Positions 1 to 64,000 of a stretch of 64,000 nt of DNA are shown here, piece after piece. The first letter of the stretch is position 1. Every line of letters begins with the position of its first letter. This DNA comes from Hormiphora californensis. Taxonomy: Eukaryota; Animalia; Ctenophora. Below the pieces are notes generated by a model. That model was not told where the DNA came from and ran no database searches. It saw only the letters and a program-made list of their open reading frames with translations. A program made the position numbers and the translations under genes. Location: assembly GCA_020137815.1 (NCBI GenBank), contig CM035362.1, positions 620,001 through 684,000 of the forward strand, written 5' to 3'.

Positions 1-2876
1 TCTGGTATAGGTAGTTGTGACAATCATGAAGATACAAAAGGATGCTTTGATTTCAAAGAGTTGGATCATACTACATGTCGTGGAGGTGAATACAATATTC
101 CTATAAAAATCCAACAAAGTATGAGGTGTGCCAATCCATTGATGTCTTATTGTTATTACAGTAACAATTACTATGGACAGGACCAAACCAACTGCAGTGA
201 TCCAGAACGGGTTGTAATGCAGTGCCTCTCCCAGGGTTACCCTACCACGATCTCCCTCTGGGGTTATTGCAATGACTACCAACTTTGTGATGACGGGTAC
301 AATAACGCTTGTGTTGAACCTGAACCAGATTGTAAACTTCATAAGGGGCAGCTGTGTGATGGGCGCCGTGACTGTAGTAATGGAAAGGATGAAACTTGTA
401 AAGATCTCAGTACCACAGTATCATGTATCAGAAGATTTCATTCTTCACACGAGGACAAAAACATATCCCTTTCTATTCCATTGGGTTGGGTCATGGATGG
501 TGAAGTGGACTGTCTGGACGGAGCGGATGAAGATGAAACGCAGTGGTTGAAATGCGGAAAAGATTACTACACCAGATACCAAGAAAAGGGAAGTAAATGT
601 CAGGATGTTCTTCTCTGTCCAGCGGAAAGAAACTTCATTGACTTGGACAAACTTTGCGATCGAATTAACACGTGCTCCTTTGAGACTAAATTGTGTGATG
701 CTGCTCAGCAATCTGGTATCGATGTTAGGGAACTAGTGAACCCCTACGTTACCAACTCTGGAATACGATTCACTCGGCACTGTTTTCCTAAAGGAGCTTC
801 AGACTTGGAAAAGCAATTGGGACAATGTCACACAGTGGAACACAGGGCTGGAGTAGTCAAGACTGTGCTAGACGTTCAACAACCCATCCTAGTATCGCTT
901 CCTGAGACGAAAACCAGCTGTTCTCACTTATTTGGAGAGCAATACGTCTATGCAGCATGTAATGACATTTGCCCGAATACGAAATGCCCCCTAAAACCGG
1001 TTTCTGGAGACACCTGTGTAAATATGCAGTCTTTGAGAGTTCGAGCTCTTGCAGACACCATTGATCCAAGCCTAACCACACTGGTAAAAACTGCCAAAGA
1101 TCCTGGTTTTTATGATAATAAGATATTCCCGTGTGACAATAAGAATTGCGTTCTCTACGACAATGTCTGTGATCTGAAGGACGACTGTGGAGATGGATCT
1201 GACGAAAACAACTGTGAGAATCATTTCCAGTGCAACAACTCGGACTTTATTGTCCTCTCTCGAGTGTGTGATGGCGTGGTCCACTGCAAAGATTTTTCTG
1301 ACGAGTGCCTGGAAAAGTGTCCCTCCACAAATAAGAACATTTTTGGCAATAATGTTTTGAGGTCAATAAGCATAATCATGGGTCTGATGTCAACATCTTG
1401 CAACACTGTTTCCCTCGTGAAATCGATCTGGGAGTTACCTCGCCAAACGTCCTACGAAATGTTCCTCAATAAAGCGGCTATCCTCATGATCTGCTTAGGC
1501 GACTTGATGCTCGGTATCTACCTTTTACTGATCTCCTACTTCGATTTGATCTACAACGCTGGTGGCAACTACTGTCAGGAAAGGTACCAATGGTTAAGTT
1601 CCAGCGAGTGTTCCTTCCTTGGAGTCCTGAGCACCACTGGTTCCCAATTGTCACTCTTTGCGATGACTATGCTTAGTTTGACAAGAGTAGCTAACATCGG
1701 AAACCTAATCCAAAGGGAATGCTGCAGCTACAAGTCCGTCACCAAGCTTGGACTGCTGCTTGTCACTCCAATTCTGGCAAGTATCTCCATTGCAGTCATC
1801 CCGGTGTTATCTTTAACCGAGGACTACTTTGTAAATGGTTTGTACTATCACGAGTCACCACTGTTCTTCAGTCCCGTCACCAAGACTAACCACTACAACG
1901 CATTTAAAGAGTACTTTGGTGGTCGCTCCACTTCTTGGGAAAAAGCTTCGTTCTCCTGGGAAAAAATCCGGTCGACTGTGAAAGAAATGTTCACATCTGA
2001 TTACGGAGGTAAGAATGCAGCGCTAGATTTACTTGAAGAGATAAGTTCGCCAGGCACCGACTGTACATCGCTCACCCCGTAAAGTCCTCTTCGCACCGAA
2101 ACTTCGGCCCAATGCGAAGAGGACGGCCTTATATGAGACAAGTCATTGACAGATGTGTATAAGTTGGTGACATATAGACACCTGGCGCGACCCCCGCCAA
2201 GTGTATAAGTAACACATAACACTCTATATTAATACTAAGCTTTATCAGATCAGCTCCCGTTAATCTTTCATGGTACATTACTTTTTCAGGTATAAAAAAC
2301 TCGACAGTTCATTTCTATGGAAATGACGGGGTTTGTGTTTTCAAGTACCTGGTTACCCGTGATGATCCTCAGTGGGTGTTTTCTACCATCATCCTGCTGA
2401 TCAACTTCCTGTGTTTTGTATTCATCGCCGTCAGCTACGGGTACATAAACTACAAAACCCAGGTATCGAATAGAAACGTGGGTCGAGGAACATCAAACAG
2501 TGCACTTCAGGCAAAAATATCCGCTATAATTCTGACGGACTTCTTTTGCTGGATTCCCCTGAGTATCGTCTCCTTTCTACACCTGTCGGAGGCTATTGAT
2601 GCTGTAAGTTGGTACCCGTTCTTCTCTATTCTCATTCTACCAATCAACTCGGTTTTGAATCCTCTGCTGTACGATTCCAGCCTTTACGTGAGTGTGTTTA
2701 TGCGACTAGTACGATCTTTTAGCCGTGGAGTGAGAACCATCATGATGGCTTTAAGATCGAATGAACCGGAAACTGCAGAGATGCCTGCAGAGATGGTAGA
2801 GAGTTATCGTCAAGTCACCGGAGATATAACACCCGCAGAGATGATAGAGAGTTGCCAAAAGGAAACAATAATGTAA
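1..2876 (+). CDS. LDLa-repeat class A GPCR (GRL101/RXFP-like 7TM, no LRRs), copy 1; 5' end lies outside the window
   Basis: Frame open from base 1 with LDLa motifs (CDGRRDCSNGKDE, CDLKDDCGDGSDE), then TM1-4. Donor G|GTAAG at 2008/2009 and acceptor TTTCAG at 2289 give exon 2 (2290-2876): GIKNSTVHFYGNDGVC..TDFFCWIP..LPINSVLNPLLY. Confidence 0.9.
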
Positions 2877-3812
2877 TGCTTCACAGACATCAGTACGCAT
2901 TATTTACGTAGATCAATGGAGGTTATGTATTTCAAATAAACTATAGTGTATTTGAAATACATAACCTCCATTGATTAGTGCACTAACAAAAACATGAGCT
3001 TACTTCATGTCATCTTTTTAACTGATGATGTTCATCACGATCAGTATGCGTTTACTTATAGCCTTAGGCCATACGCATACTGATCGTGATGAACATCATC
3101 AGTTAAAAAGATGAAGTGTGCTCATGGTTTTGATCAATATCATCATCATCTGCAAAAACTGCAGTGTGCGGAACATTATATGCTTCAGCTGTATCATGTA
3201 TGTTATCACTTATCAAAAACTGTAATATATTAGCTATGGGAATACGAATATTTATGATGATAGTTTTACAGAATAAGTATGAAATACCACATATATTAGT
3301 TATTTCATTAATTAACAGTTGTTTTTATTTTGTTTTAAGGTCTCTTCCACGCTATGAACTTGAAAATTTATATGTGATATCAGTACTTGACCCGCTAATA
3401 AGGGAAACATTAACAAAATTGAGCAGAGGGTGCCATGCTAAGGCCTCATTTCCGGGTGGCCGTGGTTCCTGTATATTCAGTGGTAAGCGGTAAAGGTAAT
3501 AATAGAGCCAGGGAGAAAGATATCATATCGAGGCCCCGGAGATAGATAGGAAGAGAAAGAAGTATTCTCTACATCTAGTAGTGTATTCGTAGTCATGTTT
3601 ACAATAACAGTAATTTATGATTTGTGGGAGAAGCACAATGTAGATCTATAGGCATAGCGGTGCCGACCCGATCTGACCGATCTGAGAATCTAAACTAGGT
3701 GTCTCATGGCGGTACCAGACAGCTGTAGATTCAGTTTCACTATCTGTGCAACTTATAGACGTACTACATTATTATAGATGCGGGCTATTTAACGCAGACC
3801 TCAGATCTCTTT

Positions 3813-4256
3813 GGGGGGAGACACACTGAAGTTGGGCGCGTTCGTTCAAATCTCAACCTCGCGACACACACTGAAGTTCGAAGTTCGAAGTTTCGCGAAA
3901 ACCCATTTTCGGCTGAGAAATCATTTGAAAGAGGCTAACTTATTTACTGGTACATCTCTCGAGGTGTCCTTATTCCTTAATCCATACTGAGTCAATTTCA
4001 CCGTTTTTGAAATTTTTGGCTAATCCGGTCACAGTTGTCCAAATTTTAAAAACGGTGAAATTGACCCGGTATTGCTGAAGGACACCTCGAGAGATGTACT
4101 AGTAAACAAACTAGCATCTTACAAATGATTTCTCAGCCGAAAATGGGTTTTCGCGAAACTTCGAACTTTTCCGCGAAACTTCGAACTTCGAACTTCAGTG
4201 TGTGTCGCGAGGTTGAGAGTTGAACACGCGCGACCAACCTCAGTGTGTCTCTCCCC
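3813..4256. mobile_element. Foldback/MITE (~440 bp), TIR GGG(G/A)GAGACACACTG
   Basis: Two long imperfect inverted arms cover the whole element; TSD ambiguous (TTT or CTTTG). Confidence 0.8.
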
Positions 4257-4914
4257 TTTGATGGCTATTACTTGATACGTAATAGGGCATGGGGTATGGG
4301 ATTGGGAAGTTGGGTTTAGAAATCTAGAATTTTATATTCGGCTTGCCGATGTGTTTAGACTTTAGGGATGCTAAAAAAGTTCAACGCATCATCCGAAAAT
4401 TATCTACCACCTCAGGTTCTCTAATTATTCTTAATAATGTTAATTATGACGTCATTACCAGCCACCATACCAGCTGGTGATGACTGCAGTTCTAGTTCCT
4501 GACCTCGTAAAATATTGATACATACCAACTGATAGAAGACCACTAGAATATAATAGTGGCCAAAGGAATTTTCAGTTCGATTAGAGATTTAGAGATATGG
4601 TAGAGGAGATATAGCCGTTCCCACTTGTTGAGTACCAACAAGTTCCCACGACTAATGGCTGTCATTCTACTGGTCCTTCACACTCCACTGCATGCACAAG
4701 GAGATATGAATACAATTAAAGTGTTGTTCAGACTCTCTCACACTGAAAAATAGTAGAATTATCTCAGGATATGGATCACAAATCTCAAATCTTAGCGGTC
4801 GTTCAGTCGTTGTGCAGTAGACCAAGCTTTAGTTTCAATTTTTGAAGTTAGGTACATACTGGGTCTATTGAGAATGTGAGTTTCATTTCCTGTAAAAACT
4901 AATTTCCCATCAGA

Positions 4915-7900
4915 ATGCTAGTGTTGATATTTCTACTGCTCTACTGCGTGGCACCAACAAGTTCAGTATCATCTGGTGACGATAAAGCACCAACCAACAG
5001 CCTCAGCTGCCAACTGGTGGAAATCAATGGGTATCTACACGAGAAATGTAAACTCTGGAGATTGATGTACAACAAATGCCCCCGATCGAACGAGTTTTTT
5101 TGGTTTATTGATTCTGGTAGAACACGCTGTGAAGCTATATTGTTCTCCTCACTATGCACCTTTGATCCGGGGTTCTACCAAGCTTGTGGATTTGGAGACT
5201 GCTCTGGTTACAAGGAGCTAGGTGGAACACCGCTTCTTTGTGGAACATACATTTTTGTGACGACGATCGCGATATTTCAATTATCTGAATATATCGTTGC
5301 AGGAACTTTACATGAATACCTTAGTCGGTGTCAGACTGGGAAATGCAGTAATACCGAACTAAACATGATTGACTGTGAGGGAGACCTGAAATGTAACAAC
5401 AAATGTGAGGACAGCATCTGTTCTGACGAATCATATTGCAACGGTGTGCAGTATGGGGTTAGGTGCAAAGTAGGGGGTGTTGATGAGTGGATTCCTCCTT
5501 TTTATATGTGCCCTTCTGGTTTAGGTAAACCCCGTTGTGACAATCATGAAGATACAAAAGGATGCTTTGATTTCAAAGAGTTGGATCATACTACATGTAC
5601 TGGAGGTTCATTTGATATTGCTATAAAAATCCAACAAAGCATGAGGTGTTTTAATCCAGCGATGTCTTATTGTTATTACAGTAACATTTACTATGGACAG
5701 GACCAAACCAACTGCAGTGATCCAGAACGGGTTGTAATGCAGTGCCTCTTCCAGGGTTACCCTACCACGATCTCCCTCTGGGGTTATTGCAATGACTACC
5801 AACTTTGTGATGACGGGTACAATAACGCTTGTACTGAACCTGAACCAGATTGTAAAATCCATAAGGGACAGCTGTGTGATGGACACCGTGACTGTAGCAA
5901 TGGAGGAGATGAAGTTTGCAAAGATCGCACCAAAGTAACGTGCATCAGAAGATTTCACTCTTCGCACCAGGACAAAAACATATCCCTTCCTATTCCATTG
6001 GGTTGGGTCATGGATGGTGAAGTGGACTGTCTGGACGGAGCGGATGAAGATGAAACGCAGTGGTTGAAATGTGGAAAAGATTACTACACCAGATACCAAG
6101 AAAAGGGAAGTGAATGTCAGGATGTTCTTCTCTGTCCAGCGGAAAGAAACTTCATTGACTTGGACAAACTTTGCGATCGAATTAACACGTGTTCGTTTGA
6201 GACTAAATTGTGTGATGCAGCTCAACAATCTGGTATCGATGTTAGGGAACTAGTCAGCCCCTACGTTACCAACTCTGGAATACGATTCACTCGGCACTGT
6301 TTTCCTAAAGGAGCTTCAGACTTGGAAAAGCAATTGGGACAATGTCACACAGTGGAACACAGGGCTGGAGTAGTCAAAACTGTGCTAGACGTTCAACAAC
6401 CCATCCTAGTATCGCTTCCTGAGACGAAAACCAGCTGTTCTCACTTATTTGGAGAGCAATACGTCTATGCAGCGTGTAATAACATTTGCCCGAATACTAA
6501 ATGCCCCCTAAAACCGGTTTCTGGAGACACCTGTGTAAATATGCAGTCTTTGAGAGTTCGAGCTCTTGCAGACACCATTGATCCAAGCCTAACCACACTG
6601 GTAAAAACTGCCAAAGATCCTGGTTTTTATGATAACAAGATATTCCCGTGTGACAATAAGAATTGCGTTCTCTACGACAATGTCTGTGATCTGAAGGACG
6701 ACTGTGGAGATGGATCTGACGAAAACAACTGTGAGAATCATTTCCAGTGCAACAACTCGGACCTTATTGTCCTCTCTCGAGTGTGTGATGGCGTGGTCCA
6801 CTGCAAAGATTTTTCTGACGAGTGCCTGGAAAAGTGCCCCTCCACAAATAAGAACATTTTTGGCAATAATGTTTTGAGGTCAATAAGCATAATCATGGGT
6901 CTGATGTCAACATCTTGCAACACTGTTTCCCTCGTGAAATCGGTCTGGGAGTTACCTAGCCAAACGTCTTACGAAATGTTCCTCAATAAAGCGGCTATCC
7001 TCATGATCTGCTTAGGCGACTTGATGCTCGGTATCTACCTTTTACTGATCTCCTACTTCGATTTGATCTACAACGCTGAGGGCAGCTACTGTCGGGAAAG
7101 GTACCAATGGTTAAGTTCCGGCGAGTGTTCCTTCCTTGGCGTCCTGAGCACCACTGGTTCCCAATTGTCACTCTTTGCGATGACTATGCTTAGTTTGACA
7201 AGAGTAGCTAACATCGGAAACCTAATCCAAAGGGAATGCTGCAGCTACAAGTCCGTCACCAAGCTTGGGCTGCTGCTTGTCACTCCAATTCTGGCAAGTA
7301 TCTCCATTGCAGTCATCCCGGTGTTATCTTTAACCGAGGACTACTTTGTAAATGGGTTATACTATCACGGGTCACCACTGTTCTTCAGTCCCGTCACCAA
7401 GACTAACCACTACAACACATTTAAAGAGTACTTTGGTGGTCGCTCCACTTCTTGGGAAAAAGCTTCGTTCTCCTGGGAAAAAATCCGGTCGACTGTGAAA
7501 GAAATGTTCACATCTGATTACGAAGGTAAGAATGCAGCGCTAGATTTACTTGAAGAGATAAGTTCGCCAGGCACCGACTGTACATCGCTCACCCCGTAAA
7601 GTCCTCTTCGCACCGAAACTTCGGCCCGGTGCGAAGAGGACGGCCTTATATGAGACAAGTCATTGACAGATGTGTATAAGTTGGTGACATATAGACACCT
7701 GAGCTGGCGCGACCCCCACCAAGTGTATAAGTAACACATAACACTCTATATTAATACTAAGCTTTATCAGATCAGCTCCCGTTAATCTTTCATGGTACAT
7801 TACTTTTTCAGGTATAAAAAACTCGACAGTTCATTTCTATGGAAATGACGGGGTTTGTGTTTTCAAGTACCTGGTTACCCGTGATGATCCTCAGTGGGTG

Positions 7901-8494
7901 TTTTCTACCATCATCCTGCTGATCAACTTCCTGTGTTTTGTATTCATCGCCGTCAGCTACGGGTACATAAACTACAAAACCCAGGTATCGAATAGGAACG
8001 TGGGTCGAGGAACATCAAACAGTGCACTTCAGGCAAAAATTTCCGCTATAATTCTGACGGACTTCTTCTGCTGGATTCCCCTGAGTATCGTCTCCTTTCT
8101 CCACCTGTCGGAGGCCATTGATGCTGTAAGTTGGTACCCGTTCTTCTCTATTCTCATTCTACCAATCAACTCGGTTTTGAATCCTCTGTTGTACGATTCC
8201 AGCCTTTACGTGAGTATGTTTATGCGACTAGTACGATCTTTTAGCCGTGGAGTGAGAACCATCAGAATGGCTTTAAGATCGAATGAACCGGAAACTGCAG
8301 AGATGCCTGCAGAGATGGTAGAGAGTTCTCGTCAAGTCACCGGAGATATAACACCTGGAGAGATGATAGAGAGTTCTCGTCAAGTCACCGGAGATATAAC
8401 ACCTGGAGAGATGATAGAGAGTTCTCGTCAAGTCACCGGAGATATAACACCTGGAGAGATGGTAGAGAGATGCCAAAAGGAAACAATAATGTAA
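4915..8494 (+). CDS. LDLa-repeat class A GPCR, copy 2 (complete)
   Basis: Signal peptide MLVLIFLLLYCVA, Cys-rich/LDLa ectodomain and 7TM. Exons 4915-7525 and 7812-8494 with a GT-AG intron at the same position as copy 1. Near-identical to copy 1 downstream of ~5950. Confidence 0.93.
8312..8470 (+). repeat. 48-nt coding tandem repeat (EMIESSRQVTGDITPG), ~3.3 units in copy 2 versus ~1.3 in copy 1
   Basis: Visible in DNA and ORF; accounts for the 32-aa longer C-tail (198 vs 166 aa ORFs). Confidence 0.9.
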
Positions 8495-8771
8495 TGCTTC
8501 ACAGACATCAGTACGCATTATTTACGTAGATCAATGGAGGTTATGTATTTCAAATAAACTATAGTGTATTTAATTTGAAATACATAACCTCCATTGATTA
8601 GTGCACTAACAAAAACATGACCTTACTTCATCTTTTTAACTGATGATGTTCATCACGATCAGTATGCGTTTACTTATAGCCTTAGGCCATACGCATACTG
8701 ATCGTGATGAACATCATCTGCAAAAAACTGTAGTGTGCGGAACATTATGATCATATCCTTCAGCTGTATGT

Positions 8772-8955
8772 AACACGGTCGCTTGTAGTGGGAAAACGGT
8801 AATGGAAAACGAAGATACAGTAAGACGACGCGCAACCGTGACCAATCAGGGCGCTAGTACGTGCTGACACATGAACTTTTTGCCGCGCGTTATGCACCGT
8901 GCGCGTCTCCTTACTGTATTTTGCGTTACCGTATTTTGACTGCAAGCAGCACTGT
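8772..8955. mobile_element. ~185-bp insertion in the copy-2 3' flank, absent from copy 1
   Basis: Copy 1 reads cagctgtatcatgtatgttatc (~3187); copy 2 has extra sequence with imperfect inverted ends gcttgtagt/actgcaagc. Confidence 0.6.
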
Positions 8956-9598
8956 ATGTTATCAAAAACTGTAATACATTAGCTATGGGAATACGAATAT
9001 TTATGATGATAGTTTTACAGAATAAGTATGAAATATCATGTCACATATATTAGTTATTTCATTAATTAACAGTTGTTTTTATTTTGTTTTTAGGTCTCTT
9101 CCACGCTATGAACTTGAAAATTTATATGTGATATCAGTACTTGACCCGCTAATAAGGGAAAAATTAACAAAATTGAGCAGAGGGTGCCATGCTAAGGCCT
9201 CATTTCCGGGTGGCCGTGGTTCCTGTATATTCAGCCTGGTAGCCAAAGTAGTATAATATAGAGGTCCTCTAAGTGTTCTTTTAGTTTGCCTAAACTAAAA
9301 GAACACTTAGAGGACCTCTATATTATACTACTTCTATATTCTCTATTAGAGGTACAATCGAGGTCACTAAAATGATCAGCGTCCTCGAATTAGTAAAAGG
9401 CTGCGCTCACTTGCCAGTACATATATTTTTTAGAGTGTTTTTAGTACGCGCAATTTAACGCGCGCGCGAAGTTTTCTTAGATAGCGCGGCGCGGCGCGGC
9501 GCTAAATTATTAAAATTTTATTTATTTTTTTAGTAAAAATAAAAAAGCCTTTTTCCACTTTTTAGTGGATATTTTTAAATACATACACTGATATGCCA

Positions 9599-11026
9599 TA
9601 TAGGGACCCCTAAAAAAGTTCAGTATTTTCACAGCGTTTACACAGTCTTTACACAGTCGTTACACCCAGAGCGCCCGCGCCGCTCTGGGTGTAAGGACTG
9701 CGTCTTTCGCACTCGATTTGCAGCGTTTTCGGAAACTTTTTTCGCCGCAGCGCTCAATTTACTCAATTGTGCAGCACACAATCCAATATTTTCTTAGAAA
9801 AAGCCGCAAAACGCAGCACGCGCCGCTCTGGGTGTAACGACTGTGTAAAGACTGTAAAGACGAAAATAAAAATAAAAAAAGTGTAAACTCTGTGTAAATC
9901 TGAACTTTTTTAGGGATCCCTATGGGATCCATAAACGTTTTCGCTCATATCTCCTGTTCCTGATAAGATAAAGACTTGATCTTGGTTGCGTTGAAAAGGT
10001 CTTAAAATTATCTTTCCAACGCGTTGGAAAGATAATTTTAAGACCTTTTCAACGCAACCAAGATCAAGTCTTTATCTTATCAGCGTTGCAACGCTGTTAG
10101 ATTAAAGTCTTAAGATTGCCAGGAACTTGATCTCGATTATCACGTGCTAATACAACGCCGCGCGACCTCTCTGAATGTGCGGCCCCCTGTCCCTTGATTA
10201 AACAAGAATTATTATTGCATTATGTTTCATAATGCTGTGTTTCCCTGCCAACGAATACTCAAACCGATCACATTCACTGATAAGCGATCTGCGATGAGAT
10301 CTGCGATGAGATCTCTGAGCGCCGCCCACACTAGATGATACCGTGCAATGTGATCTGATCGTCGCGACGCCAACGCCTAATTACAATGTTATGTGACACT
10401 AAGCTATGCATGGGAACTTCTCACGTTCCGTCAGTCACCATACTAACGAGCTGAGCTTTTAGTTTCGATCAGATTGATTAAGAAGTTAAATCCATTCGAG
10501 CGCTAGTAGCGGCGGCATGCTGTAACGCGCGAGGTGTGAGACCAACAACGCTGCATTGAGAGCGCCGCGCGCAGCAAATTTTGAGCGCACGCCACCACAA
10601 TCCGTAGTGAAATAACTTTGCGGACGAACTTTTCAAAATTGTCAGCATCGCGGTTGTCAGGCTGCTACCGTGACACACGCGATTTTGACCACGCTCGAGT
10701 TACTATTTCAAATCCGAGATTTCTAAACCCTTTATGATCTTTTTAGCACACGTGCTAAAACGATCATCCGGGTGGATGCCCTTCGGGCATCCACCCGGGC
10801 AGGGAAAAAATTCGACTTTACACTGTACAGTCTTTATTCAGTCGTTACACCTTTTTAGAGCGACGCGTCCTGCGTTTTGCGGCATTTTTCAAGAAAATAT
10901 CGGATTGTGTGCTGCACCATTGAGTAAATTGAGCACCGCGGCAAAAAAGTAACGAATGTTCAATGTGTTAAGTCTGTCATCTGTGTAAACGCTGTGTAAA
11001 TACTGAACTCTTTTAGGGATCCCTAT
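9599..11026. mobile_element. Nested MITE arms with TIR TATAGGGA(C/T)CCCTAAAAAAGTTCAG
   Basis: Left arm at ~9599 has inverted counterparts ending at ~9923 and ~11026, with other elements in between. Confidence 0.6.
10201..10810 (-). mobile_element. HINE/DINE-1-like non-autonomous Helentron derivative, copy 1
   Basis: On the minus strand: T-run + CCCTGCCC subTIR + GAA hairpin ... GGCAGGGAAA subTIR + GCATTATG/CATAATGC hairpin + CTTGTT. Confidence 0.7.
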
Positions 11027-11285
11027 AATGTGAACCCTTGGCATGCGCTGCAGACCGCGAATGCCGATTCGGGATGTCGCTCACCGTGCGTCCATGCATC
11101 CATAGACGTACAAGTTTTCCCCCGTGAAATTGGAATTTTTTTCAGAGTTTGTACGAGCCTATAATTTAGGCTTAAACCTATTTTTCTGTCCGAATGACGA
11201 ACCATGTTACAACAGACTATGGAGTGTAGGAGACACTAGAGTGGCACACACAAAAAATGTACTTCACAAACACGCAATTTCAAGA

Positions 11286-11836
11286 TTTTTTCCCTGCCGC
11301 ACGTGCTAAAAAGATCATTCAGGGTTTAGAAATCAGCAGATCGTGTAGTTAACTAAAATGTCCGTCCGTCCGTCCACCGTTACCGGCGCCGCGCACATAA
11401 CAACGCTCTTTGAATGAGTCAGTCGTCCGCAAAGTTATCCCACAACGGACCACGGTGGCGCGCGCTCAATATTTGCTGCGCGCGGCGCTCTCAATGCAGC
11501 GTTGTTGGTCTCACACCTCGCGCGCTACAGCATGGCGCCGCTACTAGCGCTCGAATGGATTTAACTTCTTAATCAATTTGATCGAAACTAAAAGCTCAGC
11601 TCGTTAGTATGGTGACTGACGGAACATGAGAAGTTCCCATGCATAGCTTAGTGTCACATAACGTTGTAATTAGGCGTTGGCGACGACGATCAGATCACAT
11701 TGCACGGTATCATCTAGTGTGGGCGGCGCTTAAGAGATCTCATCGCAGATCGCTTATCAGTGAATGTGATCGGTTTGAGTATTCGTTGGCAGGGAAACAC
11801 AGCATTATGAAACATAATGCAATAATAATTCTTGTT
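11286..11836 (+). mobile_element. HINE/DINE-1-like element, copy 2
   Basis: TTTTTTCCCTGCC start, (GTCC)n tract, GGCAGGGAAA + terminal hairpin; interior is an inverted copy of ~10201-10630. Confidence 0.7.
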
Positions 11837-12230
11837 CCGCACTCGAATTTGCTCGCTTTTGCTGTTCCTGATAGGATAAAGACTTAAAACCACGTGCGTT
11901 TGATGGGCCTTATTATTTCCTTTCCAACGATGCAACTGGAGATATGATCAAGTCGAATTTATTAATCAAAAGACAGTGCGCAGTGCATAATGTAATTCAG
12001 TAACTTCCTGATACAATATCGACTTGTCATTGATCGCATTGGAAAGATAAGATGTTTCCCTTTCCAACGCAACCAGGATCAAGTCTTTATCTTATCCGGA
12101 TCAGGAGCTGAGATATGACCAATTAAAGAATTAAGTGCACGGCACCCTGTCCCTTGATTAAAAAATTTGACTTTATTTGAATTATGGGCCGGTACTTACC
12201 AATGACACCTTATTAGTTCCCTAGTACCAA

Positions 12231-15200
12231 ATGTTAACAGACGACACAACATGTACACCACCTCCTCCTGGATTTACTGCAGAGGGCATCACTTCACCGA
12301 CAAGGAAACCTGCAGTTATGACCTCCCCACCAGTCATGTCACCAGTTTTACAATCAAAAATTATCTTTGATGCGGACAGTGCTGGGACTCCCAAACTAGA
12401 GAAATCAGGAGATGAGGGGACAGCTGCACACCCAATAGGGGGCGAGACTGCTCAACTTTTTAAGATGTTGTCAATTGAAACGGACCTGAAAATTCCACCC
12501 GAAAACTGGCTCCGCGGAGAGGTCGGGGAGAGAGGTAAGAAGGCGGAGAGAGATGTATTAACGGGTGATAACTAAAAGATGTCACAAATTTAAAACAGCT
12601 GTAGAATTTTTCCCTTTTGAGATACAGCTTCGGGCCAGTTATAAATAGATTTTTCAGACAATTTTGAATCGGAATAATATGCCGGCAAAGACTAAAAAGT
12701 TCGTTTTCATTGCGATATCACATCATTTCCTTTTGCCCCACCAAAGCATTTAGTACGTGAAATTTACACACTTTTCTAGCACCTCTAGCACCTGTTCTGT
12801 TCAAGATTCAGCTTCGGGACAGTGATAGAATGATTTATCAGACAATTTTGAACGAAATTAACTTTGTTTCAAACTTCATAAATCTCAATTTCCTGATCAG
12901 AATCTTCTGTAACAAAGCGTAGTTTACAGGTAATTTGAGAAATCGCCATTTCGACGATCTCTTGAAACATTTATGACCGTGAAAACCAATTTCTTAATGA
13001 GCTAAAATGTTCAAACTTGGCAGTTATGTTGACTATAGCATGAACAACCAAACCTCCAATTATTAGAATTTTATCTCATCGGAAAAGTCATTTCTGATCA
13101 CATAGAAGTTTCAAATCTCCGTACTACATGCTTTGGTGGGATAAGATGAAATGATCAGATATCGCAATAAAAATGAACTTTTTAGGTTTTGCCGGTATAC
13201 TATTCCGATTCAAAATTGTCTGAAAAATCGTTCTATAACTGGCCCGAAGCTGTATCTCATAAGGGAAAAATTCTACAGCTGTTTTAAATTTGTGACATCT
13301 TTTAGTTATCACCCGTTAGAAGGGGGAGAGGTAAGAAGGGGAGAGAGGTAAGAATGGGGAGAGAGAGGTATTAGAAGGGGAGAGAGCTAAGAAGGGGGCC
13401 GGGGGAGAGAGGTAAGAACGGGGGAGAGAAGTAAGAACGGGGGAGAGAGGTAAAAATGGGGGATGTAAGAAGGGGAGGGGAATGGGGGAAGAGAGGTAAG
13501 AACGGGGGAGAGAGGCATTCCGTTAGTCCAGGAAAAGTGTCAGGAAAGGAAGATATGATATCATACGTTGTAACTTGTATCCTTTAGTGAATATATGTAT
13601 AATATATATTCACCAAAGGTGATATAATATAGGTGATAATATAACAAAGTACAGTCGGACCCCGATTTAGTGGCATCCTTGGGGGAAAAAAATCCTGCCA
13701 CTAAATCGGGGTGCCACTAAATCGAGGTGATCAGCCATATTTGGCCCATAAAAACCTATTTTATGCCCAAAATGCTATACTAAAACTAAAGACACCTCTA
13801 ACTGTTATATGCAATGTTCATGTATTGTTGACATGATCATTTCTGATTAGAAATAGAAAACTATAAAATAATTTTTTCAAAAAAATTGTGAAAAATTTTC
13901 TAAGTTATACCGGCCCGTCCGATTTGTGTTTCGAATCGGTGCAGCTTACTGGATATCCTGTCTAATTAGCGGGTTCGAAACGAACCGATACGTGATACCA
14001 TGCCGAATTGGGGCACCCTAAGCGGGTGAGGAAGTATCAAAATTTCAAAATAACTTTTTCTCTCAAAATTTATGGGGAGCACCGATCAAAGCATTGGCAA
14101 TCTTACTGTAAAATTTTGCAAAAAAAAAAGTTTTAAAATTTTTAAAGGTATACCAGCCACGTCCGAATCCTGTTTCGAATCGGTGCATCTTATCGCATGT
14201 CCTGCTACTAATTAGACGGTTCGGGACGAATCGAAACGTGATCCCCATCGAATCAAAATTTTGACGCTTGGTGAACTTGTGATTCAATGGCCCCATGGGG
14301 ATCACGTATCGGTTCGTTCCGAACCGTCTAATTAGCAGCAGGATATGCGATATGATTCACTGATTCGAAGAACGATTCGGACGCGGCTGGTGTTTCTTTG
14401 GAAAATTTTCAAAAAAATTTCACAAAAAATTCAAAAAAATTTTTGGGGGAAAAAAATCCTGCCACTAAATCGGGGTGCCACTAAATCGGGGGCCACTAAA
14501 TCGGGGTCCGACTGTAATACAAGATTTAATAATCGTTTACTTAAGTTTCATGCTTTCACAATCATCAGAACAATAATATATATTGTTTGTTGATTCTGTG
14601 TTATTTTAGTGCAGGAGAGTTGTCAATGGGAAATTTCTGATGCCCCTGAGCTAAGTTCCATTAGAATGGCTGCACTCAACTCCAGGAAACTTCTCACTGC
14701 TGATGTTATAGCTGACAGTAGGTGGGTTATTGGATGTCAGGCAGCGATAAGAACCTCATCTACCAGTTTTAATTCAGATTTCCGATCTTTTGGAATTGTT
14801 TTTCTATCCCATATTTTTGGATAAAAAGTCGCAAATTTACCTCAAAATAAGTATCACGTGTTTATGTCCAATCAAAGATTCAATAATGAGGGAGGTTTTC
14901 TTGTTGCTGCCATCCCCCTCCCGGTGCCCCTCCCCCTCATTTTCAAAGTCCAATCTTACCTTGCTCGGCCACACCCCTCATGTAAACAAGTTGAATGTGT
15001 TCAGGAACGTTAAGAAGCTGCTAAAGATGGAACATGGTAGAGATGAGGTATGTTGTTCAGGGTCTGTCAGCAGTGTCGCATCGTTCTTATGTTGTATTTC
15101 AATACCAAATACTTGGTAACCCTGATATGTCTGCTTTTAATGGGGTAATGATACCTGAGCCTAAGAGTTGTAGCTCATTTCATTTAGAAATGCTGTTGTA

Positions 15201-16916
15201 TGAAATGACGTGCTGATAAGTCTGTTGATTAACACCGCCTCAGACTGCACGGATAGCTATTCTCAACAATATTGTCCAATTCTGTCCACTCTCACTTTAA
15301 CCCACCACCACCTCAGGTTAATTTGGCTGTCCACAGGATAGGAAGAACTCTTTTGTTGGATGAGTTCCCTATAGAAAGGTCAGTACTAATAAACTAGTAT
15401 AGTTGTTAACTATTATAGTTGTAATAACATAATACATAATTTAGTAATTGAAGTGTCCCAGAATCTGCCTGTTTGCACCTCCTCCTCTAATAGTAGGGAG
15501 ACTAGCGTGTGTTGTAAAAAGTAAGAGCCAGATTACATAAATCCCAAATTTCACAAAACAGTGTGTCGTTTTTAATTCGTCTTCATTGACCAACTTCCCC
15601 CTCTCACCCAGCGAGATAATCGATGAACCCGGGTTTTAAATATGTAATATACCGCTATATGGTTTTTATGAAACTAATCCCCTCCTCCTCTCCCACCTAC
15701 TGCCAGGTATATACCACAGCGGCAGGAGAAGACTGGTCGGTGTAGACGGAAGAAGAAGGCAGGGAGGGCTAGTCATGTTACCACCTTGTCTAAATTCCTC
15801 TACCATACCATCCTGCACAACCAGTACCTCACACCCGCTTCTGATACAGATATTGTGGTGTGTATGATACCTCTCTCACGATATATCTCTTTTTAGAAAT
15901 GCGCTACTACTACTACAATATATCTTTTACTGCTTTAGGTCTGCCAGAGCATTGCTTGACAGTTAGTGAAGGGGTAACAAAAAATACGTGGCATCTTAAT
16001 AATACTTGTTCGACCCTCTCTCATCGCCCCGTCCCTACAAATATAAAGAAGGGTTAGAAAATAACACAACACCTGTTTCAGTCGCGGAAGAATTCATTCT
16101 GCAGTGCTGACATTTTGGTTGGAATGGGGGATCCGTTAACTAAACTGAGCATTGAACTTCCCCAGATACTGCACAACAGGTAGTTGTTGTCTCATGTATA
16201 AAATGTTGCAGTCAGTGATTGACAAGTTCGGGAGGGGCTTCCAAAAAGTAAAATAGTGCCCTAAATTTAGGGATTCGACATGTTTCACCCTATTATTATT
16301 ATACTGCCATAAGTTGCTTGAATATTAATAGTAAAAACACTAGGTATACTAGTAGAGCGTATAACCGGACCGCCTATTGGGAGTTCGAGGATATACAGAT
16401 GTTGTTAGGGAACAATCTTCCAATATTCGGAGGAGGGGAATATCCTGCTATCAGCCTCAAGTTACGAGACATGAAGGAACCTATCAATGTATTAACAGGT
16501 AATTAACTTAAAATTAGTTAATCAAATCCATTACTAACAGTAATTAATTAATTGAATCAATTAATTAATTACTATTAGACAATTTTGACCGGTGATCTAA
16601 GTTTTCACAGTGCACCGTTTTCGGTGGTCTAACCACTTAGACCACCGGTTACAGTGCACTGTGAAAACTTAGACCACTGCAAAACACTAGTAATTATAAA
16701 GTAAAATACCGTTGCAGTGGTATGTGAAAAATTAGACACTTTCTAGTCACACACACAGTATAAACATTACGTCACTACTGCTGCAGTACACGCCCTAACC
16801 CTTATCTTTTCTTCCCCTCTGCAACTATAGGTCACGTGATCGTCACGTGATGGCACCACCCCAATGAGCGTCCTGCATCTGCTTTCCCTCTCTGCCTTCG
16901 ATTCTCTCTTTCCCTA

Positions 16917-16998
<82 letters not shown>

Positions 16999-19900
16999 AT
17001 TCTCTTTCTCTCTCTCTCACTCAATCTTTATCTCGTTCACTCAGTTTGTTTCCAAAATCATCTAATAAAATTAGATGACTGCTTTTACATGCTCTATTAC
17101 ACAACAATAATGTTAAAGATTCTTTCACTTTTAGGCCTCGCAGGCTCGGCCCAAAAGTACAACTACAGAGCTCGCAGGCTCGCTCAGTAGTTACACTTAG
17201 CGTGCCTCGCAGGCTCGGCAGCTAAGTAAAAGGATCTACCTCGACCTGTCGGTCTCGGTTCATTATTGTTGTATTTAGAACACTCGGCCTTCGGCCTCGT
17301 GCACTAAATAGTAATAGACCATTTTAACCAGTCATCTAATCATATAACAGGCCATCACTACAGGTATTGATTGCTGGTTAGATAACCTGATATGTAATGT
17401 TCCTGAGTTAGCCATGTGCTGGCACCTTGATGGACTAGTGCAGGGATACGACCTCTTCAAAACTGAGGAAATACCAGAACTGTCAGATTCCAGGTAATTC
17501 AACCTGTAAAAGATTGTGTTTCCATTTTCTTATGGGATAGAGAGAAGATAGAGAGAGAGAGAGAAGAAATTTAATATATTGTTCATGTCTTGTAACTCCC
17601 TATATAGGAATAATGAATAATCCTTGTATTTTTCCACCAGATTCGATCCGGTTGTTATCAAAGACTTAGCTTCCAACGTCCTCAAGTTCCTAAAAGCCCA
17701 CTGTGTTAAAGAGGGACACACCTACTGGCTTTATAGAGCTAAAGGTATATACAGGTTACTAATATATTACGGCTTACCCAAAGCTCAAGGTACAGCAATT
17801 ATTTTATCTAACAATAATTTTAGGTGATGATATTGTGAAGCTATATGATCTCTCCTCTATCTGTGTTGGAATAAATCAGATGAACCCGTTCAGTACCCCT
17901 GTTGCTCTTCTCTGTTTTAAGGTAATGAACCCGTTCAGTACCCCTGTTGCTCTTCTCTGTTTTAAGGTAATGAACCCATTCAGTACCCCTGTTGCTCTCC
18001 TCTGTTTTAAGGTAATGAACCCGTTCAGTACCCCTGTTGCTCTTCTCTGTTTTAAGGTAATGAACCCGTTCAGTACCCCTGTTGCTCTTCTCTGTTTTAA
18101 GGTAATGAACCCATTCAGTACCCCTGTTGCTCTTCTCTGTTTTAAGGTGAGCATTTCTTTTGAATCCAGTGTGCACCCGGGGGATTATTTAGTTTTAAGT
18201 TAAGGTGAGCTCTTTCCACTCGAGTATAATGTGTGCCCCTGATCCTTGTTCAAATAATATTTGAACATTTGGTTTGGTCTGTCTCAAAAAATGACAAAAA
18301 ATATTTGTTGGAAATATTTTGGAAATGTACTTATTTTATGTTGACCCTAATAATATTATCTATATCGATCTACAGGTGGCTCAGCGTCTCTACGAAGAAG
18401 ATGTAGAAAAGGAAAGATCAACAATTTATACACTTCTACAAAACTGTCTTCAACTCATTCCCAATGGAGTGTACCCTCAGGTCGGTACCATCACGCCCCG
18501 CACGGTGAAGCAGGAGGGTTATAAGTTCTAACTTTGTTATGTTCTAACCCTTCTTTACTTTTGTGTTTCGCGGGCGGGGTGCCCGAAACACAGTCTAGCT
18601 AGGCAATTCTAACTTAGAGCATACCAAGGGTGTAGCCATGGATTTGAGAACCCCGCATAATTACTTTATTTATACAAAGAGTTGACAATGAAATAGGACC
18701 CCCCTCCCTCTGGCTCTCTCTATAAAATATATTAATTTCCCTGCAGATGGAGGCGACTGCACATTTTATGATATCTGACCTTTTTCTCTCCAGTAACTTT
18801 GAAATCAACAAGGAAAACAATGTGAAACTAAAGGCACAACCACTCTATGAGTGCCAGTAAGTTAACCAATTGCAGGTTACTATGGTAACCAATGCTAACC
18901 TCCTGGTAACCAATGGTAACCCCATGGTAACCACTGGTAATATAATAATTTGATTTAAAACAGTAAAAACACCACCATCCTAGGTTTGGTGACCTCCCTG
19001 ATGTGTTCGAGTGCTCAGTATCACGTGATCTCCTTGACAGCACGTGGGATCCACCAAACCAGCCCTTCTACCTCAGAAATATCAGTACCTCTCTACATCA
19101 ACAGAAGAAGATGGCACTTAGTCACATTGTATCAGGTACCAAATAGTAGGAAATTAAGTGTTTAACTTACGATGGTGTATCTCGATAGAGTGAGTGTTGG
19201 AAATATATCGAAAGAGACTGGCCCTGTGTCCTGTTAGTTCACTAGAATGTGTGTGTTTTCAGCTTTGGACGCTGTGTGTCACCAAAATGATAGTTGGGCT
19301 GTTAAACTCCAGAAACTGCTTCTTTTCAAGGCCTCTGTAATCTTCCTGCACGAGAGTGAGGTTTCCAAGGTAACTTATGGTAACCAATGGTAACTAATGG
19401 TAACCAAGGTAACCAATGGTAACCAATGCCGTTGCTCATGTTCAGGTTTTTATTAGTTACTACTTTTATAAATGGTTACTTGAAAGTAATAAGTAACCTC
19501 TTGACTCTGCTGCTATTGTAGTGAGAAAATGATAACCATGTTGTTCCCTCAAATATGAAATATTATTTCAGGGTCCAATAAAGATTACCAACGCTTTACT
19601 TTCCCTGGTTACCATTGATGCTTACAACGCACTTCTGTATTACAAGGGTACCTTATGTTTGAATTTGATTGTTTTTAGAAAATTTAGTATACTAGGTCGT
19701 TTTTTAGTTAAAAATTATCCCAATCCGTCTGGCCACAGTTAGCTAATAACCTCATGTATTTTAGATACAAAGTATACCCACGGTTATGGTTACCAGATTC
19801 TACGGTGTCTGGTTCTCTGCAGAGTTGCTGATCTTCTACTGAAGGAAGTCTTATCCACCAGGTGACACGTGTTGTAAAACACGAATAACAGTATGTAGTA

Positions 19901-20422
19901 GTGGGAACCATAGTAACCACTAGAGGTAACCATTAGTAACCACTAGTGGTAACCATTAGTTACCTTAAGCTGATCGGGTATTATCTGGCAATAAATGCGT
20001 GTCCCTACTCCCCATTTGTTTCTTTTTTACCTTCCTGAATATCAGTTCACACGCAAGGGGCTGAAAAGAAGAAATTTAATCCCCAACGGTTTTTCTTCAT
20101 TTCGTCTTTTGTATTGGTAATGTATTGGTACTGTACAAAATGTAAAAGGTTTATACAGTCGGACCCCAATTTACCGGTACCCCGATTTAATGGGAGGATA
20201 AAGTCGCTCCAATATAGAGAATTTATGGTATTTGACCCCGATATACCGGGCAATAGCCCGCGAGCATCCCGGTAAATCAGGGTCCGACTGTTAAATATGC
20301 CAAAACTCGCCTTTATTTCACACAGGGGTGACAAGTTGCTACCTCCCCCCCTCTCTCCTCTCTCCTCTCTCTCGAAAAGTTGCTACCTCTACGTTGAGGT
20401 AGCAACTTGTCACATGTATATC

Positions 20423-20492
<70 letters not shown>

Positions 20493-23400
20493 CTCTCCCT
20501 CTCTCTCCCCTCTCCCTCTCTCCTCTCCCTCTCCAACTAACCCCTCCCTCTCCTTAGTTCGCTCAACATACGAGACTCTCTTTGTACCTTCGACAGTATT
20601 CTCATATCTCTGAACAACTACACCCGGAGTTTCGATATCAACTGCACCAAGATCTTTAAGTGGTGCCACTTTGTCGTTCCAGATCTTAGTTTTGGGAAAC
20701 GGGCTCTCAGGTAAACTAATTAACTAACTAATTAACTAATTAAGTACATAAATAATTAGTTAAGTAATTAATGGCGGTTCTTTTGTCGTGATATAGATTG
20801 ATCATCGTACTTGGCAACTACAAAGCCCACCCATATCCCTAGCTTTCGGCTGAACTAATATACCAGGCTTTTAGTGTATCTCCAGCTATTTGTGTGGTAC
20901 ACACTTCCCTTTAACTGGTACACACTTCCCTTTAACTGGTACTGCACACTTCATCTTAATTCTATTGAGGATGCTGTAGGAGAGCAGTAGAGCACGTACA
21001 TTGTACCATCTCCCTAGTTGTTTTGTTGGTTTCCTAACAGTGCTGCTGCTTTCACTTGAAACTAACAGTGATACTGAACTCTGTGTTTCTCACATGTTGT
21101 TGGTTTACTAACGGTGATTTATGTTGTTCACAGTGCGACTCGCAGTCGACTTACTTCTTTCCCACAGTGCTACCATGGAAACGAGGGAACAGTGGATGTT
21201 GCTCTGTTTGGAGATGTACCTGGAGGCCAGTGTTTACAAAAGGGAACTTGTTATTAAGAAACTAGGTTTCGTTTATAATGAGCTGGCGAGTTACAATTTA
21301 AATCTCATCGCTCTTGAGGAAAATATCGAGGTAGGTAACCATGGTAACCATTGTGACAGGTGTAGGTGTTGGTAACCATGTCAACCATCGTGGCAGGTAT
21401 TGAGGTAACCATGGTAACCATTGTTACAGGTGTAGATAATCAATAAAATGTCTCTATATTATTTCAGGAGGGAGTAGCTAAGAAGTTGTTAAAACAGAGT
21501 TACCAACATTATAAGTCTGCTCTGGCACATTTTGTTGAGTGTGCGGATATCCACAATATAGCACTGATCTACAGCAACCTTGGAAAAGTAATGCGACTCT
21601 CAGGTTGGTCGTCGTCATGGAGATAACTATAACTTTGTAACTCTATAACTATCCAACATATAACATCTTAGTAACTCTATATGTAACTCTATAACTATCC
21701 AATTTTTTTTATGAAAGAATACATTAACATCTTAGCCGAAAGTTCATTTTTATTTACTCAAGTTTGGGGAGTCTCTCATATTTTCAATTAGTGAAAAAAC
21801 TAAAGCTGTAACTTACTCTTGGGCTAAGAATATATTCTTGATAAATGGAGACTCGCTGAATTAAGAATTTTCGATGCATTACATCACCCTCAGTTGCTAA
21901 AAGTTTTTTATATTTCTAATATATTCTAGCCACGAATGATGATTTAATACATCGAAAATTCTAGATTCAACAATATTAATCAGCGAGTCGAACAAACACA
22001 TGAACTGAGCTACTCATAACTGTATTACAGGCCAGCTCCAAGCCAAGTTCTTCTATCACAGCACTGAGGTTAGGGGAGCACTGCTGTTTGAGGAGAAGGA
22101 GTTTTATAACGAGGCTATCAACTACTACAACTGAAGCACTAGGTATAGTTACCATGGTTACCATCATGGTTACAATGGCTACCAGTGTTATCTAGGTTAC
22201 CATATGTTAACAGTTTACATTCTCAGGAACTTTAAAGAAGCCGAGTGTTCAGAAGGATATATGGTATGCTGTGTCTAATGAACTAAGTGGGGTATATTTT
22301 ACCATGGCCAATATAATGCAGGTAAGGGAGTAATAAATCCGGCAGAATACTATTTTTAGTTAGTGAATAATATAGGATTATATGGACTTCTGGAGAAAAG
22401 TTTTCACTTCTCAACACAAGTTTGACCACCCTCCCACCCTCCATTCATCACTTGATCCACTCATCCCTACACTCATCCTGCAGCTAGTACCCATGATTCT
22501 CATTCAGGAGTATAACAACTCGACTGTTAACTGTGAAGAAGTTGTAAGAGAGGTGACCAACTTATACAACAAGAGTCTTACCATCAGCCAGGTACGATAC
22601 ATGACTCTATTTTCCCCCCTTTTTCTCAATCATTTTGTCTTTTTTCTTTTTGTTCTCTTTTTATTCAATCATGATTATAATGAACTATATTTTTCTCGGT
22701 CGGTTCAAGACTAGAACTTCTAGTTTTGACAGGACTCCATTCCTAAATACCCCCCCCCCTCCCAATAACGGTGGGCGGACTCTAGTGCTAACGGACTCTT
22801 TATCTAAGTCCAAGGCGGACTCTATATCTAAAAACGGACTCTTTATCTACAGTTAGATTTTGAAAAAAGTTTAGATAAAGAGTCCTCCCTGTGTAGACTT
22901 TTTAGATAAAGAGTCCGCCCTGTGTAGAATTTTTAGATATAGAGTCCTCTAGTACATTTTGGCGCCAAATCCTCCAACCCGGACTCTATGTCTAAAATCC
23001 TAACCCAACCCAAAACCTAACCCTAACACTACCCTAACCCTAACCTCGAACCCAAATAACGGCCCTAACACTTCTAAATTAGTATAGGGGTAGAGCAAAC
23101 TCTCGTTTCCGGCCTAACGGCCGAAATCTCGAGTTCGCGGCGAAAGGCGGACTCTATATCTAATTTAGATTTATGTAGATATAGAGTCCACTTTGTTTAG
23201 ACTTTTTAGATAAAGAGTCCGCCCTGTGTAGACTTTTTAGATAAAGAGTCCTCCTAGAGTTTAGACTTATTTGGAGTCTTTATCTAAATCTAAATTTAGA
23301 TATAGAGTCCACTGTAGACTTAGAGTGTAGCACTAGAGTCCGCACACCCCCCAATAACACCCACACCATTGTGCAGGGTCTAGTAAGGGAGGGGTTTGCT

Positions 23401-24409
23401 GGTGCTACAGGACGGACTGGCTCCACTCACCACCGGCTCGCCTCCCTCTACCACCAACAGTCCCGCAACCTGGAACCTGGAGACAGGAAACGGAAGAGGC
23501 TGTACGATTTGGCAGAGGGAAACTATCGAAAAGCAATATCTTACTTCCGGACAGAAGGTAAAAAGTTCAAAAACCATCTTGCCTTGCTCCACCTTGTCTC
23601 ACAAAGGGTTTGAACAAAAACTACCTTTTATCCCATCTTTGTACCTTTTTACCGCGGCTATTCTTGTTTCTAAGTTTCCTATTTCATCTCGTATTTCTGC
23701 ATCTAATTTCACTGGGCCTCTTTCCGAGATAAAAACATATTTTAGTGGCTTTGGTCCATTTTGCAATTGCTTTATCTCTCTCTCTCTCTCTCTCTCTCTG
23801 TATAACTCTCTCCTACCTTCTCATTTAGTCCATCTCTTGTTATTGTCAAATGTGGAAATTGGATTGAACCTCCTCATGTGGGGAGAAACAAAAAACAAAT
23901 GAAATTAATCTTTCTGTGAAGATACCCCACTCAATTTGCCTCGCTCGACTCTGTCTCACCTGTTTGAACAACTCAATGCCACTCGATGTATATTTTCAGG
24001 TTTTGAACTGGAGATGTGTCAAAGTGTAATGGAGTGTGTTGGATTGCTGCAATACCTCTCCACCCAACCTCATTCTGCCCTTGCCTCCTGCCTCTCTCTC
24101 CTCACCTCCTTGCCACCCTACATCACTGCTAATCACGATCTAAGGTGTTCTCACCAAGACAATTGCACAGAACCAGCCGAGAAAAAGATGTTAAATTTGA
24201 TGAAGGAGCAGACTCTCTCTGTACTGAAAAGCATTGTCGTACAGTGTAAACAGAGTCGCGGTGTGGATGGGTTTGTGGATGGGAGAGATTCCAAAAGATT
24301 GTACGCTCTAGCCCTCCGTGGTTTTCAAGATTTTGGGACATTATCCTCTAGTCATGAGATGGTGAGGGTGGTGTGTAGTGTACTGGATAACATTACTGAC
24401 ACAACCTAA
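12231..24409 (+). CDS. EDRF1: Erythroid differentiation-related factor 1 homolog (>20 exons)
   Basis: Spliced peptides match EDRF1 in order: ETDLKIPPENWLR (exon 12231-12534), NVKKLLK, VNLAVHRIGRTLLLDE, SKFLYHTI, WEFEDIQMLLGNNLPIFGGGEYPAISLKLRD..INVLTG, IDCWLDNLICNVPELAMC, FLKAHCVKEGHTYWLYRA, IVKLYDLS, NPFSTPVALLCFKVA. Last exon ~24000-24409 ends in TAA. Confidence 0.92.
12561..13316. mobile_element. Tc1/mariner-type MITE in EDRF1 intron 1
   Basis: ~190-bp TIRs starting ACGGGTGATAACTAAAAGATG, TA on both sides. Confidence 0.85.
13319..13515 (+). repeat. ~19-bp minisatellite GGGGGAGAGAGGTAAGAA reiterating the exon-1 donor
   Basis: Same unit as 12525-12541, continuing after the MITE. Confidence 0.75.
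13652..14514. mobile_element. pogo/Tigger-like MITE, TIR CAGTCGGACCCCGATTTA
   Basis: TA|CAGTCGGACCCC...GGGGTCCGACTG|TA. Relatives at 20156-20290, ~38390-38548, ~51908-52110 and ~63170-63260. Confidence 0.85.
17070..17340. mobile_element. Non-autonomous element with ATTAGATGACTG inverted ends and a CTCGGCCTTCGGCCTCG internal hairpin (Crypton-like, tentative)
   Basis: 12-bp inverted termini, internal CTCGCAGGCTCG repeats, no clear TSD. Confidence 0.5.
17880..18150 (+). repeat. 45-bp x6 tandem repeat of an EDRF1 exon end plus splice donor
   Basis: Unit ATGAACCCGTTCAGTACCCCTGTTGCTCTTCTCTGTTTTAAG|GTA (MNPFSTPVALLCFKV). Confidence 0.95.
20156..20290. mobile_element. Short copy of the CAGTCGGACCCC MITE family
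   Basis: TA|CAGTCGGACCCCAATTTACC...GGTAAATCAGGGTCCGACTG. Confidence 0.8.
22770..23348. mobile_element. TIR element with arrayed GGACTCTTTATCTAA subterminal repeats and an internal (CCCTAA)-like tract; MULE-like
   Basis: TIR GGTG(G/T)GCGGACTCTAGTGCTA; CCCAATAAC on both flanks (~9-bp TSD). Confidence 0.75.
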
Positions 24410-24699
24410 CACTTAACAGTGACAGAGTATATGCAAGGATGACTGTAACATGCAACTGTATTAGCATCAGGATCAGGAAGACTGTAACTAAATGTCAACA
24501 ATCTGTACTGCTTCTTACCATCATGAAAAACATCCTAGAATACAGAGGTTTGGTGTCTGAAATGGAACAACTGTGTTACAAAGTAACTAATTTGTTGTTC
24601 GAACAATTGGCACACACTAGTAGTAGTAGTAAGGCACATTAAATACACACTGTCCCAAGAGGAGAGTTGTTTCTAAGAGTAGATAACTTGTCTCTCAGC

Positions 24700-24773
24700 G
24701 GCTCCATGGCTTAGTTGGTTAAAGCGCCTGTCTAGTAAACAGGAGATCCCGAGTTCGAATCTCGGTGGAGCCT
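24700..24773 (+). tRNA. tRNA-Thr(AGT)
   Basis: GGCTCCATGGCTTAGTTGGTTAAAGCGCCTGTCTAGTAAACAGGAGATCCCGAGTTCGAATCTCGGTGGAGCCT: complete cloverleaf, anticodon AGT, followed by a T-run terminator. Confidence 0.97.
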
Positions 24774-25016
24774 TTTTGTTTTTAAAATCCATCACACTAA
24801 ACTTTTATTTATAAATTCTTTTGTCAAGCAATTTTCTTATAATTTATGATTTGTTAATGTTTACTTAATCTCATTTACCCAATTGCCCAGTACCATACTG
24901 ATAGCTGCTATCTCGGCAAATGGTGCCTTACTCGACCCTGTCTCACCTTGCCAGAAATGGGTTTGAACAAAACAAGTTTTACCACACCCCGGGTTTGAAG
25001 AAAACAACGACCCCAG

Positions 25017-25194
25017 CCCTTCAGTTTTTAACCCACCGATCCCTTCAGTTTTTAACCCACCGATCCCTTCAGTTTTTAACCCACCGATCCCTTCAGTTTT
25101 TAACCCACCGATCCCTTCAGTTTTTAACCCACTGATCCCTTCAGTTTTTAACCCACCGATCCCTTCAGTTTTTAACCCACTGATCCCTTCTTAG
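25017..25194 (+). repeat. 24-bp x7 tandem repeat CCCTTCAGTTTTTAACCCACCGAT just upstream of the SERP1 ATG
   Basis: Seven units, then CCCTTCTTAG|TAGTATG. Confidence 0.95.
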
Positions 25195-25198
25195 TAGT

Positions 25199-28100
25199 AT
25201 GGCTGCCCATCAGAGAATTCGAGCAGCAAATGCCAAGCACAGCGCTAAGATAACAACTAGAGGCGTGAAGCAGAATGAAGTAAGTAAACCATGCAGAACC
25301 TGACCTGTCTAAATATTATGTGACTCAAAGAAAAAAGGGACCCGATTTTATGTGTTAGGATCCGGAGATTGTATTAATCATGAACCTTTTTTTTCAGAAA
25401 TCAGAAAAGTCCCCGGTTGGTCCTTGGATGTTGGCACTTTTTATATTTCTCGTTGTCGGCTCAGGTACGTACTTTCATAATATGTAACACATATTTTTTT
25501 TAATAATACATCATTAAAGAAGCGTGGGCACTTTCTAGGCTCAAAAGTTTCAAGAAACAAACGGATTCCAAGGCCAGAAATCAGCTCTGATTCAAGCGTT
25601 AATCCTTGCTAAATGGTCCTTTATATCCTCGGCTAGTCGCTGGAGACTTACCAAGTCGACTGTAGCAAAAATATGAATCTCCCCTTCAAACAAACACGGT
25701 GGCTTATGGGGCTGTGGCATCCTCAATAAATAGTTTTACATTGTAGTTAATGAAAGTTTGAAATCGTTACCTTCGACACTCGATGATAAATACGCCAGGT
25801 CTACCCTTAAGGGTAGATTTGTTTTGGGACCAGGCGTAAAATACAGGTACCACGCCCACACGGAAATAACCATGTTCCACCCCAGGCAGCGCTTACCAGT
25901 ATTGTTTAGGTGGTGAAGGAGTTAGCTTGTTGCAATTTCCCCAGGCATTTATCCCCTAGATAATCAAGAAAGCAAATACACAACAGCCCGCCAAAAGCTT
26001 TCTTAAATAGTTAAATGAACTATGAACGTTTGTAGACTGGCGCGTTATGAAGTTGGCTGTTCCCAGCGCGAGCTGGGGACAGCCAACTGGAGTTTAATCG
26101 CCCGGCAGGGCGATTAAACTGGTTTAAATCCCGACGCCGATCCCGAGGCGCCAGCCGAGGGTGAGGTGGAGGTGATTTAAACCTATAACGCGATAGGCTA
26201 ACAAACGTTCATAGTTTATGAAACCCGATAGTAATTACACACAAATAAAAGACACAACACAAGGTAAAACACACAAGAAGTACTGGGAAATAGTCAACAG
26301 ACGTCCCCAAACTGTGTGTAGACTAACTGGCACCTAGTTGCAACTGTTCCTAACATATTTGAGTAAGAGAGAGAGAAAGATTGGGGCCAATACACACAGT
26401 GAGAGATATTGAACAGTAAAACAGTAAAAGAGGGAATGAGAGAGAGAAAGATAGGAATGCGATTCTTTTGACTTTTTATGAGAGAGATAACATTGAAAAG
26501 TGTTGCAGACATGTTTCCCCTCTCTCTTGTTGACGGAACTGTGTGTTTACACATATTTTTATTACTTGGAATTTTACACGCCTGTTAGGGTGCTCCAAAC
26601 GCCCCATGATTTTTAAAATTTTCGATTCAAGAGCTGATCTTTTGTCCAAGTGTGACAAATGACCTCAAATGAAAAAGTACAAAATTTTTTCCCTGCCCGG
26701 GTGATTGCCGAAGGCAATCACCCGGGATGATGTTTTTAGCACGCACGTGCTAAAAAGATCATTCAGGGTTTAGAAATCAGCAGATTGTGTAGTTAACTAA
26801 AATGTCCGTCCGTCCGTCTGTCCACCGTTACACATAGCAACAAAGTCTGCTCCTTCATAAATCTTTCAACTCACACTTTGTTGATGCAACAAAGGAAATG
26901 ATTAACACACATTGTGGCGCGCAATTACTCACTCGTATCACTTCCTATGTTCACCTGAAATCACTTTGGGTACCCTACAGCCATACCATGACGTGGTAGC
27001 AAGTCTTCCAAGCAAGAAACTACTATCACACAATAATTGCAAATGACTGGTGTTAAGATTACTGAGGGTAAAGGTGAAGCGCTTGGTCACCAACTAGGGT
27101 CTCCTAAGCAACTGTCTTGGTTATCATAGCAACTGCCTTGGTTACCATAGCAACCACCCTGGTTACCATAGCAACTAACATCGTATCAGCCAAAAATTGC
27201 TCTTAGAGTGCAAAATTCATCGGAAAATCTGAATTTGAAGCTTAGTCATCAATTTTACACCCATCTGGGGCAGGGAAACACCGCATTATGAATACATAAT
27301 GCAATAATTCTTGTTTTGAAATCGGACTTAATTTGGACTAATCGCATAATTAATTATGATTTTACCTGTTGCGCAAGCAAAATGACCGTTTAAGTGACTT
27401 CCGGGAAGTTTTGGCGTTTTTCTTCAACAGTATCCGATCCGGAATGGCCATGTTTATATATGACTTATGAGGCAACATATGGTCTAAAATGCTTAGTTTT
27501 GGAGTTATGGGCGAATTAGTGAATTATGACGTCACACGTGTGGGTTTGCTGATTGGGGCTAATTGGGTGGACCAAATTGATTTTTGACAAAAGGATCCGC
27601 TCCAAAATGACCATGTTTATATATGACTTGTGAAGCAACATATGGTCTAAAATGCTTAGTTTTGGCGCTACGGGCGATTTTATGCCCGGTAAGCTACATG
27701 TCACGTGACTAAGTTATCTAACAAAAAATCGCTCCTAGCTCCAAAACTAAGCATTTTAGACCATATGTTGCTGCATAAGTCGTATATAAACATGGCCATT
27801 CCGGATCGGATACTGTTGAAGAAAAACGCCAAAACTTCCCGGAAGTCACTTAAACGGTCATCTTGCTCGCGCAACAGGTAAAATCATAATTAATTATGCG
27901 ATTAGTCCAAATTAAGTCCGATTTCAAAAAAATTTTGTACTTTTTCATTTGAGGTCATTTATCACACTTGGACAAAAGATCAGCTAATTTAAAAATTTTC
28001 GGGGCGTTTGGAGCACCCTAACGCCTGTTATTCAAATCAAGAGAAACGCGAGAAAAAGGGAACTGGACTGTTAAAACGCGAGCAGGGTGTTAAATCCCCC

Positions 28101-28544
28101 AGCTAGCAGTTATCATGAGCGCGCAAAATATTCAGACGACTGTTAAATCAGCTATCGGGTTTCATATTGTTTTGAAAGTTTCTAAGTCTCTTCTTGTGAA
28201 TTGTGAAACATAAGCGTAGGGCGCGGGTACGATTTTGTACCGATAGCCGCGCAGTCGCCCCGCGCCCTCTATTGTGTACAATGTACTGTGTATTGTATTG
28301 TGTGAAGTTGGGGGGTCTGAAGCTGTCCGCCCCCTTTTGGGTTATAACAAGTCATAGCTCCACCCCTGATAAGATAGACTTCAAGTTTGGAGGTTAGGAA
28401 GAAAATATCGAGTTCTTCCTAATCTCAAAATTTGAAGTTCAACTATGACGGGGCTAATAAACAGTTATTCTAAGACTTGCTAACACACTTTCATTTCAGC
28501 GGTAGTTCCAGCTCGCTCAAGCTGTCCTCTCTGCTGCCAAGTAG
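25199..28544 (+). CDS. SERP1: Stress-associated ER protein SERP1/RAMP4 (3 exons; apparent 1-nt insertion in exon 3)
   Basis: MAAHQRIRAANAKHSAKITTRGVKQNE (25199-25279) | KSEKSPVGPWMLALFIFLVVGS (~25398-25464) | exon 28500-28544 reads AVFQLAQAVLSAAK* if one base near 28504 is removed. Not in the ORF track. Confidence 0.85.
26586..28020. mobile_element. hAT-type MITE with 8-bp TSD ACGCCTGT
   Basis: ACGCCTGT|TAGGGTGCTCCAAACGCCCC...GGGGCGTTTGGAGCACCCTA|ACGCCTGT; long inverted arms. Confidence 0.9.
26687..27315 (+). mobile_element. HINE/DINE-1-like element, copy 3, inserted in a T-run of the hAT MITE
   Basis: The hAT left arm is split at AAAATTTT|TTTTGAAATCGG (intact in the right arm) with no TSD; subTIRs, GTCCGTCCGTCCGTCTGTCC tract and terminal hairpin present. 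Confidence 0.8.
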
Positions 28545-29190
28545 ACCTCTTCAGCCCTGAGATTCCTTGATGTTTCTATTCCTATTTGATCTTCATCCCT
28601 GATTCCTACATGTTCCTATTTGATCTTCAACCCCTGATTATGTGTAGCTCCTATTTGATTGTGTTTGATTTTCTTGAAAACTGTTTATGTGTATTGTAAT
28701 TTGTTTAGATCCAAACTAAAAAGGCCCTGGGTAAGCTCAAACAGTATCCAGTTCCACTTCCTGATGAGAGAGGGCCTTTCTAGTTTTACTTTATTTACCA
28801 GACACTATATTATTGATTTATTTTTCTGTACTGATACTGAATATTTTCGATTGGAGTTTCCAAAAAAAAAAGAGAAATCCTCGTGAAGTGATACAATCTA
28901 ACAAAGTAACTCTCCTGCTCTAACTCTCTAGAGATACCAAGGGAGACATTTGATCCGGGTGTCCTGTCCTTTTTATGATCGAGTGTCTGCACGATAATTA
29001 CTATATTTAGTGCTTTATCAATTTGTTATCCCAGCTGTTTCTATTACTGTTCACAACACTTAGATAAACGTGTTTCAGTTTGTTTCTCCGGCGGGGGTAG
29101 AGAGAAAAGAGTGGATGGGGTGTACCACATGTCACCTTCCATACCCCATCCACTCTCTGTATTTTTGTCTTTCTGTCTGTTTGTATTCCA

Positions 29191-29348
<158 letters not shown>

Positions 29349-29508
29349 ATCTTACTTTATCTCTTTCTGCTACAAAACTTACACACGGTGTAAGTATATC
29401 AGTAAACTGTTCCCTGTTTGTACTCTTCCAAACAACTGTTTGTTTCAAGTCTGTGCTGTATAGATCAGTTGTTGTTGTAGATAGTGGTTGAAGGAGAGTG
29501 GTGGCACC

Positions 29509-30576
29509 ATGCCCACTAGGAATGTTCAATATCGGAGCAAGATAATTGCCAATCAAACGGTGGGTCCAGAATCCGATGACCGAGCGCTCCAGAGGGGAGC
29601 AGCTGGGTGTACTCAGACGCCTGCTCCCCTCTTGGTTCCCCCTTGATTCTCGAAAAGGGGGAACCAAGAGGGGCAGGAGAGTGATCATGATCAACCTAAA
29701 TGCTCATTTAATTTACTAATCATCTTCACAGGAGTATAAATCTCGTATAGATGTGGAGAGTAATGTAATTGCAAATAACACATGGTCCCATGGCCTCTTT
29801 TTGTGCTGTGATGATTGTGGATTGTGCTGTATTTCTGCTTTCTGTCCGTGCGTGACATTTGGGATCAATTCTAGGCACATTGAGGCGGGTGAGTCTGTTA
29901 ATTGATCAATGATAATGGGTTCAAGGTTCCTGGTCACTGCCCCCACGTCAGTGCACGTGTAGATAGTCAGATCGGGTCGGGCGTCGGCGCTTGTCGTGTC
30001 ATTGCTCTGACAGATCGGCGCCGCTAGACAGGTGTATGTAGCCAAATTCCCAATGAAACCCATTAATCATTATTCCAGGTAACTGCTGCGTCCAAGCGAT
30101 ATGCTGTCTCATTCCAATTGTGAACTGCTTCTATCTGCAGAAAATCCGAACACAAATCCGTCAAATGTACGGAATATCGGTAAGTCTACCCCTGAATACC
30201 TACTCCTTTTTGGCTAGCACTCACTGGAGCAGGCTATTACTACCAGTATCAATTGTCAGGCCAATGCTCTGACAAGTGACAGAGTATCAATATCATGATA
30301 CTTTGTTGAATGATACAGGATACTCCCAGCCCCCAGGCCTTTCTACTTTCTAGTGTGTACCGATAATCTGTCGATTGTCGATTCTAGTTCTGGAAATCTA
30401 CCAAGAAAGGTCGGGTCCAAATGTCCAATACCAACTTTAACAGGCTCTATCTCTCCCTTCAGGGTTCAGCGTTCAATGATTTCATTATGGTTTGTTGCTT
30501 TGCTCCGTGTACCATAGTGCAGGAAGCCAAGGAGCTGAAGATAAAGCCTGGTGAGGTCATAGCACGGACCTGGTGA
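29509..30576 (+). CDS. PLAC8/cornifelin-family cysteine-rich protein (4 exons)
   Basis: MPTRNVQYRSKIIANQT | EYKSRIDVESNVIANNTWSHGLFLCCDDCGLCCISAFCPCVTFGINSRHIEAG | NCCVQAICCLIPIVNCFYLQKIRTQIRQMYGIS | GSAFNDFIMVCCFAPCTIVQEAKELKIKPGEVIARTW*. GT-AG introns with consistent phases; first exon least certain. Not in the ORF track. Confidence 0.85.
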
Positions 30577-31867
30577 GGTCATAGCACGGACTTGGTGAAA
30601 ATAGTTTGAGCTACAGCAGGATCTGTGCTAAACAATGAGCCGTATGTGGCGTATATGGTGTGGTATATTATTGGAATTTGTTTAATTCATTTTGTTCACA
30701 CTTGACGTGCTAGAATGTTTTATCTTTAGATTTAAGAAAAGCCAGTCTTGATGAGGTATGCCTATTTCCTAGGCAATATATAAAACTTGCACACATTGGA
30801 GGGGGAGCTATGTACTATGAAGTCGTAGCAGCCGACCCAGGCCCCAACTGCAAAGGCCCAATATTGCCTACCAACCTGTCCTGTATGGCAATACCAACCT
30901 AGCTGAGAGTGCCTCCAGAAAGTCCTATATCATGTCATGATTTGACATGTTCCCAGTCTGTCGGCTCTCACACCGGGCCTTCGGCCCGGTGTGAGCTTAC
31001 GCGAGCCCGAAGGACAGACTGCGTAGCATGGCAACTGCTATTGGCAAGTCATGATGGCCCCCGATATGTATATAAGATGAAAAACAAGTTATTTATATAC
31101 GGGTAGAAACGTGAATAAAGAAACAACTCAGTATACACATATAAATCACTTTAACACTGTTATTTTAGCAGAACTCGGTAAGCAAGAAGAACGTGTCCTG
31201 GCCTTATACCCAGATAGAATTAGATATTTTCAGTAAAGCTATTCCAGGTCATACGAGCTGGAATACTCCGGTAATCAGACCCAGATAACTCGTATATAAC
31301 CCGGCTAGATCAGAAATAATTAAGCCTAGATATCCCGAATTATCCTCTGGACTAAGTAACCTAAAAATATTACAGGGGTGCTCCGTCATATTGACCACCC
31401 GCATAGCAATGCCTAAGAGGTGCTCATGATCAGTTCAGGAGACAATATAAATTGCCACACACAAATTTAAACTGCTCACGAGAGCAACGGACACCTTATT
31501 CCTGCTTACCCGCGTAGCTCATTAACTAGACATGAAAAGGAATATAAATCTAAACTACTTTTAGTGATATATACCCAAAAACCGCAATTCAATACACAAT
31601 CGAATACTTTAGTTTTACAAAAGAGTATAATATATTAGTACAAGCCGAACACGTATTTACTTTTATTAAAGGTAGGCAAAGGAAAGTTTTTTTCTCTCTT
31701 GCATGGTCTGTATATCATACAGAATATAATACTCTTGCTTTATCCTGCCTATAATGTCTATAATAGTCAAGTCCTTCCTATATATTGGTCATTGGGGGTG
31801 GGATGTTAGATACGTAATTCCTTCAACTCCTAGCAGCAGGTACTCCTAGCAGCAGGTTGGTTGTGTT

Positions 31868-34800
31868 TCATTGGTCCTTCTTCTTATCTTCCTCTGCACT
31901 CGAGGACGGGATCTGAAATGGATGATAAAATGAAACAGCAGAAGGTAAAAGTGTAGACGGGATATTACAGGAGTTGTTGTTCCTTTACTACTGAGGGGAT
32001 TCGCCGGGTCGGGATGGCCTATCTGGTATGGGGTAGGGTAGTTTGGCTGTCTGGGGTGGCTATCTAGGGTAGGGAATAGGGTGGCTGGAATAGGGTGGCT
32101 GGGGTGGGTTAGCTTGGTGGATAGGGTTGGTTGATTGAAGAGTGGGGTGTCTTGTTTCTCTCTCTCTTACCTCCTCGTCCTCAGATCTATTATCTTCCAC
32201 ACTTTCACCATTCTCTCCCAGGATCTTCAACAGCAGTTTAACAATAAAGGTAAACCAGTAGATGTGAAGCACCTGAAACATTTGTGGTATCTTTTGTGGG
32301 GTGATCTGATCCTAGATGTAAACTGGAGTGATATGTGTCCTGATGGGGGATATTTTTGGCCTAATCAGGTGAAACACTCTTTTCGCATTAAATTGTAAGA
32401 TATCGGGGTCTGACTTGCCAAGTTAGACTGCCATTTGCCGCAACAAAGCAAGGTCTGTCTGTATTTGTTAATTGTTATATTACCTGTAGAATAATTAGGA
32501 ACAGTCCGTATACAATGTTAGCTGGCCACACTCCTAGTACTGCTGTTGATTCAAATAGAGATGATGTTAGCACCCTGAAAGGATGATGGGGGTTAAGAGA
32601 TGCAATGACACAGTATCATAGCACGATTGTCTGGCGGCGCCAACCCAATCTGAGCACAATGTCATAATGGGGTCTGGCAGCAACATGATTACTCACTATC
32701 CTTTTTATTTTGATAAATAAGTTCTCAATTGAACACCACAACCTACTTGTAAGGATAGAAAATGAGTCGGAAAATGATCCAAGAAAGTGTAAACCCAGCA
32801 AAACATACGTTGGATAGCATTTCGTACTTCAGATAGATACCCAGCTTAGCTGTCTGAAAAACAATAGGGTTTGTAGAAGGGGCAATACAGAAGATGAAAA
32901 TTGTGGTGATTGACACGCTGAAGTTGAATGTTTCTAAAGTATAATATTACACTGCCGCCGGTAGTAGGAGCTGTCAGGACTCGGGACAGGGTGGGAACTA
33001 GAATGAACTTACCTCTAGAAATACGGCACAACTTACTACTTGCTTACCTCTAAAAACACGTCAGCCACATCATGTATAACCATGATAATGGAGCCCATTC
33101 TGTACCCTCCACCAACCCAGGAACCTCCAATTAGGGCCAAGGTAGCTATGTGATGCAGGAACATTTCCCAGAAATCCTTCCTTTTGGTGTCGTGGAATTG
33201 TGATACAAGGAGTGAGAGGTAGAATGCCCCCGATACCATGTAGTAGTAGTACAAACTGAGCGGGGGGGGGGGTATAAATCAAGTTGTATCTCGGATTTGA
33301 AAATCTTGGATTTGAAAATCAAGACGGGGTCTGGTGCCGCCTTATACATATTACATATGTCATCGGTGGTTTATTCTTTATCTCTCTCAGTCTCCCTAAC
33401 TATTAATAATAATATTTCTATCTCTCTCACCAGTTTGGTATAGCCCACGTCAAATCAGGATACCCGACCCAACACAGCATTGTATTCCAAAGGTAGTCTT
33501 GTTTCCACATTATTGAGATTCCATAGCCACATATGGAACTGTAAAAGACGAACCTCCACCTGTAGGGGTGCATGAGAACATTACAAATAGCCTCCTCTTT
33601 GTGCCAGTTCAAAAGGGGTGGATGAAGATGGTTTGCAGTTGGGAGCTGCGGTGTTTCTTGCGTGTTTCGCAGCTCCCAACTGCAATGTACCCTCTCAGAC
33701 TTCAGCTTTTCCTATAGTTAATACTCACATAGTTTCTTTGAATTTAGTTAGTTTACTGGGTGTTATTTCCCTTAATTTCCTCCTAATCCACACTTCCACT
33801 TCCCTTACCTCCATATCTGGAAGAGGATATATTTCAAATACTTGAACTCCATATTGCAGGAAAATCTATTGTTCAGCTATCTGGCGGCGCCAAACCACAG
33901 AACAGTTGTTCAGTTACAAATAAAACTATACCTGCTAGTTTAGCTACTTCTTCGATTTGTTTTTGGTTTGGTTTCTTTGTCCTAGCTATCAATGCTTCCA
34001 GTTTCTTATTGGGGCCTGGGTTATAATTGGATTAATAAACATGATTCAACATATCGATTAGATATATTGGGATATATTTACACACTGATCTTTTTTTTGG
34101 AAAAATTAGATATAAAGATGACAGTAGGATTGGTTGTACACAGCTACATATTTTACATAGTGGAACGAGTGGTACCTACATAGTGGCTTTCTTTTTTCTG
34201 ATAAATAGTTGTTGAGTAAGGGTCAGCACACACCAACGTTAAAATTAAAATTAAAATTTGACGTTTTCGGCACTGCTGACCCTAACAGCAATATAATAGG
34301 CATAAAGCGTGAGGGGGGATGAGTTGACTAGACCCAATCAATAAAATTAATCAATGATATAGGTGTCATTCGAGCTTCCAATCGCCAATCGGGGGGGGGG
34401 GGGGGGGGGCTGTCAATAATAAAATAACAGTGCAGTGTACCATTTCTATTTATTGGCAAAGAAGTACAGTGCCAGTACTCAGTAGGTACATTCATAATGA
34501 TTTACATCTGTGATAGATCTATTTATAGCATCTAACATATAATTTGAATCAGCCTCACATCCTTCCCCTCCTGAAGAGAGGAGACGGTATGCCGCGGTAT
34601 GGTATGCGGGCCCTTATCTACTGTAATATAATTCGACACGTGAACATACCTGGTGGGTGTGTGTTAGAGTAATGTTTCAGTCCACACCACTTCCCTATAG
34701 GTTCAGCTATCACCCTGAAAGTGTCGGGTGTCAGTGTCAGGTGTCACACGGGAAATTAATTAGGGGACACAATGAGGTGATTTACCCACTGATATTGTTG

Positions 34801-36154
34801 TTTTAAAACGGCCAGCGCGCGCAGTTTGTAGCTTGGGGGTCATCGCGCGTTACTGCATGTACACCGCCAGGGAAGTTTTCGCATCCGAACAAGCTTGTTT
34901 GGAGAGCGTTCGGTGGATAGCTTTTTGTTGTTCTAGCAGCTAGCTTCTACCGGTGTGTCATGTGTGTGTGCATTGTTTGTACAAGAGAATATAACAGGAA
35001 ATAGAGGGCAGCGAGATAGAGAGAGGGAGAGAGATATGTTGGACAGAAAGAAGATGGCTGTATAAATTGACCAGGCTAATTTTCCAAACCAAGACCAGAT
35101 AAATTCCAATGGCTCCTTTCTGAATGTCAACAATAGCTCTGGCTCTAACTCCCTCACACCCATTCCAAATTCAACATAGCATAGTTACGGTTATGGTTTA
35201 CTGCACTGTCTGTGCAGGTATTTTGTGCAAGCAAAGTCAATTAACTTATTTACCCCATCTTTCTCTCTATCTCTCTATCTCTCTATCTCTCTCCCAGGCT
35301 ATTTTCGTGTACAAATTCTAAAAAGGAATTTTGTTGCCATTCACACATTCCCACGGTTAAAACACTATCTACTAATGTGTGAGGTCAAATTCCCTTATAT
35401 TACAAAATACGCACACGTTCATTGTGCAGAGGTGAACAGAGATAAGGCGAGCTTTGTCGGCCGTAAAATCGACACCACTAAAAAGGTTACGTAACTACGT
35501 CATCTTTCCACAAAACTGGTTTTAACTTGTTTTGTTCTAACACTCCTACACATATGGTGTGGGGTACGGAGAGAGAGTGAGAGGGGTTCGAACAATGCAA
35601 ATCTATAACTAGCTAGTGGGTTCTGAAAGGCAGCTTCATAGAACGGGCCAATGACCTAGAAAGCTGTTTTACAGATAGAAGAAGGAAAAGCATCAGCCCC
35701 CACATTTTAGAAAATTGTGCTGACTATTGAGATACACCTCTGCAGCAGTTGCGATACATTATTCAAGAACTGATGTAATACTATTTCCTATACAAAGTAT
35801 TCATACTTACTTTTCAAAGATGAATCTAACTACGTAAAGTGTTAGAGCGAGCATAGCGACAGTCTTGAAATCAGTAATGCTAGGGTAAACATATCCCTCA
35901 GGTGATTCAGTCTGGTCGGATAAAGGCCATTTGTTACCGTGCTTTCTATAATAGTTCTCTCCTGAAACAGAAACGATGTTAGAACAGGGAGAATCAAATA
36001 CAGGTGAAATAAAAATACGTGTGAATTTTGTAACAGTTTGACCCCCACAAATTAAGTCACGATTAACAAGTAACTCACCAAACCACCAGAAAGTGTCATA
36101 TTTGTTTTTGAAGATCCGAGAGAACTGGTCCCATGAGGGAAATGGGTATAACAT
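31868..36154 (-). CDS. CERS: Ceramide synthase (TLC/Lag1 domain) with homeobox-like domain, CerS2-6/schlank type
   Basis: Exons give VRFIFEK|VIAEPIGKWCGL, PNKKLEALIARTKKPNQKQIEEVAKLADMEVREVEVWIRRK..KFKETMWRFVFY, Lag1 motif RKDFWEMFLHHIATLALI..IHDVADVFLE|TAK, LHIYW..EDNRSEDEE; stop at 31868. Confidence 0.93.
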
Positions 36155-37991
36155 GGCGAGCTAAACGGGTGATCGTAATTAAAATATATCCAAAAACAGT
36201 TCACACTGACGGTCTCCTCCCACCACCAGCTTGGGATTGTAATGGGTGTACCGCCCGAGATGTAATCTACTACCAGAAAAGTGATTCAGTGACCAAACTG
36301 AAACACTTTTTTGTAGTATGATTGTGCCTCAGGTACGGTGGTACATCTATCGTAATCCTCCAGCCCGGACATCTCTTGGGGACGTCTACCGTCTCCGGCC
36401 TCCGTGCCGGAGATCTCCTGTAGGTGCAAATGAAGCCGTGAAGCGTCTTTTCCCGTTATAACGTGTATGCACTGTGTGTTTTTAGTGTGTTTAAACTGTT
36501 TGGCCTTCTTAGTATCATGCATCTGCTGCATGGGCCATGGTGGCTTTGTTAGTGTGTGAGCGGGTGTTTTTAAGATACGCCATGAGATATGCATGAGACA
36601 GCAGGTGACACAGGAGACAAAACGGAGACCTACTCAAATGACAAATCTACACCTCATCTTAGAGGTCTAACTGAAAGGGGACCCTCCAGATCATATCAGA
36701 TCGCTCTGAACTCATCCTGCATCCAAGATAGAACTTCAGTTCTAGGTTTCATAACCATTCGGGAACCAACCACCGTCCAAGCGAGATTTTGACAGGGGCG
36801 GTGCACGGCTTTCAGTCGCACTGGCTAATATGTTGACGGAAAATTTTTAACTCACGTACTCCGTCGAAATACCCAATGCGGACGGTCCACATTGGCTATT
36901 TTGACGTAGCACGCGGATCGATAAATACTACGACGCCCGACGGCAAAAAAAAACCCTGTGTGGCGTGCAGATTACACCGTTTTCTTGAATTTGTTCTTTT
37001 TCTCTCCGAAGTAAAATGCGGACGCGGACGCATTGTCCGCATGGCAGAGCCGCCCTGCACAGGTCCAGGCGACTCAAATCCCAACGGCCAACACCGATTG
37101 AATGGAAATTGGCATCACTTTTCATTTTTCAACGGCCGAGAAGCTGAAATGGCTTAAAATGTTGAAAACAGTGACCGAGATGTTTGACAAATGCTACTGG
37201 CCCTAAGGCAGCGTTTTCAACAGAGACCGGAGACGTCAGAATACTGAAAAACGAAGGCTGAAATCAATTTTCCGTTTTGGCCAAAGCAAAAAATTGATTT
37301 AAAATTCCAAATTTTATTTAATATTTTTCTAGGATTGAGCCGCGCACGCAGCGTTTTTGACATTTTATCGCGCGTCACGCTTGTGGCAGTGTACTAAAGT
37401 GCGTTTCAAACGACTTGACCTGAGATTCCTGGAAATTCAGGATTTCCCCTTTGTAAATACACGCGCAATGCGCCCAATTCCAAGAATTACGGGTCAAGTC
37501 GCTTGAAACGGACTTTATTATATTTTGGTAAATGCGCGTGGGGTTTAATCCGCAAAATCGAGTGCAGCTTCCCTTCAGAGAGCCTGCTGCACTCGATTTT
37601 GCTAGTTTTGGTATTTTCTTGGCATGCGCTGTATTTTCTTGGCATGCGCTGTCCACGGTCTTTGACGGCCACTAAGGCCTAAGGGGCATGGAGGTCTACA
37701 CCGTAAACCTCCCTCTGGCACCGGTTAGAACACGGCATAGCATTGCGGTCGCGATTTTTAATTTTGCTTCACCTGAAGTCCGTTTGACTAGTAGAATTGT
37801 ACATACCGGTGTACTATTATTTTCTTGCCCGTTACAATCTTTATCTTCTGTTAATTTTTCAATTTTCATCCCAACTGGGCCCGATAAGTAATCAATTATT
37901 TCCATTAAATACAAGTTGAAAGAAGTTGTTTTGTACAAACATAACAGTCTAACTTGGCAAGAAAGAAGCCCAATACGTTTAATTCAATAAT

Positions 37992-38709
37992 TTAATAATT
38001 AGTACATCCGTTATGCAGTAACTCTACTTCGAACTGAAGGGCTGAATTTGGGGGAACAGGTCCGATCTCTGTCTCTCCGTATCCATACTCAGGAGGTATA
38101 GTTAAACGTCTCTTTTCACCGGGACACATCCTGTGGAAAGAATACAGTCAGAGATAAATATTGACTGCCTGATTAGTAATAAAACGAAAGTGGAAGCAAT
38201 TATTTTAGGTTTTAGTAGCACGTTGATTTAGAGATGTTTGCTTTAGTTATTAATTACCCAAGAAGACCGAGATCCCATCCCTTCATGACTCTGCCAACTC
38301 CAAGTATAAACAAATAAGGTTCTTTCCATTTGTAGGATGAATCAATCTCAACGCCCGTCTCCAAAATTCGTCCCTGAATGGATATGTTACCTCTTGAATC
38401 GCTGGACATGGATTTACCCGAATTATCAGAAGATCCAACATCCAGATCAAGTAAGTAAGGCCCCAATTTACCGGGAACCTCAAAGGAAAGGGTTTTGTCG
38501 GGGTTATCCCCGGTAAATAAGGGTATGGTAAATAACGGTTCGACTGTACTCACAACATAGTGTACAACAAGAGTTTCTTCATTAGATGTAGGTAGGGTAC
38601 AGTTCTTCTCCACTAATTTCTCAATCGTAAAACCAGAGCCATCGATATTGGTACCGTCCGAAACTTTAATTAGTACACCCAGAATGATAATTATTGATAT
38701 CCGATACAT
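37992..38709 (-). CDS. FKBP2: Secretory-pathway single-domain FKBP peptidyl-prolyl isomerase (FKBP2-like), 3 exons
   Basis: Signal peptide, VVHYV|[32 protein letters not shown]|[31 protein letters not shown]; introns 38374-38553 and ~38132-38257. Confidence 0.85.
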
Positions 38710-39809
38710 ACTGCAAGTATTAATATGATATTGGGTTATTGGCGTCTAGTTGTTATTATAGTCGATTAGCCAAGACAACTTATCAAGACATTTACAAATT
38801 TGGATGAGATTGCTGCTGTGTCGTTGAAACTTTTCCACAAGTTAGACAAGCAGTATACCATACACAAACGACATCTATACAAAATTGGAACACTGGGAGT
38901 CTTGAGGTTCATTTCCTATTTTCCCTTCCCTGATTTATAAGGGTCAAGGGAAAGGAAAATTTGAAAAATAGGAAATCACCTCAAGACTCTCAGTGTTTCA
39001 TTTTTCAAAATTTGAAAAGAATTTGAATGAAGTTAGAAGCAATCAAATTCTTTTATACATCTTCAGAGTATATGCTTTAGCAGGACTGCTTTCAAAATTG
39101 AGACGTTTTGTGACTTTTTATTGAGAATAGTGTACTCTGTTATTATATGACTTGAAGTTTGGGATTTTGATACATTCTGTCAAACTAGAAAGTATGAAAA
39201 ATAGTAGCTCCTCCATCATACCCGACCCGCTATTAGCAGCATGGTTTACAGTAAACCGTTTACCCGCTGAGCTGTTTGAGCGGCCGTGTTAACGTCCCTC
39301 CGTAATCCTAAAACTAATTTACAGGTCGATAACACGCCACCTCGTTAGTAGTAGTAGGAACAGTACAGGAACCATGTAGCAGGGACCGTTACTTGATGAA
39401 GTCTACTGGAGAGTCAGGTAAATAGGATGGTTGTTGTTCCGTATCTGCTTCATACAGGGTGTCCCACTGTTGTTCCGTATAACAGACCTACATTCCTACA
39501 TGTTTGTTGTGATGTTGTTGATAGGATGTCAAGATTAGCCTCGTGTTTTGAAGAGTTGATAGTAATGTCAATATATCAATTATCATGTGGGCTAATGGAC
39601 GATATATGTCAGCATGTTGGTGGCTAATTTGTGTCGCACAAATCACGTGACAGCGATAAACGGTCATATTTATTTGTCATAATTATATTGATTTATATTC
39701 ACTGCCTTTTTCTCTGTCAGAGCATAAGTTCTGCATAAGGAGCACGCGAGAACTGTGGTCAGAGTATTGGCCTGACAGCTTTTTCTTCAATCTGACCGTG
39801 CACAATTAG

Positions 39810-41490
39810 ATTGGTGTCACTAGATAGAGGAGCTCAGTTGGATTTCTCTAGAACAAAGCCAATACTTGATTAGTACTAGTTATGTAGCTAAACAGTCCAT
39901 TGTCTCTACTTTGTGACTAATTTGTGTGTCATTGTGTCAATATAATAGTTTGTTTATTAATCATTAATTGTAACAGTTGCACTAGACTAATGGTCTGCTC
40001 TGGCTCTAGTCTTAATTCGGGAGTTCCCTATCCCTAGGCCCCCATTGTCTAATGTCTCTCTCTTACTCTCATTGTCTTTCTCTCTCTCCTTCTTTTCTAA
40101 TCGATCTCTCCCTCTCACTCCGACCAAATATATTGTATAACTGCGTCTGCATAACACCTCAATAGCAAATGACTGGGTATGCATCATTTTAGAGAGAGAG
40201 AGAAGGAAAGACAGAGAGGGAAAAGAGAGAGAGAGAGGGGAAGCGACGCCTGTTTAGTGGTTAGGGTAAGTTGGTTGCTCCACTGTTGATCGAATCTGCG
40301 TTCCTTTTGCATATTTCTCAATAGTTTGCTTACCTTATAATGTGTTATGGACATATTGTTTATTATTATCTGCCGAAGCAGGGCGGGTTACCCACAGAGC
40401 TTCGTCCTTAATGCAGTATGGACTATGGAGAAGTAGTAAAGATGGTTTATATAACTACTCAACTGATGAGTTAACTAGTTGTAGCAGGAGGTTCAGTGAT
40501 CAGTCACACCCACCCACATTCCGCAGTATCGCAGTAGTGAACTGTTGTAGTAGTGGGTTGAGTATTAGGTTTACACTTCCGTGTTTACCAATATATAATG
40601 ACTTGCTCTCTAACCCATTGTAGATACAGTTCCGAAGTCGTTTGTCTCACAACTAGGAACAGCTCTGCATAGTTCACTTTTCTAAACCTGCATGATTTTG
40701 TATTAAAGTGCTCTTTATCAGATTATTTATTATGCAGCCTAAAATTTAAGCCCGTCTGTCGTCTAAACCACGCATAATTTCACCTCTCACTGACTCGCTT
40801 TCTCTATCTATATATCCTTCTCTTCATCTCTATCTCTCTCTCTCCCCTCTGTCTCTCTCACTCACTCACTCTTTCTCCTAGTTTCTCCCTCCCTTGGGCC
40901 ATATGGTGCTGATACAAATATTGCTCTAAGTGGTAAATTTAAACTCATCCTCAAGTCGAGCGTGTCCAGTGTCTAGAACCTCTCCAGTTGTGTTATGTGT
41001 GTGTGGAAATTTAACCTCTGTCGATCACACAGAGTTGCCTCCATCATGGACCTCACGGAACTCCTCCAAGCTTAGAATGGTATCCTGTTTTACAGTTCGA
41101 TTTGATCCATAGAACCTTTCGTTAATACTCCTTTGACTTTCTAGAATTGTTTGACTGTCTGATCCTGTAGAATTTATTTACTAGGTATTTAATGTTTCAT
41201 CCAAATGTGATTAAAAATAGTATCCTAGTATCCTAGTATCCTATTTTATATTTAACAGTTAGATCAGAGCTACTAAGAGAACCCTAGGACAGCTTTGTCC
41301 CACATAATACTAGGTTATCAATATCCTATTTATCAGTTATTTGTTGTTTATTGTGTGCTATTGATTGAGAGGGAAGGGCCCTAGAACATATCTGGCCAGA
41401 TGGTCGTTTCCCTATACTAAACCACGCTGAAACAGCTATCGAATATATCAATCCGCTAGTGTGATCTAGGTATCTTGTAGTGGATCAGGT
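39810..41490 (+). repeat. ~1.65-kb interspersed repeat, copy A (no ORF or TIR recognised)
   Basis: Colinear inverted homolog at ~59735-61381. Confidence 0.85.
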
Positions 41491-43305
41491 CTGCACTGGA
41501 TCAGATCGTGACGCGAGATCTACCTAATAGTGGTGTCAATGGTTGTATAATACACAGTGCCTGGAGTCAGGGGTATAGAGACTGGGTCCGTGAGAGAGAT
41601 TTAGTTAGTGAGAGATGGAGAGAGAGAGAGGTAGAGAGAGAGAGATTTAGTTAGTGAGAGAGAGGGAGATGGAGAGGAGGAGGAATGAGAGGGAAAGAGA
41701 TCGAGATCGAGAGGAGGAGTGAGAAAAGAAGAGAGAGACACCCAATACGTGATTGAACCAAGGATAGTGATCGAAGTGGTCTTCCGATTTCACAGCTGTG
41801 CCATAATTACAGAGAGAGAGAGGGAGAGAGATATAGAGAGAGAGAGATCAGTAGATCACGAGCAATATACAATCCTCTCCTGGCCCCCTCTATTTTCCTG
41901 ATCTCTCTAGCACAATAATCGATTAGGACATGTACCTACTAAATACGCTGTCCCTTTCCATATTTTGAGTTGAATTGACTAGGCCTAATTATAACATGAC
42001 TGCTTATTGTGAAACACTCGCAAACTATACATATATATGCGAAATTATAACTGTATTCAAAATTGGAAGACGTTGCTGTGGCAACTATCAACCCACCATT
42101 ACCTGGATTTCTTACCAAGTTAATGGGAGTAAACCCCGAGTAAACCACAACCCTCCCATTATATAGTAGCATGTTAAAATTATCTGTGTGTGTCATCCAT
42201 ACTACTCTCTTAGCAACTGATCATGGGAATGTCTAATAGTTTCCCAGTAGTAATTCGTTATTTTCTCTAGGACATAGAACGATGTGTGGGAACACACTCT
42301 ATAATCTATATCGGTAGATAGATGCCGATAGCGTACATGTGAATCACATAATGTGGTACTGGTAGCTGCAGCGGGTCTATTATCACTCTCAACTTGATTC
42401 ACTATTTTAGTTTACTGAATAATATTCTGGTACCCTAATATTTGTCCTGCTGAGATTTGTAAATTATTCTTGAATTTTATGTTTACAATGCATGATCCTA
42501 AGTGGCTAAATATAAAACATGAATATAAATTTAGGATGGTGAGAGACATGATTTATTCAAAATTATAACTCTGAATAGGTCGACTCTAGTAGAGATATAC
42601 CCTAGCACATAGTTTATTCCCAATTATCTCCCAGCTCTATCACACATTCTCTAATTCCTTCCCTTCTTCTTTTCTTGCTCTCCTAGTATCATTGTTCTCA
42701 TTGTTCTCATTGTTCTCATCTTGCCATTTAGGCAATTGGAAAGGATTCAGTGGGAAAAGGATGTCCTTTCCGCACAGGACCTTCAGAGCCTGATAAGAGA
42801 GAGATGGAATTATATACTATATAGAGATGAATGAGCTACTAGCTAGAGACTAGAGACTACTAGCTAAAGACTATATAGTATATACTACTAGCTAGACACT
42901 CGTTAGTATTATGGTGGCTGTTGGGATTTCCCGTGTGATTATTTTAGTTGGGAGCTTTCACCACTGAACATGTCTTGTATTTCTACATTTCCAGTCCTCC
43001 CAGTTTCCTATATTTCTCTCATGATGGCAGGGAGGTAACATGTGTTCAGTGTAATTTAGCACATTTGTTCTGAGAGTGCTGCACTCATTATCCAGTGCCA
43101 CTGTTGCAGTTGCTGCTACAGATTATATGGGTTATGTTGTAGTCCACTGAAGTCTTCATTATGCCTTTCACTGCCAATTTTTGTTTGCAACGGAAAGGGG
43201 GGCTCTCGCTATCCCTCTTGTAATATTTGATACTTTGAGTGAGAAGTGCATAAAAACTAGTATGAGAGAAAAGTGTGTGTGTGTATTTTGACCTGATGGA
43301 CTTAA

Positions 43306-44898
43306 CCCTTTGAGGCCCATAGTGATTGGCTGAACGAAATTTTCTAATTTTTCCCAGATATACCCAGCATGATACTCTAAGATTAGGGGAAAAATAGTTT
43401 TTCAAATCGGTTCATTACTTTTTCAAATACAGCATGGGTCATATATGACCCTCTGGGTCGTTTGGGAAGTTAAGAATTTCAAGCGGCCAAGGGGTCCTCC
43501 ATATGCCTTCCAAGCCACAAAATCTGGTTAGTCAGTGCCCTAGAGATGAAACGAGTTGACAGGAACCGTTACATGATCTGAATTCACTGATTTCTCTAAT
43601 TAGGGGTAGGTTTCAGGTCATATGACACTCTGGGTTGTTCATTGCACATCACCTCACATGTGTTATTCAGGCTTTGGACGCTGTTTATGATCAAATAAGA
43701 TGCCAAACCCGCAGTAAATCATCACATTAGTGGGGGTAGAGCATCAAATTAAGTCCCTATTCCTACTTCTAATTGATATAATTGGAAAATTGGATAATTG
43801 AAGGTTGTGCAACTACCATGCTTCACCGAAGCGCAAGGTAGGATCATCCCTACAGCCTAATAACCCTCATACTTGACCCAAACCTGTTTTTAGCGACCTT
43901 TGACCTGTTTTATTTCACCTCTTTTCACTTTAAAGTAATATGAACTTCACCGTTAGGATACAACCTGATGCAGAAGTGATGTATGATCAGGACCAGCCTG
44001 AACCGTGCGCTTCGGTGAAGCATGGTAGTTGCACAACCTTCAATTACCTAATTATCCAATTATATCAGTTAGAAGTAGGAATAGGGACTTAATTTTGTGC
44101 TCTACCCCCACTAATGCGATGATTCTACACGTTTTAGTGCCCTCATTTGCCCCAAAACTTCTCCCAAAACTGGAGGTATGTGCAGGATGATAATGAGATA
44201 ATTACCCAATTATCTCGATAAGGGGTCGAGATAGGGACTTAATTTGATGCTCTACCCCCACTAATGTGATGAATTAACGCGGGTTTAGCATCTTGTTTGA
44301 TCATAAACGGCGTTTAAAGACTGAATTTAACATGATAGGTAGTTTTCCGTGAACGACCCAGAGGGTCATATATGACCCTAAACCTAGACTAAATCGTAGA
44401 AATCGGTCAATACGGTTCATGAAACGGTTCCTGTGGAATTGTATAATCATTAGGGCACTGAATAACCAGTTTTTGAGACTCTGAAAGCATACGGAGGACT
44501 CCCAGGCCGTTTGAAATTCTTAACTTCCCAAACGACCCAGAGGGTCATATATGACCCGAAACCAAAAATTGAGTTTTCTCAGTCAAAAATGAATATTTTT
44601 TGATGCCGTTTGTTCTAGAAGCTCCATTTAATCTACTAGTATATTATTCTAGAAGGAAATTAGTTTAGGACAATTCATCAGGAAATGAGACCTAATTAGA
44701 AAAAATGACCGAAGTGGGGTTCATTTAGTCCTAATTAGGAACTTCCTCATATAACTTGGCATGAAAATGTCCCGATTTATAGATAGAGAATCGTTCAAGC
44801 TACCACCTGGCATTTTATTTTAGGCCAAAACTTTATCAGGCTTTTCGCTAGGAAGCCTCAAACTTTTGGACATATATGACCCTCTGGGCCTCAAAGGG
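43306..44898. mobile_element. piggyBac-type non-autonomous element
   Basis: TTAA|CCCTTTGAGGCCCA...TGGGCCTCAAAGGG|TTAA; internal GGGTCATATATGACCC palindromes and long internal inverted arms. Confidence 0.92.
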
Positions 44899-45065
44899 TT
44901 AAACCTGTATCCGGCTACCTGTTCAAGCACTGCAAATGGATGGAAACTACTCAGCAATCAACCCTCGCAGCAAAACAGATAAACCTGTCGTTTTTATTGT
45001 CAGTTACTATCCCTGTGATTGTTCTAGATTATTTTATAGGTATGTCGCGAGTTAGTAAGCTATTC

Positions 45066-45540
45066 TCAGTCAGTCAGTCAGTCAGTCAGTCAGTCAGTCA
45101 GTCAGTCAGTCAGTCAGTCAGTCAGTCAGTCAGTCAGTCAGTCAGTCAGTCAGTCAGTCAGTCAGTCAGCCAGTCAGTCAGTCAGTCAGTCAGTCAGTCA
45201 GTCAGTCAGTCAGTCAGTCAGTCAGTCAGTCAGTCAGTCAGTCAGTCAGTCAGTCAGTCAGTCAGTCAGTCAGTCAGTCAGGCAGTCAGTCAGTCAGTCA
45301 GTCAGTCAGTCAGTCAGTCAGTCAGTCAGTCAGTCAGTCAGTCAGTCAGTCAGTCAGTTGCAGTCAGTCTATCACTCAGTCAATCACTCAGTCAATCACT
45401 CAGTCAATCACTCAGTCAGTCAGTCAGTCAGTCAGTCAGTCAGTCAGTCAGTCAGTCAGTCAGTCAGTCAGTCAGTCAGTCAGTCAGTCAGTTGCAGTCA
45501 GTCTATCACTCAGTCAATCACTCAGTCAATCACTCAGTCA
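45066..45540. repeat. (CAGT)n microsatellite with CAGTCAATCACT variants
   Basis: Direct reading. Confidence 0.97.
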
Positions 45541-48242
45541 CGCAGTGTATTATGAATATGATCTCTTCATTTCTATTTCTTCTGTATAGTGTCATTAGGC
45601 ACTTAGGTTTTCATCCCCTTAGTACTCATTCCTAGTTAGCTTCCCCGTTTCACCCCGGCTACATCGTTCTTTTTATCAGTTTCTGGGAGGTGTGTGCTTC
45701 TATATGCTTCCCCTCGCCACGGCCACTATTATTATTGTTTTTATTTCTAGGCTGGACCTCTCCTCAGTTCCCTCTGCCTCAGTCCCTACTTTCATAGCAG
45801 GCGCCAGGCATGTTTCGTACCTTCCGCTTCATTCATGGATCGGGTCATTGGTTGCTTATTCCTCTTCTCTCCTTCCCGCCATTATTCCTTTCCGGTGTTC
45901 GCCCCCTAGGTGCCTGCTAGACTGCAAGATTGGCACGTGACCTTCGGTGTTTAATTTATAGAGAGAGTTTTGTTTATAAACATTTATGGGTCAGCGTGGG
46001 AAAGGGAGGTGCCTTTTCATAGAGTAGGTAGTCGAGGGGTCTCACTTTAGATAGGATTGCATATTACAGTTATCACTGACCCGCTTACAATACTTTTTCA
46101 GGCAAGCATATTCTATCATTATGATAGTATCATATTTCAGGTGTCTACCACATCTCAGTAATACCTTTCTGTACATACGCAGGGCACAACTCCCGAGTGG
46201 AGAACCATTCATTGCTCATTATGTGTTTTATGTGTTACAGCATTACTAACCTAGGCCCTAGACTCTGGCATTCGCAGGGCACCTCTCACATATATGAGAA
46301 AGGGGTAAGTTCATGCACCCACTCCGCAATTACATTCCCCAGATACAACTGTCTATATAGCGGACAGATAAAACCAAACCACAATTTACGACATTTTTGG
46401 GTTCCGTGATTCCGATTGTTTCTTCCCCTGCCCCTCCTTCTCTAAGGTCTTCTTCCGCATTCTTCTTCATTCTTCCGCATTCTTCTTGGCTAATCCCGCT
46501 CTACTTCCTTTTCTCTCCGTTCTATCTCTCCCCGCGCCCTCCTCCCTCTCCCTTTTTCTCTCAATGATGGTGGGGGGGGGTTTTTGTTGGGGGTGCCCCA
46601 TTAGGAGTTGGGGGCTAAAAAAAAAAAGAAGTTTTCATTTTGGTGATTCCCTATTTACCATTTTGGTTTTATTGTTTGATATAAAACCCTCGTATTTCTT
46701 TTCAAAGATCTGAAAAGGGGGCACCGATCCCTGTTTTACTCAATTTTGTGTTCCAAACTCAAACACGTGTTTTACTTTTCCACGTGCGTCCAGCGTAAGT
46801 GACCAGTCCCCCCCCTTTTGGTTTTTTTTTCCCCCCTTCCTTTTTAAAAACCCCCAAAAAACCCCCCCAAAAAAAAAAAAAACCCCCCCTTTTTTAAACC
46901 CCCCCCCCCCCCCCCCCCCCCCCTTTTTTGCCCCTTTTTTTCCCCCCCCCCCCCCCCTCTCCCCCTCCCAAACCTCTCTCTCTGATCTCCTTTTTTTCCC
47001 CTATCCCCTCTCTCTTTTTTTCTCCCCTACTTTTCTCTCTCTCCTCCCCAAACTCTTTTCCCACCTCCAGTAGGTGAAGGTAGAATAACCTCTCAATTCT
47101 CGTGAGGCGAACTGAGAACAAGACCATTAGACTCGATTGGTGATCTTATTGTTTAGTTTGGTGTTCTTACCTTTGCATTGACTCTAAGTTACAGTTATAA
47201 GAATCTGAAATGTTTGCTTTCTGTTAGTTTTCTAATGTTGAGAATCTCAAAACTTATTGGTCTTTCTTGGTCCTCCCTTCGCCCAATGATTTGTAAAGGG
47301 CTGGAGCTATCGGACCGGTAAATTCATTGGCTAGCTATCACATGACCACCACCAAATAGACAATAAGAGACCCCTACCCGGCTAATATTATGTGGTGTCT
47401 CACAGAGCTGTTATTCAGTGTGTCAGCTACCTCTCTGTAACAAATCATTAGTCACTCCGAGTCACTGCATGTTATTTGATAAGACGTTCCTTTTTCCTCC
47501 CCGGTAACTTATACAGTGGTAGCGTGCACCTGTGCCTTTTTGGCCGTAATCTCCAGCTTATCTTATATTGCAATGTGTTACAAAGCTTATCGGCAGTTGT
47601 ATATAAGTCATGAACACCTGTACCAGCTTTTAGCGATAGTTCCCAGTACTATCCCGCCTACTCAATTGTATCAACACTATATTATACAGTGAGGAATCCT
47701 CACTCTGAGGGTTGCCCAATTCCCAGTGCACCATTTGAGTACGGTACACCCTCTCGCAAGAGAGAGAGAGTACCGTGCATGAGGGAGAGAGAAGGGGACC
47801 TCGTACCCAGTGTATCCTAGTGTGAGAAGCTGACAGGATCGTGTCCATTGTATTGAGAGTAGGGATTGATCATCAGTCCACTGATGATCTTTGAGGGAGA
47901 ATGGCCCCCATCCTGTATGGTGAATACAGTTGTTCTAATTGTTCGGAGGTCGAGAGGTCGCTTGCCTTGCTCGACCCTGTTTCCCGCGTCACGCCCTGGA
48001 TATGTAAAGGGGGGGGGGGGGGGGGTTAGAACATAACAAGAGGTCGCACAGTCTGAACAAGACAAAAAGAAAGGAAAACCCGAAACTCGAAAGAGAGTCA
48101 GGAGTGATTGCGCCGGGGCAGGGGAATCTGCAATATCTAAAACTCATTCCCGCCTTATATAAATTGACCTGGGTTTTTGGTTTGAACTTTTTTGGCCTTC
48201 GCGGCAGAGTGAAAGATGGAGATCGAGTGATAGAGTGGGAGA

Positions 48243-48288
<46 letters not shown>

Positions 48289-49189
48289 AGAGAGACAGAG
48301 AGAGACAGAGACAGAAATAGAGAGATAGATGGTACAACTGCACGACGAAATGTCATTGTCTAACACCGTATAGTCGTAGTACAACACCTGCTCAGGGAAA
48401 GCCGAAAGGGGTTTTATTGTGTAATCCCTGACCCTGCTCTCCTGATAAATTGTCTTTCTTTTTAAAATCTGCTCTTCTTTTTGTCATGCGTCTTCTTTTT
48501 TTGTCATGTGTCCGTCTAGTCCTTCAAATAATAATTGCGTTCGATTGCGTAACGCGCGATATCGGAAATGTGTCAGAAGTGCGTCAAACAGCACTCCCTG
48601 CACGAGAGTCTCGAGACTTCTTGTTCTACTAATCATGACTCTGAAACGATGAGTCGTTGAATATTGATTCATCAATGATGAATCATCATGACTCATGGGC
48701 CAGCGGCCAGCCCCACCCTCAATGACTCATGGCACAGGCGGGTGTATTTACATTCCAACAGGTCGGAACCATCATGTCATAACGGTTATGATATGATGGT
48801 TCTTATTGGATTGTAAATTGCTACCCACCAGCAGTTCCACCCTCATTACGAGATGATGTAATCTCTCGTGGTGCCGTCTCACTGTATCTCCTAATTTGAA
48901 TAATGAACTCCTAATTTGAATAAAGAACTGCCCATTTTAGTTTGAATGTACATAATTGTACTTGTACATGTAACTAAGTTAGTAACTTGGCCCCAATTCC
49001 AGTTTCTCTCTAATTAACTCCTCTTGTCCTTATATTGATTTCTCTCGTGTCCTATAATGCCACCCGATCGCAGTTGTGTGGGTTTGAGTGTGGTTGAGAT
49101 CAGTAGGTGCATAAATGAACGTCTTTATTCTCTGTCTTTCTCTAGTATCTCTTCTAGTAATCCTCTCTCTTCCTCTCTCTCCTCTCCTC

Positions 49190-49227
<38 letters not shown>

Positions 49228-49229
49228 CG

Positions 49230-49365
<136 letters not shown>

Positions 49366-50676
49366 ACTCTCTCTCTATCTCTCACTCTCTCTCTCTAGCT
49401 ATCTCTCCCACCCGTCGTATGGAGTTTGGACGAAGGAGTTAGAAATTATCAACCTGGGCCTGGATAGCATACTGGCTTTTTCTATTTTGAATTTCAACCT
49501 GATATCAGTTTTTTTGTATTATGTCCCCCTCGCCCTGTCAGAGCATTGGTCTGACCCCATTCTCTGAGCGTGTGAGAACAGCGGTCAGAGCATTCGCCTA
49601 ATACCCGACCCATAGCTACTTATATTCTACTTGGGTATGAGAGAGCCCAATATTTCTATTTACTTTTTGTAATTAATTCTCCTAGTGTAATAACAGCTGT
49701 GGAGACGGAGAAATTCCAAAGAACTAACGAGAAATCTTAGCATCTGAGACCGCCAGAAAGATAACCCTTTATCACATTGCCAATTGCCAAAATATGCCTG
49801 ATAATCTCTTATTTCCATACTTTCCAACTGCATGTCCAGTGAAAAATTAATTATTCAAAATCAAAGATCATTCACTAATTTCTTTGGTACCATTGCCACC
49901 TGTTCAATCCGTTAACATGTGCGAGCCCGATCTCAGTCGCACGTATAACAGGTGTCACCAACCAATTTCTTATTGTGCTGTAATTCACGCCTCCCATTAC
50001 CGATATCACTAATTAAATGTTGAATTGTTGAAATGTGTGTGGTTATCAATTACTGTGTGTTCCCATAGTTGGCACAGTGGCACACACTTGTTGTAACTAC
50101 ATTGCCACATTTAATGATTAATTTTCTAATCAACAGTGTCCTGAGCTTCCATAGTTCAACTGTTTGTTTCCTTGCCTGTGATTGCTGCGTCTGGAGGATG
50201 CCCGAAAGTAGTAGAGGCCGCACCGAACACGCTTATAAGGCGCCACAGCCATTCCGCCGTTAATCAGTTATTTCGGACGCTCCATAAAGACTATGGTTTT
50301 GTAATTTTAGTATGGGCTGAAGTTTCTTAAATTTAAAAGTGACGTGATGTTATCAGCTCAAGTTTCCTATTACCAGTTAAACGGTACAACTGATAACACT
50401 GCACCACCAGATGTATTCATATGACGTATGTTTAGTTTGTAACTGTATTCCTATGACGTATGTTTAGTAGCCCCTTACTCAACAACATTTCACATGTTTA
50501 GTTTGCAACTGATTGTGCTGATCTTGTGACGTTGTGTCCCCCCCCCCCTTTTTGTACTGCATGTGAGGGAGAAACCGTGCCGAAATCGCCCTCTGGGTGT
50601 TATCTATTTTGACCCCCTCGGTCCTCCACCATTTTGATACATCTCATCACCCCCCTCCCCCATCAGCAGTAACAAG

Positions 50677-52807
50677 ATGGCGTATGGTATCGGTGTAACT
50701 CTCATGGTGATATCATCCTTTGGGGTGCTCCTCAACTCTCTAATTCTCTTCATCATCATCAAATCCTTGAAGAAACGTCATGAGGGTACGTGTGGCTGAT
50801 TGCGGGTTATACTTTGGTACTGTTGGTGCCTTCCTTTCATGTCTGCCTGTGGTTTGTTTCTGCCTCAAAAAGTAGTAACAAATTCCACTCCCACTGACAA
50901 GCCCCTACTCGAATCACCCCCCACCCCCTAGTTGTCAAGACAACACTTTGTTTTCAGCGAGTTCGTTCCACATTCTAATTGTGAATCTAGCAGTGTGGGA
51001 TCTCATGTTGGCCATATTTGGTGTGTCTTTCAGGGGACCTGGTATCCTCTTCCCTGGGTATTACACTCAAAACGACTTTCTAAATGCGATCTGTCAGGTA
51101 AAATACTTCGTCAGGACAATGCTCTGACAGTGTGAGATATTTTCAAGGGGGTTAGTACTTAGTAATCTTAAATCTACCCAACTATCAACTCGACATAACT
51201 TGATTAACCTCGGTCAGGTCAATTTATTTATTTGAAAGAAAAGGAAATTAGGGTCAGGCCAATGCTCTGACAAATTAACCTTTGAATCTAACAGCCCCTA
51301 ACTATTTCAGGGTATGGCAGTGTTTATCCCTGCATTTTCCTACGGATCATCTCTTTCCGTACTTTGTGTAACCATCAACAGAAGTTTCGCCATCACCCGG
51401 CCCTTGTCCTATAGGAACTACATGTCCAATAGGATATCTGCATTCATGGTATGAATATGATGAAACTTTACTGAGTGTCAACTCTAACTTTATCTATAAA
51501 CTTAGGAGCTTTTCACTTTATTTGTCTGACCCATATCTAAACAGTCCCTCTATTCTCTCAGTGTATCGGAGTGGTCTGTGTGTTGGTGGTATTCGCACTG
51601 GTGGTTACTGGGATAACTGAATTCTCAGACCTAATCAACCTCAAGTACAGCAATAGTGGTGGTAAGTGTGTATGTTCACAAGTCGATTCTTATATGTATA
51701 ACAGCGCCTTAGTCCTTGCTAATTGCTCTATGCTGCGGAAAGACAGGGTCGAACATCAACAAGGCAAGTGCAGCACCGAATTAATCTAGAAACCGTCCCT
51801 GCAGGACGATGTGCTATCTCCTACACGGATTTTGGTGATGACTTTGTGCTTGCAACCAACAGTGCCTTTCTAATGGTACCCTTCATGGTAAGAGAGTTCA
51901 TGATAATTAGTTGGACCCCAGCTGTCAGAGCATTGGCCTGACCCATTCTCGTTTCTCTCAAATTTGTTCTGCACGCGGAGCGCACGAGAACTGTGGTCAG
52001 AGCATCGGCCTGACAGGACCCCAGATTACTGTGATGCTCGGGGAAGCGGTTTTGTCCGGTATATATATATCGGGGTGCCCGGTATATTCGGCATTCGCGA
52101 TAAATACCGTTATTTTGCTATGTTGTAAATTTATTCTCCACCATGACCACCTCTCCTTCTCCAGGTGACCCTACTGCTATACATTCACATCTTCTACCAC
52201 ATTGCAACGCGGAAGAAAGCTAGTGATGAAACGGCAGCTAAAACCCCCGCTAAGTCGATCAAGAAGACCCATAAAGACAAGATATTTGTCAACATCACGA
52301 TGCTATTGGTCTGCTACTTTGTATCTTGGTTCCCTTACTATGTAGTCCAGGTAATGTGATATCAAATGTGATATCAAATTTTTCAGTCAGCTCGATTATA
52401 ATACACACCCTTACAAAAAATCCGTGGCCCACCTTGTATAAGAGAAGTGTGTGTATTGTGTGTGACTATTTGGGTATGAAATTGAAATCGATATATCTCC
52501 CTCCCAGGTACTAAAGAAAGCGGGTGTCTCTGTCCCTGTGGATGTCACCCTCACAACATTCATCTTGTTCTACTTGAACCTCATATTCGATCCCCTTGTA
52601 TACACCCTCCATCTGCCCAGCGTCCAATCCTTCTGTACGGGATGGTTTGGTGCTCTAATGGGCAGTCATAGTAGGGTTAGTGATGGGGTGGTGAGTTTTA
52701 ATCATAATACTGGTAGTAGAGCTGCAGCTGCTAGTAGAGCCGAGGAGCAGAGAAGGAAGAGACATAGCGAGGATCAGTTTGAGATGAGAAGTCCAGTCAG
52801 TGGGTGA
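50677..52807 (+). CDS. Orphan rhodopsin-class GPCR, 7 coding exons
   Basis: MAYGIGVTLMVISSFGVLLNSLILFIII | ILIVNLAVWDLM..ICQ | ..VTINRSFAITRPLSY | TM4 | RCAISY | TM5..CYFVSWFPYYVVQ | FYLNLIFDPLVY; all GT-AG with matching phases. Confidence 0.9.
51922..52016 (+). mobile_element. 95-bp micro-element CTGTCAG...CTGACAG with 8-bp TSD GACCCCAG (largest member of the family)
   Basis: Terminal direct repeats GTCAGAGCAT(T/C)GGCCTGAC; inserted in a CAGTCGGACCCC-family MITE. Confidence 0.85.
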
Positions 52808-53158
52808 GTGGTGTGCAGACAATGTACTTGTTGAGACAACAAGACAATACAGAGTGGTTCAGAAAAACAGTTTATTTGTTTGTTGATAAAATTGATAATA
52901 TAATGTGTGGTCAGTATATTTTCAGTAGAACTAGAATATCTGTTTTATTCACTGTCAGTGAATCTTGATGTGTGTGTGTTGTTATATCTTGTTGTTTTAC
53001 TTATAATGCGTTTAATTGTTGTGTACAGAGAGAAAGTGTTGCGAAGAGAAAATGTTTCAGTTTGTATTTGCTAATGCTATTGTAAAATTACTTTTTTCTC
53101 CTCAGAAAATTAAGTTTTTAAAACTTGATCATTTTTTAAACTTGGACAGTACAGACCA

Positions 53159-53534
53159 TCAAGGGGGTTGTGTATATAACACTTTCTCCGACACGGGACT
53201 CAAGCACGGGGGTGCAGGTAGCCTACAGAAGGTGGGGTGTGACAGTGATTTCTTTTTGTGTGCATGAAAATGCAGAATCGGTTAGGGACCGTTCCCTCCT
53301 CCCGATGGCTTGTTGACATAGCCCTAACCAAGCCAGCGGAGGGGGATTAAGAGCTCAAACGGGCATACGATGGTGTGGTATGACTTTTGGTGAAAGTGAA
53401 GTGTCTTGTCCAAGTCCCTATTTAACCGATTCTGCATTTTCATGCACACAAAAAGAAATCACTGTCACTCCCCACCTTCTGTAGGCTACCTGCACCCCCG
53501 TGTCGGAGAAAGTGTAATATACACAACCCCCTTG
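53159..53534. mobile_element. MITE with ~125-bp TIRs (TCAAGGGGGTTGTGTATAT)
   Basis: Long inverted arms; TSD unclear. Confidence 0.8.
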
Positions 53535-54311
53535 AGGACAGTACAGAGTCAAATAGATAGGGTCAGTACCGCCACCAGTTATTTCCTGTGAAGACTGGGT
53601 GGAAGTGTGGGAGGTACATGACACACCTGGCTACTTTTTGTAGTCCTGGGGCACTTGCCAGTGCTAAATCCCAGCGGCTTCCGTTCCCACCGAGGCGCGC
53701 GCCATCCAAACTAAATTCAGTCGCGCAAACACAATCACACCGCTGACCTCGCGCGTTACAAACATTCACAATGTCCATCCGAGAGTGTGTGACCGCCGTG
53801 GGACAACTGATCCTATGATCTCATGAAACTGGTACCTTGGCCGGGGATCTTGTTATACAAATCAAGGGAGAGTTATAGCACCTGCTATTTCTGACTCCTG
53901 TTCTTGTATGTGACGTATTAACGGAAAATGAATGTACAATTATGTTTTTTGCATCTTTGCACGTAGTGGGTATAAACACAATACACGCACACTTACACAT
54001 AACAATACACAGAGAGTAGACAGGTGATGTTGTGTAACTGTTTAGGAAGAAGAAAAGGAGTCGGATATTTGGCAAAATACTTTAAATCAATTGACACATA
54101 GAGTTTATTAAATAGTAATAATACAAACTATATTTCATCCGTACCCTCCAGGGGCTGTATATAACCACTGTCGCCAATAATAAATTAGGGCAGGTAGAAA
54201 AATTGAATATCCTTAAATATAACAATCTTTAATTAACAACGGCTCGCATAACTTCATAAAAATCAATAAATAACTTAGATAAAACATTTGATTTAGTGAG
54301 TGTCACCAATA

Positions 54312-55196
54312 TTAACAAATCACACACCCCTTCTTTTTCTCAGGATCCTCCCAATATAGGAATCCTTCCCCATCCCTACCATCAGTATATCTACACCCCT
54401 TATGTTTAACTAACATCATGTTAGGTTGGGGTGCGGTACTAACTCGGTAATCCAAATAACCCGGTCCAACAGTCCTAGCACAATCATTACACCTTGCACA
54501 TGTCCTACCATGGTTTACCATGTCCTTCTTCTTGACCTTTCTCTGGCACAACATACAATGGATCTCATTTAGTTGGGGACACAAAGTGAACTTACTGAAT
54601 TTAATCATTTCAGAACAAACTGGACATTTCACTCTCCGGTGAATACACCTTTTCTCTCGGTGGTCTTCTAGCCATATAGATTGCATCCTCTTATAGCACC
54701 TGATACATTGCATGAGTCGGTAGGGACAGAGAAATGATTTGTGGGGAAGGTATTGTTCCTCCTCGACAATGGCTTTACAGTCTGGACACTCTCGGTACCC
54801 CTCAGGCACTTCCACTGGCTCTTCAAGCACCTCATCCTCTTCTTCACTCTGTGCCTCGAGCCCTTCACTAAGGGGCTCAAAGTGGTCGGGGATTGAGAGG
54901 ACCCAGGAGGCTGGTTTGGGAGATCTGTGTGAGATATCAGCGTAATTAGGAGGAGCAATAGTACCACCCTCAGTAATACTGTATGAAGGGGGTGGTTCAC
55001 TGGTCATATTGTCAATAATTCGTCTAACTGGGATATTAGGATAGGAGGTCATAAGGTTGTATCTGCACCACGGACACTTGGTGTAGTCTACCAGGCATGC
55101 CTCACAGAATAGAATGTGGCAGCAGTTAGTTGCAACAGCCTTCCTGCATATAGTTGAGCAGACTCCACAGTTGAAATCAGATGGCGAGGGAGTCAT
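54312..55196 (-). CDS. Single-coding-exon RING-HC + TRAF-type zinc-finger protein with PPxY motifs and C-terminal CaaX
   Basis: CGVC..CCH..CEAC..CPWC RING; PPPSY and PPNY; CPDC..H..CPYR..C..C..H..C zinc fingers; ends KKKGCVIC*. ATG 55196 follows acceptor TTTACAG. Confidence 0.85.
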   Translation of the reverse strand: MTPSPSDFNCGVCSTICRKAVATNCCHILFCEACLVDYTKCPWCRYNLMTSYPNIPVRRIIDNMTSEPPPSYSITEGGTIAPPNYADISHRSPKPASWVLSIPDHFEPLSEGLEAQSEEEDEVLEEPVEVPEGYRECPDCKAIVEEEQYLPHKSFLCPYRLMQCIRCYKRMQSIWLEDHREKRCIHRRVKCPVCSEMIKFSKFTLCPQLNEIHCMLCQRKVKKKDMVNHGRTCARCNDCARTVGPGYLDYRVSTAPQPNMMLVKHKGCRYTDGRDGEGFLYWEDPEKKKGCVIC

Positions 55197-55568
55197 GGTT
55201 ATGTCGTCCTGTAAATACACATTGGGAGTCAGTATTATAATTCACTCACTCACTCACTACTAGAATAGTAGTGAAAATGGGAACTAAATGAAAATCAGAC
55301 ACATAACAACAGGATTTAACGGATTTAAATAAAAGTTTTCACTACACAACTAAATTCAATATATTATCAATCACTCATAGTCACATATCTGTGCTAAATC
55401 ATAATATCTGGGGGTCACAATTTGCAACAAACATACTGTTCCAAAATAATTTTGTAGTCATTATATATTGAGGATATATCCTCATTATCCGACCGTATAA
55501 ACGAGAAACTCAGTCGCTTGCAGTGATTCTAGGAATAAGTTCATTTAACCCCTATCAATATCCTGATA

Positions 55569-58500
55569 TCAGGAAATGTTTTCGAATGTACTGCAGGCTG
55601 CGTTCACCACTGTGTTGAACCTGAAAATATGTTAAATTTAGTTAATTAAAATTAGACTTCAGAGTGATGCCAATAAACAAGAACGATCGACCCCCGAAAG
55701 AGGTTGCTTTGCTAAATAGGTTTTTGTGTACATGTACCTCTCCCAAAGCAACCCCAGTGCTGACACGTACCTATCAGGATCGTCTGCGTACACATGGTGT
55801 CCCGCTCTCAGAATTAGTTCCACCGTCACGTGCTCTCCCTCCCTTGCTTCCTGGACATTGTTTAATGTTAATACCGGGCGTTTTGGTACTGCCCCCCCCC
55901 CCCCATTTCAAACGAATGTTTCTCAGTTCTCACTACCTCTCCTATCTCTACCTCCCAGCCCCCCTCTCTCCTTCTCTGTCTCTTTCTCTCTCTCTCTCTT
56001 TCTTACCTGTACTGCGTACCCAATAGTGGGGTCCATCCAACTTTGAGCTCCATAAACCATTGAGATGGGCAGACCACTCTGAATCTGAGAAAGAGACGGT
56101 GTTGTAAAGGGTTTTGACATACCCAACCAATAACAAGGGAATCACTGGATCAAGCATGGCAATCATAGAAACGGTCATGGAATGTAGGGATGAATTGATC
56201 TACCCTCACATATATAATGCGGTGTGAGCTACACAAGGGAAATGTGGCTCACACCGTCAATATAACACTCGTCATTTTAATTCAAATGCAAGTGTGCTCT
56301 GTGAGAGTTCGGTAGATCAAGGGAAGTAGTGCAATATGGTGTGTCGAATGATTTAGTATGTGTTATCCATTACCTGTCCTATCCTGTCTAACATGGGGCG
56401 TTTAGCAAATCCTAGTCCAGCATGAAGCATCTTGAAAGCTACCTCCCCACTTGGATTCTAAAGAAGGGTGAGTCCATGTTAACATAAAACTAAAATACTG
56501 ATCAGTTTCAAAACTTTTAACTTTGCCCAAAACTAGGTAAGTTTAGAGCTGAACAAAGTTTTATTAGGGCTCGGTGATGGACAGACGTGGTTTATACCTG
56601 TACATTACAATGGTAGATATAGTTGGAAATGGCATCGGGATCTGTTGCCATACGTCCCGAGAACTTCTTTTGCAGATCTGGTCTTATCTAGAGAAAGAAG
56701 GAAATACAGGTAAAACACTAATTCTAGTAAATACAGACAAAATGCTAATTCAGAATTGTACATGTTGAATTTTGAAGGGGACGTTCAATAATTTGCTTAT
56801 CTTGGCCCTTGATAAATATAGCAACTAAATGGTAGTACAGCATTAGTAATTATCAACTCATGTTACCTTGTTAATGAGGGCAGGACCAAGGGGTCCAGCA
56901 GCTCGGAGGCCAGAAAATATATTGAAGGGTTTCATAACATTAATCACTAGTTTCCATCGTAGTGGCAACGGCTCTGGTATATAGGGGGTGTAAATATTAG
57001 CATCTTTAGGTAGGGAGGTACAGTGTGAAAGTTCAGAAGGAACCCAACCAAATTCCAATACGTTTAATTGCTCTACTGAAAGCGTGCTTTATAAACCATG
57101 TAATTCTTGTCAGGACCTGGAATTTTTGGGGGGCAAGCTAATTTTTCACCAAATGTTACCCAAGGGTCCCCTGAGTCACCACAAAAAAGTCTAAGAGTGA
57201 AGTCCTTGCGGAGAGGTCATTTCCGGGCCACGCCCCTTTTTACCTGTATTATCAGTCATAATTCCAAAATTATGCAAATCCTCTTAGGAAAAGAGTAGAG
57301 AAAAAACCAAGGGCACTAAAGTGATCAGCGTCCTCACATTAGTGGGGGTAGGTGCAAAAACTAAGTTTCTATCTGGTCGCGTTAATGAGTTAATTGGATA
57401 ATTAGGTGCGCGAATAACCGTTTTTGGCCATATGGCTATAGCCACTTTGAAATGGTTTAGAGACGTATCACTGGTGCCATTTTGTAGGCAATGGCTAACT
57501 TATGGGGGGTCGTGGTCGGACTTTTAAGCTCTACCTCCAACCGTTTAGCCGTTATTTGGATTCAAAGGTGCTGATAACGGCTAAACGGTTGGAGATAGAG
57601 CTTAAAAGTCCGACCACGACCCCCCATAAGTTAGCCATTGCCTACAAATTGGCACCAGTGAAAAGTCTCTAAACTATTCCAAAGTGGCTATAGCCATATG
57701 GCAAAAAACGGTTATTCGCGCACCTAATTATCCAATTAATTCATTAACGCGACCAGATAGAAACTTAATTTTTGCACCTACCCCCACTAATGAGAGGACG
57801 CTGATCACTTTAGTGCCCTTGGTTTTTTTCTTTACTCTTTTCCTAAGAGGATTTACATAATTTTGGAATTATGACTGATAATACAGGTAAAAAGGGGAGT
57901 GGCCCGGAAATGACCTCTCCGCAAGGACTTCACTCTTAGACTTTTTTGTGGTGACTCAGGGGACCCTTGGGTAACATTTGGTGAAAAATTAGCTTGCCCC
58001 CCAAAAATTCCAGGTCCTGACAAGAATTACAAGGATTATTATGAAATAAATTGCAGAGTGAGCTACACAAATATTTACCAGTTCTGTCTGGCATTGGTGG
58101 AAGGCCCCATGGGTCAGCTAGTACCAGGTGGCCCACTCTCTCAGGGTACTTCAGAGTGTACAAACAGGCAATGTAACCACCAAAACTGTGACCTAAAGTC
58201 GGAGAAAATAATTAGTAAAATAATTAGTAAAGATTGAGATATATATTATGCAGTTGTATCTTTATCATGGGATAAATAAATTAACTGGATATAATAATAC
58301 CTAGAAGGGTAAACTTTTCCAAACTGTTCTCCTTTCTCCATTCCTCAATGTTAGCTACAAACATATCCTCAACTCCTGCAAAATTACAAATCGATCACTT
58401 TCCATCAAACAGTGTAATAAACTTTTCAGTTTAACTCAAATATATCAAAACATCAAAAAAATGGTATTCTATGACGTCATTTGACTAAGATTGGCGACTG

Positions 58501-61500
58501 GCGTCAAAACTAACCCTCTGGGTCAGCTGGGAAGGTGGGTCTAGATGACCGACCAAATCCTAAAACATCGATTGCATAGACTTGTCTGTACTTTGCAAGA
58601 GAGTCAATGTTCAAAACCCACATTGCTGCTCCCGCACCCATACCTGCAAATATAAATGATAAAGTGGGTTGGGGGAACTGATACCTGACAATGATAACAG
58701 AAAATCCAGACTCCCTTGACGCCCTTGATAGACGAAATGGTTCCCTAGTAAAAACATCAAACTAACCATGAAGCATGACCAGGGGCAGTTTGCCCTGTAC
58801 TTGCGGACTTCTAAACGTCCTAACTTTTCCCTGGGTGGTCTGGGTGTTGTAGATTGTAAGAGGAGTTTTAACAAACGACAGGACTCGCTTTTCGGAGCGG
58901 GCTAGTTCAGTTGAGCTGGTGGGTCGCCATCTGGGCCACATTCCTGGTGGAGGAGAGGGTTGAGAGATAAGTGGTCAGTGGTATATGGGCATCACGGGGG
59001 GGGTACCAACCTATTTTTTTGTATTTTTTTGTATTTTTTTGTACGGTCCGTACAAAAAAATAACCAAAATTCCCTGCTTTTTCCGTACAAAAAATACAAA
59101 AAAATACAAAAAAATACAAAAAAAAAAAATACTGCTGAAGGGAACTTCTTTAGGGCCCCCTATAAGTCTCTAGAGGTTTGCGGGGTCCTTATACTGGCCT
59201 GTATAGCCCTCTAGTTTCGTAGTACTCATAATCCCATGCTTTTTCCATGCGAACATTACCATGATTAAGTTATTCTAGACCTGAACTTGCTCCAAATCCT
59301 AGTCGGAATAGTGCCCAAGCTTTATTTTCTGATGAAATTTCATTTTTCGGCCGAATATGCCTACTTATTCCCCCTCATGCCTGGAAAAAGGAGGCATAAG
59401 AAGGCCGAAAAACTGAACAAGGCGAATCGGCCTCTCTCCCCCGGGCAGTTGTGCGCGCGCTATAATATATACTCTCAAATCGCAGTCAAGTCAGTTCCCC
59501 CATGGTGTAGTGGTTATTACATCTGCTTGACACGCAGAAGGTCCCGGGTTCGAAACTCGCCTGGGTACTTTTTTTTCAAAACTTTTAAATACTATATTTA
59601 GTATTTTAAATACTATATTTAGTATTTAGTCTGGTTCAGTCATTCTGCCAAATAGTGCTCCTTTCCTGTATCTTTCAACACAGTACCTCTAATATCTGAT
59701 CTCTAACGCACTCAATACCTGCTCGTTTTCTTGTACTGATCCACTACAAGATACCTACAAGATACCTATCACACTAGCGGATCTAATGTATTCGATAGCT
59801 GTTTTAGCGTGATTTAGTATAGGGAAACGACCATCTGGCCAGATATGTTCTAGGGCCCTTCCCTCTCAATAAATAGCACACAATGAACAACAAATAACAA
59901 GTTAGCGATAGCCTAGTAATATGTGGTGCATAGCTGCTCTGCAGGGTTCTCCTAGCAGCTCAAATCGAACACAACAAATTCCCCAGGATCATAGAGTCAG
60001 ACAATTCTTGAAGGAGTATTAACAAAAGTTCTATGGATCAAATCGAACTGTAAAACAGGATACCATTCTAAGCTTGGAGGAGTTCCGTGAGGTCCATGAT
60101 GGAGGCAACTCTGTGTGATCGACACACACACATACACAACTGGAGAGGTTCCAGACAGTGGACACGCTCGACTTGAGGATGAGTTTAAATTTACCACTTA
60201 GAGCAATATAGTTGTATCAGCACCATATGGCTCAACTGAGAGGGAGAAACAGGGAGATAGAGTGAGTGAGCGAGAGAGAGAGAGAGAGTGAGAGAGATAG
60301 AGAGATAGATAGAGTGAGAGAGAGAGGGGGGAGAGACAGATAGAGATGGAGAGAAGGATATTATATAGATAGAGAAAGCGAGTCAGTGTGAGGTGAAATT
60401 ATGCGTGGTTTAGACGACAGACGGGCTTAAATTTTAGGCTGCATAATAAATAATCTGATAAAAATCGTGCAGGTTTAGAAAAGTGAACTATGCAGAGCTG
60501 TTCCTAGTTGTGAGACAAACGACTGCGGAACTACATCTACAATGGGTTAGAGAGTAAGTCATTATTTGCCTTGTTCGACGAAGGTTTGAACAAAACAAGT
60601 CATTATATATTGGTAAACACGGAAGTGTAAACCTAATACTCAACCCACTACTACAACAGTTCACTACTGCGATACTGCGGAATGTGGGTGGGTGTGACTG
60701 TATCAGAACAACTAGTTAACTCATCAGTTGAGTAGTTATATAAACCATCTTTACTATACTGCTGCTTTACTACTTCTCCATATTGCATTGAGGACGTCGA
60801 GGACGAAGCTCTGCGGGTTACCCGCCCTGCTTCGGCAGATAAATATAAACAATATGTTCAGTCCATAACACATTATAAGGTAAGCAAACTATTGAGAAAT
60901 ATGCAAAAGGAACGCAGATTCGGTCAACAGTGGAGCAACCAACTTACCCTAACCACTAACCAGGCGTCGCTTCCCCCTCCTCTCTCACTCTCTGTCTTTC
61001 CTTCTCTCTCTCTCTCTAAAGTGATGCATACCCAGTCATTTGCTATTGAGGTGTTATGCAGACGCAGTTATACAATATATTTGGTCGGAGTGAGAGGGGA
61101 GAGATCGATTAGAAAAGAAGGAGAGAGAGAAAGACAATGAGAGTAAGAGAGAGACATTAGACAATGGGGGCCTAGGGATAGGGAATTAAGACTAGAGCAG
61201 ACCTTTAGTCTAGTGCAACTGTTACAATTAATAAACAAACTATTATATTGACACAATATAAACTAGTAGAGACAATGGACTGTTTAGCTACATAACTAGT
61301 ACTAATCAAGTATTGGCTTTGGTGAAGATCAGAGAAATCCAACTGAGCTCTGCTCCTCTATTGCTATGAAATGACACCGATCTTTTTTAACACTTGGTTT
61401 AGCACTAAGTGTAAATCAATTAGATTCAAAAACTCGACCGTATTTAGACTATTAAATTAAAGTTCCACTATCTTGAACTATTATCAAACTAACTTAGACC

Positions 61501-62008
61501 ACGGGAAAAAATCGGCCAAAATGGGGATAAATTTTGGCCATTCTCGGCCAAAAAATATGCTGGGACACCGGGGTCGTGGGGACGGGGAATGGTAAAATAA
61601 ACTAAATAAACACTCTAGAGGCCTTTAAAGGCCAATAGAAGGACCTCGAGCGCCTCTAGAGACCTGTAGAAGGCACCAAAGAAGTTCCCGACAGCAGTAA
61701 ACTTTTTTGTATTTTTTTGTATTTTTTTGTATTTTTTGTACGGACCGTACAAAAAAATATTGCCTGCTTTTTCCGTACATCCGTACACAAAAATGGTTGA
61801 TACCCCCCCGCATCACGTGACACTCCATATATGGGCATCACGTGACCAGAACATGGCTGAAAGTATGGGCATCACGTGGTCGTTAAACTAAACCTGATCC
61901 TGTAGGAGTATCCCCTAACTCAGTGTGTCCACTTGTCTCACTCCTCTGATCTCCATGACAACCAGACTCACTTCCATTGCTGGCTGTTTCATACCCGCTC
62001 CCACTCAT
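55569..62008 (-). CDS. ABHD4: Alpha/beta hydrolase ABHD4/ABHD5 family, catalytic-Ser (ABHD4) type
   Basis: [19 protein letters not shown]|[28 protein letters not shown]|[22 protein letters not shown]|[25 protein letters not shown]; stop 55569. Probable first exon 62008-61894 (MSGSG..TGS, phase 1) joins the acceptor at 58944; alternative start ATG 58941. Confidence 0.92.
57101..58029. mobile_element. ~930-bp near-perfect foldback element in an ABHD4 intron
   Basis: TAATTCTTGTCAGGACCTGG...CCAGGTCCTGACAAGAATTA; ~455-bp arms around a ~17-nt spacer. Confidence 0.92.
59494..59569 (+). tRNA. tRNA-Val-like gene with anticodon GAC; acceptor and T stems imperfect (possible pseudogene)
   Basis: TGGTGTAGTGG A box, TCTGC-TTGACAC-GCAGA anticodon arm, GGTTCGAAAC B box, T-run terminator. 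Confidence 0.7.
59735..61381 (-). repeat. ~1.65-kb interspersed repeat, copy B, nested in the tRNA-carrying element
   Basis: Inverted copy of 39810-41490 with small indels. Confidence 0.85.
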
Positions 62009-62359
62009 CTGTCCGGTGTAGAGCTCTTACTTTACATGGTCTGACATTTATACCTGCTCCTGGGTGAACAAGATCTCATCATTGATATGGGTGAAGAGTG
62101 ATACAACTAACATTGTGATATTCTGGATCGGGGAGAAATATATTGAGCAAGAGCCAGGAATGAGAGCAATATTATGACTCTCTCTCTCTCTAACACTCGA
62201 AAGGTGAGGTTATTAGCTCAATATAAAACAGAAGGTGGTTTATACTTTGTAAGAAACACATCGATGTATTATTATTGATAGAAACTAAAATCCAAATCAT
62301 AAACCATTTTATGATTAGAAATTTGATGGTCTTTCTAAGAAATCTAACTGTATCATTAT

Positions 62360-62382
62360 CTGTCAGAGCAATGGCCTGACAG
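62360..62382 (+). mobile_element. 23-bp solo micro-element CTGTCAGAGCAATGGCCTGACAG
   Basis: Flanks ATCATTAT / ATTATTAT (7/8 TSD match); same sequence as the terminal repeat of 51922-52016. Confidence 0.7.
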
Positions 62383-62576
62383 ATTATTATTGTAACTGTA
62401 TTATAAACATAAACCAAACAGTCACATCATTCTCTGCAACCCTGCCTCATAAAACGATCACCGACAAAAACTAGGTCTAACTAGAACTGAAGTAATTCGG
62501 TATATATTTGCACAATTTGTCTCTCTCGATGTCTACTCCAATCACAGTTTAATTGTTCCTCCCCTACTCTACCCTC

Positions 62577-63654
62577 TCAGTTCCTCAGCTGAGCGAGACG
62601 TCTTGTTAAGGCATCCTCCTGTTCATTGCTCACACTGGTGGACGGCCCCTGCGATGGCACCCGTAGGGGCTGACTCTGCACCAGCCATCATAGTCACCCA
62701 TTTCCAAGCCGTGCTCCTCCGCAACTTGAGATATGAGAGCATCCACCTGTGTGTGATAGGCACTGATTAGATGGCATGGCTTTGGGGGCAATGTATGTAA
62801 ATCGTGGAGTTCAAGAAAGACGGAGACGTGTTAGGATTTAGGAACCACGCTGAAATTTTGGGATCCTTCACAATGAAATACTGAGTAAGGAAAAAGTAAC
62901 AAACCTGGTCTGCAGGTGTTGTAAGGGTGGTTGAAGCTCCCATACTTTGATCCATTGCACTTGACTGGACGTCCAGGTTCTCTGATTGAGCCTCAAACTT
63001 ATCCATTATTTGCTGGACCTTTTCCAGGTCCATACTGGCCATTGCCTTATCAAGTCCCTTCACAACTGAGCCCATGTCTTTAGTGACCTAGATTTAGGAA
63101 GTTACTACATATAACGTATTCTGTAATTGCTAAATCATCAGTCGTGAACTACAGTATTATGATTATTACAATTCCAAACCTCGATTCACCGGACTCCTCG
63201 GGGGAAATTTATCTGTACAGTAAATAGAGATTGGAGGCCCGGTAAAAGGAGGGTTGTTTACCTGTTTCATAGCAAGTGCAGATTTAACCCTACTGGAGAC
63301 ACCATCTATCCTAGCAGCCATGCGCAGGAAGTTTAGTGATTCATTTCTCTTTCGAATAGCATTTTCACTGTAGATCTTAGCTCCTGAAAATACCAATGGT
63401 CAAGAACTCTGTTTATGAAAGATTGTGAACTCTGTACAACCTTGTATAGCTCATTGTCATTTTATTCTGTGTACAACTTACAGAATTCAGTCATATCATC
63501 TTGAATACAGCATACCTTCTACATTTCCCTGTTGTAGAGCCTTCTTAATTTTCGCCTTGTTCAAGTTGTGTTCCTTCTCGCATCTTTTAGATTCTCGTTC
63601 CAGTTGTTTTGAACAGAATTTCAGCTGGAAAAGTGTATCTTCCATGGAAGGCAT
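62577..63654 (-). CDS. CHMP1A: ESCRT-III subunit CHMP1A (4 exons; two apparent +1 G errors in the last exon)
   Basis: [35 protein letters not shown]|[26 protein letters not shown]..|[33 protein letters not shown]|[30 protein letters not shown]. Confidence 0.93.
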
Positions 63655-64000
63655 TGCTGCCCAAGTGCCGCCCAGATTCAGCGGATTACCACCCTCTTTC
63701 CTTTGAAGCTAACAATGATATATCGACTTAACGCCTTGAATTCTGATAAAACACATACAGTGAGCAGGAAAACATTCGATTTACGATCTTCAAAAGCAGG
63801 TAAACAAAAAAGGCGTCTCACAAGGCGTCTCGTATGCGACAGGGCGTGGGATTCGATGCGATTACTTTACACGTTAAAGCAGATTTTGAACTGCACGGCA
63901 TGCTGATGAAATTTAACCAGTACCCAGTGTTGAAATTAGGTCCAGCGTGTCCATGACACTCTCTTCGTTGCGGAAAAAGAGAGAAGATTGATATTTTGTT

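Follow-up and report, generated by a model that had tools for sequence, protein, structure and literature searches.

A stretch of 64,000 nucleotides of the Hormiphora californensis genome (contig CM035362.1, positions 620,001 to 684,000 of the forward strand; hereafter the window) holds copies of a 23-bp sequence, alone or at the ends of longer elements, and this raises the question of whether so short a unit can be mobile by itself or is what remains of something larger. We give a probability of about 65% to the reading in which a non-autonomous cut-and-paste DNA transposon (a MITE), present in this ctenophore in high copy number, carries the 23-mer as its terminal module, and in which the solitary copies (solos) are collapsed two-module copies.

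The eight copies listed in the initial annotation of the window were all confirmed, in position as well as in flanks. The copy at 51922-52016 (plus strand; 51914..52024 with its target-site duplications, TSDs) is full length at 95 bp, lies between two perfect copies of the 8-bp TSD GACCCCAG and carries a left module CTGTCAGAGCATTGGCCTGACCC and a right module TGGTCAGAGCATCGGCCTGACAG; it differs from the 95-bp master form by 2 mismatches and no deletion, and its single strand is predicted to form a single long hairpin of -18.7 kcal/mol (z -2.8). Perfect TSDs also border a 65-bp deletion derivative at 39714-39778 (plus strand; 39706..39786 with CTTTTTCT on both sides), whose left module breaks off after AGCAT, at the start of a deletion reaching into the centre as far as its AAGTTCTGCA part, and whose right module stands at 3 mismatches. 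The same holds for a 63-bp deletion derivative at 51211-51273 (minus strand; 51203..51281 with ATTAACCT on both sides), which keeps a whole left module and the last ~12 bases of the right one, and for a 30-bp remnant at 30253-30282 (minus strand; 30245..30290 with AGTATCAA on both sides), composed of CTGTCAC, seven bases of one end, and one near-complete module at 2 mismatches. The 23-bp solo at 62360-62382 (plus strand; 62352..62390 with flanks) has the core variant AGCAATGGC, a predicted hairpin fold of -6.9 kcal/mol and flanks ATCATTAT and ATTATTAT agreeing at 7/8 positions; flanks GTCGGCGC and ATCGGCGC, again at 7/8, border a degenerate 23-bp solo at 29991-30013 (minus strand; 29983..30021), which shows 5 mismatches to the consensus when compared by eye. 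More decayed are a 70-bp two-module copy at 49535-49604 (plus strand), with the mutated right module CGGTCAGAGCATTCGCCTAATAC and flanks matching at 4/8, and a 40-bp remnant at 51091-51130 (minus strand), in which a module is followed by 12 unrelated bases and a terminal CTGACAG, between flanks matching at 5/8. An Rfam scan of positions 29900-62500 of the window matched no family.

The genome-wide search proposed along with these copies was run with a 21-mer of the module, which matched the 110.7-Mb genome 1,905 times at ≤1 mismatch, against 0 matches for the reversed control; at about one module per 58 kb, the family is among the most abundant small repeats of this comb-jelly genome. Within the window, 8 module matches at ≤3 mismatches compare with 0.00 expected from shuffles, and a search of viral contigs gave no match.

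The master form is a near-palindrome of 95-96 bp, and its derivatives span 23-94 bp. The CTGTCAG heptamer is inverted at its two outer ends (perfect 7-bp CTGTCAG / CTGACAG), as part of an imperfect inverted repeat reaching about 31 bp; a 23-bp module sits at either end, its 5 asymmetric bases having the same orientation at both, and the interior contains subterminal TTCTCG motifs and a GC-rich centre. The module had been described as 7-bp arms around an asymmetric core, of which the arms stand but the core proves partly palindromic: in the computed fold the module is a near-palindrome forming a stable hairpin, with a stem of 9 bp, a single bulged A and ATTG as its 4-nt loop, so that merely 5 of its 23 bases are asymmetric. 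Rare two-module copies retain unmutated inner arms (L026, and entries in which CTGACAG is followed by interior sequence). Small size, lack of coding capacity, terminal inverted repeats (TIRs), a TSD of fixed length at different sites and a high copy number with homogeneous ends identify the family as a MITE.

Flanks identical at 8/8 positions were found in 26/40 two-module copies and in 37 of the 78 perfect solos, and at 7/8 in 10/40 and 20/78, respectively, where chance would give 8/8 with a frequency of 0.256^8, about 2e-5 per copy; TSDs and target bias of the solos were counted by eye. This identity far above chance bears out the 8-bp TSD deduced from the window copies, and with it the general assignment to a DNA-transposon family having such a TSD (36/40 and 57/78 at ≥7/8). 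The target preference is symmetric and palindromic: position -2, counted outward from the TSD, is C in 31/68 sites (p=7e-6), and the corresponding position +2 on the other side is G in 33/68 (p=5e-7); the solos have a matching bias (30/57 and 24/57, respectively, by manual count). Copies located in tandem repeats adjoin an uninterrupted unit, a paralogous empty site (L029; L054:4521-4543), and some copies are nested within other repeats. Insertion would be carried out by a dimeric DDE-type transposase acting in trans.

Most of 64 two-module elements are the master minus one deletion with a junction ambiguity of 0-3 bp. Such single internal deletions with 0-3 bp of microhomology, some of them reaching into the modules and their junctions occasionally carrying filler, form a continuous length series from 95 down to 38 bp. 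By length, 45 matches fell in the 96-126 bp class, 141 W-anchored matches in that of 65-95 bp and 120 matches in that of 35-64 bp, the latter including within-module junctions and a slippage triplication. About 10 copies have the exact 95/96-bp centre, versus hundreds of unique deletion derivatives. Identical derivatives recur, a 64-bp form at no fewer than 15 places and a 56-bp form at 7 or more, and very short derivatives of the 56-bp type, present at several loci, lack an entire inner arm; some forms apparently multiplied once they had been shortened. TSDs of deletion derivatives show no more decay than those at full-length copies, and among two-module copies TSD decay does not follow length; the latter speaks more for deletion at or before insertion than for slow decay in place, a point against the favoured reading. 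Palindrome revision, with instability at the centre, is known from Foldback-type and other palindromic elements. Here, each copy loses its middle in one deletion, with 0-3 bp of microhomology at the junction, and the outcome is a continuum of lengths, with palindrome-centre instability, incomplete repair of the excision gap, or both, as the probable cause.

Lone 23-bp copies are most likely the remnants of two end-modules that collapsed onto each other, and not a separate, record-small transposon. A deletion using the 19-21-bp direct modules as homology would leave one perfect module between the original TSDs; the solo would thus be the deletion with the longest homology in the series, a DNA-transposon analogue of the solo LTR, and would mark an old insertion site. 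Its sequence is an exact chimera in which the outer halves of the left and right modules are joined. TSDs of ≥7/8 are less frequent in solos (57/78) than in two-module copies (36/40; Fisher p=0.035), a difference that is modest when only 8/8 is considered (p=0.08), and flanks of ≤5/8 border 13/78 solos versus 3/40 two-module copies; judged by TSD decay, solos are older on average. No solo-specific subfamily was found, the AGCAATGGC variant being shared across the genome by 5 solos, 3 left modules and 4 right modules. Collapse is favoured by the more decayed TSDs, the larger share of TSD-less solos and the missing solo-only subfamily; counting against it, nearly half of the perfect solos have a flawless TSD, and therefore many of them are young, and the searches described below found no transposase partner. 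At no site were a two-module and a solo state found as alternatives, and in a host repeat bearing a 79-bp copy 10/10 copies were unchanged; the lone solo match in this comparison (L060) was rejected, its flanks being unrelated to the host repeat. We also inspected reads of two individuals over two young solos: the first lies in highly repetitive DNA, and the second falls within a 97-bp bubble, heterozygous and displayed with one allele. Of the two readings offered in the initial annotation, collapse between terminal repeats is the one favoured by the deletion series, the poorer TSDs of solos and the lack of a subfamily, and a self-mobilised 23-bp unit is not needed.

A sub-variant of the collapse reading, which we consider possible but tentative, places the origin of solos and short forms at the donor site on each excision. 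The sister chromatid or homologue would serve as template for refilling the double-strand gap, with the nascent strands annealing early at microhomologies or, to yield a solo, at the direct modules, so that a few full-length masters move on and shortened copies trail behind. The small number of exact 95/96-bp centres beside hundreds of unique derivatives fits this scheme, as do derivative TSDs no more decayed than those at full-length copies, whatever the length, and junctions with 0-3 bp of microhomology and occasional filler; moreover, the generation of MITEs from a Tc1/mariner element through microhomology-mediated miniaturisation is documented (PMC3814204). However, identical derivatives at many loci demand transposition after deletion too, and the data equally allow replication slippage or breakage of the palindrome at the hairpin tip. 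Judged from P-element repair, gap-repair synthesis that stalls within 30-50 nt would also be unusually short.

Unlikely, in our opinion, is that the 23-bp module is itself mobilisable, as complete left and right ends superimposed on one another, excised and reinserted by the family's transposase with an 8-bp TSD. A transposase dimer would then sit on the palindromic arms, perhaps on an extruded cruciform, and join both junctions, and the 95-bp form would be a composite of two modules whose inner arms became CTGACC / GGTCAG through mutation. Such mobility is in line with an estimate of about 250 perfect solos in the genome (85 matches to a W-anchored pattern, extrapolated), with perfect TSDs in 37/78 solos, which share the family's target-site bias, and with a marine metagenome contig (L112) in which a solo has a perfect TSD; the stable hairpin of the module and the rare copies with unmutated inner arms agree with it too. 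The recurrent short derivatives lacking an inner arm (the 56-bp form) suggest that the cis requirement per end may be ≤16 bp; since identical derivatives at many loci imply that short forms may move, movement of solos is also conceivable. If true, the module would undercut every mobile DNA known from eukaryotes by a wide margin and set a new lower size limit for transposons, with synapsis on a single palindromic site, possibly via cruciform extrusion. Nevertheless, no sequence lineage is specific to solos, their TSDs are poorer and TSD-less cases commoner than in two-module copies, the family has no known transposase, and a deletion series with every intermediate length documented leads to the solo as its expected end-point. 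In addition, a complex joining both ends 8 bp apart in one target would have difficulty accommodating a stiff duplex of 23 bp. Far less credible still is a conserved protein-binding or regulatory site at fixed positions, for example a CCAAT-box module: although the reverse strand of the core, GGCCAATGC, contains CCAAT and near-palindromes are of the type bound by dimeric factors, every copy has a different 8-bp direct duplication, which refutes a fixed-site origin, and copies break tandem repeats with intact neighbouring units or lie inside other repeats. Chance-level flanks or a conserved site like that of a transcription factor had been named as findings that would speak against mobility; what we found instead are TSDs and interrupted repeats. 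Inserted copies may still exert a secondary regulatory effect. We also considered a link to the loop-anchor motif of ctenophores; by its description that motif is rich in GC and responds to DNA methylation (PMC12221973), and the module has no CpG.

Turning to the transposase partner, a search for longer copies through the left-arm sequence returned just 95-bp MITEs and shorter forms, and the 96-126-bp class resolved into fillers, duplications and neighbouring copies, with no parent element among them. One candidate long copy (L014), with a left end but no right end, was discarded since its interior consists of another repeat family of ~520 bp and a unique stretch, its relatives being module-free. 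The hAT transposase domain PF05699 is present at five genome loci, two of them with open frames of 666-691 aa, and no module was found at ≤6 mismatches within 10 kb around them; one hAT-domain locus bears 15-bp inverted ends of its own, CAGATGAGATAGAGA. Hence the long, transposase-encoding copies with these ends that had been suggested were found neither by the left-arm search nor near the hAT loci. Elements of the hAT superfamily have ends starting with 5'-YARNG and the target consensus nTnnnnAn. The ends of this family read CTGTCAG on both sides, unlike YARNG, and moving the boundary to CAGAG destroys the TSD. At TSD position 2, T is present in 24/68 sites (p=0.28), and at position 7, A in 28/68 (p=0.03), the -2/+2 signals being stronger. 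The P-element (THAP9-type) transposase domain PF21787 had zero matches in the genome, and control genomes were likewise silent. TSDs of about 8 bp are also known from the Merlin, Zisupton and Mutator superfamilies.

A search of full-text literature with the end sequence of the family found no paper, and the Hormiphora californensis genome paper used automatic repeat finders only (PMC8527503). The family is an unusually complete natural record of the shrinkage of a palindromic MITE, with all lengths between 95 and 38 bp represented, followed by 23 bp. Its insertions can leave scars of 39 bp (the 23-bp module and two 8-bp TSDs) that ordinary repeat annotation misses; high indel heterozygosity has been reported in the non-coding DNA of this species (PMC8527503), to which such scars probably contribute.

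Compared with a MITE system having a TA TSD, this family is similarly small, non-coding and high in copy number, with inverted ends and a TSD of fixed length, and is likewise shortened by deletions joined at few homologous bases; it differs in a master of merely 95-96 bp, an 8-bp TSD, no autonomous parent found, a series going down to a TSD-bearing 23-bp form, and a direct repeat nested in the inverted repeat. Shared with hAT MITEs are the short ends, the TSD of 8 bp, repeated subterminal motifs resembling TTCTCG and, weakly, a surplus of A at position 7 of the TSD. By contrast, the ends here begin with CTGTC instead of YARNG, position 2 of the TSD shows no enrichment of T, and the strongest target signal lies outside the TSD. 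Foldback-type elements resemble it in the hairpin formed by the whole element and in deletions centred on the hairpin tip, but the present family is far smaller than Foldback and Galileo elements and has no long, internally repetitive TIRs. Finally, the solos are comparable to solo LTRs and to the solo TIRs named for Galileo, MULEs and Hsmar1, in which recombination or deletion between the two terminal copies has reduced the element to one terminal repeat flanked by the original TSDs; the difference is that here the recombining repeat is only 19-21 bp long and both cleavage-site heptamers are kept in a 23-bp near-palindromic remnant, while in solo LTRs and ordinary solo TIRs one end is lost.

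The 23-bp repeated end unit (the module) belongs to a real and abundant MITE family, apparently undescribed so far, which combines an unusually small full-length master form with a complete deletion series, its endpoint being lone 23-bp modules (solos) that retain target-site duplications (TSDs). Inspection of the window sequence (C13:620001-684000) confirmed every copy listed in the initial annotation, both in position and in flanks, and the 23-mer gave 8 matches at up to 3 mismatches, with 0 in 100 shuffles. When the 110.69-Mb assembly (45 contigs) was searched with the 21-mer CTGTCAGAGCATTGGCCTGAC, 1,905 matches at up to 1 mismatch were obtained, and none with the reversed control; a literature search returned no paper containing the end sequence. 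On the reverse strand the core of the module (window 62360-62382 and every other copy) reads GGCCAATGC and contains a CCAAT box, so about 2,000 potential CCAAT sites are scattered through the genome.

The anatomy was read from 30 loci surrounding perfect 21-mers, where two forms dominate: a two-module element, made of a left module CTGTCAGAGCATTGGCCTGACCC, an interior and a right module TGGTCAGAGCATTGGCCTGACAG whose strand is invariably that of the left module, and the perfect 23-bp solo CTGTCAGAGCATTGGCCTGACAG, in which the outer part of the left module is fused exactly to the outer part of the right module. Regular copies reach 95-96 bp at most (e.g. window 51922-52016, L036 and L041), and at this length the single strand is predicted to form one extended hairpin. 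On its own, the module gives a 9-bp stem that has a single bulged A and is capped by an ATTG loop, which makes it a near-palindrome too; the asymmetry previously proposed for its core is thus confined to five bases, and these run in the same direction at both ends of every two-module copy inspected.

That these sequences are inserted and mobile is evident from their flanks. The 8-bp duplications first noticed in the window hold genome-wide: among 40 two-module copies picked by their order in the genome, identity was 8/8 in 26, 7/8 in 10, 6/8 in 1 and 5/8 in 3. With this base composition, two 8-mers would agree by chance at a rate of about 2e-5. For the solos, 85 perfect 23-mers were collected with a pattern whose anchor lay 12 bases outside the module, and removal by eye of 1 segmental duplicate and 6 parts of larger copies left 78 true solos; their flanks, also scored by eye, were identical at 8/8 in 37, 7/8 in 20, 6/8 in 8 and 5/8 or less in 13. 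Paralogous empty sites were seen as well, an uninterrupted unit adjoining the copy in tandem repeats (a two-module copy at L029, a solo at L054:4521-4543). The target is biased symmetrically: C is favoured at the second base ahead of the TSD (31/68 sites, p = 7e-6) and G at the second base beyond it (33/68, p = 5e-7), and by eye the solos share this bias (C 30/57, G 24/57). Dimeric transposases cut with a constant stagger and leave a palindromic target signature, and we infer that such an enzyme lies behind the insertions.

Some copies lie in repetitive surroundings. Full-length and 73-bp copies lie inside short-unit tandem arrays, GACGTCATTGTGTGCTCTGT... and GTGCGGGATAGAAGCTAAGTCTAACAGAACT... 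(L035, G000:C7:4321043 region; L029, G000:C1:3401069 region), and the extremely repeat-rich L054:2001-5400 (G000:C3:8467500-8470900) has tandem units like GGGTAGCTGAGAGATGGAGTAGATGAGGAGTA with a solo inserted. A repeat of ~520 bp at L014:700-1225 (G000:C1:2702727-2703250), present at 94-98% identity in at least 20 genomic places and with its last ~130 bp duplicated internally in inverted orientation, lies directly against a truncated MITE. The word TTGAGTAAC/G recurs beside unrelated insertions (e.g. L030, G000:C4:6391507, C11:2556975, L054:5270) and could come from another frequent repeat or from spliced-leader-related sequences. At least 10 closely alike members of a larger repeat (L056-L059 and L061-L066; e.g. 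G000:C2:4194770-4194872, C5:4540235-4540337) carry, at one shared position, a two-module element of 79 bp whose TSD is AGTAAGGC; it was multiplied as a passenger of its host.

Most of 64 two-module elements correspond to the 95/96-bp master minus a single internal deletion, with junctions placeable within 0-3 bases, that is, microhomology; there are two subfamilies (CCCATTCTCG... and CCCTATTCTCA...). Pattern counts requiring perfect outer 15 and 13 bases gave 45 matches of 96-126 bp (for the most part copies with a filled centre or an internal duplication, or pairs of neighbours), 141 anchored matches of 65-95 bp (~415 once corrected for the anchor) and 120 of 35-64 bp. The window's 65-, 63- and 30-bp copies are members of the short deletion class, which also includes junctions within modules, such as the 38-bp form CTGTCAGAGCATTGG|CGGTCAG..., and slippage triplication of GTCAGAGCATTG inside a module; slippage products at G000:C2:3169970-3170016 and C2:7006758-7006866 comprise this triplication and head-to-tail doubles sharing the middle module. 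Some derivatives recur, one of 64 bp, which contains the perfect palindrome TTCTCGCGCGAGAA, at 15 loci or more and one of 56 bp at 7 or more, reflecting either spread following deletion or hot spots.

A solo would then be the member of the series whose deletion uses the 19-21-bp direct module as homology. Between the two origins put forward initially, a mobilised 23-bp unit and composite elements that collapse, we favour collapse, in place or during excision-gap repair, with a probability of roughly 0.65. Independent mobility of the 23-mer, the one reading that would be remarkable, is rather unlikely. In favour of collapse, TSDs are poorer in solos (at least 7/8 in 57/78 vs 36/40, Fisher p = 0.035; 8/8 in 37/78 vs 26/40, p = 0.08), with ~0.55 vs ~0.32 mean mismatches per 8 bp among recognisable TSDs by manual arithmetic. 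More solos than two-module copies have no TSD (13/78 vs 3/40), as expected if recombination between modules of different copies produces some solos. The core variant of the window, AGCAATGGC, is shared by 5 solos, 3 left and 4 right modules, and hence no lineage is exclusive to solos.

Other observations are neutral to collapse or speak against it: the TSD is perfect in almost half of the solos, the short derivatives may themselves move, and among the 40 two-module copies element length is unrelated to TSD decay. Nor is collapse fast, since the 79-bp element is unchanged in 10/10 copies of its host repeat. Contigs of two individuals were compared at two young solos, one of which sits in highly repetitive DNA. 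The other, L054:5362-5384 (G000:C3), is present in the assembly individual inside a heterozygous 97-bp bubble (L054:5319-5415) with two alleles of similar depth; one is the reference including the solo, and the other joins 5318 to 5416, the content between being unreported. Only the joined form appeared among the contigs listed for the second individual.

This eukaryotic family was also found in six marine metagenome contigs (L107-L112), among them two-module copies that have TSDs and a solo whose TSD, CTAGAAAT, is perfect. Three copies lie on a single 1.4-kb contig, so those metagenomes contain ctenophore DNA. Viral contigs gave no match.

Regarding the transposase, the long coding copies with module ends envisaged by the initial annotation did not appear, either in a genome search for longer elements sharing the left arm or around the hAT loci. 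The P-element transposase domain had no match in the genome, a search that was silent in control genomes too. The hAT dimerisation domain matched five times, two matches ending open frames of 691 aa (L049:4599-6671, G000:C11) and 666 aa (L050:5314-7311, G000:C3). The former frame lies between inverted repeats of 15 bp that match perfectly, CAGATGAGATAGAGA, at L049:3449 and 9062; this may be a complete hAT transposon with no relation to the module family. No module lies within 10 kb of any of the five loci. The ends of the module family read CTGTC... and do not fit the YARNG signature of hAT ends, and the family's insertion sites show the hAT target consensus only weakly.
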